Origin: Diplonema japonicum
Lineage: Eukaryota; Protista; Euglenozoa: Diplonemea
Direction: 5' to 3'
NCBI GenBank assembly: GCA_964019335.1
Contig: OZ025754.1
Coordinates: 186,001 to 250,000 of the forward strand
DNA length: 64,000 nt
A program made the position numbers and the translations under genes. The stretch's first letter is position 1. The number at the start of each line of letters is the position of its first letter. Positions 1 through 64,000 of this stretch are shown one piece after another. The notes below the pieces were generated by a model that saw nothing but the letters and a program-made list of their open reading frames with translations, ran no database searches and was not told the DNA's origin.

Positions 1-574
1 AAAAAAAAAGACTCGTTTCTTTGCAACAAAAAAAAAAAAAAAAAAAAAAAGGGTGCGTACAGCTGGAATAACAACTTATGTTTCGAATTTCTATTTTGAA
101 GCCTTACCTTACTCATAGACAATGGAGAAAACGAATTTTGTTTTTTGTTTTTTGTTTTGTTTGGTTTTGTTTTTGTGCTAAAAAAAGGTATTGGAGCACA
201 GCTGATCCCGATTTTCTGCTTTACTCCTCCACCATGACACAGAAGGCGCCAGTTGTGTCCAGATGTGTCCCCTGCTCCTTGAGGAACTAATCGCTTCAAG
301 TTAGAAATCCAAAGTTTCTTTTTTTAATTGTCAATAGCAAACTGGTCTAGCTGCAACACTAGACCTATTTGTTTCATCACCCCCCCCCCCCCCCCCCCAG
401 ATCTGCTAAACAATGAAATATGAGAATTTCATATTTTTTTTTTTTTAAAAAGCAGGTAAATTCCGTGGGCAAGAAGAACAATCTTTTTTTTTTTTTTTCA
501 TTTTTTTTTTTAAATATTTGCACACTAAATTATGATCAACAATCACTACCACCAAATAAATGCATTTATATATA

Positions 575-2125
575 CTGTAAAACAAAAATCACCGGAAGAT
601 AAAATGTCCGGAAGCTCTGGCGGTCCGGATATTTTTTCTTCCGGACATTTTTTTCCTGGGACCCCCCTTTTATTAAAGGGCTGGACCCGAAAACAGATGA
701 AACTAGTTTCTATAGCAAGAGAAAATCAAACAAAAATCAGAGAATTGAATTACGGACTTTTCCAAGAACACCTCAGATCCTGATTGTTTGCTTCTACCAC
801 AAGCTTGTTGAACCAAACCACTTCTTGTGCTTGCTTTAGGGTTGTTCTTATTTTTTGCGGGTTTGCGTCATGGAGCCAATGTCCAGTATATCGCACCCTT
901 CAATGGCTGCGTCCCAGCAGGTTGGAGAGTACTTTTCCCGACAATAGAACTAAAAAAGGGGGCGAGGAAAGGGCAGCATCTTACCTGTCCGCACGTCTGA
1001 CCGTCTTGTTTGCTGCCTTCGCAGCCTTGGCAGTGCGCCTGGCCTCGGCCTTAATGGCACAAATAGGTGAGGTCTGGGGGACAAACGCTAAGTGAACGTT
1101 TGTCTCTGAAAACAAGTTCACAAAAGCCTGCATAGTGCGGACATTGTAGTCATCAATGATGAGTAGGATGGGCTCGGTGGGTGCTCAGTCCGATGACTCG
1201 ATGAGGTTGTAGCAAAGGGGAGAAACAAATCTTTTACCCAGAGCCGAAGCGTTTCCTGGGTGGCCCAGTGAGATTTCGAAGCTGTTAAACTCCAGCCTTT
1301 TGGGGGGTGTGCAACACGAGGGACGGACCCGAGGTATTTCCTGCGAGCTGGTTCTGTTTTTCCCGTGTAAATTAACTGCGGGTGCAGTTTGCACCAGTCA
1401 GGGAAACGCAAAACTGTCCGGTGACGGCGCGCTTGTCCCAAATCCCTAACCTTGACAACCTTGGGACCCCTTTTCGTCTTCTTCCCAGCAGCAGCAGCTG
1501 GTCCATGTTCCAGGTCAACCGGCCTGATCTTTGTGAACCTCCTCGCTGCTTGGGTGTCTTTGGGGCTGCTAGACTTCCCTGTTGTTGGGCGGCGGCTTGT
1601 GATGCCATGCTTGGGGCACAGCTGGTTGGCCCTCTGCATACAGGCAGATCGCTGCTACCGGCACCCCCCTTCCGTTCTGCATCTGGATCCAAACAAAGAG
1701 CCTTGTTGTTTCTTCCTAGTTCAGAAGAGGCTTGCGACCCGCAGTAACGGGTGCGGCAGGGGGATCGACCTTGGAGCTACCAAAGCGGTGCTTCCAGTGA
1801 CTCTCACCTGAAGATATTCCCACTTGCAATATCATTTCAGTCACCTGAAGAGGTCAGCACCTGGAGGGGTCGCGAGATATGTCCTTCCCCTTTTTAGAGC
1901 ATGCAGCTTTCGTCTGTTAATTTGAATTTTATTTTTGCCGTTCTTAAGACTCTTGCAACAGAAATATAAGTTTTCCAGACAGAGGGGGCAGTGCGTAGGG
2001 CAGGCTAGGTACCCTTAGAAAAGTGCCCAAAAGAATGTCCGGAAGATAAAATGTCCGGAAGAAAAAATCACCGGATGTTTCGGCGGTCCGGATATTTTAT
2101 CTTCCGGTGGATTTTTGTTTTACAG
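575..2125 (-). mobile_element. Degenerate pogo/Tigger-like (Tc1/mariner superfamily) DNA transposon with TIRs and TA flanks
   Basis: The left end CTGTAAAACAAAAATCACCGGAAGATAAAATGTCCGG (575) is mirrored by CCGGATATTTTATCTTCCGGTGGATTTTTGTTTTACAG (ends 2125); both are flanked by TA. Subterminal TCCGGAAGA repeats are present. Frameshifted minus-strand peptides resemble a CENP-B/Tc5 HTH (GRKPLLN..EETTRLFVWIQMQNGRGVPV, ~1660-1790) and DDE_1 (KLHPQLIYTGKT...PKGW....SKSHWATQETLRLW, ORF 1118-1639). Confidence 0.85.
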
Positions 2126-2177
2126 TATATATTTTTTTTATTTTTATTTTTTTTTTCTTTCTCCCTTGTTTTGCTTT

Positions 2178-2250
<73 letters not shown>

Positions 2251-2929
2251 TTTTGTTTTGTTTTATTTTTTTTCTTCTTCTTCTTCTTCTTCTTCTTTTT
2301 TTCCCCGTTTCACGGTTTCTCAAAATATATTCCAATTTTCAATTTTCTTTTTTTATTTTTCACTTGCCGCTTGTCGAAAAGCCGCCTCTGGCACCACTCC
2401 AACTGCTGCAGATATGCAGAAGCTTCCAGTGAGACTCACCAACACTTTCGTGCCTCTGAAAATATAAAAATATATTTGAAAACAGTGCCTTTCGTAGGGG
2501 GGAATACAAAAAAAAAAGAGAAGAAAAAAAAAGAGAAAAAAAAAAAAAAAAAAAGACTTCAATCTGTTTTTTTTTTTTTTTTTTTTCTTCTTTCCTCCTT
2601 GAGTACAGAGAAAGAAGGAAGGGGAAGAATTCTGTTTTCTTTAAAAAAAAAAAAAAAACTTTTTTTTTCTTTCCTTCGATTTTCCTCCTTCCATTATCTA
2701 ATTATCATTTTCTTCCTCAGTTCTACACCACAGTAATCTAAAGCACATCGAGGAGACCACAAGAGCAAGAAGAAGAAGAGAAGAAGAAAAAAAAAAAGAG
2801 CCGAGAAACGGATTTACCTCCCTCTTTTTTTTTCCCCTCTTCCTTTCACCTCTGGCTTCATGCTATCTCACGTGACGTGTTTTAAACACAACGGCGAAAA
2901 GCCTGGGGGGGGGGGGGGGGGGGGGGGGG

Positions 2930-3028
2930 CGGCTATGCATGGCATGGAAACGCGTTTCCATACATTTTTTGAAAAAAAACGGAAACGGAAACGGAAACGT
3001 TTCCACGTTTCCTGCCAGCATAGCCCTG
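2930..3028. mobile_element. ~100-bp MITE sharing its terminus with the hAT-like element, set within a poly-G tract
   Basis: Imperfect inverted ends GGCTATGCATGGCATGGAAACG ... CGTTTCCTGCCAGCATAGCCCTG. The same terminus occurs at 35382 and 46354. G-runs flank both sides. Confidence 0.7.
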
Positions 3029-3529
3029 GGGGGGGGGGGGGGGGGAGCGGGAGCGGGCATCGGTTGCCGTGCACAATAACCATGTTGAAAAACTTTTTAA
3101 AAAAAAAAAGAATTTTTGAAAAATTAAAAAAAAAAAAAAAAAAAAAAAGATAATCATAGGGGAGAATGAAATAAAATCGGTGCCCCTCCCCCTCAGTCTC
3201 TCTCTTTGGAAAAATCTTTTTTTTAAAAAAAAAAAAAAACCCCCAATAAAAGACAAAATGGGGAGGAGGAAGGAAAAGGGGCACCAGGGAAAAGGGAAAC
3301 TAGCAAAAAAAAAAAAAGAATCGTGTCATGACAATGACTTTTGTGAACGGGGGGGGGAGGGGGGAGGAGATGTGGTGTTTCTTTCTTCTTTCCAAACAAA
3401 AAAAAACTTTTTTTTTTTTTCCCTCTCTGCCTTCCTATCACTCAAGACGAAGAGAGAGGAGAATGAACATAATAAAATAAAATAAAAAATTAAAAAAAAA
3501 TAAAAAATAAAAAAATAGAGAAATATTTA

Positions 3530-4207
3530 CTACAACAACTCCGCAAGCAGGCTAGCCTGTCGGGACTTTGTGACATCTGTCGAAAATGCTGTGAGCGTAG
3601 TTATTTTTCGAAATTCCGGTTTTGGAGAGGAAAGAGGAGACGAGTAAGGAAGAGGGTCAACTAAACGGGTACTTGACGGCCCCGGTGAGGCGACCCGAGA
3701 AAAACCCAATATTGGAGACCCAGCAAGAGAACTGGGGGGGGAGAGGAACGCGGACCCTCTAGGGGATGTCTGGTCAGAAAGTGACATATTACACCTTGAG
3801 GAAAATGAAGTTGTTAGAGATGGGACCGGTGACCGGGTACCTGATGACGGGTCGGTTGTCTCCAGGTTTGTCATATCACTGCCAAAGCTGTAAATTAGTT
3901 GTATCAAGTCATCAGCCTCCTCAGCGTCCCTCGTTGCAACTACCCACTGAACCTTGCCACATGATATACTGACTCCGATTGCCCCAAAGCGGTATTCCCC
4001 ATCCACCAAAACAGGTTCTCTTTGTTTCACTTGGTACATGCGTACTCCTGTCACGCTTGCAAAAGGGATGACCTCTTGCCTTTCGCCGGGGAGGCCCTGG
4101 TTTTTTATGAGTTCTATCCCGACCTCCCTGCTGATTTTGAACGTTCTATTTTTCCACGATTTTTTCCACCAATCGCGGGATTTCACCTGCACAGACCGGT
4201 CCGGCAT
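3530..4207 (-). CDS. Hypothetical protein, possible PH-like N-terminal domain with Ser/Pro-rich tail
   Basis: 225-aa ORF with complex sequence between low-complexity spacers; ATG preceded by an A-tract; same strand as neighbours. The PH-like pattern is weak. Confidence 0.65.
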   Translation of the reverse strand: MPDRSVQVKSRDWWKKSWKNRTFKISREVGIELIKNQGLPGERQEVIPFASVTGVRMYQVKQREPVLVDGEYRFGAIGVSISCGKVQWVVATRDAEEADDLIQLIYSFGSDMTNLETTDPSSGTRSPVPSLTTSFSSRCNMSLSDQTSPRGSAFLSPPSSLAGSPILGFSRVASPGPSSTRLVDPLPYSSPLSSPKPEFRKITTLTAFSTDVTKSRQASLLAELL

Positions 4208-5240
4208 TCTTTTTTTTTTTTTTTTTCCCCTCTCCCTCTCTCTCCCCTCCTCCCTCGCCTTTGTGTTGTGATTTCTTTTTTTTTTGAAGAAACAGATTTT
4301 TTTTTGGGGGGGGGAAAAAGTGATATAAAAAAGGGGGGGGAAATAAATAGAGGAGGGGGAAGAAGGGGGCCAAGGTAGCCCCCTTCACCCGCCGCCCCCC
4401 CTTTTTTTTTTGCTTCCCACCCCCCTCCTCGCTTCTTTCTGATATTATTTATTTCGCGGTTTTTAATTTTTTCCTTCGGACGGGTGTCCGTATAGCTCTT
4501 TGAGAACTTAAAAGCTTCGAGGGAAATAGACTGTAGAAAAGGGCAGTAGACCACCGCAGCCAGGGCAGAGGAGGGTTAACCTTTACCTTTACCTTTACCT
4601 TTCCCCCCCCCCTGACAGATATGGTCTTGCGTCTGTCTCGGGGAATGAAATAATAAAAAAAGAAATCCTTGCTTCAAAGAACTCATGACTTTGTAAACGA
4701 ACGAAGAACGGAAGAAAGAGAAGAAAGAAAGAAAAATGGAAAAAAGGCGCAAAAAAAAAGGGGGGAGGGAAAGGGGGGGGGGGGGGATAAAGAATAAACA
4801 AAATCTAACAAAAAAAAAATACCCTCTTTTTTTTTTCCGTTTTTTTCTTTTGACAAAAATCACCACACAGTTTTACAAGAACTAATGAGGATCAGTTACG
4901 TGCAATAAATAGGGCTTCGATTGCAACACTAGGTGGCGTTAAGCGTGCACCGAATAAATAGGAAGGGAAAGGGACGGGGGGGGGGGGGAAGAAAATAAAC
5001 ATTTATTTATAATAAAAAAAAAGAAATCAAAAACAGAAGTCAGAAAAAAGAAAAATGGCGCGGGGTGGGGGGGTTTTTTTCTTTTCTCCTTTTCCTTCAA
5101 AAAAAAATATCATTTGCCCTCTCTCTCTCCCCCCCCCCCCCCCCCCCCCTTCATTACCTTAATTGAAATAAGAGAAAAGTAAAAAAGGAAGGGGCGCAAA
5201 ATAAGATAAAAAATTTCAGAAAAAAAAAAAAGAAAATAAT

Positions 5241-8200
5241 CTAGTATTCAATTGACTCATCGACATCCAACACAATAGGCTCAGGGTGCTCCTTTTCTCT
5301 GATAGGAGCTTGCTTTGGGGTTGGGGTTTCTATGGGTGTGGGTGTAGGAACCACTGTTTCCGGCTCAGAGACATCCTTGTCCTTGTCTTCCGGAGAGACA
5401 CAGGCACCCTCTTCTTCCGCTTTTTTCTCGATTTTTTGCTTTTTTACAGACTCTTTTTCCGGTTCCTCAGCCTTTCTCTTCTCTGTTTTAACAACTGCTT
5501 TCTCTACTTTCTTTACTTTCTCTACTTTTTCAGCCTTTACAACCTTCTCTTTTTTTACCTCTGTTTTGACTGCTTTCTCTACCTTTTCAACTTTTACGGC
5601 TTTTTCTTTTTTCTCCGCTTTGACTACCTTCACAGCCTTGTCTTTTTTCGGTTTTTTGGGTGATTTTATGATGCTGTCGTCGCTCTTATCGTCTTCGGCT
5701 GCCTTGCGCTTTTTCGATATCTTTGCAGAGGGCTTCTTGCTGGGCTTGGCCTCCTTCTTGAACTGGAGTGTTGGTTCAACTTCAACGGGGATATCAAGCT
5801 CCTTCCTGGAAACCTTCACCAAGGTGTCCCATGCAATTGCGCATTTCTTCGGGAAGCGGGGGCAGATGGAAGCGTTGGGGAGGGGCGTTTCATCAGCCGA
5901 AGGCGGCTTGCACTCCTTTTCGGCCTTGGGGTAGAATGCGAGGTTCTTATCCCACACAGTTGCCATCCAACACTTCCCGTGGGTGCGGAACCCTTTGAGG
6001 AGGTCTAGGTTTTCCTTGGCTTTCCACCACGACGGTAGCTTTTCTCTGACCATTTTTTTTTCGAGCAGTTTCCACAGTTGCCTGATCGGGGCTGTCGTGT
6101 GGGGTGACGGATCGTTTCCAGCAGTTTCTAGAATCCCGTTTAAGTAGGCTGTAACGTCGGTGGTTTCCTTAATGACAGTTCGGATTGTTGAAAGATCTTT
6201 GCCTTGTTGCGCGGTTACCCATTCTGGGGTTTCTTCGGTCTTGATGAGTTCCGGAAGAAGATCGATGTTTGGTGTGTTTTGCGTGCGTTTTTTTAAGTCG
6301 GGGTAGTCGATGTTGCCGTTTGCATCGATTTTTACACCGTTTTCCCTCACGGCCTTCAGGATTGTTTTCAGTTCGCTTGGTTTCATTCTCTTCTCCTTCT
6401 CCTTCTCGGGCGCCTTTGCTTTTTTCGGGGTTTTCTCGGTGTTCTTGTCCTTCGCTCTGACGATATTCTCATCGATTTCGCATTGCACCAGGTCGCACTG
6501 CCATTTTTTAAGGTTTTTTGCGGAGAAGCCGTTTGTTTTGAACTGGTCGAAGTACTCTTTAAAGAGTTTGAAGGCACCTTCGTCCGTGGTGGCATCTTCG
6601 GGTAGGTCTGCAACCTTCTTCATCGCAGTGACAAGGGTCTTCGGCAGAACCGACGATTTCAACTCGTTGTTCGCAAGCTTCTCGTTGTAGGTAGGGATGA
6701 ACGCGTTCCATTTCGTGATTGTAGTGCACCTCTGAGCAGGAACATTTCCCAACGCAAGCATGTATGCCGTCAAGGGTTTCATGGAAGTGGTGACGCCTTC
6801 CTTGCTGGGCTCTGCGTTGAGCTTGATTTTCGTAGATTCGTGAGCAGAGATTTGTTTTTCAGGTTTGTTCCGAAGCCCTCTCGCCGCACCGAGTACACCC
6901 GCCATGGTGGGATGATCATCTTTCTTTACAGCGTAGGTTTGGACGAAATATTCACCGGGCTCTCCTGGGACAACGGTGTATACTTTTCTGGATTCCTTTA
7001 GATCCACGGTGTGGCTGCGAAGGAGCCTAAACCTTTTTTTCGAAGTGGTGATCCTGCAGATGATTACAACGGCGTGGGTGTGCTCGTTTGCAGATTTTTC
7101 GTCGATCTCCACCAGCAATGGCGTGCCGCACTTCACAGTGTTCTTTAGATCCACATCGCAATACGCAAGGCCTTGTTCGCTTGCCAGCCCCAGCTTAACA
7201 CTTGAAACTAAAGTTGCCGCCACATCGTCTTTCATTACAGGCATCAACTTCTCCACAAACATAACATGCGACAAGTGCGATATATTGTAATCAGCCATCG
7301 AGTCTTGGAAACAGGACAGGGAGGCGAAGTGATGCGGTTTCACGATGAACTTGTTGAGAAGCCCTTCCTGAAGGTTCAAGTTCTGCTTCGGTGCGCTAGA
7401 AGACGAGGAGGAAGATGAGGAGTAAGAGGAGTCAGAATCAGAATCAGAATCGTGTGCCGGTTTCTTCTTCTTCGTCTTCTTCTTCATTGCTACCTTCTTC
7501 TTCGGTGCTGCTTGTTTTGCAGCGGGTTCCGCTAACTTTTCGTCAGAAAAGTACGCTGCGAGGCCTTCAAGCTTGGCACATACGACGCCCTGTCGTATCC
7601 CTACGGGGAGCATGTCTACTGAAGGGTAGCTGGCTTTTTGCAAGTTCAACGTTACAGTTTCCCATCTCCCGTACCCGAAGACCTTGGTTTGGTCCACAAG
7701 GTCGGTGAGGAGCTTCTCTCTCCAAATTCCTAGTGCGGTGTGCATGCCTTTTGAGGGTCCATCGTCCTCCGAGTCGGAATCTGCGAATTTCGATTTCTTC
7801 CTCGGTGGTGTTGTCGATCCGTGGATGTGGCGTGGCTTGCGAACTCTTGTCAGCGGCTCGTGGACCTTTGTTTGCAGGCCCTTCAGTGTTTCCACGTGTG
7901 TTTCAAACTGCGGCAACCCGATGGCTTGCAACACAAGGCCTTCCAACGTACGCTGTGTGTGCAGGTCGTCGGGTTTATATAATGGATCTGTGCCCAACGC
8001 TTCGATCTCGGTTATGCAAACAGTGCAGAGCTTCGACATGAAGTCTGACACATCGTCTGATGAGCTTGGAGGGGTCGCGCCGTTGAGCTTGCGGACAAGG
8101 GATTCACTGTCGAGCTTTTCGGGGAGAACCTTTGTCCAGAAATCGGGGTCGTCGTCGTTTATTTCTTCACCGGCGAACTTTACTTTTGAGAACCCGGCAA

Positions 8201-10751
8201 GCCCTCGAACCGCGGGGCCCGAGGTGTTATCCTTCGCGCCGTGCACGATTTTTTTCGAGCGTTCTAGAATCTGGTCGATTCCTTCGTTGACCTCTTCTTC
8301 TTCCTCGTCGTCGTTTTTATACAAATCGTACGCACCGTGACGGAGGACACGTTCTATTTCCTTCGTGCTGAGCCCCATTGTTGTGGTGGTTGTGGTGTCG
8401 CCGGCATCAGCGGCGGACAGTACCACCCTGTCAAGGCCTAGTTTTTGGGATGCCACATCGAACATCCGTTCCTCGTAGGTGTTTTCTGTCAGGACGCGGT
8501 ACACTTCGACTTCTTTCTTTTGCCCGATACGGTGGCATCGTGCTTGAGCTTGTAAATCGTTCTGCGGGTTCCAATCACTGTCATATATGATGACCTTTGT
8601 CGCTGATGTCAGATTGATCCCGCACCCCCCTGCTCTCGTGGAGATTAGGAACAAGAAACTGTCGGATTTTGGGTCTTGAAATCTATCGACCGCGCGCTGG
8701 CGTTCGAAGGACGCTGTGTTCCCGCTGAGCGTTTCAAAAGGGTAGCCCTTCCACTCCAGATAGTCCGTGATTAAATTGAGAACGATAACGAACTGAGAGA
8801 ACAGCAGCACCCTCTCGCCTTCCTTTCGGAACTTTTCAAGCAGTTTGTCTAAAAACTGCAGTTTTCCGGAGCATGACACCATGTGGCGCATCACGAAATC
8901 GAGGGGCGCGGTGCCTGTTCCGGAGAACCCGTGCCTCTGGAGGTAGTCGTTCTCAGCATTGTCCCTCAGCCACGGGTGGTTGCAGACTTTTCTCAGCTCC
9001 ATGCAAACGTTTTTGTGCGCCGGTTTCACCTTCCCGCCCTCCAGCAGAGTCCTGTTTTTGTTGATGACTTGCTTGTAAACCTCCTTCTGGTATTTTGTAA
9101 GCCCGACTTTAACGAGAATCTCCACCTTTGGAGGGATCGACTTCTCGACGTTCTCCTTCTCCCTGCGAAGCAGCCTGGGGCCCAACAACGCGAATAACGT
9201 CTCAAGATTCTCCGCCGTCATCGGTGTGTACATTTCGGTGAACTTCTCAGCCCGCTTCGGGACTATGGTGGGGTCCAGATATTTGAGGAGCGAGTACAGC
9301 TCGGTGATGTTATTTTGGACGGGCGTGCCGGTCAGCACGACACGATGCTCGGATTTCATCGGCGACAGCATTTTGAAAAGCGACGCATCTTCATTCTTCA
9401 AGCGGTGGCCTTCATCGATGACCGTTGCGCCCCAGTGGATGGAGTTGAACCTTGCTGAATCCTTCTGCATCCACTCATACGTTGTGACCAACAGGTCGAA
9501 TTTAACAGGCGTGGTCTTCCTAACCTTCGTTGTTGTTGACGCTGGCTGCTTGTAGTAAAACTCGTTCATGAAAATCCTGTCTCGAGCCTTCTTCAAACCC
9601 ATGTATGTCACCACGTTCATGCTGACCCATGTAGCCGCCTCTCGCTGCCAGTGCCCTATTGTTGCAAGTGGTGCGATGACGAGGAAAGGACCGGTTACGT
9701 GGAATAAACGACGCAAAGTCTCGAGGAAAATTACAACCTGCACCGTTTTCCCGAGACCCATCTCGTCGCCGAGGATGCAGCTACGCTCTTGAAGCCAATT
9801 GTGAACCAACCACGAGACGCCCTTTACCTGATAGTCTCTCAAACGGTTGTCATTCTCGAAACGGAACCCTTGGATTCTCGACACAATTGTGTTTAAATCA
9901 TACATGTTTACCTTCCCCTCGCGTGTGAAAGACGGTGCCGGTCTTGGAAGCGACCAAGATCGGAACTTCGCGATCAGGTGCTGAGCTTGTAACGTGAATT
10001 TCACAAAGTCGAGGGTTTCCCACGTCGCTTCCGCGTAGCTGAGCGCCTCCCACTTGACCATTAGGTATGTTATACCGCTTTTGGTCAGCTCGGCGACGAT
10101 TTTCTCAGGCGAGAGGAAGATGGGGTCGAAGTGTTCCCCCACCCGGTTGTGCCGCCCGCTTCCTCGCTTCTGTGCTGTGAATGTTACGTGTTGTTCGATG
10201 TAATTGACGAGTTTTCGGTTCGCACCGCGTCCAGACGGGTACTCGCTGTTGATATCCTCCTCTTCCAGCCACTCAACGTGGTGGTAAGAATAGTCGATAT
10301 ACTTCACGAGGTATTCGGTGACGTCATTGTTTTCAGGGGATTCTCGGTGTCCGAGGATGAGTTCGAGTTTTTTTTTAGGTGCTACGTCTTGGTCTATGTA
10401 TTCGGGGGTTTTTACATCATCGGAGTCCGTTTCTGAGTAGTTGTATTGGGAGCCAGAGGAGGAAGAGTTGGAGTCAGAGTCGGAGTCAGAGTCAGAGCTG
10501 GAGGATTCTGAGCCAGTGCTCTCGTCTTGTGTTGCTTGTACCCTCCTTGCTTTTCTCTTTCTCAGCACCTCGTCCTGGTCGCTGTCCGACTCCATCGAGA
10601 ACACGTCCCTTTGGTTGTCGTTGTTCTTCCTCCTCTCCACCCACCCGTCGTCGTTGTCTGAAGGCGCCGCTTCTTGTTTTTGTTGCTCGCTTACCGCACC
10701 CCCGCCCTCGTCCACCGCAGTTGCTTCCGACTCCGTGTCCCACAAGTCCAT
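5241..10751 (-). CDS. Chromodomain-helicase-DNA-binding (CHD/SNF2) chromatin remodeler
   Basis: Tandem chromodomains (EYLVKYIDYSYHHVEW; YLMVKWEALSYAEATWE) and SNF2 motifs (LRDYQVKG, GDEMGLGKT, IDEGHRLK, LTGTPVQNN, DSDWNPQNDLQAQARCHRIGQ), with a K/E-rich tail. Start set at the ATG after the poly-A run (MDLWD, 1836 aa). Confidence 0.95.
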   Translation of the reverse strand: MDLWDTESEATAVDEGGGAVSEQQKQEAAPSDNDDGWVERRKNNDNQRDVFSMESDSDQDEVLRKRKARRVQATQDESTGSESSSSDSDSDSDSNSSSSGSQYNYSETDSDDVKTPEYIDQDVAPKKKLELILGHRESPENNDVTEYLVKYIDYSYHHVEWLEEEDINSEYPSGRGANRKLVNYIEQHVTFTAQKRGSGRHNRVGEHFDPIFLSPEKIVAELTKSGITYLMVKWEALSYAEATWETLDFVKFTLQAQHLIAKFRSWSLPRPAPSFTREGKVNMYDLNTIVSRIQGFRFENDNRLRDYQVKGVSWLVHNWLQERSCILGDEMGLGKTVQVVIFLETLRRLFHVTGPFLVIAPLATIGHWQREAATWVSMNVVTYMGLKKARDRIFMNEFYYKQPASTTTKVRKTTPVKFDLLVTTYEWMQKDSARFNSIHWGATVIDEGHRLKNEDASLFKMLSPMKSEHRVVLTGTPVQNNITELYSLLKYLDPTIVPKRAEKFTEMYTPMTAENLETLFALLGPRLLRREKENVEKSIPPKVEILVKVGLTKYQKEVYKQVINKNRTLLEGGKVKPAHKNVCMELRKVCNHPWLRDNAENDYLQRHGFSGTGTAPLDFVMRHMVSCSGKLQFLDKLLEKFRKEGERVLLFSQFVIVLNLITDYLEWKGYPFETLSGNTASFERQRAVDRFQDPKSDSFLFLISTRAGGCGINLTSATKVIIYDSDWNPQNDLQAQARCHRIGQKKEVEVYRVLTENTYEERMFDVASQKLGLDRVVLSAADAGDTTTTTTMGLSTKEIERVLRHGAYDLYKNDDEEEEEVNEGIDQILERSKKIVHGAKDNTSGPAVRGLAGFSKVKFAGEEINDDDPDFWTKVLPEKLDSESLVRKLNGATPPSSSDDVSDFMSKLCTVCITEIEALGTDPLYKPDDLHTQRTLEGLVLQAIGLPQFETHVETLKGLQTKVHEPLTRVRKPRHIHGSTTPPRKKSKFADSDSEDDGPSKGMHTALGIWREKLLTDLVDQTKVFGYGRWETVTLNLQKASYPSVDMLPVGIRQGVVCAKLEGLAAYFSDEKLAEPAAKQAAPKKKVAMKKKTKKKKPAHDSDSDSDSSYSSSSSSSSSAPKQNLNLQEGLLNKFIVKPHHFASLSCFQDSMADYNISHLSHVMFVEKLMPVMKDDVAATLVSSVKLGLASEQGLAYCDVDLKNTVKCGTPLLVEIDEKSANEHTHAVVIICRITTSKKRFRLLRSHTVDLKESRKVYTVVPGEPGEYFVQTYAVKKDDHPTMAGVLGAARGLRNKPEKQISAHESTKIKLNAEPSKEGVTTSMKPLTAYMLALGNVPAQRCTTITKWNAFIPTYNEKLANNELKSSVLPKTLVTAMKKVADLPEDATTDEGAFKLFKEYFDQFKTNGFSAKNLKKWQCDLVQCEIDENIVRAKDKNTEKTPKKAKAPEKEKEKRMKPSELKTILKAVRENGVKIDANGNIDYPDLKKRTQNTPNIDLLPELIKTEETPEWVTAQQGKDLSTIRTVIKETTDVTAYLNGILETAGNDPSPHTTAPIRQLWKLLEKKMVREKLPSWWKAKENLDLLKGFRTHGKCWMATVWDKNLAFYPKAEKECKPPSADETPLPNASICPRFPKKCAIAWDTLVKVSRKELDIPVEVEPTLQFKKEAKPSKKPSAKISKKRKAAEDDKSDDSIIKSPKKPKKDKAVKVVKAEKKEKAVKVEKVEKAVKTEVKKEKVVKAEKVEKVKKVEKAVVKTEKRKAEEPEKESVKKQKIEKKAEEEGACVSPEDKDKDVSEPETVVPTPTPIETPTPKQAPIREKEHPEPIVLDVDESIEY

Positions 10752-10859
10752 TTTTTTTTTTTCTTTCTTCGATCTACCTTTTTTGGGGTTTTGTTTTTTT
10801 TTTTTTTTTGTTGTTGTTAAATAAAACAAGAGAGAAAGGGTATGGGGTTATCGAAAAAC

Positions 10860-10900
<41 letters not shown>

Positions 10901-10908
10901 TTAAATTC

Positions 10909-12429
10909 TCACACGATCAGTTTCACAAGCTCCTTTTTGTTGACCTTCCCCAACGTGTTCCTCGGGATGTTGTCCATCCCCACGTACCGTCTGGGCCTCT
11001 TGTAGGGCGCAAGGTGTCCCGCACAGTGTTCCCGCACCTCGTCAAAGGCCACGTTCTTCGGGGAAACGACGGCCGTGACGATCTCCCCAAAGGTGGGGTC
11101 GGGAACACCGACGACAGCAGCCTCACGGAGGGAAGGGTGCCGGAGAAGGACGGATTCAATCTCTAAGGCGGAGAGCTTGTACCCGGCAGATTTGAGGATG
11201 TCAGTAGAGATGCGTCCAAGTATCGTGTACTGGCCGTGCGCGTCGACACCAGCAAGGTCGCCTGTCTTGAAGTAACCGTCTGCGGTGAACGCTTTCTGCG
11301 TTTCTTCTGGGTTTTCAAAATATTCTTTAAACACGGAGTCGGACTTCACCAACACCTCCCCTACAGAAAGGTACCCCTCCACCCGTTCCCCGTCGCTCTC
11401 GCCAACCTTTACGTCGACACCTTGCAACGCTTCCCCCACCGTTCCCACCTCCCTCCCCCCTGTGTATGACTGTGACAAGATCATCCCCGTCTCTGTCATC
11501 CCGTACCTTTCAAGCAACCGTTGCCCGGTGATGTGTTCCCAGTGGGTTTTCAACGGAGATGGGAGGGACATGGAACCAGACACCATTAACCTGTAAGACG
11601 CTCCAGAGGATGTCCAATCAAGGCCGTGTTCTTCCCGATGTGCCGCGAGACGAGCGTATACAGTAGGGACAGCCATGAAGACAGAAGGCAGAGGGGTGGT
11701 GTCGAAAAGAAGTGGAGCGAGCTTTGTAGGACACGCCGGGGAGAACACGCACGATGCTGCTGTGGAAACGGAACAAAGTAAAATGTTGGCCAAACCGTGG
11801 AGGTGGTGCAGCGGGAGGCAGTTCACAATTACATCTTCCACACACCAACCCCACGACTTCACCAGAATGCTTGTCATTGAAAGAACAGATTTTTGAGTGT
11901 GAACAACTCCTTTAGGGTTACCTGTCGTCCCCGACGTGTAAACCATTAAAGCAGGGTTTTCGGGGTCAGATCTTGAGGTAGTGTGTGGTGTTGCTGGACA
12001 TTTCACAGGGGAGTCCAGGTTGTACACGGTGATCTTTCCTTGTTGAGCCGAGGAGATAGCTTCTGCTCTTTCTAGGTTCTGGTGGTCTGTGAGTATTTTC
12101 AACGCCCTGCTGTGTTTTGCGTAATACAGCATTTCTTCGATGGTGTGCGATGTGCATAGTGGGACACAGCAGCCTCCCCCGTGCCAGATGCCCCAGAGCC
12201 CGGTGAGGAATTCGCCCCCCGGGTTTGAAAGTAATAGTACTGTTTCGCCCTGTTCTACCGAGCCTGCGATTGCTTCACCTGCTTCACCTAGTTGGCTGAA
12301 AGTCCACTGTTTGCCGTCAAGGTCCACGACCGCTGTTTTTGTCGGGTAATTTACCTGTGACGCCTTCAGCTTTTCTACCATCGTCGTCACCCATCTTCTG
12401 GTGAAAAATTGTGTTTTGCTCGCTAGCAT
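10909..12429 (-). CDS. ACSF3: Malonyl-CoA synthetase-like acyl-CoA ligase (ACSF3/MatB family), probably mitochondrial
   Basis: AMP-binding motif YTSGTTGNPKG, ERYGMTE signature typical of ACSF3/MatB, KTGD, and basic N-terminus MLASKTQFFTRRW. Confidence 0.85.
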   Translation of the reverse strand: MLASKTQFFTRRWVTTMVEKLKASQVNYPTKTAVVDLDGKQWTFSQLGEAGEAIAGSVEQGETVLLLSNPGGEFLTGLWGIWHGGGCCVPLCTSHTIEEMLYYAKHSRALKILTDHQNLERAEAISSAQQGKITVYNLDSPVKCPATPHTTSRSDPENPALMVYTSGTTGNPKGVVHTQKSVLSMTSILVKSWGWCVEDVIVNCLPLHHLHGLANILLCSVSTAASCVFSPACPTKLAPLLFDTTPLPSVFMAVPTVYARLAAHREEHGLDWTSSGASYRLMVSGSMSLPSPLKTHWEHITGQRLLERYGMTETGMILSQSYTGGREVGTVGEALQGVDVKVGESDGERVEGYLSVGEVLVKSDSVFKEYFENPEETQKAFTADGYFKTGDLAGVDAHGQYTILGRISTDILKSAGYKLSALEIESVLLRHPSLREAAVVGVPDPTFGEIVTAVVSPKNVAFDEVREHCAGHLAPYKRPRRYVGMDNIPRNTLGKVNKKELVKLIV

Positions 12430-13091
12430 TTTTTTTTTCCCCCCCTTTGTTTGTGATTTGAAGGGGGCAACTACACATTTAAAAAAAAAATAGGGGGGGG
12501 AGGGAATTGTATATATTCCCTCGGTAGATACCACCTTATTTTTTTTTGGTCTTTTTTTTTTTTTTTTTCAGCTCCCCCCGATTTTTTTTTGGTATCTCAA
12601 AGTGTTATATTATCACCCTATCCGGGGGGGCAATAAAAAAAAACAAGCGGCTTCTCTGGCAAGGAGTATCCTCCATAAATTGAGAGGGGGGGGGGGGGGG
12701 GGGAGAAAGAAAAATACACCATAACGTAAAAAAAAACCCCCCCCCAACTCCACACATCCCGAGCGGATACTGGTCCTAAAAACTGCATCGGTAGAGAAAA
12801 CTGAAAAAAGAACTTTTTTTTTTGAACACCGGCCACCTCACCAATTAACGGCCAATAGCCAGGTCTGGTCCCAAGTATTTGATATTTGCAGAAATTAACT
12901 GCACACCATGAGAGCAGTGAAATGACGAAAGGGGGGGGTGGGGGGGGGGGGGGGGGAGTGAGTGTAATAAAACGACTTACTTAACCCCTACGGGCACTTT
13001 CTTTTTTAAAGATCACTCCTACTACACTTCGCGTCTTTCACCCCCCCCCCCCCCGTTTAGTGCGGAGGAAACCACATGGCTACATGCAGTG

Positions 13092-13124
<33 letters not shown>

Positions 13125-13331
13125 CTGAAATGTCCTCTTCTTTTTCTTCTTGCTTCCCTGCATTTTTTGTTCATTTCTAAGGGGAAGGGAGGGGAGGGCG
13201 AAGATTCACGGACGAAGGGAAAAAAAAAAAAAAAAAAAAGCTACAATAGTAGGGGGAAAAAAAAGGGGGGGGGTAAACTCACGAAGACAGTTTTTTTTTT
13301 TCTTCCTTTTTTTTTTTTTTTTTTTTTTTCT

Positions 13332-14900
13332 TTACTGCAATTCAACGACGTGTCTGCTCTTCAGATAAGCAGCAGCCTTCAATAAAACCGCGTATCTCTT
13401 CTTGTAAACATCGCTCTTGGCATCAGGATCTGAGTTGCTCTGAGGCGAGTTCAGATCCTCAGGTGTAATGCCCCGAGTTAAGTTAGCCACCTCAGGAGTG
13501 CACCAACCATCAAGGGGGATCGTGAGGCTCATGGGGTAAGCAGGGGGGACCGCATCATATTTCCCAACCGGAAATTTGATTTCAGGAGCGGTGTTTGCAG
13601 CGCAACCCTGCAGGAGCGCAAGCACAAAGGACATTATTCGGTTCCCCCAGTAGAGCTTCATCCCAAGATCGGCGCAAAAATGGTTGATGAGGCACCGCCA
13701 TCGAGGGACTGCACCAAGACAAGCTCCGGGTTGTTTCTCCGCAATAAACCAGTTCGGCTGATGATACAGGTCTTTGTCAGGAAGGACCTGAACGGAATTG
13801 AACTGTCCTAATCGTTCCTCATTGAGCATTGCCATCATTCTGTCTTGTTCCCATGGCCAATCTGTTCTAAACTTGAATTTTAACGGGTTTTTTGCGTAAT
13901 CCCCCAGACTCGTGTTCCACCAAAAGTCGACAACGTTCCGTCCTTTCTCGGAGTTTCCAACTAGAACAACACCTGTGTTCACACAATGCCTGTACTTCTG
14001 CCCTGATTCGTTGGATTTTTTCATGACGTGGTGGCACCACCACCCTGGTTGCTCGAGGTTGGCCACCAACGGTCTCTGTTCCAAAGGGTATCCCTTCCGC
14101 TCCAACGTTGTCCCGACCCATTTTGCAAGGTCGATGTTGAAATCCTCAAATCTTACGATCGCATCGGTGTCGAGGGAAAGCAGAAACGGGGCGTTTGGAT
14201 AGCTTGCCATTGCGGTTTTCATCGACTTGACCTTGCACCACACAGGATGCAGGAGGCATCCGTTAGGACCAACGCACGACGATGTGCATTTGAAAGCCTT
14301 CCCGTGTCTGCACCAGCTCCCGCCTTCACACCCAACAGGGAGCGTTTTATCAGTGCTTACCTTAGGCTCTTCTGCAGGTGATGTATAATACACAAAACGC
14401 AAATTATTAGCGGCGGCGAATAAAGCAGTGTACACAAAAGCCGACGTTGCATAAGGAGGTGTGTCGGGATTGTCGGGGAGAAGGCTCATATAATTAACAA
14501 TGATGGGCTTTCCCTGTGGTGGTGGTGGTGGTGTCGATGTGTCGGTCATGATCTCCTCCTTCTCTGTCTCGTTACCCGTGGAGGGAGAAGGAAGTGCCGT
14601 CGATGTCTCATTATCCAGCTCATTCACCGTTTCGTTGTCACCGTGAACGACGGAAGGAGGAACTGTATACGACTCATTCACTACAGGTACTCTGTTAACA
14701 TGTGTGGTGGAAGGAGAAGGAGAAGGAGAAGGAGAAGAAGGAGAAGCTGGAGGGGTTGTGTGTTCGCTCTGCTCGTCGAACCGCGGGCGTCTCGCCCGGC
14801 TGTTGCTGTATTTTCTCTTCTGAAAATGGTTTGTTATAAAGACCCCTAGAATAGTTACCACCACTACAATCAGAAGCTTTGCGTTGGGAGAAACTGACAT
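13332..14900 (-). CDS. Type II membrane glycosyltransferase, GT34 (MNN10/GMA12)-like
   Basis: N-terminal TM helix (LLIVVVVTILGVFI), Pro/Ser/Thr stem, and motifs HPVWCKV, DxD (LDTDA), VNTGV and WPWEQD. Confidence 0.7.
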   Translation of the reverse strand: MSVSPNAKLLIVVVVTILGVFITNHFQKRKYSNSRARRPRFDEQSEHTTPPASPSSPSPSPSPSTTHVNRVPVVNESYTVPPSVVHGDNETVNELDNETSTALPSPSTGNETEKEEIMTDTSTPPPPPQGKPIIVNYMSLLPDNPDTPPYATSAFVYTALFAAANNLRFVYYTSPAEEPKVSTDKTLPVGCEGGSWCRHGKAFKCTSSCVGPNGCLLHPVWCKVKSMKTAMASYPNAPFLLSLDTDAIVRFEDFNIDLAKWVGTTLERKGYPLEQRPLVANLEQPGWWCHHVMKKSNESGQKYRHCVNTGVVLVGNSEKGRNVVDFWWNTSLGDYAKNPLKFKFRTDWPWEQDRMMAMLNEERLGQFNSVQVLPDKDLYHQPNWFIAEKQPGACLGAVPRWRCLINHFCADLGMKLYWGNRIMSFVLALLQGCAANTAPEIKFPVGKYDAVPPAYPMSLTIPLDGWCTPEVANLTRGITPEDLNSPQSNSDPDAKSDVYKKRYAVLLKAAAYLKSRHVVELQ

Positions 14901-15123
14901 ATATATGTGGGGTGGGGGGTTGGGGGGGGGGGGACCCTGTTTTTTTGTTTCAGAAGAATTAAACAATAGAATTCTGGGGGGGGGGGGAGGGGTATAAAAG
15001 GACCATTCCTGATAAGGAAGCGGGGGGGGGGGGGGGGAGATTTTATTTACTAATGTACACGTAAAAAGTAGCAGGCTGTAGTGTTTTTTTTTTCTTTTTT
15101 TTTTTTGCCTATGTGGTGCGATT

Positions 15124-15291
15124 TTATTTCGTATCTTCGGTGGGTGCCTCGTTCTCGTTGCCTTCCGACAGCTTTTTCATCATTGCAAGCCGCTCTGCCC
15201 TCTTGCGTGCACCTGCTCCCGGGCTGGCGGGACTCACGGGAGGCTGATCTTCAGTCTGACCGCCTGAAATAGCCAGAGAATTCGGAGCCAT
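15124..15291 (-). CDS. Putative 55-aa small protein (below the ORF-track cutoff)
   Basis: The ATG-TAA frame MAPNSLAISGGQTEDQPPVSPASPGAGARKRAERLAMMKKLSEGNENEAPTEDTK fills a complex-sequence island almost exactly; cluster strand; AAA before ATG. Confidence 0.5.
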   Translation of the reverse strand: MAPNSLAISGGQTEDQPPVSPASPGAGARKRAERLAMMKKLSEGNENEAPTEDTK

Positions 15292-15614
15292 TTTCTCTTT
15301 TTATCCTTTATTTCCTAAGCAAAGGTTCACTGGAAGAGAGGGAAAAAAAAAGAAACAAATATAAACAATAAAAAAAAATAAGAACCCTTCAATAAGGATC
15401 TAAGGGAAAAAAAAAGGGAAAAAAAAAAAAAAAAAAAAAACGGGGGAAGGGAGAGGGAGGAAGATAAAGATGGTTTTTTTTTTTTTTTTTTTTTTTTTTT
15501 CAAATAAATTTTTCTTCATCCAGTGTCCAATCTCATATCCAACAAACCATTTTTTTTTTTTTTTTTTTTTTATTTAACACCCACCCTCCCCTCCCTCCTA
15601 AAAGCTTTTCTATA

Positions 15615-16325
15615 TCACCCAACATGAGCATGCCCCAAATGGGTTTTGTTGTACTCCGCATCATCCGTTGGGAGCTCGTGCCTGCACGTGGGGCAGCTGT
15701 TCCGCGCTTCAAGCCACGGTGTGATGCAGTCCTTGTGAAACAAATGTTCGCAGGGCAGCTCAGTACCTGTTTCACCAGACACAAAACTGTCTTGGCAAAC
15801 AGGGCACACCGCTTCATGATGCTCTTCTGTAGTAACCACCGACGGCAGGTTGCGAAGAACCTCTGCAGAGGTAGGTGGGGAAGGGGGTGCCTCATCCAAT
15901 AACGATTCAAGTATTGTGTCTAAAGAAGGCAGAGCCGCCGAGAAGACCAACCGAAACAGCGGGGGAGGGGCAGGGACAACCGCCCGGAACTGTCTCACCC
16001 TGCTCAAGGCTTCCCTGTCAGGAACGATTTCTACCCATGACCCTTTACATCGAGGGCAGCATAACTCCTTATTCTCATCAGGTGTCATGCTTTTGACATT
16101 TCTACACATGTAGCACCAGGCCCAGACTGACCTCGGGATGAGTAGGTTGCCCCGTCGGTACGCGCTTCTGCCCATTCCTTCGATTTCCACTATAACCCTC
16201 TCTCCTTGCATCCCCATAACTCTCCCGTGCCTTCCGTTAAGAGCCCTGTTTGAATTCAGATTCCGCAGCTCGACCACTGTCCCCAGCGCTATCATCGTGC
16301 TGGAGCTTGAGCGACCCAAGCTCAT
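15615..16325 (-). CDS. RING-H2 E3 ubiquitin ligase, RNF115/RNF126-like (Zn ribbon + RING), paralog 1
   Basis: WCYMC...CPRCKGSWVE Zn ribbon; RING-H2 CPVCQD...LPCEHLFHKDCITPWL...CPTCR; ATG after a poly-A run. Confidence 0.88.
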   Translation of the reverse strand: MSLGRSSSSTMIALGTVVELRNLNSNRALNGRHGRVMGMQGERVIVEIEGMGRSAYRRGNLLIPRSVWAWCYMCRNVKSMTPDENKELCCPRCKGSWVEIVPDREALSRVRQFRAVVPAPPPLFRLVFSAALPSLDTILESLLDEAPPSPPTSAEVLRNLPSVVTTEEHHEAVCPVCQDSFVSGETGTELPCEHLFHKDCITPWLEARNSCPTCRHELPTDDAEYNKTHLGHAHVG

Positions 16326-16482
16326 TTTTTTTTTTTTTTTTTTTCGTAAGCTCCTTTTTTTTTTGATTTTTTGATTTTTGTCATATTTTTTATAAAAAGG
16401 GGAAGGGGGGTGAAAGAAGGCAAGAAGTAATGGAGCAGGGGAAGGGAGGGGAAAAAAAAGGGGTGAAATTACACGTGTGCAC

Positions 16483-16521
<39 letters not shown>

Positions 16522-16695
16522 GAAAGAAAGATAAAAAAATACAAAGAAAAAAAACTATGATATTTCTTCTTCTTTTTTTTTCCTTTCCATTCCCCCCCTT
16601 AAAAAAAACACTTTTTTTTGATCAATCTTTTCGTTTCTTTTTTTTTTTTTTTTATGGAACAAGTTTTCTTTTTTTTTTTTTTTTTTTTTAATTCA

Positions 16696-17554
16696 TCAAA
16701 AAAAATCCACCGGTTTGATAATGGGAACCGATCGCATCTCCGAGTGCATCTCGGCATTGGGATCCTGATGCTGCTCCGCACCTTCATCGACAGGCTGTAA
16801 AAAAAAAAAAAAAAAAAAAAAAAAATTCCCCCCTCCTCTTTTTTTTCAAACACACCTCCTGCGCCCTATAGTACACGACAGTACTGTATTTATCAACATG
16901 CCTAAAAGTACCTCCCACTACATTGTACCCCTCCCTGCCCTGGAAATACATATGGTTGATAGTAACGTGGTACGGGATGGGAAGCTCGAGCTCCTGGGTG
17001 GGCCTGACATCGGCATTCGTAGTAAGTGGCGTGAACCTCAAGTGAGGTGGGAACAACGGTGGAAGCTTCCGCGTCTCCTCGAACACCCACTGTGTCTGCG
17101 AATAACATTCTTTTTCCGCGGCAGATGCCGTAGCATAAGTCTTTGTGTCGGTATTCGTCTCGGTCGGTGTATCATCATCATCATCACTTTGAATAGCTGT
17201 AATGGAATCAACCACCGAGAGGTAATTAAATTCTCCTTTAACATGTGCTAAGGTCGGTTTTGTGGAATCCACCACACCTTTCCTACCATCCACGAAAAAT
17301 CGATAAGCGTGGTGTCCCGGCTGCAGGTACACCAAGGCCATCCACTCGCTGGAGGATTTCCTCAGTTTAACAGGATTCTTGCTCCAGTTAGTGAAGGTTC
17401 CCTCCACCATGACATCTAAGGCGTTGTAGTTTTCAGGTGCTGCCCACCTGATTACTGTGGCAACACCGCTGCCTTTTCCGCAGGTTGCCTGTACAGCTCG
17501 AAGACTGATATTGCTTGGGGTTTCGTCTCCTGGGTCGCTTTCTTTTTGAGGTTG

Positions 17555-17587
<33 letters not shown>

Positions 17588-17755
17588 GTGTGTCTCTGCC
17601 TCTCCTTTAGGAGTGGAAGAGGATGGGGTCGTCTCGGCCTGTTGTTGTTGTTGTTCTTCCTTCTTCGGGGTGTTTTTCGTCGGGGTGTGGTGTGCGACTT
17701 TCACACCCGGGGGCTGGTGGCTTCTCCCTTCCTCTTTGCCTTGGCTTTGCCCCAT
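16696..17755 (-). CDS. AMP-activated protein kinase beta subunit; 2 exons (predicted intron 16795-16855)
   Basis: MGQSQG myristoylation-type start, CBM (VEGTFTNWS...YRFFVDG) and ASC domain (PPLFPPHL...HVTINHMY...KYSTVVYY). Removing a phase-0 GT...(T)nACAG intron replaces the poly-Phe tail with PVDEGAEQ...KPVDFF*. Confidence 0.88.
16795..16855 (-). other. Predicted 61-bp canonical spliceosomal intron
   Basis: The minus strand reads GAG|GTGTGTTTG...poly-T ACAG|CCT, and splicing keeps the frame into a 32-codon terminal exon. Confidence 0.75.
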
Positions 17756-18970
17756 ATGTATTTTTTTTTTTTATTACCCCCTCCTCCCCCTCTTTTTGAA
17801 AAAAAAAGAATTTTTTTTTTGGGTTGGGTTTGAAAAAAAAAAAAAAAAAACAAAAAAAAAAACTATTGTATGGGAAAAAAAAAAAAAAAAGAGACATTTA
17901 ACAAAAAAGAAAATCTAATAAAACCAAGTGAGAGGGAAAACTTTTTTTTTTCTCTTTTTTTTTTTTTAAAAAAAAGAGGAAACCAAAGTAAGAGTTAGAC
18001 ATGGTGGAAAACAGGAAGAAAAAAAAAATAAAACGGGTGGAGGAGGGGGGGGAACGTGTAGGGGAAGCGTAGAAATCCGTTTCTTTCTTTGTCCCCCCCC
18101 CCCCCCCCCAGGGGAAGAGGAAGAAGAAAAAAAAAAAGGGAAAAAAAAAAGAGACATTTAAGGGTACCTGCGGTATGTGGCAGGACGCCTGAAGAGTCTC
18201 AATCTATCTCTTGATCGAACCTTTCTGCTGTGGTGTGGCCTTCGGCCCCTCGTTCACCCTCCTCGGTACCTTAGGTATAAAACCCTCAACCGAGTTGGTT
18301 AGGACACAATAGTTGTACAGTTGTCTCTCAAGGATGTGGAAAAAAACAAAACAATAAATCGAAAAATCAAATCAAAAAAGTTTTTTTTTGAGTTAAGGAA
18401 GTCTTTGCGAGAGTTCCCTGAAGATTAGAAAGTCATACGGAAGGGAAGAAGAAGGGAAAAAAAAAAAAAGGGAATTTGAGTCGTTAAGTCGCTATTCATA
18501 GGCCCCAAGGGAAGGGCATGAATCTCTGTAGAAATCGCCTGACAGTTCCCCCCCCCTATTCTTTAGTAAAGGAAGTACAAGAAGCGAGAAAAAAATACCT
18601 TGCTTTTTTTTTTTTTTTTTTTTGGTTCCCTCTTTCTAAAGAAGAAAGAAAGAAAAAGGGAGTAATACATAGAAGACCAAAAGCCATGTGGCGCAGGGAA
18701 AAAAAAAAAAAAAAAAAAAAGAGATAAAGGAGGTTCCTAGAACGCCCCTCCTTGAAAAAAAAAAAAAGCTAGAAAAAAGAAACCCCACTATAAATAACAG
18801 GGGAAAACTAAAAAAAAACTAAAAAGAAAAAAAAAAAAAAAAAAGGCTAGTGCTCGAGGAGGCGAGAACATAAAAATTTTTCTCTGCGGCTCTATAGCAA
18901 GAAAAAAAAAAAAAAAAAAAAAAAAAACACATTTTTTTTTTCCCCTCTTTTTTTTTTTTTTTTTTTTTTT

Positions 18971-19294
18971 TCACCCAACATGAGCATGCCCCAAATGGGT
19001 TTTGTTGTACTCCGCATCATCCGTTGGGAGCTCGTGCCTGCACGTGGGGCAGCTGTTCTTCGCTTCAAGCCACGGTGTGATGCAGTCCTTGTGAAACAAA
19101 TGCCCGCAGGGCAGCTCAGTACCTGTTTCACCAGACACAAAATTATCCTGGCAAACAGGGCACACCGCTTCATGATGCTCTTCTGTAGTAACCACCGACG
19201 GCAGGTTGCGAAGAACCTCTGCAGAGGTAGGTGGGGGCACCTCCGGTTGATGCTCTCTGTGCAGCATATCTAATATCCGGTCCTCGTCCATCAT

Positions 19295-19327
<33 letters not shown>

Positions 19328-19693
19328 AGGCATTATTCCCATGCCCAAAAAGTCCAACGGGCGGGGGGGTGGGGGGGAGAAGTTTCTTGCAATGTTGAAC
19401 TCGTTTTCGCTTCTGACCCCTTCCACGAAGTTCCCACCGCAGGTTCTGCACTCCAGCTCACCAGTCCACGTCACATTGCTCATCACCCCAGATTTGCACA
19501 CGTGGCACCAGCTTCGTTGCGGTCTCACCAATCTCAGGTTGCCTTCCCGCACCGCCTTCAGGCCTTCTCCCTGCACCTGCACCACGATTCTCTCCCCTTG
19601 AAGACCGGTTATCCGCCCGTGCTTGCCGTTCAGCCCCGTGCTGCTCCCCAGCCCCGTGATTTGAACCACTGTGCCTAGACGGATGGTACTCAT
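18971..19693 (-). CDS. RING-H2 E3 ubiquitin ligase, RNF115/RNF126-like, paralog 2
   Basis: WCHVC...CRTCGGNFVE Zn ribbon; RING-H2 nearly identical to 15615-15880. Confidence 0.88.
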
Positions 19694-20026
19694 TTTTTTT
19701 TTGAAAAAACTAGCAAGAGCCGCTGTATGAATTGTGATCTTAGTGGATAGGGAAAAAAAGGAGGGGGAAGGAGAAAATAAGAAAAAAGAAAGAAAGAAAA
19801 AAAATTCAGATTTTTTTTTTTGTTTGGGTTACTAAAAAAAACAAAAAAAAAGGGGGATTTACTTTTTTTTTTATTTTTTATATAGTTTTTTTACTCGGAC
19901 ATTTTTTTTTTTTTTTTTTTCTTGTTCATTCTTTTTTTTTTTTTTTTTGTCGGTCCGGCAGTATTTTTTTTTTTTTTTTCCTTTTTTTTTTGTGGAGTGT
20001 AAATATATAATAGAACCGAATAGAAG

Positions 20027-20057
<31 letters not shown>

Positions 20058-20121
20058 TTTTTTATTTTTTTATTTTTTTATTTTTTCATATTTTTTTTTT
20101 TTTTTTTTTTTTTCCTCTCTC

Positions 20122-22296
20122 TCACGAACCGCAATCCAAACAAACCCGCACAAGGCTGTGCGTAACGCTTGGAACCGGCATCCGGAGGGGCGAGCACTTC
20201 GCACAGACAAGCTTCCCACACTTCCTGCAATGGTGCCTCCTTGTAAGCAATGTAAACAGATTCGAGCACCTAGTACAGGTATGTGAGGACGAGTCAGGCG
20301 CCCACGCTATGGGCTCGCACCGAGAAGACGCCCGCAGCCTCGTGGCGTACAGCTCCAACTGTTGGTCTTTGAGCTCAACCTGCCGTCTTAAATCTGAAGC
20401 TTCACGCTGAACCCTACATCGATCACGAGCATCTGCCATGGAAGCTGTGAATCCAGACAGCCCAAGCTCCTTACATTTTGTTTCTAGTTCATCAACCCGC
20501 GACACCAACTGCTCCTCCTCTGCAGCCCATTCAGCTGATCTTTCCTCCAGAAGCTTCATATGAGCTGCAACAAGATTTCCATTAGATCCAGCCACGTACT
20601 CGCTACCAGATTCAAACTGTGCTATGAGGTCTTCAATTTTTCGTCGTTCATGGCACCATGCTGCTTCCGCTTCTAGTAACGTTTCGACAGCTTGTTTTAA
20701 TTCGTTTTGCCTCGGGTCTATCGATTGTTTGTTTTTGTGTAACGCTGTTTTTTGAACGGCGATCACCCGTTTGGATTCTTGCAGTTCTTTCTCAAGCTCC
20801 TTCGCTTGCAGCGAGACTTTTAAGAAGTCCTCCATGTCGTTAATCGCCTTGGTTTGAAGCCTTTCCTTTTGCTTCGCCCACATCTGTTCCTTTGTCTCGA
20901 ACTCTTCCCGTTGGGCGGTTTTCAAATCGTTAATCTCCTTGCAGAGTGCTAGCTTTTCTGCTTCCCATGTAGGGTCGCCAGCAGACGATTCTTGTTTTTC
21001 CCGAACATTTTGCTGGAGGGTTTTGATGCTGTCTCCTGTTGTTTCCAAAGTCCGGATTTTTTCCTTGAAACCCTCGACTTTTGTTTTATACGCGTCGTGG
21101 ACGTGTTTGAGTTTATTTCTAGTTGTTATATCAGCTTGATCCGCTTTTTCTTTGTATTGTTGAGCTTGCTCACGGTATATTTCAATCTCTGCTTGCAACG
21201 CCTTTATTATTTTCTGAACAGGATCTTCGTTTACAACCGCTTTTGTAACGATGGATTTTGCACGGTCGGCGTACCGCAGTGTCGAGACAGTTTCATCTAT
21301 TTGCATAAGGCTTGGTGAAATGGTGGATATCATGAATGTTTTGGAATTCCCGCCCAATGCATCTTTTATAAGCCAGGTCAACGTCGAATCACGGTATGGG
21401 ATGTGTTTTGCAGATGTTTTTGTTTGTGTTGAGAGGTCGGCCAAGGAGTTGATGACCAACCCGAGGGTCGTCAAACTTTTATTGATTTGCGAGCCTTCCG
21501 CAAGACGGCTCCCAACAGCACCGGTTGACTTCTGTCGTTCCGAACCAGCAAGGTCCACCATTACAATCTTGCTGACCGTGTTTTGAACCGTCTCTTCATC
21601 TGTGATAACCGTCTTCACAGTGTGTGTCACTTCTATCGTGAACACTGCATGGCTTCTTGACGATACGTCATTCATATTCGTGCTTGCAACATGGCGGAGT
21701 TTATTCCCTTCTTCTATACAAGATGCCACTTCGTCATAAGACATAACCTGAAGAACCGCGAGATTTTCCACGTAAGGCCCGGTTACCGGATGTTCCCTTA
21801 CTTTTAACCTGCCGTTGTAGCTTGGGTCAATCAGGTCGTTCACCTTTTCCATGTATATTTCAAGATATGACACCGTTGCGGTGTAAGTGTGTGAAGGAGC
21901 TGCGAGGGAGTGTTCCGCGGCGGTGGAAAATAGTTTTTTGCAGATTCGGGGGATTAGTCCTTCGTTTCGGTCGTCTGAAGCAACACCCATCATCGTGTAG
22001 GTCTTCCCGCTGCCGGTTTGGCCGTATGCGAAGATGCTTGTGTTGTACCCGTTGAACGAGGATTGCAGTACAGTGTCCCCCACCGCGGTGTAGATTTCGG
22101 ATTGTTCAGCATTTGTGTCGAATACCTTGTCGAAGGTCCAGGTGCCGCAGCGCTCGGAGGCCCATAGGTCCTTGTCCATCTTTACCGTGACGCCGTCTAC
22201 TATGCTTGTCACCTTCTTGTCCTCGGCTGCTTTTTCGTTCTTGTTTTGCGGCCGTACTCTCACCACTACCGTTACTGAATTTCCATCTTTTGGCAT
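20122..22296 (-). CDS. Kinesin (kinesin-3-like motor) with coiled coil and C-terminal FYVE domain
   Basis: Motor motifs GQTGSGKT, SSRSH, DLAGSE, INKSL, HIPYRDS; FYVE motif WAPD..CTRC..F....RRHHCRKCG..VC..C...RVC..C. Confidence 0.93.
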   Translation of the reverse strand: MPKDGNSVTVVVRVRPQNKNEKAAEDKKVTSIVDGVTVKMDKDLWASERCGTWTFDKVFDTNAEQSEIYTAVGDTVLQSSFNGYNTSIFAYGQTGSGKTYTMMGVASDDRNEGLIPRICKKLFSTAAEHSLAAPSHTYTATVSYLEIYMEKVNDLIDPSYNGRLKVREHPVTGPYVENLAVLQVMSYDEVASCIEEGNKLRHVASTNMNDVSSRSHAVFTIEVTHTVKTVITDEETVQNTVSKIVMVDLAGSERQKSTGAVGSRLAEGSQINKSLTTLGLVINSLADLSTQTKTSAKHIPYRDSTLTWLIKDALGGNSKTFMISTISPSLMQIDETVSTLRYADRAKSIVTKAVVNEDPVQKIIKALQAEIEIYREQAQQYKEKADQADITTRNKLKHVHDAYKTKVEGFKEKIRTLETTGDSIKTLQQNVREKQESSAGDPTWEAEKLALCKEINDLKTAQREEFETKEQMWAKQKERLQTKAINDMEDFLKVSLQAKELEKELQESKRVIAVQKTALHKNKQSIDPRQNELKQAVETLLEAEAAWCHERRKIEDLIAQFESGSEYVAGSNGNLVAAHMKLLEERSAEWAAEEEQLVSRVDELETKCKELGLSGFTASMADARDRCRVQREASDLRRQVELKDQQLELYATRLRASSRCEPIAWAPDSSSHTCTRCSNLFTLLTRRHHCRKCGKLVCAKCSPLRMPVPSVTHSLVRVCLDCGS

Positions 22297-22432
22297 TTTT
22301 TTTTTTTTTTTTTTTTTTAATTATCCCCGAACCGATTAAAATACCTGATTTCGTATGTAAATAAATGGAAAAAAAAATAAAATACGGGGGTAAAATGGAG
22401 AGGGAAGGGGGATGAGGGGTCAACTATTTGCT

Positions 22433-22463
<31 letters not shown>

Positions 22464-23283
22464 AGAACGAACAGCAGAACAGCAATTAAAAAAAAGAGCT
22501 TTTTTTTCTCTTTTTTTTGCTATATTTGTTTTATTCTTCCCTCATTTCCTTCTTTTTTTTTTTTTTTTTTTTTTTACCCCTTCTTCTTTTTTTAACTATT
22601 ATTTATTCCAGAAGCTCTCCCCCCCCCCCCCCCCCGAAATGGAAACCAGAAAGAAAGCATTACGAGCGTGCGGGGAAAGGAGAGGGGACGGGACACCAAA
22701 GAAAAAAAAAAGAAAAAAAGCCAATGACGTTGCACATCTCTAAAAATTCGCCAAAAAACAAAGCCCTCTTTTCTTTTTAAATTTTTTTTAAAAGTTTTTT
22801 TTAGTATGCAGGGTGCTCACTGTTCATTAAGGAATTCACACACAAAAAAATATTCTTTCCCGAAAAAAGTTTTTTTCGGGTTCAATTTTTTTTTCCCGCC
22901 GGTATTTCAAAGAGACATGAAGCGTAAAAAAACAAACAAACAAAAAAAAAAATCTAATGCCGTAAGCTTCTAGATCTTCGCACTGTTTTTATATATTTAT
23001 TTATTTATTATTATTTTTTTTTTTTTCATAAACAACTTGTCCCCCCTCACACCTCTAAAGGAAAACTGCTGCGGGTTCACACGGCTGGCAGACGAAGCAG
23101 TTTGCTCAGCATAACCTTCAAAAAAAAAAAAATTTTTTTTTTTTTAAAACTTCCAAGCTGCTTTCTTCTTGAAATTTTTGGCTTAAAAATTAAATCAAGT
23201 TTATTTCACGCTCCCAAAGTTTGCCTCAGGTTCAAAGATTGACTTGGGCAAATCACAATCTATCCAACAATGGTGTAAAAATT

Positions 23284-26217
23284 TCATTTCGAAAGCAGCT
23301 TGTTTAAAAAAAAAGACAATTTTCCCCCACTACCCGTACCTGAATTATTTCTATGCCTCAGCGCCAAAGGGGGAGTAAGGGCCGGGTTTGCTTGATACAC
23401 CGGCGTTGTCACAGCAGGAGAGGGACGAGGCGCAGAACGAGACCGAGAACTGTTACCAAAATGTGCCCCGGCCTGGCTGAGCGGGACAGGCCACTGCGCA
23501 CTACTATTGCTCCGGGGAACGTCCTTGTCAGCAGGAACAGCTACTAGAGAAGGCTGCAGTTCCACAGGCTCATGACTTCTCGCCTGCGTCCCGATACGGT
23601 ACAAAAGCCGATCCTGCCTAGAGAGATACTTATTGATATGCTTTTTCATATCAATTTTCGGTGCCTCTAGAACCCGGGGTGCACCAGCACCCCAGGGCTT
23701 TCTTTCAAAGTTGTATGTGACATTTGACATGGCGCTGTGGCTGCGCGCAGGTGACGTATCTGGCAACGAGCTCCTAGAGTTGGATCGATGAGCGGACAGT
23801 GAACGTTTAGACCGTGCAGACACATCTTGCTGCATTTGTTTGTGTTGTTTCAACAATTGTCTCGCAGATTTGTTCTCCGCGGTTCGCTGCGTCTCGTACG
23901 CCGGGACTTTTATAAGATCGACAAATGCGGGCGTTCTGCTGTACACGGCAGCCTGCACCACGTACTGAACCACATCGTCCTCGTTCTCCAGGTGCTGCGG
24001 GATCCCCGGGAGGTACCTTATACTGTGAGCCTCCCCATTGATGTCTTCTATCTGGCTCATGGGAATGCTTGTAATGAAGTAGAGGAGCTTCGCGATGCCC
24101 GCCACTCTTTCCGACGATCCCAGCTTCAGTTTATTCAACACATCGGGTTCCCCGCAATGAGGGACGAACCCAAGAGGGACACCGAGGTCTTCCCCGCACC
24201 CGTGGGCCAGGCCACGGAATGCCCAGGATCCGAGCAGTTTCTCGCAGACGGCGTTGCCTGATAAGCATGCGTTGAGGATAGCGGGTGTTTGCTTGTCAGG
24301 TGCTTTGTTCCTTCCAAAGTCCTGTGTTGCGGTCGATGTGACTGAGCGGGAACGCGAGCGTGAGCGTGGAGTGTAAGACCGTCTCGTGCTTGTGCTTGGT
24401 GTGAACAGTCCTCTTGAGAGGGAAGCGTCTTTTGTCTTCACAACATGTGGGGCTTCCGGCCACACAGCGGGGTTCGACCCCCATGTGCCGTCCTCCGGGA
24501 GTTTTGGTACCCACCCGTACTCATCCAGGATGTACTTCCCCCGCCATGACTCTGTGGTCTGCGTGACCCTCACAGGGAGGGGTGTCTTTGAGGTCGATGC
24601 CGTGTGCGATTTCTCCGGCCAGCTCGACGGTTTCTTCCGCCAGAAGTGGTCCTCCACAGGGTCCGCCTGGCCGTGCTTCGCCTTCAGCGACGCCGTGTCG
24701 TTCGTGTAGCTGGCCTTCTTGGCGCCCTCCGCGAATTTTGCCGACATGACCGTCTTGCGCAGTGGGATGGAAGGGTTGCTCTGCTCCACGGGGGCCTCGA
24801 TTTTCTTCGCCGTGGAGGCCGTTGTCGGCTTCAACAACGTGGAGTGCGTGGCAAGGGTTCTGGACGCACCCTTCCTGCGGCTACCGTGCTCGGGGATGAT
24901 GGCCCGACGCTGGGAACCGAAGCTGCGGCTTCTCTTTACAAGAGGCTTGTGTGTGGGAAGGACGGAGGACTGCTTGGTAGGGACGGGAGGTGCCTTCGCC
25001 TCAGGCTCAGGCTCAGGCTCGGGGGGGCCAAGGTTCACAGTGGCGAGCTCCTCATTCTCGACGGTGATGGAGGTGGACTCCGGTGTCAAGGTCCCGAGGT
25101 TGTAGTGTTGCGTTAAAGAGGAAGAAGACGAAGAGTGAGACGACTCCGACCCAGACCTCGAGGACCCTGTTCCTGTCCCCGTTCCTGTTCCAGTCCCAGA
25201 CGAGGACGTGCAGCTTGTCGAGGTTGTGGTTGCCGTCGTTGTCGTCGCTGTTGTGGTTGCGGTCCCTGTCCCCATGTACGGGATGGAGAGGTTCTTCCTG
25301 CTGATCTTGTCCACCTTGAGGGTATCGCACGCTTCGTCGAACACGCTGCAGAATCTTTCAAAGTCCTCGTCATCCTTGCTGCTCCTCGGCTGTTCATGGA
25401 ACTCTCCTTCAGACGTCAACCCAGAGTCCGCAGCCACACTGCCCTGCTTGGCGTTCATCTCGTTGATGTATAATGTGAACTTGTCAGGTGCGTTGTCTTC
25501 CCGGGTAAAGGCAGCTGTTTCTTCAGTTAAGTTTGTTCGCTTGTTGAGGACACGTGCCTCGCGCAGGGAGTCGATGTCTGTGTCCGCAAAGCCGTTCCCG
25601 CCTAGCTGCAGGTTTGCTACAGAAGTGTTTTCCCGGAGACCTTCCTTGAGGAAGTCCATCCCGTGCGTCTTGTCGTCTTGCGTGAGGATCCCACAGTGCT
25701 CCGCGGTCAGTTCTGATAGGTCGCAGCCCCATTTTAAGATCATCCCGACACCTTCTGCTGTGATCGGGTTGCAGGAAACGGTGAGGGTCTGGAGCTTGCA
25801 GGAGACGGAGTCGATTGAGCGTGATAGCTTTGCTGCTTCAAGCACTCCTGTGTTTGTAAAGGATAGGTCTAGTGTGTGGACAGAAGAGTCAGCAAGGATG
25901 GAGAAAATGGGTGGTAGCTCCCCGTGTGCGAACCATGATCTGCTTAGGTCCAGGGTGGTTACCTTTCTTTCGACTGTTCGTGCGAGGATCTCGCCCGCGC
26001 CCTTTCCGAAGTGGAAGCCGCTGAATTTCAGGCGTTTTACGTGCATTTCGAAAACGACTTCCTCCACCGCCACCAGCTCGTCCTCTCCCACAGGTTCCTG
26101 CAGCACACTTACGTCCGTCGCTACGATCGATAGCTCGTTGTCCCCGTCCGCTCTCCACGGGCCTCGTGCGGCGTACGCCGCCAGCCCATGGCGAATTATC
26201 TCCCCGGGGGTGCTCAT
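23284..26217 (-). CDS. Protein with N-terminal RNI-like leucine-rich repeats and a long disordered S/T/P-rich region
   Basis: 977-aa ORF with TLDLSRS, TLDLSFT, TLTVSCN and NLQLGGN repeats. Confidence 0.75.
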   Translation of the reverse strand: MSTPGEIIRHGLAAYAARGPWRADGDNELSIVATDVSVLQEPVGEDELVAVEEVVFEMHVKRLKFSGFHFGKGAGEILARTVERKVTTLDLSRSWFAHGELPPIFSILADSSVHTLDLSFTNTGVLEAAKLSRSIDSVSCKLQTLTVSCNPITAEGVGMILKWGCDLSELTAEHCGILTQDDKTHGMDFLKEGLRENTSVANLQLGGNGFADTDIDSLREARVLNKRTNLTEETAAFTREDNAPDKFTLYINEMNAKQGSVAADSGLTSEGEFHEQPRSSKDDEDFERFCSVFDEACDTLKVDKISRKNLSIPYMGTGTATTTATTTTATTTSTSCTSSSGTGTGTGTGTGSSRSGSESSHSSSSSSLTQHYNLGTLTPESTSITVENEELATVNLGPPEPEPEPEAKAPPVPTKQSSVLPTHKPLVKRSRSFGSQRRAIIPEHGSRRKGASRTLATHSTLLKPTTASTAKKIEAPVEQSNPSIPLRKTVMSAKFAEGAKKASYTNDTASLKAKHGQADPVEDHFWRKKPSSWPEKSHTASTSKTPLPVRVTQTTESWRGKYILDEYGWVPKLPEDGTWGSNPAVWPEAPHVVKTKDASLSRGLFTPSTSTRRSYTPRSRSRSRSVTSTATQDFGRNKAPDKQTPAILNACLSGNAVCEKLLGSWAFRGLAHGCGEDLGVPLGFVPHCGEPDVLNKLKLGSSERVAGIAKLLYFITSIPMSQIEDINGEAHSIRYLPGIPQHLENEDDVVQYVVQAAVYSRTPAFVDLIKVPAYETQRTAENKSARQLLKQHKQMQQDVSARSKRSLSAHRSNSRSSLPDTSPARSHSAMSNVTYNFERKPWGAGAPRVLEAPKIDMKKHINKYLSRQDRLLYRIGTQARSHEPVELQPSLVAVPADKDVPRSNSSAQWPVPLSQAGAHFGNSSRSRSAPRPSPAVTTPVYQANPALTPPLALRHRNNSGTGSGGKLSFFLNKLLSK

Positions 26218-26401
26218 ATGTGCATCTTTTATATTGCAGCGCTTTTTTTTTTCTTTTTTTTTTTTTTTTTTCCTTTCTTTTTTTTTTCTTCCCTCCCCCT
26301 TTGTTGTTTTATTTCAAAAGGTTTTCCCGTTCCCCAAAGCAAAGAAATATCGAGGGGGGGGAAAAGGAAACAAATATTAAAAAAAAAAATCTTTTACTTT
26401 T

Positions 26402-26764
26402 TCACCAGCTTTTCAAGTTCCAGGGGAGAGGGAAACTACTGCCTGCCTCGAGCCCGAAGCGAGGTGCACCCATAAAGGAAATAATCACCGATCTTGACAA
26501 CCGTAAGTGCCGTGACATCAATCGTCTCAAGCAAGATGCACCCATACAAGAACCCATGGTCGATAAAAGTGACGTTGGCGAACGGACGTAGGTCAATGGC
26601 CCGAAGAGAGCAGCGAGGAAGCTATGCCCAATCCTAGTTACGTTAGAAAACGAAGAGAGGTCGACAGCCCGAAGCGAGCTACATCCTTCCAAGAATGAAT
26701 CACCAATACATGTCACCTTCACCAGAGACCGAAGCTCTGTGTGAATGTCATGTAAAGGCCCCAT
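26402..26764 (-). pseudogene. Frameshifted remnant of a BspA-like (LRR_5-type) repeat gene
   Basis: VTCIGDSFLEGCSSLRAVDLSSFSNVTRIGHSFL, further units in other frames (IGDYFLYGCTSL), and a frameshifted C-terminal cap (FPLP/LELEKL) homologous to the kinase-LRR ending FPLPKELEK. Confidence 0.75.
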
Positions 26765-27576
26765 AAACCGGTAAAAAAAAGAGTGCCATCCTCAAGATTT
26801 CGTGGTGTGTCTAGCAGATACAGTAGCAGTCCGACTCTCGTTTCTCTTTCACCTTTCTTCTATGTATCCATGGTTCTATGCTCACTCATTTTCCTCCCCC
26901 TCCTCCCTCCTATTTTTTTTATTCTCCCCGGGTGGGAAACGTGTATACGAAAGAGAAAGAAAAGAAAGAAAAAAAAACGGAGAGAAAAAAAAAAGAAGAA
27001 AAGAAGAGAGAGGGAAGAAAAAAAAGAAAAACAAAGAAGAAGAAAAAAAAGAATGGAAAAAGAAAAGAAAAGAAAAATAGGATTTCAAGTAGGAATTCAG
27101 GAAGATGGCAACTGGAGCGAAAGCAGGGTGGTGGCGAGGCGGGGTTGGTTCGCTTTCTTATCCTTTTTTTTTTTTTTTTTTTTTTGTCTTCTTAAAAAGT
27201 TTTTTTATCTTGTTTGTTTTCAAAGCACATCGAGAAAAGGAATGGTGGGGTGCCAAACGAAACACAAAAAAAAGGGAAACAGTCCATGAATCCCATGCCG
27301 TACCCCCGCATTGCAGTGCTGGAGGGGGAAAAAAAAGCATTTTTTTTTTCTTTTGGAAAGAAACGATGGGGAGAGGGGGGGGAGGAGAGGAGGCCTAAAA
27401 AAAAAAAGAAAAAGAAAAAGTCACAATAACTGCCGCACAGCAGGCAAGAAAATGCAAAGTATAAAAAAAAAAAAAAAAAAAATCGTTTCTTTTTTTCTCC
27501 CCCCCCCTCCTCCCGCTCGATAAAAAAAAAAATGAAAATTCAAATTTTAATTCTTATTTTTTTTTTTTTTGTTTTC

Positions 27577-29136
27577 TTACATCTTTGCAGACTTGGGGAA
27601 GCCCCTCATAGCCTGTCTAACACCAAGATCGGCCATGATCTCCTCGGAACCACCGAGGATCGCGCCGAGCTTAATGGTACGGAGGTAGGCCTCAACAGCA
27701 CGGCCCATACCCGAGCGGGTGATACCTCTTCCTCCGAGGAGTTGGGTGGCATCGTCCGCAACCTCCCAAGCAAGACGTGTGATGTGGTACTTGAGCAGAG
27801 CAAGGGGGCCTGCAAGCTTGATAGACATCTCTGTGAAGGGCATCTGGTTCATCTGGTAGGTGATGTTTTCCAGCCAGTTCTGTGCAGCTTCGGTCTTCGC
27901 GATCATCCCCGCCAGTTTGAACCTAACGACAGGCTGGGAGATGAGCGGCTTCCCGAACGCCTTCCTCTGCTGCGTCCACTTGAAGCACTCGTCGACCATG
28001 GCGCGCATCCCGGTCTGCACGAACACATTGACTCCCCACCTTTCGTGGTTGAAGTTGTACATAACAATCCTGAAACCCTGGTTCTGCCTCCCGAGCAGGT
28101 TCTCCACAGGGACCTTAACGTCTTCAAAGGTGACGTAGGAAGTCCCAGCACACGATGAGTAGGAAACAGGGATCTGTGTTGTCTTCAGCCCCTCGCATCT
28201 CGGGATGAGAAGCATGGAGATCCCGAACATCCCCTTGCCCCCTGTCCTGACCGCCGTCACAAAGTAGTCGGCGAAGGCACCGTTCGTGATCCACTTCTTC
28301 GCACCGTTGACGATGTAGAACTTCCCGCATGGGGATTTCTTTGCAGTGGTTTGAAGGTTCGCCACGTCGGACCCTGCGAAGGGTTCGGAGATGGCAAGGC
28401 AGATACGCTTCTCACCGGTCAGAACCTCCTTCACGACTCTCTTTTGCAGCTCGCCCTTCCCGAAGTGCATAACAGGGGGCAACCCGATCACAAGCCCGTC
28501 CCCAAGACCGCCGGAGAACGCCGGGCATCCCACCTTCATGATCTCCTGGTGGACCATCCACTCGTGGAAGTAGTCGTACTTCTCGGCAGGGATGTGGCCC
28601 ACCACTGGGATCCCCATTGCTTTCAGATCCTTCATCCAGGGACCGGGGCCGAGACGGGCTGCTAAGATCCCTGCTTGTCCCATCTTCCTGTACAGTTCTT
28701 GGGTGGGGTACTTTCCTTGCTTCTCCCACATTTCCGCGATGGGCATCAGTTCCTTTTCCCTGAATTCCCCAACGTACCGTCTCACAGCGAGGTGGGTCTC
28801 GTCCCAGTATGGGCTTCTGAAGCCCTGGAAGTAGCTGATGTCACCGTAGGGAACCTTGCTCGGGCCTGCTGGGTCCCATACTTCCAGGCTGCTCTTCTTG
28901 GCGCCCTTCACCTTTCCGATCGCGAGGTGGTGGTACTTCTTCAGGATCTCCAGACGGTGGAGGCCGAAGAAGGCTTCTGTCGCGTCTTTCCCGGCGTATG
29001 GGCGCAGCACGCTCTGCCCTCCCGGATGGAACTTCCCGAATTTGCTGAGGTCGAAGACTTCGCCGTCAATCACCATCCACAGGTCCCCCGCTGTGTTGTG
29101 CTTCGCTACCTCCTCCAAGGTGTATTCTGTAGTCAT
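27577..29136 (-). CDS. Acyl-CoA dehydrogenase with N-terminal cytochrome b5 domain, probably peroxisomal
   Basis: Cytochrome b5 motif (YTLEEVAKHN...FHPGG), ACAD motifs LAISEPFAGSD, NGAKKWITNG, AFGKPL, ILGGSEEIM, and C-terminal AKM (PTS1-like). Confidence 0.92.
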   Translation of the reverse strand: MTTEYTLEEVAKHNTAGDLWMVIDGEVFDLSKFGKFHPGGQSVLRPYAGKDATEAFFGLHRLEILKKYHHLAIGKVKGAKKSSLEVWDPAGPSKVPYGDISYFQGFRSPYWDETHLAVRRYVGEFREKELMPIAEMWEKQGKYPTQELYRKMGQAGILAARLGPGPWMKDLKAMGIPVVGHIPAEKYDYFHEWMVHQEIMKVGCPAFSGGLGDGLVIGLPPVMHFGKGELQKRVVKEVLTGEKRICLAISEPFAGSDVANLQTTAKKSPCGKFYIVNGAKKWITNGAFADYFVTAVRTGGKGMFGISMLLIPRCEGLKTTQIPVSYSSCAGTSYVTFEDVKVPVENLLGRQNQGFRIVMYNFNHERWGVNVFVQTGMRAMVDECFKWTQQRKAFGKPLISQPVVRFKLAGMIAKTEAAQNWLENITYQMNQMPFTEMSIKLAGPLALLKYHITRLAWEVADDATQLLGGRGITRSGMGRAVEAYLRTIKLGAILGGSEEIMADLGVRQAMRGFPKSAKM

Positions 29137-29416
29137 TTTTTTTAAATTTCTTTCCTTTTGTGTGTCTTTTTTTTTTTTTTTTTTTTTTTTGAGAATATCT
29201 GTGGGTGTGGTGAGATGTACAATGCGCTGGAGAGAGAAGAAGAAAAAAAGAAGAAGAAAAAAAGGAAAAATACTATTATTAACCACTAAGGGGCCATGAG
29301 GCATACAACCCCGACAATTCTGGGGACGCTGGAAATAAAAAAAGAAATCTTCAAAGGTTCCAGCGTCTGACGGGAACCAATGTTGGAAGAAAATCGACAT
29401 CTGTGAAGAATAAATA

Positions 29417-29508
29417 GCCCTGCGAGCCCTCAACGGTAAAATGCGGAACTCGAGGTAACGGTAAAGTCATTACTTGTTGGCAGTAAATAGTAAATAGCTA
29501 TTATTTTT
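29417..29508 (-). mobile_element. Half copy (one hairpin arm) of the 41579-42786 element
   Basis: Reverse complement of ~41579-41683, truncated at the hairpin apex. Confidence 0.75.
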
Positions 29509-29650
29509 AAATTCCACTTCTTTTTCAACTTGCTAAGGCCGCACCCACTAGGTGGGTTGGAAGTGTCTCGAGACGCTGACCCGGTTGCCTGTGTACTCAT
29601 GACCGTCCTGGTGTTCTCTTCCCACAAGATTTGCTGGTTGTTTGGCACTT
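29509..29650 (-). repeat. Short dispersed SINE-like or LINE 3'-end repeat, copy 1
   Basis: Closely similar to 42061-42203 and 46581-46680 (AAATTCCACTTC...ACCCACTAGGTGGGTTGGAAGTGTCTCGAGACG). Confidence 0.75.
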
Positions 29651-29904
29651 TTCACCTTTTTTTTCTTTTTTGTTTTTCTAACTCATAGACGAGTCTAACC
29701 CAGAGTGGAACCTAAACGTCGGGGGGAAGAATTATAATGCAAGAGGGGGAGAAAAAAACTAAAGGGTTGAAAAAAGGCAACAAAGAAAATATTTTTGGGG
29801 CTTCTTTTTTTCTATGCCTAGGGGGGATCAGCGTGAATTACAGAGCCCCCGAGTGTGAAGTAGTTTCAGAATAAAAGGAATAACTGACTATAGGGGAAAA
29901 GTGG

Positions 29905-29995
29905 TGAAGCGACTCGCATTCTCGCACAAAAGAAATTTGAGCCGAAATTCTCGCAATTCGACTCGCATTCTCGCACACTCTCGCACATGCTAGTG
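29905..29995 (-). mobile_element. Possible DNA-transposon terminus (CACTAG followed by clustered TGCGAGA repeats)
   Basis: The minus strand begins CACTAGCATGTGCGAGAGTGTGCGAGAATGCGAG..., with several TGCGAG(A) motifs. No partner TIR was found. Confidence 0.35.
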
Positions 29996-30034
29996 TGCAC
30001 TTCAGGTGTGCATGTGTCAAAAATAACCCCCCCT

Positions 30035-30178
30035 CAACCTTCATACTCCTCCGAACTAACGCGATCAGTGCGTTCACGTCCGCCCCCGTGTGTGATTCAC
30101 CCTCCTTGATGTCCAGGTGGAGGAGGAGGGGCTCCCCTGAGTATCCGACCAGCCAGAAATGTTTGGCACAGGTGGCGG
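30035..30178 (-). pseudogene. Short hAT-transposase-like fragment
   Basis: Minus-strand peptide KHFWLVGYSGEPLLLHLDIKEGESHTGADVNALI resembles the hAT 'SHTGxxI' motif region. Confidence 0.4.
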
Positions 30179-30308
30179 CTGAAATGGTTTTAAGTTAGAA
30201 TATAGAAGCGAAGAAATAGATAAAAAGGGGTGGAAAAGAATAAATACTGCATACGAAAACAGAGAGTCGAATAAAAAAGTGAAAAGGTGACTGACATCCT
30301 CACAAGAG
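30179..30308. repeat. Partial copy of the 415-bp insertion at 38344-38758
   Basis: Begins CTGAAATGG and closely matches 38344-38471. Confidence 0.75.
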
Positions 30309-30780
30309 CGGGAGACACTTTAAATATGGGTCCGGGTGCGAAGGAGGAGCAGGAGGAAGGAACCAGTTTTTTCTTCAACTCTTTTTTTGGGGAGCAGGTC
30401 AAGCAGGGAGGCAAGTATAAGTTAAGCTCATACACTTCTTTCGTTTAACAGCCTTTCTGTTGTTCCTCCGTCAAGAGGGGAAATATCTCAAGAAAAGAGG
30501 GGCGGGGAAATGCTTGAACGAAATGAAAAATAACAACTAGAAAAAGCAGGATAGATTTATGACAAGAAAACACTTTTGGGACCCTCTTTCTTTTCTCTTC
30601 ACACTATATACATTCTTGTCTTCCTTCATCGACTTTGCTACATCGGCAGGGTAGTCAGCAGGGTAGTCGGTTGCTTGATGTGTTCTCTCTGTTGCGGGGC
30701 CGCCTCAGCATCCACACACTGATCAGTACTTCTTCTCTTGCCTCCTGAGCCCTCCTACTTATTACAGTACACTCACTACT

Positions 30781-33700
30781 TTATTGCCTAAACTTTTCAA
30801 GCTCCTTGGGGAGAGGAAAGCTCTTGTTGGCTTTGATTGCCTGAAGGGAGGTGCACCCTTTCAAGAACCAATTGCCGATACTCGTGATGTTGGAAAGCGG
30901 TGGGAAATCGACAGCCTGAAGGGAGGCGCACCCTTCCAAGAAGCTATAGCCGATGCTGGTGATCTTGGAAAACGGTGCGAGATCGACAGCCTGAAGGGAG
31001 GTGCATCCTTCCAAGAAGCTATTATCGATGCTGGTGATGTTGGACAGCGGTGCGAGATTGACAGCATGAAGAGAGGTGCACCCTTTCAAGAACCTACCGC
31101 CGATGCTGGTGATGTTGGAAAGCGGTGCGAGATCGACAGCCTGAAGGGAGGTGCACCCTTTCAAGAACCAATTGCCGATGCTCGTGATGTTGGAGAGCGA
31201 TGTGAGATCGACAGCCTTAAGGGAGGTGCACTCTTCCAAGAAGCTATCGCCGATGCTCGTGATGTTGGAAAGCTGTGGGAGATTGACAGTCTCAAGGGAA
31301 ATGCACCCTTCCAAGAAGCCATCGCCGATGCTGGTGATGTTGGAAAGCGGTGCGAGATTGACAGCCTGAAGGGAGGTGCACCCTTTCAAGAACCTACCGC
31401 CTATGCTGGTGATGTTGGAAAGCGGTGCGAGATCGACAGCCCGAACGGAGGCGCACCCTTTCAAGAACCAATTGCCGATGCTGGTTATGTTGGAAAGCGG
31501 TGCGAGATCGACTGCCTGAAGGGAGGTGCACTCTTCCAAGAAGCTATCACCGATGCAGGTGATGTTGGAAAGCGGTGGGAGATCGACAGCCTGAAGGGAG
31601 GTGCACCCTTCCAAGAAGCTATCGCCGATGCTGGTGATGTTGGAAAGCGGTACTAAATCGCCAGCCTTAAGGGAGGTGCACCTAGACAAGAACCTACTGC
31701 CGATGCTGGTGATCTTGGAAAGCGGTGCGAGATCGACAGCCTGAACGGAGGCGCACCCTTTCAAGAACCAATTGCCGATGCTGGTTATGTTGGAAAGCGG
31801 TGCGAGATCGACTGCCTGAAGGGAGGTGCACTCTTCTAAGAAGCTATCACCGATGCTGGTGATGTTGGAAAGCGGTGGGAGATTGACAGCCTGAAGGGAG
31901 GTGCACCCTTCCAAGAAGCTATCGCCGATGCTGGTGATGTTGGAAAGCGGTGCTAAATCGCCAGCCTTAAGGGAGGTGCACCTAGACAAGAACCTACTGC
32001 CGATGCTGGTGATCTTGGAAAGCGGTGCGAGATCGACAGCCCGAACGGAGGCGCACCCTTTCAAGAACCAATTGCCGATGCTGGTTATGTTGGAAAGCGG
32101 TGCGAGATCGACTGCCTGAAGGGAGGTGCACTCTTCCAAGAAGCTATCGCCGATGCTGGTTATGTTGGAAAGCGGTGCTAAATCGACAGCCTGAAGGGAG
32201 GTGCACCCTTCCAAGAAGCTATCGCCGATGCTGGTGATGTTGGAAAGCGGTGCTAAATCGCCAGCCTTAAGGGAGGTGCACCTAGACAAGAACCTACTGC
32301 CGATGCTGGTGATGTTGGAAAGCGGTGCGACATCGACAGCCTGAAGGGACGCGCACCCTTTCAAGAACCAATTGCCGATGCTGGTGACGTTGGAAAGCGG
32401 TGCGACATCGACAGCCTGAAGAGATGTGCACTCTTCCAAGAAGCTATCGCCGATGCTGGTTATGTTGGAAAACGGTGCGAGATCGACAGCCTGAAGGGAG
32501 GTGCATCCTTCCAAGAAGCTAAAGCCGATGCTGGTGACGTTGGAAAGCGGTGCGAAATCAACAGCCTGAAGGGAAGTGCACCAAGACAAGAGGTTTTTGC
32601 CGATGGTGATAGACCCTGGCCCTGTCACGGTGGGCAGTGAGTCGAGAGAGAAGCTGAGTGACCTCAGCCGACAAGAGGTCCTGTCTTTGTATTTGCTTGC
32701 CAGGAAGTTATCAGCGATGTTGCCCCGCACGCCCTTCAGCACCACGTGTTCAAAGCCCAACACAATGGGGACGTACCTCTCATCCACATGAACCAGGGAA
32801 GCCCCTGTGAAGTCAATCACCAAGAACGGTGGACGTTCCACCAGCTTATCAAGCAACTGAAGCTCGTCGTGCTTCACCACCACCTGCATCTTTCCCAAGA
32901 ACCCCTCCATGCCTTCTTCCCACTCCACAACGAGGCCCTTCCTCTTCACTTCTTCCTCTGAGGTGAGCTGGCTTCCATCCTTCAAGGCTGCAACGGGATG
33001 ATGCTGATGTTGGTTCGGATCGTGGTGGTGGTGGTGGTGGTCGATGTTGTTGTTGTTCTTGTTGTTGGTGTGCTCAGGGAAGACCTTCACCCGTCCCTTG
33101 TCTTGGAAGACAGTCTCGCTGTCGGCATCCACGAACAGATCGAAGTCGCTGCTGAAGACCTCCACCCTGCGAACCCGTCCCAGCCCGTCCTTTGCGAAGG
33201 CTTTCTCTGCCGCCACCCGAACCTCCTCCACACCCGACCCCACAGCCACAAGGAGGGGCCTCCTCCTCTCCTCACCACCGAAGTCCGCGAAGGCCAGAAG
33301 CATCATCATCATCGTCGTCGTCATCGCAGGTGGAGTCGTCAGCACAGACAGAACCTCAGAAGCGGTCGGGCGTTTCGAAGGGTCCTCGCAGAGGAGGCGC
33401 AGCAGCAGGGTCCCCACCGACTCCCCCACGAGCTTCGGGAGGCGTCTTTCCAGCTCACCCATCACAAGGACCCGGTTCATCTTCAGGTACTTCAGGAACC
33501 ACCCCCTCAGCTTCTCATCCTCCAGAACGGCGAAGCACACGGTCACCCCGAGGGCCCACATGTCCACCTTGTTGGTGTACGGACCTACAAAGTCGGGTCC
33601 CATGAAGGCGGGGGTTCCCACAACGCTGTCGGCGGTCGCTCCAGAAAAACTATGGATCATGCTGCTGCTGCTGCTACCACTTGCACCAACAACAGCCCTC

Positions 33701-34209
33701 GACAGTCCCAGGTCAGCCAGAACGAACCTCGTCTTCCCTTCAGAGGTGTTGTTGTTGTTGTTGTTGCTGTTGCTGTCGACCATGATGTTCTGAGGCTTCA
33801 CGTCCCTGTGGATCCAACCCTTCCCGTGCAAGTAGGCCAGCGCCTCAGCCACCTCCCGCAAGAGCCTCACTGCCTTCTCTTGAGAGAGGGGTCCCTCCCT
33901 CTCCAGGAGCTTCTGCAGGTCCCCTCCAGTGTACAAGGGCATCACGATGTGGAGCTCCCACTGCGTCACCCCAGGAACCAGCTGCCCTGTCGTCCCGAAG
34001 TAGTCCACACACGGGACCACATTCCTGTGCTTCAGCTGCAGCATGTTCTGCAACTCCTTCACCCCCCTCGTGTAGTCCTCCTTCGTCGCCGCCTCCACAA
34101 CCTTCATCGCGAACTCCTTCCCGTCAACCTCCCTCACCGCCATGTAAACAGACCCCTGGCCCCCTGACCCGAGGTGCTTCCCTTTCCTGTACTTCTCAAG
34201 GTTCTGCAT
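30781..34209 (-). CDS. Ser/Thr kinase (NEK-like) + possible ubiquitin/PB1-like domain + 24 BspA-like LRRs (copy A, 1142 aa)
   Basis: Kinase motifs GSGGQG, AMK, HRDVKPQN, DLG, GTPAFMGPD, DMWALG. Beta-grasp-like linker domain. 24 x 25-aa CTSLQAVDLAPLSNITSIGxxFLxx repeats. No signal peptide or TM segment seen. Confidence 0.88.
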   Translation of the reverse strand: MQNLEKYRKGKHLGSGGQGSVYMAVREVDGKEFAMKVVEAATKEDYTRGVKELQNMLQLKHRNVVPCVDYFGTTGQLVPGVTQWELHIVMPLYTGGDLQKLLEREGPLSQEKAVRLLREVAEALAYLHGKGWIHRDVKPQNIMVDSNSNNNNNNTSEGKTRFVLADLGLSRAVVGASGSSSSSMIHSFSGATADSVVGTPAFMGPDFVGPYTNKVDMWALGVTVCFAVLEDEKLRGWFLKYLKMNRVLVMGELERRLPKLVGESVGTLLLRLLCEDPSKRPTASEVLSVLTTPPAMTTTMMMMLLAFADFGGEERRRPLLVAVGSGVEEVRVAAEKAFAKDGLGRVRRVEVFSSDFDLFVDADSETVFQDKGRVKVFPEHTNNKNNNNIDHHHHHHDPNQHQHHPVAALKDGSQLTSEEEVKRKGLVVEWEEGMEGFLGKMQVVVKHDELQLLDKLVERPPFLVIDFTGASLVHVDERYVPIVLGFEHVVLKGVRGNIADNFLASKYKDRTSCRLRSLSFSLDSLPTVTGPGSITIGKNLLSWCTSLQAVDFAPLSNVTSIGFSFLEGCTSLQAVDLAPFSNITSIGDSFLEECTSLQAVDVAPLSNVTSIGNWFLKGCASLQAVDVAPLSNITSIGSRFLSRCTSLKAGDLAPLSNITSIGDSFLEGCTSLQAVDLAPLSNITSIGDSFLEECTSLQAVDLAPLSNITSIGNWFLKGCASVRAVDLAPLSKITSIGSRFLSRCTSLKAGDLAPLSNITSIGDSFLEGCTSLQAVNLPPLSNITSIGDSFLEECTSLQAVDLAPLSNITSIGNWFLKGCASVQAVDLAPLSKITSIGSRFLSRCTSLKAGDLVPLSNITSIGDSFLEGCTSLQAVDLPPLSNITCIGDSFLEECTSLQAVDLAPLSNITSIGNWFLKGCASVRAVDLAPLSNITSIGGRFLKGCTSLQAVNLAPLSNITSIGDGFLEGCISLETVNLPQLSNITSIGDSFLEECTSLKAVDLTSLSNITSIGNWFLKGCTSLQAVDLAPLSNITSIGGRFLKGCTSLHAVNLAPLSNITSIDNSFLEGCTSLQAVDLAPFSKITSIGYSFLEGCASLQAVDFPPLSNITSIGNWFLKGCTSLQAIKANKSFPLPKELEKFRQ
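30825..32615 (-). repeat. Coding minisatellite: 24 x 75-bp units with a 4-unit (300-bp) higher-order period
   Basis: The Cys-codon anchor recurs every 75 bp from 30851 to 32576. Variable residues cycle DS/EG, DS/EE, NW/KG, then SR/SR or GR/KG. Confidence 0.95.
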
Positions 34210-34489
34210 TTTACGTGTGTTCTTTTTTTTATTATTATTGTAAATCTCCACTGTGTGATGGATTTCTTCCCCCCCCCCCCCCCCCCGTGTTGAGAGAATG
34301 AATAAAGCATAACATGGAAACGAGCAAATGCGAATTCGAAGAAAAGTAGAGAGGGGGCTGTTTGGGAATTGAGGGGGATCGTAGTACTTCGGAGTTACAC
34401 ATGATTGTAAAATCATTTATTTGAAAGATAATTTCATCATAAATATTTGTAACAAAAAGAAAGAAGAATGACTTTGGTTGCTTCATAAA

Positions 34490-35382
34490 CCGCCTCTAGC
34501 GGATGTTGCTGCCCTTCTGTGCTGAAGGATGCATGGCTGTGGGAAGGGTGGACTGCGCTCTGGTAGGTTGTTGTGCTCTGTAGTCAGGCACGAAGGGGCC
34601 GGACCACTCTTTTCTCTGTGCAGTCGGTACTGCGCATTGCCTTTCAAGTATTTCGCCTGCTCCCATGAATGTTCATCTTCAAGTGCTTACGGAACCATCT
34701 TACTTCAGGCACTGTGTACTTGCTCCACAGCACAGGGCGCTACCATGTTGACCAGCAGTTTCTGCACAATTTCTGGCTGCGGTACCTTGCAGTCTTTCGG
34801 TATTCCGGGATCCCATGAAGGCTAAGGCATTGAGGCATATCTTTCTTCGGAAAATTCATCACCGTGGTACATCACTTCTTTTCGTATTCGCATTGCGTTT
34901 TCGTTTCTTCCATATCATGTTCGTCTTCTGTTCGTCCACACCCTCTTTTATTCCCTCGAGGGTTGGTCGTTCTCGGCACATCCGTCCTCTGCGGTATCTT
35001 TTGATGTACCATCATTCCTTTTGGTTGCTTGCCAACTGCTCTTAGCCATGTCCATCCTAGCTTCAGTGGTTGGAGTACATTGCGCTTTACGTTGCTAACC
35101 GGTCCTACGGCTCTTTTGCTGTGCACCTTCTTCAGCAACGCATACGAAAACAGAGAAAGTCAAAAAGGACCTTGTGTAGCGACGTGGGGTATATCGTTGC
35201 GGGCATCTCCGTCGACGGCAGCTGTTGCGGTGGTGGTTCCTGCTGTAAGCTAGTGTCAACGGTGGAGGGGGACTCTTTCCCTTGTCTGCGTCCATTCGGA
35301 GGAAAGAAGGGCTGTGCTTGCTCCCGTTTCCCTTTTTTTCAAAAAATGCATGGAAACGCGTTTCCATGCCAGCATAGCCCTG
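34490..35382 (-). mobile_element. Degenerate hAT-like DNA transposon (one TIR end plus transposase remnant), copy A
   Basis: Terminus CAGGGCTATGCTGGCATGGAAACGCGTTTCC (minus strand, from 35382). The stop-interrupted peptide VQKLLVNMVAPCAVEQVHSA*SKMVP*ALEDEH resembles the hAT C-terminal dimerization motif. Confidence 0.6.
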
Positions 35383-35556
35383 GGGGGGGCCACCGCCCCT
35401 TAAAAAGCTCGAAATTCGTGTTTTTCGGGAAACGCACCCCTGGGTAAATTATACCCGAAAATTCCACCCAGATGCTAAAAAAAACAACTTTCCGCCGCTA
35501 TTTGGGGGTTTTTGTGGACTTCTATGTGACCTATTCACAATTTTGAGCGGGTGTGA

Positions 35557-35724
35557 CATAAATTTATTCGGTTCTTTTTTGAGTTGCTTTCTTTTTTTTT
35601 AAAAAGAAAGGGTAAACATTTCATATCTCCACAGCGCCGAGCATTCTTGTGTGGTAAGAATGCTTCGTGCACGTCTTTCTTATTTCAGAGAAGGAGGAGG
35701 AGAAAAAAGAACGTTGGGTGTTCT
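35557..35724. repeat. 168-bp direct repeat, copy 1
   Basis: Matches 40182-40349 with about one difference; internal hairpin GCATTCTT-N7-AAGAATGC. Confidence 0.92.
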
Positions 35725-35953
35725 TTTTTTTTTTTTTTTAATCTAACTCGTAAATGAGTCGCTTTGTTGCTCTTGGGACGCTTCTAAGACCTGTGCCCTC
35801 ACACGTATGTAGGGGTTCCCCTGCTGCTTCGTTTCCCACAGGCTTTTGTGGCTATTGTCTCCTATTTTTGCTTATTGAATCCCCCGAGGCACCACCCCCA
35901 GGCTTCTTTTTTGTTTTTTTTTTTTTTGTTTTTTTTTTTTTGTTTTTTATATA

Positions 35954-36428
35954 CTGTAAAACAAAAATCACCGGAAGATAAAATGTCCGGAAGAAAAATT
36001 GTCCGGAAGATAAAATGTCCGGAAGCTCTGGCGGTCCGGATATTTTTTCTTCCGGACATTTTTTTCCTGGGACCCCCCTTTTTTTTTTAAAGGGCTGGAC
36101 CCGAAAACAGATGAAACTAGTGTCTGTAGCAAGAGAAAATCAAACGAAAATCAGAGAATTGAATTACGTACTTTTCCAGATCCTGATTGTTCGCTTCTAC
36201 CACAAGCTTGTTGAACCGAACCACTGTGTTTGCTTTAGGGTTGTTCTTATGCTTTGCGGGTTTGCGTCATGGAGCCAATGTCCAGTATATCAGACTGGAA
36301 GCACCGCTTTGGTAGCTCCAAGGTCGATCCCCCTGCCGCACCCGTTACTGCGGGTCGCAAGCCTCTTCTGAACAAGGAAGAAACAACAAAGCTCTTTGTT
36401 TGGATCCAGGTGCAGAACGGAAGGGGTT
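35954..36428. mobile_element. Rearranged second copy of the pogo-like element (one TIR end plus an inverted internal piece)
   Basis: 35954-36291 matches 575-892; 36294-36428 is the reverse complement of ~1665-1798. Confidence 0.85.
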
Positions 36429-38343
36429 CCAGTTGCAGTGCAATCTCGTCTATGTAGCACAGGAATAATAAGGGTGATAGGACTGTTCCTTGAGGTACTC
36501 CTTCTTCCTTCTCGTGGAATTTTCCAGTTGTACCGTTCGTGTTCACTGCTGCTGTGCGCCCTTCCAAGAAGCTGCCGATCCAGTTCAGGAACTTTGCGGG
36601 TATCTTCATCTGTGCTAGCTTCTTCATCAGCTTCGTCTTGCTCACTGTATCAAACGCTTTTTCGAAGTCGAGGAAAATAGACAGGGCGACCTTGTTCTCG
36701 GACAAGCTGTGGCTGAGGGTGCGGGACAACAGTGCTATTTGTTCTACTGTGGTGCGCCCTGTGCGGAATCCTGCTTGTGTAAGGCACAGGTTGGGGGTAT
36801 CTGCGTTCGCCGTGTCTTCGAGGATGTACTCTAGCCTTGTTTTGATGAGTTTCTCTGTCAGCTTGCACAGGTTACTGGTCAGGTCTATCGGTCTAAAACT
36901 CTCCTTCTTCGTTTGTTCTTTGCCGGGTTTAGGCAGTGGTTTTGTTATTGCTGTCTTCCACCTTTCGGGTACTTTTGCGTGTTTCCATGTTAGGTTCATC
37001 GTGTGCAGCAGTGCCTCTTTAGCCTTGGTCCCTAGTTGCTTGAGCATCTCGTTGTGGATGCCGTCTAGTCCTGGGCTCTTGTGTGTCACGAGGTTTCCGA
37101 TCGCGAGTTCGAGTTCTACGTTGTTGAATGGCTGTTCAGACGCTGCCATGTCGTGTGGTGGGTCGACCGGCTCGTTTGTGAATTTTTCATGCTTGGCTTT
37201 GCTGACCGATGCGAAGTACTTGCCGAGTAGCTCAGCTTTGTCATAGTTGTCGTTGTACTGTACTCCTTCTTCGATCAGCGGGCAGTTTGTGGTATTTGTG
37301 TCTTTTCCCGTCATGATGTCGATCATTCTGTGGACTGTTCCCACATTCTTCACATCTTTCAGCCCTGCCGTCGTTCGCTCCCACGCTTTCTCCCTTTCAT
37401 GTTCGATGAGCAGCCTGATGCCTTCGGTTGCTTCTTTGAGCTCCATGTTTTCTTCGTCCGTGATTTCGGTGGTCTTTCTTTTCAATCTTCGGGCGATCTC
37501 GTTTCTTTTTGTCAATGCCTTGCTGACCTCTTCCGTCCACCACTGCTTTTTATGCTTCGGCTGGCATTGCCGGACCTTCTTTATGTGCTTTTGTGCCATC
37601 CTTTTTATGGTTCCCGTCAGCCTGTCGGTTGCCTCTTCCGGTGTTTTGCAAGACAGTATTCTTTTTGCCTGTTGCTCCATGTCAGATCTGAATCCTTGCC
37701 AGTTTGCGGACTTCCACGACCATATGTATTTTGTCGTTTGTTTTACGATTTGTGCGTCGAAGGGGATCGTGATGAGTATCGGGAAGTGGTCCGACTGCAG
37801 TTTTCGTCTAGGGACTTCCACTTCGGTGGCCATTCGGGTGGTCCGATCATGATGTCCGGGCTGGACTTCTTCTTGCCTTGCATCCGTGTCACTTGTCTCG
37901 GGTCGTTCCATATGACTCTGCCATGTTCTTCTGCCCAGGTGTAGAGCTCTTTGCCGCCCGCGCAAGGTTTTACTGACAGGTCCCATGTCCCCTCGTGGTG
38001 TAGATTAAAATCGCCTACTATGAGTGTGTTATCTCTTGCTGGTAGGTCTTCTGCCGCGAAGTCATCCTCTCTAACGTCAGCCCCTCCTGTTATTGGCGGT
38101 TTATAGATGTTGACGATGTGTACTTCGGGGCCGTTCTTTGGAGTCAGGAAGACCGAGATTGATTCCGTTGTTTCGTTCGTACGGGTGGGGCCTTGTCGTG
38201 TTACATATTTCTCCCTCACTAGGATCGCGACCCCCCCGCCTATTGCCTCTTTATCGGCGCCTTGTCGAGCTACCGTTCTTTTCTGGCTGTATGTGGTGTA
38301 GCCGTTTAATGCTATGTTCTCTACCCACACTTCTTGCAGGCAT

Positions 38344-38758
38344 CTGAAATGGCTTTAAGTTAGGATGAAGAAGCGAAGAAATAGATAAAAAGGGGTGGGA
38401 AAGAATAAATACTGCATACGAAAACAGAGAGTCGAGTAAAAAAGGGAAAAGGTGACTGACATCCTCAAGAGGAGCCTCCCACGTACCAGGAATTAAGCAG
38501 AGGTTGCTTCCATGGCCCGTATCAGTCTATCGCCAGAAAGAAAAATGAAAATAACATAACAAAGAGAAGGGGAGAAGAAACGGAAAAAGACGGCTTGGTC
38601 ATCAGAGAATGTTGACCCAAATGCGTCGGTGGACGCAGTTTAACGTCATACCCGGGACGGAAACCATGTTGGGAAAGCAGAAGGGAAGTTAAAAGTCCAG
38701 AAGTGGAAAAGGAAAAGGTGGAAACTAAAATCATAGGGTGCGAGGTCTGTGAGACCCT
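38344..38758. mobile_element. 415-bp non-coding insertion with a 4-bp target-site duplication (GCAT) in the LINE endonuclease
   Basis: GCAT at 38340-38343 and 38759-38762. Removing the insert and one GCAT restores VDVIC-LQEVW. Related partial copy at 30179. Confidence 0.8.
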
Positions 38759-39337
38759 GCATATCACATCTACTGAATGTTTCTCCATGCCTTCTTCTAT
38801 CAGTCGTCTGCTGTTCGTCCATTTCGCACAATTGTAGCTTATCACTCGCAGCTCAGGTTTCATTTCCGAGTCGGGGGTCTGTTTCGTTGTTTCTGTTTCG
38901 CCCGCCGTTTTTTCGGCTCCTTTTTGATGAGCTCCGTTCTCGGACCCGTTGCGCGGTGTTGTTTCCGGCTTCAAACTTTCTGTTTCGTTTTTGTTTGTTC
39001 CCTGCGCTGTTTTCAAAATTTCAATGCTCTTTTTTTCGGGAGTTTTGGGTTGGTGGGTTTGTTGGGGTTTGGGGGGAGAGACCCTCTTCTTTCAATCGAC
39101 TAGATTGACCACCCTTTTGTTTGGGCTTTTGCTTCTCTTCCTCTGCGGCTCTTCTCTCCTCCTTCCTTCTTCATCTTCTTTTTGTCCACCTCTGGGTTCG
39201 TAATCTCTCCCTCTTTTTGGTCCTGTGGCCTTTCTTTCCTCCATTCTTTCTCGTATCTCGTTCGCAAAGCTGTGTTCTATCGCTGTGTCGGCCATTTTTG
39301 ATTTTGGGCGCGAGATCTCTGTGGGCGTTGAGGAGGG

Positions 39338-39416
39338 TGTGGCCTTTTGTGGAGCAGGTGTGGCCTGTTGTGGAGCAGGCGTGGCCTGTTGTGGAGCTGG
39401 CGTGGCCTGCTGTGGA
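39338..39416 (-). repeat. 21-bp tandem repeat (about 4 units; PQQATPA)
   Basis: TGTGGAGCAGG(T/C)GTGGCCTGT-like units. Confidence 0.85.
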
Positions 39417-40181
39417 ATATACGCGGGAGGTCGCGCGTCTATCTTCTCCATCATGACTTTCATCATGTGGGTTATCTGTTGCAGAGCGTTGCTGTTCTCT
39501 GCCCTCATCTCCTCCACGCTCTTCTTTCCTTCTTCCACCTGTTCTTCTACGCACGTTACCCGTTTTTCTGTGCGGCTTGTTGCATTTTCTAGTTGAGCTA
39601 TCCTCTCTTTCATCTCTTCTAGTTCCTTTTCTTTTCTCTCTTGCTCATTCTTCTTTTCTTCCAGCTGTTGTCTTCTTTTCTCCTTGTACGCTTGTTCTTC
39701 TTAAAGCCTCCCTCTTTTCCATAAAACTTCATAAAACTTGCTCGGCTCCACTTTTGGACTTTTCCTCTTGTTCTTTTCTGCGTCACATCTACCACTCGTA
39801 CGTCGGGTATGCTGTGGACTTGTTCGCCTGTGTGCGATTTGAAGGCGGGGGGCTGTGTCCTTTCGGTGCCTCTAGTGTGGCTGCTTGTCCTGCAACTTCT
39901 ATCACCTTTCCTTTCCACCCCAACGTGACCATGTATTCTTGTAAGTATCCTGGTGCCGTTCCTTGCGGTAGTGGGTACAAAACGTACCACCACTTCTTCT
40001 CCCTTCCTTCCGTCTGTTCTTGTGTCTGTTCGTTTCTCTCAGCTGTTGGCATAACCGGAACTTCGTTTGTTTCCAGGCGGGGCCCCGTGGAGGCGTCCGG
40101 CATTGGGTTGTCTGACATTTTTGTGTTTCTTGTGTTCTTTTACCCTTCCGCCCACACTGAAAGCATGTGTGCATGTTCTTG

Positions 40182-40349
40182 CATAAATTTATTCGGTTCT
40201 TTTTTGAGTTGCTTTCTTTTTTTTAAAAAAGAAAGGGTAAACATTTCATATCTCCACAGCGCCGAGCATTCTTGTGTGGTAAGAATGCTTCGTGCACGTC
40301 TTTCTTATTTCAGAGAAGGAGGAGGAGAAAAAAGAACGTTGGGTGTTCT
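40182..40349. repeat. 168-bp direct repeat, copy 2
   Basis: Matches 35557-35724. Confidence 0.92.
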
Positions 40350-40524
40350 CTTCTTAATTAACGAATTTGGATGGATTTTTTTTTTTTTTTTTTTTTTCCA
40401 AAACTGTAAGGGTCGGGGTGCTCGGCTTATAACGTCAGCATCCTTGTGTCGCCGTATACCTGAGACCTAATAGTTTTGAAGAAAAAAAAGAAGGAAAGAA
40501 AAAAGAAAAAAAAAGAGAAACCGC

Positions 40525-40845
40525 TCACAACCCTTCATTTAAAGTGTCATAGGTTTCCGGCTTGTCTGTTATCTTGGATAGTTCACAACTGCGAGAAGTG
40601 TCACATTCTTTTCTTGGGGGCACGCTCCTCACAATAATGAAGTACACAGCGCAGCCCAGAAAAGCCGCCATAGTCGCTACAAGTCCTATCAGCACCACGC
40701 GTGTTGCCATGCTAGAGCCTCCCTCTGAACTGTTGTCATTCCATTCCGGCCCTTCTATACCTCCTGTCTTGTTGCTATTGTTGTTATCTCCAAGCCCCAA
40801 GCACGGGCACACCCCAGCGGCGAGTACTGTAAGGGCGGCTTTCAC
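40525..40845 (-). CDS. Small single-pass membrane protein-like ORF (starts at GTG; may be a pseudogene or a downstream exon)
   Basis: Signal-peptide-like N-terminus, N-rich ectodomain and TM segment VVLIGLVATMAAFLGCAVYFIIV. No in-frame ATG upstream of the signal-like segment. Confidence 0.45.
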   Translation of the reverse strand: MKAALTVLAAGVCPCLGLGDNNNSNKTGGIEGPEWNDNSSEGGSSMATRVVLIGLVATMAAFLGCAVYFIIVRSVPPRKECDTSRSCELSKITDKPETYDTLNEGL

Positions 40846-41578
40846 GTGGTAAGCACCTAAATATGTGTTTTAATGGCGCAGAAAACAGGACTATAAAAAA
40901 AAGAATTAATTGAAATGTGTTTTGTCATGCAAAGCAAAAAGAAAGAGAGAAAGGATTGGAAAGAGAGCCCTTCCACGTGGAACATAACAAACATGGCCCC
41001 CTGGTGCAATAATCAATGGCAGCTCGGTGCCTGCCAATAAAATATGATTCTCCTGAAAGAAGAAGACGGGCTCTAAGTCCCTCCCTCGCCTTGTTTAGGG
41101 ACTTGTACTGTAACCCCATGGAATACTTGTATGGCTTCCCCCCCTTTTATCCCAGTCTTCCCTCATGATAAAATAAAACCACTTACACGCCCTCAAGTAA
41201 TGCTCTAACGCCACTAGAGGTTCCCGATTTTTGGTAAACGCATAACTTGTTTAAAGAGAAGTGTTGTTTTTCACCTCGACCCGGACCAAAGGTCTTGCGG
41301 TGTTTTGGAGATCTGCATTCGTAAGATCTATTGTTGTATTTATAAAAGGGAAAAAGAAGGGGGCGCGGGTAGGGGAGGAGGGGAGACACTTTAAATATGG
41401 GGCCAGACGCGAAAGAGGAGGAGGGAACCAATTTCTTTCTTCCAACTCTTTTTTTTTGGGGGGGGAGCGGGTGAGGGGGGGGAGGCAAGTATAAGTTAAG
41501 CTAATACACTGCTTTCGTTTAACAGCCTTTCTCATTTTCCTCCGTCTAGAGGGGAAATATCTCAGAAATGCTTTGAAG

Positions 41579-42786
41579 AAAATAATAGCTATTTATTTTT
41601 TGGTATAGCTATTTACTGCCAACAAGTAATGACTTTACCGTTACCTCGAGGTTCCGCATTTTACCGTCGAGGGCCCGCAGGGCCCGAGATGGTAAAATGC
41701 GGAACCGAGAGGTCGGTAAAGCATTACTTGGCGGTAGGTAAGTGGTTTTATTTCACGACACTCTGAAATTACTTCACCACGAGGGGCACAACAGGGTGAC
41801 AAGGGGTACAACAAGAGAGGGGTTACAAAGGTTACAATACAAGTTGTTTTTCCTCCTTTTGTTGACTAAGAGCTGCCGCTGTCGCTGGCATTGCCACTGT
41901 CGCTGGCATTGCCACTGTCACCATCTCTAATCAGGCCTTCCCATACCTAGCGCGGCCGCTGGCTCCTTTTTTTCTGCTGCTTCGGTATTTTGAAGTCTTT
42001 TGGGGTGCTTGGGTAAGCTGACTAAGTTACCCTTACCCACAGAAGAGTTTTTTTTTTTTTAAATTCCACTTCCTTTTCGACTTGCTAAGGCCGTACCCAC
42101 TAGGTGGGTTGGAAGTGTCTCGAGACGCTCACCCGGTTGCCCGAGTACTCATGACCGTATTGGTGTTCTCATTCCACAAGCTTTGCTGGTTGTTTGGCAC
42201 TTTACACTTTTTTTTTTTTTTTTTGGCTACTGTGGGTGCCGGACCTCAGTATCCTTTTTTTTTTTTTTAGTATCACGTTATAGGGGTGGGGTAAAACTTG
42301 TTCAGGGGGGCTTTTTTATTTTCACTGCTGCGTCTGTCTCGTCGGCTGCTGTGGTGGGGGGTTGGTAGTGCTCTCTGTTTCTGCGAGAAACAGGATTGGG
42401 GATCAGGGATGGGATCTCGGGATTCTGAATGAATCTTTAGTGCCTCAGCCGCCTTCTGATTGGCTTGTAGTTACCCACAGAAACTGGGAACAAGGCCTAG
42501 CCAAAAGTGGGCAAATTGAAGTAGTCCAACTTGGAACTGAGCCGAGGCAAAAGTTGGCCAATAGAGCTGAACCTGGGGGGAAATAGCAAACTGAGAGGAA
42601 AAAGTAGCCCCACTGGGAACCGAACCGAGGCAAAAATTGGCCTACCGAGGCATATTATTTAACGGAAACCCCCTATTACTTCACGGAAAACAGGCCATTA
42701 TTTCACCGTGAAGTAATGAGATTTAGCGTGAAGTAATGGGCCCCCCAGTGCGTGAAGTAATTTCTGACGAGTGAAATAAAAAATAT
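41579..42786. mobile_element. Non-autonomous element with a long terminal hairpin and asymmetric inverted repeat (Crypton- or Helentron-like)
   Basis: Absent at the paralogous site (~30530). ~130-bp imperfect palindrome at 41613-41741 with apex GGGCCC-GCA-GGGCCC. 41746-41777 is inverted to 42752-42781. CGTGAAGTAAT motifs cluster near the right end. Confidence 0.7.
42048..42203 (-). repeat. Poly(A)-tailed short repeat, copy 2
   Basis: The minus strand ends ...GAAAAGGAAGTGGAATTT plus an A-tail. Confidence 0.75.
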
Positions 42787-43127
42787 AACAACTAGAAAAA
42801 GCAGGATAAATTGAAGACAAGAAAACACTTGGTACTCCCATTTTTTTTTTTTTTTCTTTTTTCCTTCAAACTATATCTATTTCTTGTCTTCTTTCATGCA
42901 GGGTAGTCAGCAGGGTAGTCAGCTGCTTGATGTGTTCTCTCTGTTGCTGGGCCGCACTTCTCGCAAGTGCGTTGCTTGTGGTTTTCCTTCAACTGTTTGT
43001 GGTGCCCGGACTTCAGCTCGCTACGAGGGTGCCGTCATCTATGGCTGTAGGGGTCTTGTCAGCATCCACACACTGATCAGTACTTCTTCTCTTGCCTCCT
43101 GAGCCCCTCCTACTTATAACAGTACAC

Positions 43128-44692
43128 TCACCACCGTATCCTTAACCTCTCAAGCTCCTTGGGGAGGCGCAAGCTCTTGTTGGCTATGATTGAGTGAAGG
43201 GAGGTGCACCCTTCCAAGAACCTATCGCCGATGCTGGTCCTCTTGGAAAGCGGTTCGAGATAGACAACCTGGAGGGATGTGCACCCACTCAAGAAGAAAT
43301 TGCCGATGCTGGTGATGTTGGAAAGCGGTGCGAGATCGACAGCCTGGAGGGAGGTGCACCCATACAAGAATTTAGAGCCGATGCTGGTGATGTCGGAAAG
43401 CGGTGCGAGATCGACAGCCTGGAGGGAGGTGCACCCATACAAGAAGTGACTGCCGATGGTGACAGACCCTGGCCCTGTCACGGTGGGCAATGAGTCGAGA
43501 GAGAAGCTGAGTGACCTCAGCCGATAAATAATTTTTTTGTTGAGGATAACTGCCAGGAAGAATTTAGCGATGTTGCCCCGCACGCCCTTCAGCACCACGT
43601 GTTCAAAGCCCAACACAATGGGGACGTACCTCTCATCCACATGAACCAGGGAAGCCCCTGTGAAGTCAATCACCAAGGACGGTGGACATTTCTTCAGCAT
43701 AGCAAGCAACTGAAGCTCGTCGTGCTTCACCACCACCTGCATCTTTCCCATCTTTCCCATGAACCCATCCATGCCTTCTTCCCACTCCACAACGAGGCCC
43801 TTCCTCTTCACTTCTTCCTCTGAGGTGAGCTGGCTTCCATCCTTCAAGGCTGCAACGGGATGATGCTGATGTTGGTTCGGATCGTGGTGGTGGTGGTGGT
43901 GGTCGATGTTGTTGTTGTTCTTGTTGTTGGTGTGCTCAGGGAAGACCTTCACCCGTCCCTTGTCTTGGAAGACAGTCTCGCTGTCGGCATCCACGAACAG
44001 ATCGAAGTCGCTGCTGAAGACCTCCACCCTGCGAACCCGTCCCAGCCCGTCCTTTGCGAAGGCTTTCTCTGCCGCCACCCGAACCTCCTCCACACCCGAC
44101 CCCACAGCCACAAGAAGGGGCCTCCTCCTCTCCTCACCACCGAAGTCCGCGAAGGCCAGAAGCATCATCATCATCGTCGTCGTCATCGCAGGTGGAGTCG
44201 TCAGCACAGAAGTAGAGAGGGGGCTGTTTGGGAATTGAGGGGGATCGTAGTACTTCGTCGTCGTCGTCATCGCAGGTGGAGTCGTCAGCACAGACAGAAC
44301 CTCAGAAGCGGTCGGGCGTTTCGAAGGGTCCTCGCAGAGGAGGCGCAGCAGCAGGGTCCCCACCGACTCCCCCACGAGCTTCGGGAGGCGTCTTTCCAGC
44401 TCACCCATCACAAGGACCCGGTTCATCTTCAGGTACTTCAGGAACCACCCCCTCAGCTTCTCATCCTCCAGAACGGCGAAGCACACGGTCACCCCGAGGG
44501 CCCACATGTCCACCTTGTTGGTGTACGGACCTACAAAGTCGGGTCCCATGAAGGCGGGGGTTCCCACAACGCTGTCGGCGGTCGCTCCAGAAAAACTATG
44601 GATCATGCTGCTGCTGCTGCTACCACTTGCACCAACAACAGCCCTCGACAGTCCCAGGTCAGCCAGAACGAACCTCGTCTTCCCTTCAGAGG

Positions 44693-44735
<43 letters not shown>

Positions 44736-45182
44736 GCTGTTGCTGTCGTCCACCATGATGTTCTGAGGCTTCACGTCCCTGTGGATCCAACCCTTCCCGT
44801 GCAAGTAGGCCAGCGCCTCAGCCACCTCCCGCAAGAGCCTCACTGCCTTCTCTTGAGAGAGAGGTCCCTCCCTCTCCAGGAGCTTCTGCAGGTCCCCTCC
44901 AGTGTACAAGGGCATCACGATGTGGAGCTCCCACTGCGTCACCCCAGGAACCAGCTGCCCTGTCGTCCCGAAGTAGTCCACACACGGGACCACATTCCTG
45001 TGCTTCAGCTGCAGCATGTTCTCTACCTCCTTCACCCCCCTTGTGTAGTCCTCCTTCGTCGCCGCCTTCACAACCTTCATCGCGAACTCCTTCCCGTCAA
45101 CCTCCCTCACAGCCATGTAAACAGACCCCTGGCCCCCTGACCCGAGGTGCTTCCCTTTCTTGTACTTCTCAAGGTTCTGCAT
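43128..45182 (-). CDS. Ser/Thr kinase + possible ubiquitin/PB1-like domain + 4 BspA-like LRRs (copy B, 684 aa)
   Basis: Kinase almost identical to copy A, with an expanded poly-Asn and a 28-aa in-frame insertion. LRR variable residues are SH/YG, SK/YG, NF/SG, DR/EG. Confidence 0.85.
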
Positions 45183-45461
45183 TTTACGGTGTGTTCTTTT
45201 TTTATTATTATATTGTAAATCTCCACTGTGTGATGGATTTCTTCCCCCCCCCCCCCCCGTGTTGAGAGAATGAATAAAGCATAACATGGAAACGAGCAAA
45301 TGCGAATTCGAAGAAAAGTAGAGAGGGGGCTGTTTGGGAATTGAGGGGGATCGTAGTACTTCGGAGTTACACATGATTGTAAAATCATTTATTTGAAAGA
45401 TAATTTCATCATAAATATTTGTAACAAAAAGAAAGAAGAATGACTTTGGTTGCTTCATAAA

Positions 45462-46354
45462 CCGCCTCTAGCGGATGTTGCTGCCCTTCTGTGCTGAAGG
45501 ATGCATGGCTGTGGGAAGGGTGGACTGCGCTCTGGTAGGTTGTTGTGCTCTGTAGTCAGGCACGAAGGGGCCGGACCACTCTTTTCTCTGTGCAGTCGGT
45601 ACTGCGCATTGCCTTTCAAGTATTTCGCCTGCTCCCATGAATGTTCATCTTCAAGTGCTTACGGAACCATCTTACTTCAGGCACTGTGTACTTGCTCCAC
45701 AGCACAGGGCGCTACCATGTTGACCAGCAGTTTCTGCACAATTTCTGGCTGCGGTACCTTGCAGTCTTTCGGTATTCCGGGATCCCATGAAGGCTAAGGC
45801 ATTGAGGCATATCTTTCTTCGGAAAATTCATCACCGTGGTACATCACTTCTTTTCGTATTCGCATTGCGTTTTCGTTTCTTCCATATCATGTTCGTCTTC
45901 TGTTCGTCCACACCCTCTTTTATTCCCTCGAGGGTTGGTCGTTCTCGGCACATCCGTCCTCTGCGGTATCTTTTGATGTACCATCATTCCTTTTGGTTGC
46001 TTGCCAACTGCTCTTAGCCATGTCCATCCTAGCTTCAGTGGTTGGAGTACATTGCGCTTTACGTTGCTAACCGGTCCTACGGCTCTTTTGCTGTGCACCT
46101 TCTTCAGCAACGCATACGAAAACAGAGAAAGTCAAAAAGGACCTTGTGTAGCGACGTGGGGTATATCGTTGTGGGCATCTCCGTCGACGGCAGCTGTTGC
46201 GGTGGTGGTTCCTGCTGTAAGCTAGTGTCAACGGTGGAGGGGGACTCTTTCCCTTGTCTGCGTCCATTCGGAGGAAAGAAGGGCTGTGCTTGCTCCCGTT
46301 TCCCTTTTTTTCAAAAAATGCATGGAAACGCGTTTCCATGCCAGCATAGCCCTG
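45462..46354 (-). mobile_element. Degenerate hAT-like element, copy B
   Basis: Virtually identical to 34490-35382. Confidence 0.6.
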
Positions 46355-46566
46355 GGGGGGGCCACCGCCCCTTAAAAAGCTCGAAATTCGTGTTTTTCGG
46401 GAAACGCACCCCTGGGTAAATTATACCCGAAAATTCCACCCAGATGCTAAAAAAAACAACTTTCCGCCGCTATTTGGGGGTTTTTGTGGACTTCTATGTG
46501 ACCTATTCACAATTTTGAGCGGGTGTGACAGAACCGGTACCTGCAGAATCCTGTATTGTGCACACA

Positions 46567-46680
46567 TTTTTTTTTTTTTTAAATTCCACTTCCTTTTCGA
46601 CTTGCTAAGGTCGCACCCACTAGGTGGGTTGGAAGTGTCTCGAGACGCTCACCCGGTTGCCCGGGTACTCATGACCGTAC
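46567..46680 (-). repeat. Poly(A)-tailed short repeat, copy 3 (5'-truncated)
   Basis: Same 3' end and A-tail as the 42061 copy, but ~40 bp shorter at the 5' end. Confidence 0.75.
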
Positions 46681-47058
46681 TACTGTCACAAATGTGCAAG
46701 ATTTTTTTTGGCCTAATTTCGACCCCTTTGACCCCCCCCCCCCCCCCCCGTGTTGAGAGAATGAAAAAAGCATAACTTGGAAGGAAACATGGAAACGAGA
46801 AAACGCGAATTCGAAGAAAAGGAGAGAGGGGGCTGTTTGGGAATCCATCGAGGGGGGGCCACAAGTTCAACGGGAATGGGGAGGGATGTCAAGCATCTAG
46901 AATTTCGCGGGTCTCTTGCTGATTGAGAATGGGGATTAAGAGGTCATCCTACAGAAGGTGCGAAAATTTTTGCTCACATCTGATGTACTTACTCTTTATA
47001 TTATGTTATCCCCACCACCTGAAAAAGAAAGAAAGAAAGAAAGAAAGAAAGTAGGGTG

Positions 47059-47807
47059 TCAGAGTTCAAAGGGGACTTCTTCGTCAGCTGTGTCCTCTAT
47101 CCCTATCCCTATGGTAAACTTATCCTTTAAGACCCCTGGGAAATTGTCAAATCCTCCACTAAAAACGATGGTTCTCAGGCTTGTGCACCCTGACAAGAAG
47201 TTCCTAGGTTTGTGCACAACAACACAAAAGGATGAGCAACGACACCGACAAACCTGAGGCCAGTCAAGTTCATTGTTACTAGGTTTACGCACTCTTTCAA
47301 AAAGTGATGACCAGCGATGAGAACTTGACAGGCCATTGCACTGAAGTCGATGGTTTCTAGCTTTTCGCACTCCGACAAAACACGGTTACCAATAGAAGAA
47401 ACATTGGGGAGGTGGAGAAGAACAGACGTCAGGTGCTCGCATTCCTCAAGAGTAACACAGCCTGTGGAGTCGGTGACAACGAGGAACCGAAGTCCGGAAG
47501 GAAGGTTTCCTGCACACAGGGACAGCCCTCCGCTGTAAGCCGCGTCCTTCTGAGTTCTCGCCCATTCAGATCCTTCAGTTTTACAGCTATTTTAGACCCC
47601 GCCTCCACATGGGCTTCACAACGAGACCGGTCTCCTGAACCTCCTTAGCATTGTTCCCGTCAAGGACCTCTCCCTCCCAAACCAGTTTGAACCTGCCTTC
47701 GAGTAAACCCGTAGTGCAAGCCGCCTTCTTGTATAAGTCCCCCACTGTTGCCTTCCCGACACTTCCACATCGTGGACCCCACCTCTTGTCTTCACGAACA
47801 CTGTCAT
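47059..47807 (-). pseudogene. Frameshifted gene for a ubiquitin-like domain plus BspA-like LRRs
   Basis: A UBL pattern (MTVFVKTRGGVHDVEV/KATVGDLYKKAA..GL..GRFKLVWEGEVL) is followed by LRR units LPNVSSIGNRVLSECEKLETIDF, GHHFLKECVNL and NFLSGCTSLRTI, spread over several frames. Confidence 0.7.
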
Positions 47808-49382
47808 CTTGCTTATCCTTCCCAAGCCCTGTGTGGGTGTCTTGAAACCTCATCATATGTTTGGTGTCGGGGCGAGAAGGGGGGGCGAGGGGTAGAATAT
47901 TCCGGTGGAAAAGAAGTTAGCGGGAAGACAAAAAGAGGAACTGGCCGTTGTTTGTACGTGCCGGGTAAAACCTGGAGAAGTTTGTATACCCGAAACACGT
48001 TGCCAACGTTCCTTTTGTTTAGACAAGTCAAAGACTCGTTCTTGCAAAAGAAGAAGGAAAAAAAGAGAAAAAAAAGAGGGGAAAAGAGAAAAAAAAGATG
48101 GCTCTTGTCCTTTCTTCTCAATCTATTGTTAGACGAAAAGGCCTTTTTATTATTGGTAATGCGAGAAGTGGAAGAGATGAAAAAAAAATAAAAAAAAAGA
48201 AAAAGATGAGATAAAGGAGGTTCCTGTCTTGGAACGTCCCCCTTGTCCCTACTTATCTACCCCTTTCTCCCTTCTGGGCCAAAAAAAAATAATTCTTTAT
48301 GACTATATGTCTTTGTTGTTCGCACGAGCAAAAAAGATTTTTAAAAGCTGCGAAAGTTTTTTGCTCGGCACAAGTTGCATAAAGTTATAAAATCATTTTT
48401 TGAAAGATAAATATTTGTAACAAAAAAAAAAAAGAGAGAGAGAAGAAAAAAAGAGAAAAGCACCCACTGGGACTGAGGCATATCGCCCCACTGAGTGCGA
48501 GTGACACCCAACCAGAGGTCAGAGAACGAGAAGAGGGAGAATGGCCGGACTTTGGGCTCCTGACGCACATGGGTCTGCAAGCCTACCCTGGACCTACCCC
48601 CAAGGTTGTTCCTCTGACCACCATCGAGTTATCACGGGAAACAAACAGTCAAAGAAAAAAAAAAGATTTTGACGATAAAAATTAAAAAAAGAAGGAGGGG
48701 GTCTAGGAAATTTCCCATGACGCCCCACCCCCCTTTCGGTTTACGCTCATACCCGCAAGTGCTTAAGCTAAGATGGGAGGGAGGGGGCTTGGCTTCACCA
48801 CTTTCTTCCAACCACCATATACATGCTTTGATAAAATCTGTATGCACGAAGCACGGAACAAAAAAAAAAAATACTTTTTGATAGCGAAGCGAAGTGTCCG
48901 CTCCACTCGCTTTGTTGTTGTTTGTCTCTTAATAAACTCACACCGCAAGGTAGAGAAAAAGAAATCGGTACTTTTTTTTTTTTTTTCTTTCTTTTCTACT
49001 GGGTATCTTTTGCTTTACAGTAGAAAAAAAAAAGAGAAAGAGAGAGAGAGAGAGAGAGAAAAAAAATAGATAGGTTATGTAATACCGTGGTTTCGTACTT
49101 AATATGGAACTTTTCTTTTTTCTTTTGGGGGGGGGGGGAAAGAAAAACTTTTTTTTCGTATGTAGAATTTTCTTTTCCCCATTCCATATTAAAAAATACA
49201 AAGCAAAAACGGTACAAAGTTCAGGGGAATTAATTATATAATAGTTCAGTAGGAGATGGAGTTACATGGGAGGGAGGGGGGAGAGGATCACAATATAAAA
49301 CCGTCCACATTCATTTTATTTTCTTTTCTTTTCTTTTCTTTCTTTTCACTTTAATATTCCAACCCCATTGGGAGGTTTGTAC

Positions 49383-50909
49383 TTAGCTCGCCACTCGCTC
49401 CATCAGGTAGACTGAATTGCGCCACTGCCCACCGCAGATCTGTGCGTTGTCGCCCTTGCAGGGCTGGTCGCAGGACTCCTCAGGGGACTTCTCTGTTGGA
49501 GCGCTGTGCCCACACCAGCATTGTGTCCGTGCCTGTAGGCCTGCGTACGTATACCCATTGTGCCTGCACACAGAAGTGCATTCCCCAATGTTATTCCCGC
49601 TGCTGGCGTAGGCAAGCAGGGGGAAGGTCGTGTGCCTTCTGTCCACGTAGCACCCTTCGTACCTTACAGCGTGTTCAATCTCAAGGTCCCCTTTCGCAGC
49701 GTACACACTGTGACGCCATCCGTCCCCGCAATTCTGTCTCACATCCCCGGCACAGGGCGCTGCACATGCTGACGACACCGTCCGCTCCGCACGGTCCACC
49801 ACCTGCCCGCACCAGCACTCGTCGCCCCCTCTCAGCCCTGCGTACTTGTACCCCCTGTCGAGGCACATGTCCACACACGACACTGCCGTTGTCTCGCTGC
49901 CCCTCTCGATGAAGTCGAACTCTTCGCCGACCTTGAAGCACCCCACCAACGCAGGGAGCGTCCTCTCTGCAGCATCACCTTCAAGTGCAGTCCTGTTTTC
50001 CTCCGGGCTGTACCAGTCGTCGGGAGTGGTCATGTTGCCCTCGGGAACAGGTGTGCTGTCCTCAGGGACGTACGCCGTGGGAACAGGAGTGCTAGCAGTG
50101 GGAGCAGGAGTGCTAGCAGTGGGAACAGGAGTGCTAGCAGTGGGAGCAGGAGTGGTTATGCTGTACTCGGGAACAGTCATGTTTTCCTCAGGATTGTACC
50201 AATCATCAGGTGTGGTCACATTGCCTTCAGGAGTGGTCACATTGTCCTGTGGTGTGTACCAGTCATCAGGGGTTGTCATGTTGCTCTCAGGTCCAGTCAT
50301 GTTGTCACTAGGGATGTACCAGTCGCTTGGAGCAGTGCCCTCAGGAACAGGTGTGGTGTCCTCAGGAGCAGGCATGCCGCCCTCAGGAACCGTTACGTTT
50401 TCCTCAGGGCTGTACCAGTCGTCGGGAGTGGTCATGTTGCCCTCGGGAACAGGTGTGCTGTCCTCAGGGACGTACGCCGTGGGAGCAGGAGTGCTAGCAG
50501 TGGGAGCAGGAGTGGTTATGCTGTACTCGGGAACAGTCATGTTTTCCTCAGGATTGTACCAATCATCAGGTGTGGTCACATTGCCTTCAGGAGTGGTCAC
50601 ATTGTCCTGTGGTGTGTACCAGTCATCAGGGGTTGTCATGTTGCTCTCAGGTCCAGTCATGTTGTCACTAGGGATGTACCAGTCGCTTGGAGCAGTGCCC
50701 TCAGGAACAGGTGTGGTGTCCTCAGGAGCAGGCATGCTGCCCTCAGGAACCGTTACGTTTTCCTCAGGGCTGTACCAGTCGTCGGGAGTGGTCATGTTGC
50801 CCTCGGGGATGGTGGGCAATGGGGTGCTGCCCTCACCGCCGCCCTCTGGATAGTGCCTACCGGTTTCTAGCAAGCTGCACAGCACACCCACTGCCAATGC
50901 GAGAAGCAT
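49383..50909 (-). CDS. Secreted mucin-like protein with repetitive P/T/D/W-rich region and two WSC domains
   Basis: Signal peptide MLLALAVGVLCSLL, repeated NMTTPDDWY units, and two WSC patterns (GC...C...C....Y.YAGL....CWCG...C..PC.GD..Q.CG..WR.SVY). Confidence 0.88.
   Translation of the reverse strand: MLLALAVGVLCSLLETGRHYPEGGGEGSTPLPTIPEGNMTTPDDWYSPEENVTVPEGSMPAPEDTTPVPEGTAPSDWYIPSDNMTGPESNMTTPDDWYTPQDNVTTPEGNVTTPDDWYNPEENMTVPEYSITTPAPTASTPAPTAYVPEDSTPVPEGNMTTPDDWYSPEENVTVPEGGMPAPEDTTPVPEGTAPSDWYIPSDNMTGPESNMTTPDDWYTPQDNVTTPEGNVTTPDDWYNPEENMTVPEYSITTPAPTASTPVPTASTPAPTASTPVPTAYVPEDSTPVPEGNMTTPDDWYSPEENRTALEGDAAERTLPALVGCFKVGEEFDFIERGSETTAVSCVDMCLDRGYKYAGLRGGDECWCGQVVDRAERTVSSACAAPCAGDVRQNCGDGWRHSVYAAKGDLEIEHAVRYEGCYVDRRHTTFPLLAYASSGNNIGECTSVCRHNGYTYAGLQARTQCWCGHSAPTEKSPEESCDQPCKGDNAQICGGQWRNSVYLMERVAS
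49995..50810 (-). repeat. Near-perfect internal 360-bp tandem duplication with nested 21-bp and PDDWY subrepeats
   Basis: GCTGTACCAGTCGTCGGGAGTGGTCATG occurs at ~50007, 50409 and 50769. Confidence 0.9.
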
Positions 50910-51021
50910 GTTGGATGTGGTTGTTGTGGAAAAAATTCCTGTTGTGAAGGTCGGCCCAAGGCAAGGGCGAGAAAGAAAAAAAGAAATAACTCCACCGTAC
51001 GCGTGTAACGAACCTGCTTAT

Positions 51022-51213
51022 TTACTTCTTGTGGGTCGGTGTTGCTGCCTTTTGGTTGTGCAACAGGACTCCTCGGATCTCAGCCACCCCCATTGCATAC
51101 CCGGCAAGGTAGTCAGGGTTTTTCCAATTCTGAACGTGGCGGTGTACGGGTGCAGGTTTAGCTGGCGCTGCATTTTTTTTTAGCACCGTGTTGTGCTTTG
51201 TTGCAGCTCCCAT
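51022..51213 (-). CDS. Putative 63-aa basic small protein
   Basis: ATG preceded by an A-tract; ORF on the cluster strand in a complex-sequence island. Confidence 0.5.
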   Translation of the reverse strand: MGAATKHNTVLKKNAAPAKPAPVHRHVQNWKNPDYLAGYAMGVAEIRGVLLHNQKAATPTHKK

Positions 51214-51983
51214 CTTTTTTTTTTCTTTCTTTTCTTATTTTTTCTCTTTTTTTTTTGGCTTTTCCAGCCCCCTCCTCCCCTCCCGCTGCCCCTCTGCTCC
51301 TGCTGGAGGCAGTATACATGAGACAGTAAATAACGAAAAGAAAAAGGGATACTTTTTTTTTTCTTTCTCCCTTATCCTCCTAAGGGGAAAAAAATGGAAA
51401 GTTGGTTAGGTGTTAGGGGGGGAAAAAAAAAGAAGAAGAATAAATTTTTTTAACCGTGTGCTAAAAAATGCAAAAATTAGATAAGTTAACAAACCGTCAC
51501 AACCCTAACCCGGCCATGACGACCGGCCGAAACCACGTGTTTGCAGCCCCGTGGTGGTTCCTCTAAAAACGGTGAGAGACATGGAATGACGTGGAATAAG
51601 GGATGCGTGCTCTAATTGAATGCAGTATCACAGGTAAGCTGCTCTGCTGCCTCCAGTTCCTTTACGGCAACACTTCAACCCAGCGGTGTGGCAGCGTTAG
51701 GCAGGGGCCTGGAGGTTAGAGGGGGCCAACACGAGGTGACAAACATCAGAAAAGCAACTACAGGCCCAAAAGTCTTGCTGCCCCTAAAGAAAAAAAAATG
51801 GCAAAAAAATGGAACAAAAAAAAGGGGGGGGGCTCGTTCTTCCCTTCCTTACGTCCTAACTGGGCGGGGAAAAAAAAAAGAAGAAGAAAACCCGGTGACG
51901 GGAGGGGAAGGGGGGGGGGGGGGGGGGGGAAGTACACTCCCTCTATCTTTTTTTTTTCCCCCCTATATTTTACATTCCTTGCC

Positions 51984-54842
51984 CTACCCTTCGTTCTCGG
52001 TATCTTGCATGGATAATTCGATGGCTTTACGCAATGCAGCCTCCTCGTCCTCGTCCTCGTCGGGGTCTTGCCTGGCGGGGGTCATTGTCGCGTCTCCGTC
52101 CTTTGCGTCCTCCGCCATGGACACCCGGATAGCCTCTGCAAGCTCAGCGCTCATGTCCTCATCCTCCTCTGCATCTACCATCATGGACATCTTGATGGCT
52201 TCATCAAGCTCAGAGACTTCCTCGGGTTCCTCGGGGTCTGCCTGTGCCATGATGTCCTCAGAGGGTGGGGGGTAGCTAGTGCTAGCGGGGATGGGTATGA
52301 TCTCGTGAAGGGTGTCCGTCAACGGAGGGTCAGCAAAACCTGCCATCTCGGGAGGGTGTAGCTGGGAGGCAAACCCGTACCTTGCACCTATGTTGAGGGA
52401 CAGGGCGAGGCACAGCTGCCTGCTGTTCGGCGGCAGATTCGTGATCGCCGTGAAGCTGTTGTTAAACCTTGTTGACGTGCAGCAAGCTGCGTCCACCTCG
52501 TACTGCACGACAGCAGCCTTCTGCGATGTGTTCTCCAGTACACACGAGAGCCCCGCACCCTTCTCCTGCAGCGTGCGAACCACAACACCGGGCGACAAGA
52601 CTTGCCGCTTACCTTTTATGCCCGTTACCAGCACCTCAGCATGTTCCCGCCAGCTGCCCTTCACCTCTTCCACGAGCACTCGCTTCTCTGAATAGATCGC
52701 TGCCGTAACCTTTCGCAGCCGCTTCTTGTCTGTCGCAGCCTGCATGAGCCCTACCGTGTGCGGGGTCACCTTGTACCGGTACCCTGCATGGAACACGATT
52801 TCCAAGCTTACCTGGTCGGAGATCTGCCGTTGCGCGTATTCCATGGCCACCCACTCCCCGCTTGCTGTCTGTCTCGAAACGGCGAACCCGATGTCCACGT
52901 TAGAGGTCACCGCCTTCAGAGAGGTTTCACGGGTGACGTGTTTTTCCTGCCACAGGATGACGTCTGCAAGGGTGCGGGTGTAGGCTGTGATGATAAAGGA
53001 CGAGCCTGGTGAGAGCTCTGAGGGCAGCCAGCCTGTGGAGGTGGCGTGGTGCCACTTAGTGGGGTGGACTCTGCACACGTCGATGGATGCGAAGTATTTC
53101 CGCACGTCTGCGAAGTCCATCCAGAAGATCGACATCTCGTCGTACATCTTGACGTTCGAGCTGTTCACCACACCGAGCTGCAGCTTCAGGTCGCGGTTCC
53201 ATCCCGACCAGTCCTTGCCCCATGTGCCGGACCAGGTTCGGGGGGCGCGCTCGCCCCACGGGTTTCTGCACTGAACCATTCTGTGCACTTTGCCGTTCAC
53301 AGTGATCTCCTTAAGCTGCAGAACTCCATATGCATGCGGTGTCTGCAGGCCAAGCACCTCAACAAAGGTCTCGCGAGTCGAGCCGCAGGCTTCTGCAGAG
53401 CACGCCATCCCCATGATGTACCCTGCCTCGGACGCCGACAGCAGCTTCGACCACATCATGTCGTCGTCTGTCTCATCGTCGTCGTCATCAGACAGCTCGC
53501 CCAGCTCCACGTCCGGGTCCTTGCCCTGCATCAGGAGCTGCATCCTGTACGTCATGATCTTGTCGCGCCGTTCTTTCTTGCGCTGCTTTGTCTCTTCAGA
53601 TATATGCATTGGCATGGTTTCGCAGGCGTACCCCGTCAGCAGCTGCAGTGCCTCGCCCATGGTCCCCCCCGAGAGCGCGCCGTACGACCCGAACAGCTTG
53701 GCACAAGCCTTTTCAACGAGGGGTGCCCACAGCGATTGCCGGCTGGTCTTTGCATAGCAGGGCAGCCCGCCACGTGCGTACCACACTGTGCTGCCGTCGA
53801 TCTTCCCTTCCCACTGTTTCGTGCAAGGGAACGTGTCGTCGATCATCATGTTGCGCCAGGACCCCGAGTGGTGCAGCTGCACAAGGTACGCCCCCACAGG
53901 GTTGTACTCCTTGGTGAGCATGAGCTTCTCGATGAGCTGGGGCTTCGCTGCGACGCATGACAACGCACCGCCGAACCAGCAGTTCCCCAAGGCGCCTTGG
54001 TAGACGTCCTCGGGCCGTGCAGCCTCGCGGATGACCTTCCACGTCATGCCTGTTGTGTTGTTGGTGACGTCGTCTCGAAGGTAGTGCGTGCAGTTCCGTG
54101 AGGCGAGGGACTTCACGTCGTTGACGCCTTGCATGGAGAACATGAACTCGCACTCTTTGCACGTCACGCCGGGGCGGAGCCATATGCTAGGGCGGTTCAC
54201 TATGTTGACCTTCTGAACATGTGTGGGACGGCAGGGGCAGACAGAACACTTCATTGACTCGACAGCGTTGTTTTGCTGTGCGGCTTCCTCGCGGGACGTG
54301 GGCGGGGCAGGCACGTCGGGGAGGGGGTTGGCGTGCCCACATGAGGAGCACAGCCAGCGTGTGGCATCGTTGGGGTCTTGGTAGATGCTCTTCGGGACAG
54401 GCGGGAACTGGGGATCGACATAAGGGTTCTCCGCCGAGTGGTACTGGTTGATGAGGTCCAGGGTGTCGCCGTCGATGTTGATGTTGTCGGAGTTAAAGCG
54501 CTCGAACTCCACCTCCTTCAGCTCGTCCTTGCCCCCTTGCCCTTCCTCTTCTTCCATAGACATCTGGATCGCCTTTGCGATCTCTTCGTCGTCCTCTGTC
54601 ATGTCCTTTTCCACTGGTTCCTCCACCACCTCCCATGCACTATCGACACCACCCACCATCACCACCACCTTGTCACCTAGCGGCGGGTCCTCTTTCCTCA
54701 CCACCTTCCCGTTCGCGATCAACTTCTTTCCCTCGAAGTCGATGCCTGCTTTCTCCATGGCTTTTCGGAGGGCCCACAGGCCTCCATCCTTCATTTCCAG
54801 TACATGAGACTGCTTCCCAGTCTTTACCTTCACCGTTATCAT
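51984..54842 (-). CDS. Calpain-family cysteine protease (SOL/CAPN15-like core) with N-terminal UBL, Zn-finger insert and UIMs
   Basis: Catalytic triad motifs QGALGNCWF, PHAYGV and RNPWG are intact. UBL-like N-terminus (MITVKVKTGK...KKLIANGK). UIM-like EEIAKAIQMSM, ELDEAIKMSM, ELAEAIRVSM and ALRKAIELSM. Confidence 0.88.
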   Translation of the reverse strand: MITVKVKTGKQSHVLEMKDGGLWALRKAMEKAGIDFEGKKLIANGKVVRKEDPPLGDKVVVMVGGVDSAWEVVEEPVEKDMTEDDEEIAKAIQMSMEEEEGQGGKDELKEVEFERFNSDNINIDGDTLDLINQYHSAENPYVDPQFPPVPKSIYQDPNDATRWLCSSCGHANPLPDVPAPPTSREEAAQQNNAVESMKCSVCPCRPTHVQKVNIVNRPSIWLRPGVTCKECEFMFSMQGVNDVKSLASRNCTHYLRDDVTNNTTGMTWKVIREAARPEDVYQGALGNCWFGGALSCVAAKPQLIEKLMLTKEYNPVGAYLVQLHHSGSWRNMMIDDTFPCTKQWEGKIDGSTVWYARGGLPCYAKTSRQSLWAPLVEKACAKLFGSYGALSGGTMGEALQLLTGYACETMPMHISEETKQRKKERRDKIMTYRMQLLMQGKDPDVELGELSDDDDDETDDDMMWSKLLSASEAGYIMGMACSAEACGSTRETFVEVLGLQTPHAYGVLQLKEITVNGKVHRMVQCRNPWGERAPRTWSGTWGKDWSGWNRDLKLQLGVVNSSNVKMYDEMSIFWMDFADVRKYFASIDVCRVHPTKWHHATSTGWLPSELSPGSSFIITAYTRTLADVILWQEKHVTRETSLKAVTSNVDIGFAVSRQTASGEWVAMEYAQRQISDQVSLEIVFHAGYRYKVTPHTVGLMQAATDKKRLRKVTAAIYSEKRVLVEEVKGSWREHAEVLVTGIKGKRQVLSPGVVVRTLQEKGAGLSCVLENTSQKAAVVQYEVDAACCTSTRFNNSFTAITNLPPNSRQLCLALSLNIGARYGFASQLHPPEMAGFADPPLTDTLHEIIPIPASTSYPPPSEDIMAQADPEEPEEVSELDEAIKMSMMVDAEEDEDMSAELAEAIRVSMAEDAKDGDATMTPARQDPDEDEDEEAALRKAIELSMQDTENEG

Positions 54843-55588
54843 AAAAGATTTTTTTTGGGGGGGGGGAACGGGGGTGTGTCTCGTCTGTGATGGTGGAATG
54901 AAAAAATAGTAATATCGAGAATAGATGGGTTTTTCACGAACAAAAAAAAGGGGGAGGGGGTTGGAGGTGACAGGGGGGGGGGGGGGTTACAGGGAAAAAC
55001 AAAAGAGGGTTTAACGATGGTGGCATTGTGTTTTAGATTTTCAGGGGGAAGGGGAGGAAGGGAAGAGAGGGCAATCATGCGTCCAAGATTGGGAATCAGA
55101 CAATTTAAGACGTAGTTTTGTTTTTTCCTTTTTTTTTTTTTTTTTTTTCTCTCTTTGCATGAAGGGGGGATGAGCCGAAAAAGGTGGGTGGGGCGGGGGG
55201 GGAAGACAGAAGACAGGAGGGGGAAAAAAAAATACGTTTGTCAGAAGAAGAAGAAAAACACTTTCGGTGGCCCCTCTCTCCCCAAGATATCAAAAATAAA
55301 AGAAATCGAAAAAATAAAAAATAAAAACCATTCATTAACTTTCAACTTTTCTCCCCCGTTTTTTTTTTTTTTTTTTCCCAATTGTTGGCATTTATTAATC
55401 TCATATTCTCACCTCAATGCCCGGAGTATAAATAAAAAAAAAATCTCGCAAAAACAAAAAAAAAAAAAAAAAAAAACAAAAACAAAAAAAAAAAGAGCTA
55501 AGGGGGTGATATTGGGGGAAAAGAAGGGAGGGGGGGAAAAGACACTGTAAAAAAAAAAAAAAAAAAAACAAAAAAAAAAAAAAAAATC

Positions 55589-58500
55589 CTATTGCTGCTT
55601 GGAGGCCCTGCGCTGCACGGGTTTGGAAACAGGTTTCTTGGCAGCTGCCTTGGCGGAATCAGGGACAGAAGGACGCTTGGCGGGGGTCCTGGTGGCAGGA
55701 GGGGGGGAGGTGGCCCCGGGGGAGGTGGAACGTGCGGGGCTAACCTTCCCCGCTGCCTTCTTGGCGACAGGCTTCTTGGCAGGGGTGGATTTCGTCGAGG
55801 CATCCAGAGGCACGTCATGCCCTGCAGCCTTCCTCGCAGCCTTGAGCTGGGAACGCTTGTCTCTGTCGCCACCAGACTTCGCCGTCTTCTTCTCCGTCGC
55901 TTCAGTCACTTCGCTCTCCTCATCATCGTTGGCACCGAAGTTCGCCTTGGCAACCACATCTGACCTGCTCTCCATCAGCCTTTGCACAATGGACATCAGC
56001 CAGTTCTGGTTCTTGAGAGCCTCTTCCTTGCCATCCATCGGGGCTTTCTTCCACTTGGGTTCCAAGGTCGCATATTGGTCCATTGCGATGATCATGTACT
56101 TCAGCCCAAGATGAGCCTGCTTGAACAGCTTCGGTTCCATGTTCTTGATAGTGTCGGCGGGCAACAACCACTGCTGGCCGGCCTGGGGCAGGCGCTCCTG
56201 GTCCTCGTCGGTGCCGTGCCTGCGGATCTGCTCGGTGTGGGAGTCGCGCACTTTTGTGAGCCCGTTCGAGAACAGCTTCTGCGGGGAGTGGTTTGAAACA
56301 GCGTCCTTCTTCGCGCTCTTCTTGAACTCGGCGAACTTCCCTGTGATCTCCTTGCACTGGTTGATGGTGTCCATGTCGTACCTGCAACTGCACCCGTGGG
56401 CCTTAAGGTGCACCAGCAGGTCGTTCAGCTGCTCCTCTTGAGACTTCGAGCTGTCCACGGTGAAGGTGGACAGCAGTTCGTTCTTCAGACGGCTGTTCTC
56501 GGCAGTCAGGTCGTCGAGCTCCTTCTCGAGCTGGTAGATCTCGCGCTCGATGCCCTCCATCTCGGAGGTCACCTTCTTCTTCTCTTCCTCGATCATTTCG
56601 TCTGTGAAGGAACGGGACTCCGTCAGGAGCCTCTCGAGCTCCTTGATCTTCTCGTCGAGCTCCTGGATCTTGGCGTCCAGCTGGTCGGCCTTCTTCTTAG
56701 CAAGCCACTCGATGCACTTCTTCTTGTACGCCCTCCTAAGCCCGTTGTTGGACGACTCCATCAGCATCTGCGCCACGTCTGCCTTCCTCTGCGCGTTTTT
56801 CTTCTTCGTTACCCACCTTACTGCCTTTTGCAGGTACAGCAGCCTCAGACCGTTGTCGGAGGTTGATTTCAGAGCCCTCGCCACTTCTTCCTTCTTCGCC
56901 ACGATCTTCTCCTTCCTGTAGAAGTCGATGAGCTTCTGGTAGTAGATCGTGAGGAGACCCTTCCTTGAGTGCGCGAGCATCCCCGTGGCGATGGTCTCCC
57001 TCTTCTTGTTCTGGAGGCACTTGAAGTACCACCTGATGCACTTTGTGTGGTAGACGCCCCTCAGCCCCTTGGCGGTGTTCGAGAACATGACATTGGCGAG
57101 GTCCTGTCTCTTGTTCTCCCCGTCGATGCGGTTCGTGTACTCGAGCAGCTTCCTGTAGTACACCACCTGCATGCCCTTCTTGGTGTTGCTTAGAATGGTC
57201 TCAGCGAACTTCAACCTCCTGGTCCTCTCTCTCTCAACGCTGGCGAACTTTCGCAGCTTTTTGAAGTAGATCTTCACGAACCCCTGTGTGGTGGTGGCGT
57301 ACAGGGTGTCGGCAAGAGCCTTGCGCCTGGAGTAGGCTTGGTGGGAGGAGAGCCACTCCATGAGCTTCAAGAAGTAGTGGGTCTTCAGCGTGACGAGCGA
57401 GGCGTCTGAGAGGGCCTTGATGATCCTCTTCTTCCTGTCCTTGTCAATCTTCTCGAGCTTGTCGCTCAGAGTCGCCTTGCGCTGCATCTCGCTGGAGTTG
57501 TCCAACATCTTCCTCCTCATGGCGGTGATGAGCTCGATGAGTTCCTGCTCCCTGGCCGTGAAGCCCTCGTCGTGGTTCCAGTCGGTCTCGGAAGACGCGG
57601 AGTCGGACTCCGTGTACAGCAGCTTCACCAGTCCCTCCGAAAGATGCCACGACACGTGCCCGTCGGCAGCACCTTGCACAGCGCTCATGTTGTTCACGAA
57701 GGCACCACGGTGCTCGTTCAGCTCGCACACCTGCCAGTGGTCGGAACCGTCGGTAGGGCCGCCTGCCCTCCACACCCTGATGACACCGTCCACACCACCG
57801 GACCACACAGTGTTGTTGGCAACAACCAAGCACAACTGAGCCAGCGGCTGTGTGTGCTGCGACTTGGGAACCGCCGGGAACAGGGTGGTGATGGGGGTAC
57901 CCTCGCTGGAGTCCCACACTTGCACAAGGCCGTCGGCGGTCGCGGAGAACAGGTGCGACTTGTACGCAGCAAGGGCACGGACAGAGCCCCTCATGGTGAT
58001 GGGGAAACCAGCACGAGTTGCCCTCTCTTTCCCCGCCTTGATGTCGAGGCACCTGATGGTGTTGTCGTCACCACCGGAGTACAAGAACCCGCCGTACTTG
58101 CCGAGCTCGTCACGCTTGTGGTACGACATGCAGCGCACGGCGTTCTGGTGGCCGGGGAAGATGTCCATGGCACGGAAGACGGTGCGGGTGTAATCCCAGC
58201 CCCAGACGTAGATCTGCCAATCTCTGCCACCAGAGAAGATCAGGTCCTGAGACTGGTGGGTGTCCGTGACGACCTCAAGGCAGGTGATGGCACCGGTGTG
58301 CTTCCTGACCTCACTGACAAGCTCGAAGTCTGCCTCGCCGGACTTGTTGACGGTCTTCACGGTGAGGGCGCAGTCGATGCCCTCACAGTTAGAACGGACG
58401 TCGTCTGAGGTCCTCGTGGGCTGGCCTTGGACGTGGGTGACCCTCATGCCCTCGGCGAAGCCAGCAAGGTCGGCGGCAGAGCCAGGCTTGACCTTTGCGA

Positions 58501-58927
58501 TGACGTTGGTGTCACCGTCGAAGATGAGCGGGCAGCGGCCAGCGTCACATGTGATGAGAAGGACAGCATCCGCCACCTCCCTGTACACCCTGATGTACCC
58601 GTCACTCATACCGGAGTACATGCAGTTGTCGTGGTAAAGCAGTGCGGACACGAACACGCCCTTCTTCTTCTCAAGGGTGCAGGTGGCCTCGCCGGTGGTA
58701 GCCTTCCTCACCGTGAGGTAGCCGTCCTGCTCTGCGGTCCACACCCTCAGCTTGTCCAGAGGCTGCCTCCCGTCGAACATTTCCAGGCACCTGATCTTGC
58801 TCTCGAACTGCCCCTGGTTCACAATGCCTGCCTTCTCCGGCTGGACGAGCCCAAACCTCTTCCTCGACGGAGAGTGGTGCGACTGCTGCATCACCTTCAC
58901 ATCGGTCACCTGCGAGAGGTACGCCAT
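55589..58927 (-). CDS. WD40-repeat protein with PDZ-like insert and long helical/coiled-coil C-terminus (probably cytoskeletal or flagellar)
   Basis: WD repeats (SGGRDWQIYVW, SGGDDNTIRCLD, SATADGLVQVWD, SGGVDGVIRVW), PDZ-like VIAKVKPGSAADLAGFAEGMRVTHVQG, and ~38-aa GL..YY.K helical repeats. Confidence 0.85.
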   Translation of the reverse strand: MAYLSQVTDVKVMQQSHHSPSRKRFGLVQPEKAGIVNQGQFESKIRCLEMFDGRQPLDKLRVWTAEQDGYLTVRKATTGEATCTLEKKKGVFVSALLYHDNCMYSGMSDGYIRVYREVADAVLLITCDAGRCPLIFDGDTNVIAKVKPGSAADLAGFAEGMRVTHVQGQPTRTSDDVRSNCEGIDCALTVKTVNKSGEADFELVSEVRKHTGAITCLEVVTDTHQSQDLIFSGGRDWQIYVWGWDYTRTVFRAMDIFPGHQNAVRCMSYHKRDELGKYGGFLYSGGDDNTIRCLDIKAGKERATRAGFPITMRGSVRALAAYKSHLFSATADGLVQVWDSSEGTPITTLFPAVPKSQHTQPLAQLCLVVANNTVWSGGVDGVIRVWRAGGPTDGSDHWQVCELNEHRGAFVNNMSAVQGAADGHVSWHLSEGLVKLLYTESDSASSETDWNHDEGFTAREQELIELITAMRRKMLDNSSEMQRKATLSDKLEKIDKDRKKRIIKALSDASLVTLKTHYFLKLMEWLSSHQAYSRRKALADTLYATTTQGFVKIYFKKLRKFASVERERTRRLKFAETILSNTKKGMQVVYYRKLLEYTNRIDGENKRQDLANVMFSNTAKGLRGVYHTKCIRWYFKCLQNKKRETIATGMLAHSRKGLLTIYYQKLIDFYRKEKIVAKKEEVARALKSTSDNGLRLLYLQKAVRWVTKKKNAQRKADVAQMLMESSNNGLRRAYKKKCIEWLAKKKADQLDAKIQELDEKIKELERLLTESRSFTDEMIEEEKKKVTSEMEGIEREIYQLEKELDDLTAENSRLKNELLSTFTVDSSKSQEEQLNDLLVHLKAHGCSCRYDMDTINQCKEITGKFAEFKKSAKKDAVSNHSPQKLFSNGLTKVRDSHTEQIRRHGTDEDQERLPQAGQQWLLPADTIKNMEPKLFKQAHLGLKYMIIAMDQYATLEPKWKKAPMDGKEEALKNQNWLMSIVQRLMESRSDVVAKANFGANDDEESEVTEATEKKTAKSGGDRDKRSQLKAARKAAGHDVPLDASTKSTPAKKPVAKKAAGKVSPARSTSPGATSPPPATRTPAKRPSVPDSAKAAAKKPVSKPVQRRASKQQ

Positions 58928-59551
58928 GTTGATTTCCTAGCTCTCTGTTGGTGTGCAGGGTGGATGGGGTGAAGCAAAAATAAAATAAATAAAGGTGGAT
59001 TCGTGGTAAAAGAAAAAAGAGTAGGGTGAAATGGGGGGGGGGGGGGGGGGAGACAAAATCTACTAAGATTGGGCACCTAAAGATACCTTTTTCAAAGAAA
59101 AAAAAAAGGGGGGAAAGGGAAAAAGGGGAATCTAACCTAATTACCGATTATGAAAAAAAAACGAAAGGAAGTGTTTTCTATCCCCCCCCCCCGCCCCCCA
59201 CATGAACAGAACACGTGCATGCATGAATGGACCAATGAGATTCCTTCTGTCCCTACCTACTATCTGGCGAGTCAAGGGAACGGACTTGAAACTGTCAGCG
59301 GGGAAAGAAGACCCTCCAAAAAAAACTTTAAAAAAAGGTCGTCTCCTTGAAACAAATTATGATAGCCAGTCCTCCAATCCCCCCCCCCCCCCCCCCGTTT
59401 AAATCAAAGCAAGTAGGTTAGGCCTAGAGGCCCTGCCTATTTCTTCTTCTCGCTCTTTTCTTCACGTTGCCTCTTTCTTTCTGCGGCGAGGGAGAAGAAA
59501 AAAAAAGAAACAAAGATGCTAAATATGTGGTTGGGGGGGAGGGGGAACTGA

Positions 59552-59604
<53 letters not shown>

Positions 59605-59698
59605 AAAAAGAAAACACAAAAATCAAGGGGAGAAACCGTGAGAGTACAATAAATGGTGGGGGAGGGGAGGGGATACAACAAAACAAAACAAAGCCACA

Positions 59699-61663
59699 TC
59701 ACGCAGTGCTGCCCACGGGGCCCGTGACGTCGGTGATGAAAAAATTACTCGGGTGGTGGACCTTGTCGGCGTCAGTGGGAGCAGAGCGCGCAAGGGACAT
59801 GACAAGCCCGGGTGTGCGCTTTGGTGAGGCGGTGAGGATAGCTGGAGTAGGGACGGTAGCGGTAGTAGCAGCGGAAGAAGGCGGCGAAGGAGAGGGAGAT
59901 ACCGAAGCAGTCGCTGCCCTATGAGGTACGACCGGTGGAACGTGGATGTGTGACACGGCCTGCGAAACAGCAGGCTTTGGAGGCAGGCCTCCACCTCCAT
60001 ACTGCCTTACCCCTGCCGACCCCACCCCACTGCTTACTCCCAGTGCCAGAGAAGACGAGAAGCGACTGCTTTTCGTGTGGTACTCGATGCATGCGTTTGC
60101 CTCTTTCAGTTTTTCCTGCAGCGTGTCCCTCTCAGCTGTGATGTTCTGCAGTTCCTTCTGCATCTCCAACCCTTCCCTCATTGCTTTGTTCAGTTCCTCC
60201 TTTCCTTGCCCCGAACTCGATTTGGCTTCGCCCAGCTCCCTCGTCCTCTCTGCGAGATCCTCCATCAGCCCCTCTCGTCTCTGCTTCGACTCCTTCAGCT
60301 TCGCGTGCATCGTCCGTATGACGTGGTGCGCCTTTTTAAGCTCATCATTCCGCTCCTCCAGCGTCTTCATTGTCGTCTCTGTCTGCACGCGCCACGACCC
60401 CATCTCCGCCTTCGCCGCCTCCAGGTTTTGCAACGTGTTTTTGTTGTTCTCCTTTTCAACGGCTTGCAGCTGTGTTAGACTCTTCACCTTCTCTTCCAGC
60501 TCGACCCCCTTCAGCATCTTCTGCTGTAGCTCCTTGTGGTCTGATTGCAGGTTGCTCTCCGTGTTCTCCAACTGCTCCTGAAGCCCCTCTGCTCTCTTCC
60601 TCGTTGTCTCCAAGTCCCTGGTCAATTCTGTGTTGGTTGCGCTTAAGTCTTTGTTCTTCAGCTCTGTTGCCTGCAGGCCTGTCTCTAGCTTTGCGGCCTG
60701 CTGCGTCTTATTTGCTAACTCGGCTTTCAGCTCCTCGACCTCTCGCGTGAACTTCTCGGTCAGCTCCCTGACCTGCGTCTCGTGCTTGTGCGTCAGTGTG
60801 TTGGTCTCCGTCACGTGGGACCTCAGCGTGTCCTGTTCCTTCTTCTCGTGCTCCAGCAATAGCTCGGATGTTGTTTTGGTATAGGTGGCCTCGTGGTGCT
60901 CTCTTTCGTGCCGCAGGGAGTTCGTCATCTCCGTCAGCGCGTCTGTGCGGTCCTCAAGGAGGCGCTTGGTGCTGTCGAGCTCTGCGGTGGTTGCGGTCAG
61001 CTCTCTGTCCAGCTTGGCAGCACGTGCAGCAAGGAACTGCTTCTGCCCTGCATCGCTCTCGTGCGTGACACTGAAACCCAGCACCTCACTGTCTCGGTAC
61101 TTGTCGGACTTGCAGAAGGAGAACCGTCCTGTCGGCTGCGAGGGTGACACGCTAATGGCGAGCCTGCAGGACCTGGAGAAGACACCATCAGACACGTCGT
61201 CAATGGTGACGAGGGTCTTGCTCGAAATAGGTTGATGCTGCCTCTCGCGGAGAAGGTTCACAAGCACAGAAGGAAGCTTCACGAAGTCAAAGCGCAGCCC
61301 GTTCGTCTCCCTGAACAGCGAGTAGTCGTCCTCAGTTATGGTGGCCGTGTACAGTAAGAAGGGGTCTGAAGGCGACGTCACACGCACGTGCACCTGGCGC
61401 TTCACGCTCTGCGTGCTTGCCGGCGGGGGTGCCTGTGTCGTGGGGACCGACATCGTCTCCACTGCTACAAGAGGGAAGCTCCCACCAGCCATCACAGCCA
61501 CCACAAACACTTCAGTGTTTCCCTCCTTCCCTTCCCGCTGCACGACCACAGGCACCTGTCCCTCGAACAGCGTCGACACGTCATCGCCGTTCAGAGCCAC
61601 GGGCACCCTCTCTGGCTCGCGGTCCCGTCTCCCACTGCACTGCTCCGTCTGCTGATACCACAT
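59699..61663 (-). CDS. SAS6: Centriole/basal-body cartwheel protein SAS-6
   Basis: PISA-like motif RVTSPSDPFLLYTATITEDDYSLFRETNGLRFDFVKLPSVLVNLL and ESDAGQKQFLA, then a long coiled coil and disordered tail. Confidence 0.85.
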   Translation of the reverse strand: MWYQQTEQCSGRRDREPERVPVALNGDDVSTLFEGQVPVVVQREGKEGNTEVFVVAVMAGGSFPLVAVETMSVPTTQAPPPASTQSVKRQVHVRVTSPSDPFLLYTATITEDDYSLFRETNGLRFDFVKLPSVLVNLLRERQHQPISSKTLVTIDDVSDGVFSRSCRLAISVSPSQPTGRFSFCKSDKYRDSEVLGFSVTHESDAGQKQFLAARAAKLDRELTATTAELDSTKRLLEDRTDALTEMTNSLRHEREHHEATYTKTTSELLLEHEKKEQDTLRSHVTETNTLTHKHETQVRELTEKFTREVEELKAELANKTQQAAKLETGLQATELKNKDLSATNTELTRDLETTRKRAEGLQEQLENTESNLQSDHKELQQKMLKGVELEEKVKSLTQLQAVEKENNKNTLQNLEAAKAEMGSWRVQTETTMKTLEERNDELKKAHHVIRTMHAKLKESKQRREGLMEDLAERTRELGEAKSSSGQGKEELNKAMREGLEMQKELQNITAERDTLQEKLKEANACIEYHTKSSRFSSSLALGVSSGVGSAGVRQYGGGGLPPKPAVSQAVSHIHVPPVVPHRAATASVSPSPSPPSSAATTATVPTPAILTASPKRTPGLVMSLARSAPTDADKVHHPSNFFITDVTGPVGSTA

Positions 61664-61803
61664 GTTTCCACCTTGGTAGAGAAGTTGTCGGGGGGGGAAG
61701 GGTCACAAAAAGGAAACAATAAAAAAAAAGAAAAAAAAAACTGACTATTTTGTTTAGAAGAATAACGGTGTAAAAAAAAAAATTAAAAAAAAAAGAAAAA
61801 TAT

Positions 61804-63087
61804 CTAAAGAGGCTGCACAGGGTCGGGAACGGGTACCTTGCAAGGAGTGCCGAGGGATGAGAAGCATCGGGCTTGCACGGCAGCCCGCACTGCATCGCCA
61901 TATGGGTGCATGCGTGTGTCGGGGATGGTGGTCATGGTGTGCCAATCCAAGTAGACCTGTCTGGCTTGAGGTGCTGTGGGGGAGACCTCACGGCGGCGGC
62001 GGTGCGAGTCAAGTGTGAAATCACGTTGCTGCATATGCGCTACGAAGTACGACGGGCGGCAGCACGGAGAGGGGGCAACCTTCTTCATGTAAGTCCCCGC
62101 AAGAGCGTCCGACCTGCACCCGCAACACATGGGCAGCGTGTGCACAAAATGCGACCGCACCTTCACCGCAGGCTTCTTCACGCACCTTGCAAGCCCTGCC
62201 GCCTTTGAATTGCTGCAGAAGCTTCCTGAAAACCTTGTTTCCCTGAGGTACAACGTGCCGTTAGCGAAGCTGGTGGGAGGGGTTGCGCCGTACCCCATGT
62301 ACCTCACGCAAAGGGTGAGCTCGTCCTTGTGGCGGAGCTCAGCAGAAAGCATCTCCGGTATGGTTTTGTAGAGGCCGGGGAAGAGGTACTCGTCCAGATC
62401 GGTGTGCAGCACGATGTCAGAGTTGTTGAGCCGCTCGCGGAAGCAGCGCGCAATGGAACGCTTTTCAAAAGAAACGTGGTTCCCGCCTGCAGCCATCCAC
62501 TCTTCAGACATAACAGACTCGGTAGGCTCGACCCATACACGGTCTGGGGATATGGGTCGCAGGGCAGCCTCCAGCCGTGTTCTCTGCTCCTTGTTGATAG
62601 GGTATATGTTGATGCGTGCCACGCCCAGCAGCAGGTGGTACACCGCCCATTCCTTCACAAAGAACTCTTCATTGGCTGCGATAGTGCTGCACATAACTAC
62701 CACGGGAGTGTTCTCGATGCCTGCCTGTAAGCCGCCTCCTCCCACGTACCGCTCGCTGCCCCGTGTCCATGTCGTGTTTTTCGGTGGGCAAAACGGCAGC
62801 TCTGTCCACCTCCGTCCGAACTCGATGTAAGTGTCATAGTAACTACCCTTAAGCCGTTGTGCTGAAAGGGGGACGTTGCCTATCTTCTTGAAACAGCTAG
62901 CCTGGTCCTTCACCCCGATGTTGTTGAAACGCTGCGGCTGCGATGGCACGACAGAGGCCGCAGTGGGAACAGGAAGAGCGGGGGCTTCGTGTAAAGAACT
63001 GAAGCTCTCCGCCTCTTCCTCGTGGCAGTAGATCACCATGAAGAACAGAACCAGTCCAAACCCACACAGAAGCGCCTGCCGTAACAT
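61804..63087 (-). CDS. Type II membrane glycosyltransferase, GT92/GT2-like
   Basis: N-terminal TM segment; NEEFFVKEWAVYHLLLGV..INIY and HTDLDEYL motifs. Confidence 0.75.
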   Translation of the reverse strand: MLRQALLCGFGLVLFFMVIYCHEEEAESFSSLHEAPALPVPTAASVVPSQPQRFNNIGVKDQASCFKKIGNVPLSAQRLKGSYYDTYIEFGRRWTELPFCPPKNTTWTRGSERYVGGGGLQAGIENTPVVVMCSTIAANEEFFVKEWAVYHLLLGVARINIYPINKEQRTRLEAALRPISPDRVWVEPTESVMSEEWMAAGGNHVSFEKRSIARCFRERLNNSDIVLHTDLDEYLFPGLYKTIPEMLSAELRHKDELTLCVRYMGYGATPPTSFANGTLYLRETRFSGSFCSNSKAAGLARCVKKPAVKVRSHFVHTLPMCCGCRSDALAGTYMKKVAPSPCCRPSYFVAHMQQRDFTLDSHRRRREVSPTAPQARQVYLDWHTMTTIPDTRMHPYGDAVRAAVQARCFSSLGTPCKVPVPDPVQPL

Positions 63088-63494
63088 GTGCCACCACCTT
63101 GGTACCCTCCCCCGCTTGATGAAAGGTAAGGCTTAGGGGTGAATAAGCAAAGGAGAAGGAAAAGGAAAAGGGAAAGCAGAATATAAAAAAGGGGACGAGG
63201 GAAAAGGGGGCGGAAACGTGAGTTTTTTTCTTACACGAGGGGGACTCCCCCCTCCCATTCATGTTTTCTTTTAAATCTACACACTCGAAGAGAAAAAAAA
63301 AGAAAGAAGAAAAAAAGAGAAAAAAAAGAGAGAGAAAAATAAATAAAAAAAAAGATTTACCTGCTGTCGACCTCTTCCGACCCCCAACACCCTTTTCTCG
63401 TTCTCGTAGTGGAAATGGGAAAAATGAACCGTGAAGGCAAAACGAAATAACGAGAAAAGGGGGGAGGGGGGACGGTTTTTCTACAGGTAGGCTA

Positions 63495-64000
63495 CTACAG
63501 GTACGCGGGCATGGTGGGGAGGGGTGTTCCTCTGCATCTGCTGATGTTGCTGGTCAAAGCTTTTTGCGCTTCGATGTCCGCACGCAGACCCTGAATGGCG
63601 AGGAGGAGGGTTTCCTTTTGGCAGTTCAAAGACTTGGTCTCAGCGTGTAGAGCAGCAAAAGTGCTGTCGTTGTCATGTGCCTTAATGGTGATGGTGGTAG
63701 CGAGCTTCTCTCGGGTGGCAGCAAGCTTTTTATCCCGCTTCTGGTTTTCCTCGTTTGTGCGTGCGGTCTTGTCCATGTTACACTGGTACAAGTCTGCCGA
63801 CGAGACGACCACCTTGTGGAACTTCTCACATGATGCGCGCACTGCCTGCATCTCCTTATCCCTCGTGTCTTTCTCGATCTTCCTCAGTTTGCTCTCCCTC
63901 TCCTTCTCCGCCTTCCCGACCGTTTGCATCACCTCCGCCGACTGCTCATCCACACGGCTTATAAACTTCATAACCTCCTTCAACTCCGGCAGCTTCTTCT
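63495..64000 (-). CDS. 3' end of a coiled-coil protein (continues beyond the window)
   Basis: Open frame running to the window edge; E/K-rich heptads. Confidence 0.6.
   Translation of the reverse strand, partial: KKLPELKEVMKFISRVDEQSAEVMQTVGKAEKERESKLRKIEKDTRDKEMQAVRASCEKFHKVVVSSADLYQCNMDKTARTNEENQKRDKKLAATREKLATTITIKAHDNDSTFAALHAETKSLNCQKETLLLAIQGLRADIEAQKALTSNISRCRGTPLPTMPAYL

Follow-up and report, generated by a model that had tools for sequence, protein, structure and literature searches.

Described repeat receptors and the Diplonema genes

Fungal NLRs with highly conserved repeats, such as the Podospora NWD/HNWD genes, join an N-terminal signalling domain, for which Pkinase is one of the choices, to C-terminal repeats that are nearly identical and variable in number; the repeats evolve in concert with few selected positions in each, and no LRR was found in fungal NLRs (PMC4986451). 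In the alga Ectocarpus, the ROCO-LRR and LRR-kinase candidate receptors make up an LRR family of a protist lineage that evolves by birth and death, varies in repeat number and is under diversifying selection; an immune role is likewise inferred only (PMC3341825). Proteins of the BspA/TpLRR (LRR_5) type, including T. pallidum TpLRR (6mlx) and Trichomonas TvBspA, show family expansion with pseudogenes and have been described chiefly as adhesins, either secreted or at the surface (PMC2843621, PMC8529796); the word "kinase" does not occur in PMC2843621. The LRR receptor-like kinases are built from an extracellular LRR, a transmembrane helix and a cytoplasmic kinase.

The window analysed here is a 64-kb stretch of Diplonema japonicum DNA, for which an initial annotation had reported four LRR loci within 21 kb in TE-rich surroundings. 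All four lie at 26402-47807, among a broken LINE and high-copy repeats, and the two said to be intact kinase-LRR genes (A and B) do carry Pkinase and LRR_5 matches, each in a single intact, uninterrupted ORF; the other two (C and D) are broken. Like the fungal proteins, A and B have the N-terminal signalling domain and C-terminal repeat sensor of the NLR/STAND plan, but its central NTPase is absent (no Pfam match to NACHT or NB-ARC at E<=0.05), the repeats are LRRs, and no exchange between A and B is seen. They resemble the Ectocarpus candidates in being LRR genes of a protist lineage that undergo birth and death and vary in repeat number, but are without Roc-COR (no Pfam match to Roc or COR), do not have one repeat per exon and use a different LRR class. 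With the BspA/TpLRR proteins they share the LRR_5 profile (258 and 47 bits in A and B, respectively, vs. a curated cut-off of 27.7), the TpLRR fold, and expansion with pseudogenes; unlike the described members they are predicted to be cytosolic, and their 25-residue BspA/TpLRR-type units are placed behind a kinase. Relative to the receptor-like kinases the order is reversed and there is no membrane helix. A kinase followed by BspA-type repeats is also found in unnamed kinase + BspA/DUF285 clusters of the ESM Atlas (57-235 members) and in the proteins P0242 and P0315. By analogy, the A/B family may be a variation on a known receptor plan, working like the fungal highly conserved-repeat NLRs or the algal ROCO-LRRs without the NOD or Roc, and the fungal genes would be a closer model than VLRs or plant NLRs.

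Gene layout, neighbouring loci and transcription

Positions of the features within the window (strand as assigned)
Feature	Position	Strand	Remarks
Gene A	30781..34209	-	Intact, 1142 aa; kinase, predicted beta-grasp, low-complexity linker, cap rungs, 23 full 25-aa LRR units, C-cap
Gene A, Ser/Thr kinase domain	33346..34191	-	Pkinase E=8e-46; residues 7-288
Gene A, predicted beta-grasp (ubiquitin-like/PB1/CIDE-N-like) domain	33070..33315	-	Lead only
Gene A, cap (degenerate N-terminal LRR rungs)	32581..32895	-	Common to D. japonicum P0020 and P0225
Gene A, patch 1	32824..32850	-	Residues 454-462; vs. B 7 nonsynonymous, 0 synonymous
Gene A, patch 2	32671..32712	-	Residues 500-513; vs. B about 17.5 nonsynonymous, 3.5 synonymous
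Gene A, LRR array	30856..32580	-	23 units x 75 nt; higher-order period 300 nt
Gene B	43128..45182	-	Intact, 684 aa; layout as gene A but 3 full LRR units
Gene B, in-frame insertion	44211..44294	-	84 nt = 28 residues, directly after kinase
Gene B, patch 1	43677..43703	-
Gene B, patch 2	43524..43565	-
Non-coding flank identical to piece inserted in gene B	45317..45363	-
Locus C	26373..26910	-	Frameshifted remnant, LRR part alone
Locus D	47059..47807	-	Frameshifted UBL-LRR pseudogene, older diplonemid family
Duplicated unit, B-side copy	43059..46530	.	A side 30705-35558; kinase + 5' flank 99% identical
Broken non-LTR retrotransposon between A and B	35725..40181	-	APE endonuclease + truncated RT
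Direct repeats (168 bp) bounding the retrotransposon	35557-35724, 40182-40349

The kinase has the motifs expected of an active Ser/Thr enzyme (Gly loop, catalytic Lys, HRD and a DFG-like motif); read from gene A and its alignment to STK33, these are the Gly loop, Lys36, Glu52, HRDVKPQN and DLG, with GPD replacing APE. STK33 is the top PDB match (E=1e-19), and none of the PDB kinases matched at E<=1e-20, so the kinase is not placed in a subfamily. Over 429 codons of kinase and beta-grasp region, A and B differ by 4 nonsynonymous and 6 synonymous changes, and by its pN/pS of about 0.2 the kinase is under purifying constraint. The kinases had been described as near-identical, which holds for these substitutions, but the description omitted the 28-residue insertion and a 3-codon duplication, both in gene B. 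This insertion, known from the assembly and without confirmation among the contigs listed, consists of a 37-nt target duplication and 47 nt that exactly match the 5' flank of the gene itself.

Between kinase and cap lie a short beta-grasp-like domain, whose amino-acid sequence is the same in A and B, and a low-complexity linker. A low-confidence model (pLDDT 25-65) gives the domain a beta-beta-alpha-beta-beta topology, and all its named Atlas look-alikes belong to beta-grasp families (GRHL1_C, TDP-43_N, CIDE-N, Par3_N, KHA and PB1; scores 0.78-0.82). The UBL that had been suggested for A and B is thus kept as a lead only: the domain has no sequence match to the diplonemid family's own UBLs (hhalign probability 0.4%; none by HMM), fold searches gave it no placement, their matches being taken up by the LRR, and Foldseek with a single-sequence model returned nothing at E<=0.001. 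The proteins begin with the kinase, show no signal or membrane segment by hydropathy (no 19-residue Kyte-Doolittle window above 1.6; maxima 1.31 in A and 1.57 in B) and are predicted to be cytosolic.

The two broken loci are less alike than their listing as a pair of related pseudogenes implied. Locus C has 4 units and no kinase part, is 65% identical in nucleotides to the end of gene A and carries a 7-nt frameshift; it is covered by one identical contig, starting at an AG, in the RNA-like run X5, and on this evidence is an LRR-only remnant that is transcribed. Locus D does have the reported UBL N-terminus (49% over 45 aa vs. the UBL of P0295), but its repeats are only 29-36% identical to those of gene A, and it belongs to a different and older subfamily, the diplonemid UBL-LRR proteins. 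Run X5 is taken as RNA from its depth pattern alone: contig depth is about 49 at the unique 3' end of gene B, 6000-9000 at the neighbouring acyl-CoA dehydrogenase and 4-21 in intergenic DNA, so that transcription of the kinase-LRR genes looks low.

Repeat turnover and change on a predicted loop face

The IG-xx-FL-xx motif occurs 24 times in gene A (23+1 units), a count taken from the assembly and not from reads, and 4 times in gene B (3+1 units), with no four-residue combination common to the two, as had been reported; gene A, however, holds 10 combinations and not just the four listed. The array of A is mostly a reiterated 4-unit block, and to call it hypervariable was an overstatement. Its units differ on average by 5.1 nt at lag 4 and by 10-12 nt at lags not divisible by four, unit 5 is identical to unit 9 and unit 7 to units 11 and 15, and the 24 units appear to be mostly one recent block amplified about six times. 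An assembly artefact is an unlikely source of the array, 23 of the 26 units being distinct and the repeat bins standing at tens of times single-copy depth. Recent repeat exchange between A and B is not seen, since every B unit is at least 7 nt away from all A units (nearest 7-10 nt).

Such arrays recall a receptor for self and non-self, serving allorecognition or mating compatibility as fungal het genes do, with a polymorphic host protein as partner. Between units 5-8 and 9-12 of gene A only 3 of 100 residues differ, within the range of the fungal highly conserved-repeat receptors (at least 85% internal identity over 100 aa), and mean identity over all its unit pairs is 76%, gene B being too short for the comparison; high internal identity is also seen in the Podospora NWD genes, along with few selected positions per repeat (PMC4986451). 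The variation seen here is between paralogs, not alleles, and we think this reading very improbable.

The cap differs between A and B at 23 of 105 residues, by about 31 nonsynonymous and 5 synonymous changes in 105 codons, nearly all in three short patches; the contrast with kinase plus beta-grasp is significant (Fisher p=0.006). Clustering into patches is beyond chance: 34 of the 36 differences fall inside 29 codons, the remaining 76 cap codons carry 2, and an identical run of 37 residues has p=0.00025 in 100,000 shuffles. Two of the patches had been quoted exactly by the initial annotation (DKLVERPPF vs. AMLKKCPPS, and the second likewise), but they lie within the solenoid itself, in its degenerate N-terminal rungs, and not before the LRRs. 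Patch 2 begins at an IA-xx-FL-xx motif, and inside it the F-L-A codons are identical in A and B, flanked by changed ones. A source elsewhere in the window was sought for the patches by 12-mers, with no match except one that is likely due to chance.

In the structure model (pLDDT about 70-97 in the cap and LRR part) both patches and unit positions 20-25 all fall in the loop preceding the main strand of each rung, so the variable patches and sites are predicted to share one loop face on successive rungs. By fold the model matches TpLRR 6mlx best (Z 13.6, rmsd 3.7, 175 aligned), and the top six matches are all of TpLRR type. VLRs and plant NLRs bind through the concave beta-sheet; the likeness to them that had been proposed is loose because the variable face here is the loop face. 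Together with the pseudogenes and the duplication, the model agrees with the earlier picture of birth and death with divergence focused on one predicted face.

Counting distinct changes once each over 26 units, positions 20/21/24 have a nonsynonymous excess ratio of 2.2 (p=0.016), and the four sites originally singled out give 1.9 (p=0.034), vs. 0.59 at other exposed positions and 0.41 in the core. Positions 20, 21 and 24 were chosen from homolog entropy; being the most variable positions among 1032 units of 158 other proteins as well, their variability is not in itself evidence of selection. The test is a one-sided parsimony count of 17-19 changes with no recombination-aware model, and the evidence for selection is modest.

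Much of this would also be expected of neutral churn, in which a kinase-LRR gene that the cell could do without, lying among repeats in DNA prone to recombination, undergoes duplication and gains repeats through unequal crossing-over, its tolerant loops being scrambled by short gene conversion or templated repair with no special ligand race. The higher-order array of gene A, the variability of the same positions in all homologs, the pooled pN/pS of whole LRR units (0.99) and the 30 of 34 nonsynonymous differences inside the patches (p=0.10, N:S not significantly over neutral) all agree with it, as do the breakage of two of the four loci and the low transcript depth, and the templated insertion in gene B indicates that such events happen and are tolerated. 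It does not sit well with the conservation of other, equally exposed positions, the near absence of differences between patches, the constraint on the kinase, or the predicted placement of three separate patches on a structurally equivalent loop. We consider neutral churn alone a rather unlikely account, though the strongest of the rivals.

Proposed function and the wider family

The means by which intracellular bacteria and viruses are detected by free-living protists are largely unexplained, and a named family of variable kinase-LRR proteins whose variable residues are defined would open the problem to experiment in diplonemids. These are abundant marine flagellates, at least one species of which is transformable (PMC10161547). 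LRR families in diplonemid nuclear genomes were not found described in the literature searched (most subscription papers lay outside its scope, and the D. papillatum genome paper may list some in its supplements).

Given the architecture, the duplication, the block-wise repeat amplification within a gene, the pseudogenes, and a kinase and framework that stay constrained while amino-acid change is focused on one loop position of the rungs, we give about an even chance that A and B, and the young multicopy family to which they belong, act as cytosolic sensors. The near-unchanged kinase half combined with fast change at few exposed LRR positions is what suggests this reading. Selection would drive the loop change; a changing foreign protein would dock on the one loop face of the solenoid, the predicted beta-grasp domain would cluster ligand-bound molecules, and clustering would cause the conserved kinase to fire. 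The ligand might come from an endosymbiont, a virus or prey; D. japonicum carries two Holosporaceae free in its cytoplasm, with T6SS and LRR genes (bioRxiv 10.1101/719211).

That the family is multicopy and cytosolic had been proposed before; copy depth supports the first point and the absence of hydrophobic segments the second. Relative to single-copy depth, the DNA-like run X6 covers the kinase about 4-fold and patch 2 about 6-fold, and its paralog contigs show at least 3 alleles of patch 2, one form being 12 nt shorter, which points to several further kinase-LRR paralogs in the genome. Genes A and B are absent from the protein collection searched, where 4 of 5 queried neighbours are present; a cap-profile search of it returned its two seed proteins only, which is weak evidence, and a query including two LRR units returned mostly repeat matches.

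Other diplonemid proteins join the same cap or LRR type to other N-termini (UBL; UBL-DUF4116), and related ones have heads of the UBL type or a segment that may be ADP-ribosyltransferase-like (E=0.96). P0242, an unnamed protein with a kinase, a sub-threshold NACHT and the same LRR type, is likely a separate fusion, since its kinase is only 22% identical to that of A/B; it has no shared cap. The UBL heads and the ADP-ribosyltransferase-like segment would also suit an offensive or regulatory adaptor whose LRR selects kinase substrates among host, prey or symbiont proteins, acting as effector and not sensor, and so would the occurrence of the closest named repeats in Holosporales and Dependentiae proteins, where LRRs adjoin secretion genes. 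A/B proteins, however, have neither signal peptide or membrane segment nor a known export route, and with an unchanging host substrate there would be no advantage in amino-acid turnover; we judge the adaptor improbable.

Extending the sensor reading, we tentatively and with considerable doubt suggest a NOD-less diplonemid intracellular immunity, built on a 25-residue BspA-type solenoid of the type that endosymbionts of protists (Holosporales, Dependentiae) carry and giant viruses possibly do, with interchangeable N-terminal outputs (kinase, UBL, perhaps ADP-ribosyltransferase), beta-grasp polymerisation, block amplification, and selection on the loop face in place of the concave sheet. IMG/VR scans for a viral origin of related repeats found nothing, and no relevant paper on the KYLKYK motif turned up in the literature searched. 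A scan of GTDB confirmed 3 of 51 candidate stretches, the best being in a Holosporales MAG at 40%.

Layout and setting of the two kinase-LRR genes

Genes A and B, the two intact kinase-LRR genes, belong to a duplicated unit that is 99% identical across the kinase and the 5' flank; high-copy repeats are found nearby, and between the two genes is a broken LINE bounded by direct repeats of 168 bp. The two direct repeats differ by 1 mismatch, and the left one starts exactly where the A/B homology ends. The catalytic motifs of the kinase can be found by reading the sequence, with GPD replacing APE, and a signal or membrane segment is not evident in either protein. The region behind the kinase is predicted, in a low-confidence model, to fold as beta-beta-alpha-beta-beta, and every named ESM Atlas look-alike is of a beta-grasp family (scores <0.9), several of these families being polymerising types. 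Since the region has no match to the UBLs of related proteins, a beta-grasp domain is taken as a lead only.

The degenerate rungs ahead of the regular repeats, here called the cap, are common to A, B and two D. japonicum proteins, and the structure model predicts cap and repeats as a single TpLRR-type solenoid. P0225, a D. japonicum protein that shares the cap, has a weak match to ADP-ribosyltransferase just ahead of it (residues ~388-443, E=0.96) and is a possible enzyme-LRR fusion.

Features of the window
Feature	Position	Strand	Description
RING-finger-like genes	15615-16325; 18971-19693
C-terminal segments of the RING-finger-like genes	15606-15880; 18962-19236
Contig of locus C, run X5	26373-26910
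Gene A	30781-34209	-	1142 aa, single open frame; Pkinase and LRR_5 matches
168-bp direct repeats of the LINE	35557-35724; 40182-40349
Short ORF between LINE and gene B	40525-40869		two hydrophobic stretches, no Pfam match
Gene B	43128-45182	-	684 aa, single open frame; Pkinase and LRR_5 matches
Insertion in gene B	44211-44294	-	in frame
Flank source of the insertion	45317-45363		non-coding
Probably secreted protein	49383-51017

Focal change in the cap and the repeats

Outside a 9-codon poly-Asn region and indels, a comparison of A and B over the 429 codons of the kinase and putative beta-grasp gives 4 nonsynonymous and 6 synonymous differences, against about 31.5 and 4.5 in the 105 codons of the cap (Fisher p=0.006). 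All but two of the 36 cap changes (34) fall within three patches totalling 29 codons (clustering p=0.00025). In the 26 full units of A and B, with every distinct change counted once and with small counts, the ratio of nonsynonymous to synonymous rate is 2.2 at repeat positions 20, 21 and 24 (p=0.016). The same three positions vary most among 1032 units of 158 other proteins. The ratio is 1.9 (p=0.034) for the four variable positions picked out in the initial annotation, 0.59 for other exposed positions and 0.41 for the core. The structure model has two short strands per rung and places patch 1, patch 2 and positions 20-25 all within the loop leading into the next main strand; from this topology they would stack on one face, different from the concave sheet. 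The initial observation is confirmed in part, and the earlier reading of a diversifying receptor family is supported in part, as regards focal amino-acid change against a conserved kinase. Within the patches alone the nonsynonymous excess is not significant (p=0.10), and over whole units pN/pS is 0.99, both of which count against selection.

A has 23 full units and B 3, each with one degenerate first rung in addition. The four-residue combinations are, as first noted, without overlap between the two genes, though most of A's array is the product of a four-unit block amplification. This amplification is recent, as read from the period of four (units four apart differ by 5.1 nt on average, those at other spacings, multiples of four excepted, by 10-12) and from identical units (5=9; 7=11=15). 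A synonymous marker common to B's units is missing from A's, and no unit of B is closer than 7 nt to any of A; homogenisation therefore works inside each gene, and recent exchange between A and B is not seen.

Neutral churn within a repeat-rich region, which we consider rather unlikely, gains support from a templated event in B, a sign that such events remodel these genes: an 84-nt insertion consisting of a 37-nt target duplication followed by 47 nt identical to the gene's own 5' flank, 1.1 kb off, with short microhomologies, which we take to resemble templated repair. That A and B are cytosolic sensors is the likeliest explanation, at about even odds; only their architecture and the way the changes are distributed are established. 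The variable loop face would bind a foreign protein, the beta-grasp would cluster the bound receptors, and the clustered kinases would switch each other on. A role as effector or substrate adaptor is improbable, and allorecognition more improbable still.

Relatives and known systems

The named close matches of the A/B repeat are Holosporales and Dependentiae proteins, and 30 of 155 repeat-bearing matches start with a KYLKYK-type motif, possibly one of giant-virus proteins. The 30 (P0001-P0003 and 27 others) are AT-rich metagenome proteins with a KYLKYK...GG start and the same 25-aa repeats at the end; they may be giant-virus proteins, although IMG/VR scans did not confirm this. Another match, P0242, would have an NLR-like layout built with this repeat: a kinase only 22% identical to that of A, a sub-threshold NACHT-like segment (24.5 bits; cut-off 26.7) and 25-aa LRR_5 repeats of the A/B type. 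P0315 combines a weak kinase with the same repeat type, and in 30 further repeat matches no credible non-LRR domain was found. The pairing of kinase and BspA-type LRR is already known, since large clusters of such fusions exist in the ESM Atlas.

A and B would work like the highly conserved-repeat NLRs of fungi (PMC4986451) and the ROCO-LRRs of Ectocarpus (PMC3341825), but they fall outside both systems, lacking NOD, Roc-COR and an exon per repeat. They are LRR_5 proteins yet not surface BspA (PMC2843621, PMC8529796). No kinase-LRR family of this type in diplonemids was found described in the literature searched, and the D. papillatum genome paper has "leucine" only once in its main text, concerning a codon.

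Copies, transcripts and neighbouring loci

Between 41 and 69% of the sequence words of gene A are present in each of ten sequencing runs (one organism, three studies). Depth is even across runs X1, X3, X6 and X8, which are thus DNA-like. In X5 the acyl-CoA dehydrogenase reaches a depth of 6000-9000 vs 4-21 in intergenic DNA, and from this pattern the run is taken as RNA-like. In X6 the kinase has roughly 4 times single-copy depth and patch 2 roughly 6 times, a rough copy estimate from summed contig depth. The patch 2 contigs include a third allele beside A-like letters, and also a form shorter by 12 nt. Several kinase-LRR members appear to be transcribed at low level, as in X5 the unique 3' end of B has a depth of 49 and the patch alleles have depths of 23-108. 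Both A and B are missing from a transcriptome-derived protein collection, in which four of five neighbour genes checked are exact entries.

Locus C is a frameshifted remnant of four LRR units that shares 65% identity with the 3' end of A; its frameshifts are seen without difference in the DNA-like runs. It appears to be transcribed: in X5 one identical contig spans it at depth 365 (gene B: 49), starting at an AG and carrying 18 unmatched letters, which fits spliced-leader addition at a probable trans-splice site. Locus D is a UBL-LRR gene with a frameshift, akin to P0295 and P0337, of an older family that also has members in records of D. ambulator, Flectonema and Lacrimia.

The acyl-CoA dehydrogenase next to the kinase-LRR genes shares 94% identity with a protein of Diplonema ambulator, 86% with one of D. 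japonicum and 80% with D. papillatum. Together with the exact entries of the neighbour genes in the protein collection, this places the window in a Diplonema, probably D. japonicum or a near relative. The two RING-finger-like genes are diverged in their N-terminal parts and 96% identical over the C-terminal 275 bp, and in the probably secreted protein two WSC domains accompany an acidic Pro/Thr repeat of 360 bp that is duplicated.
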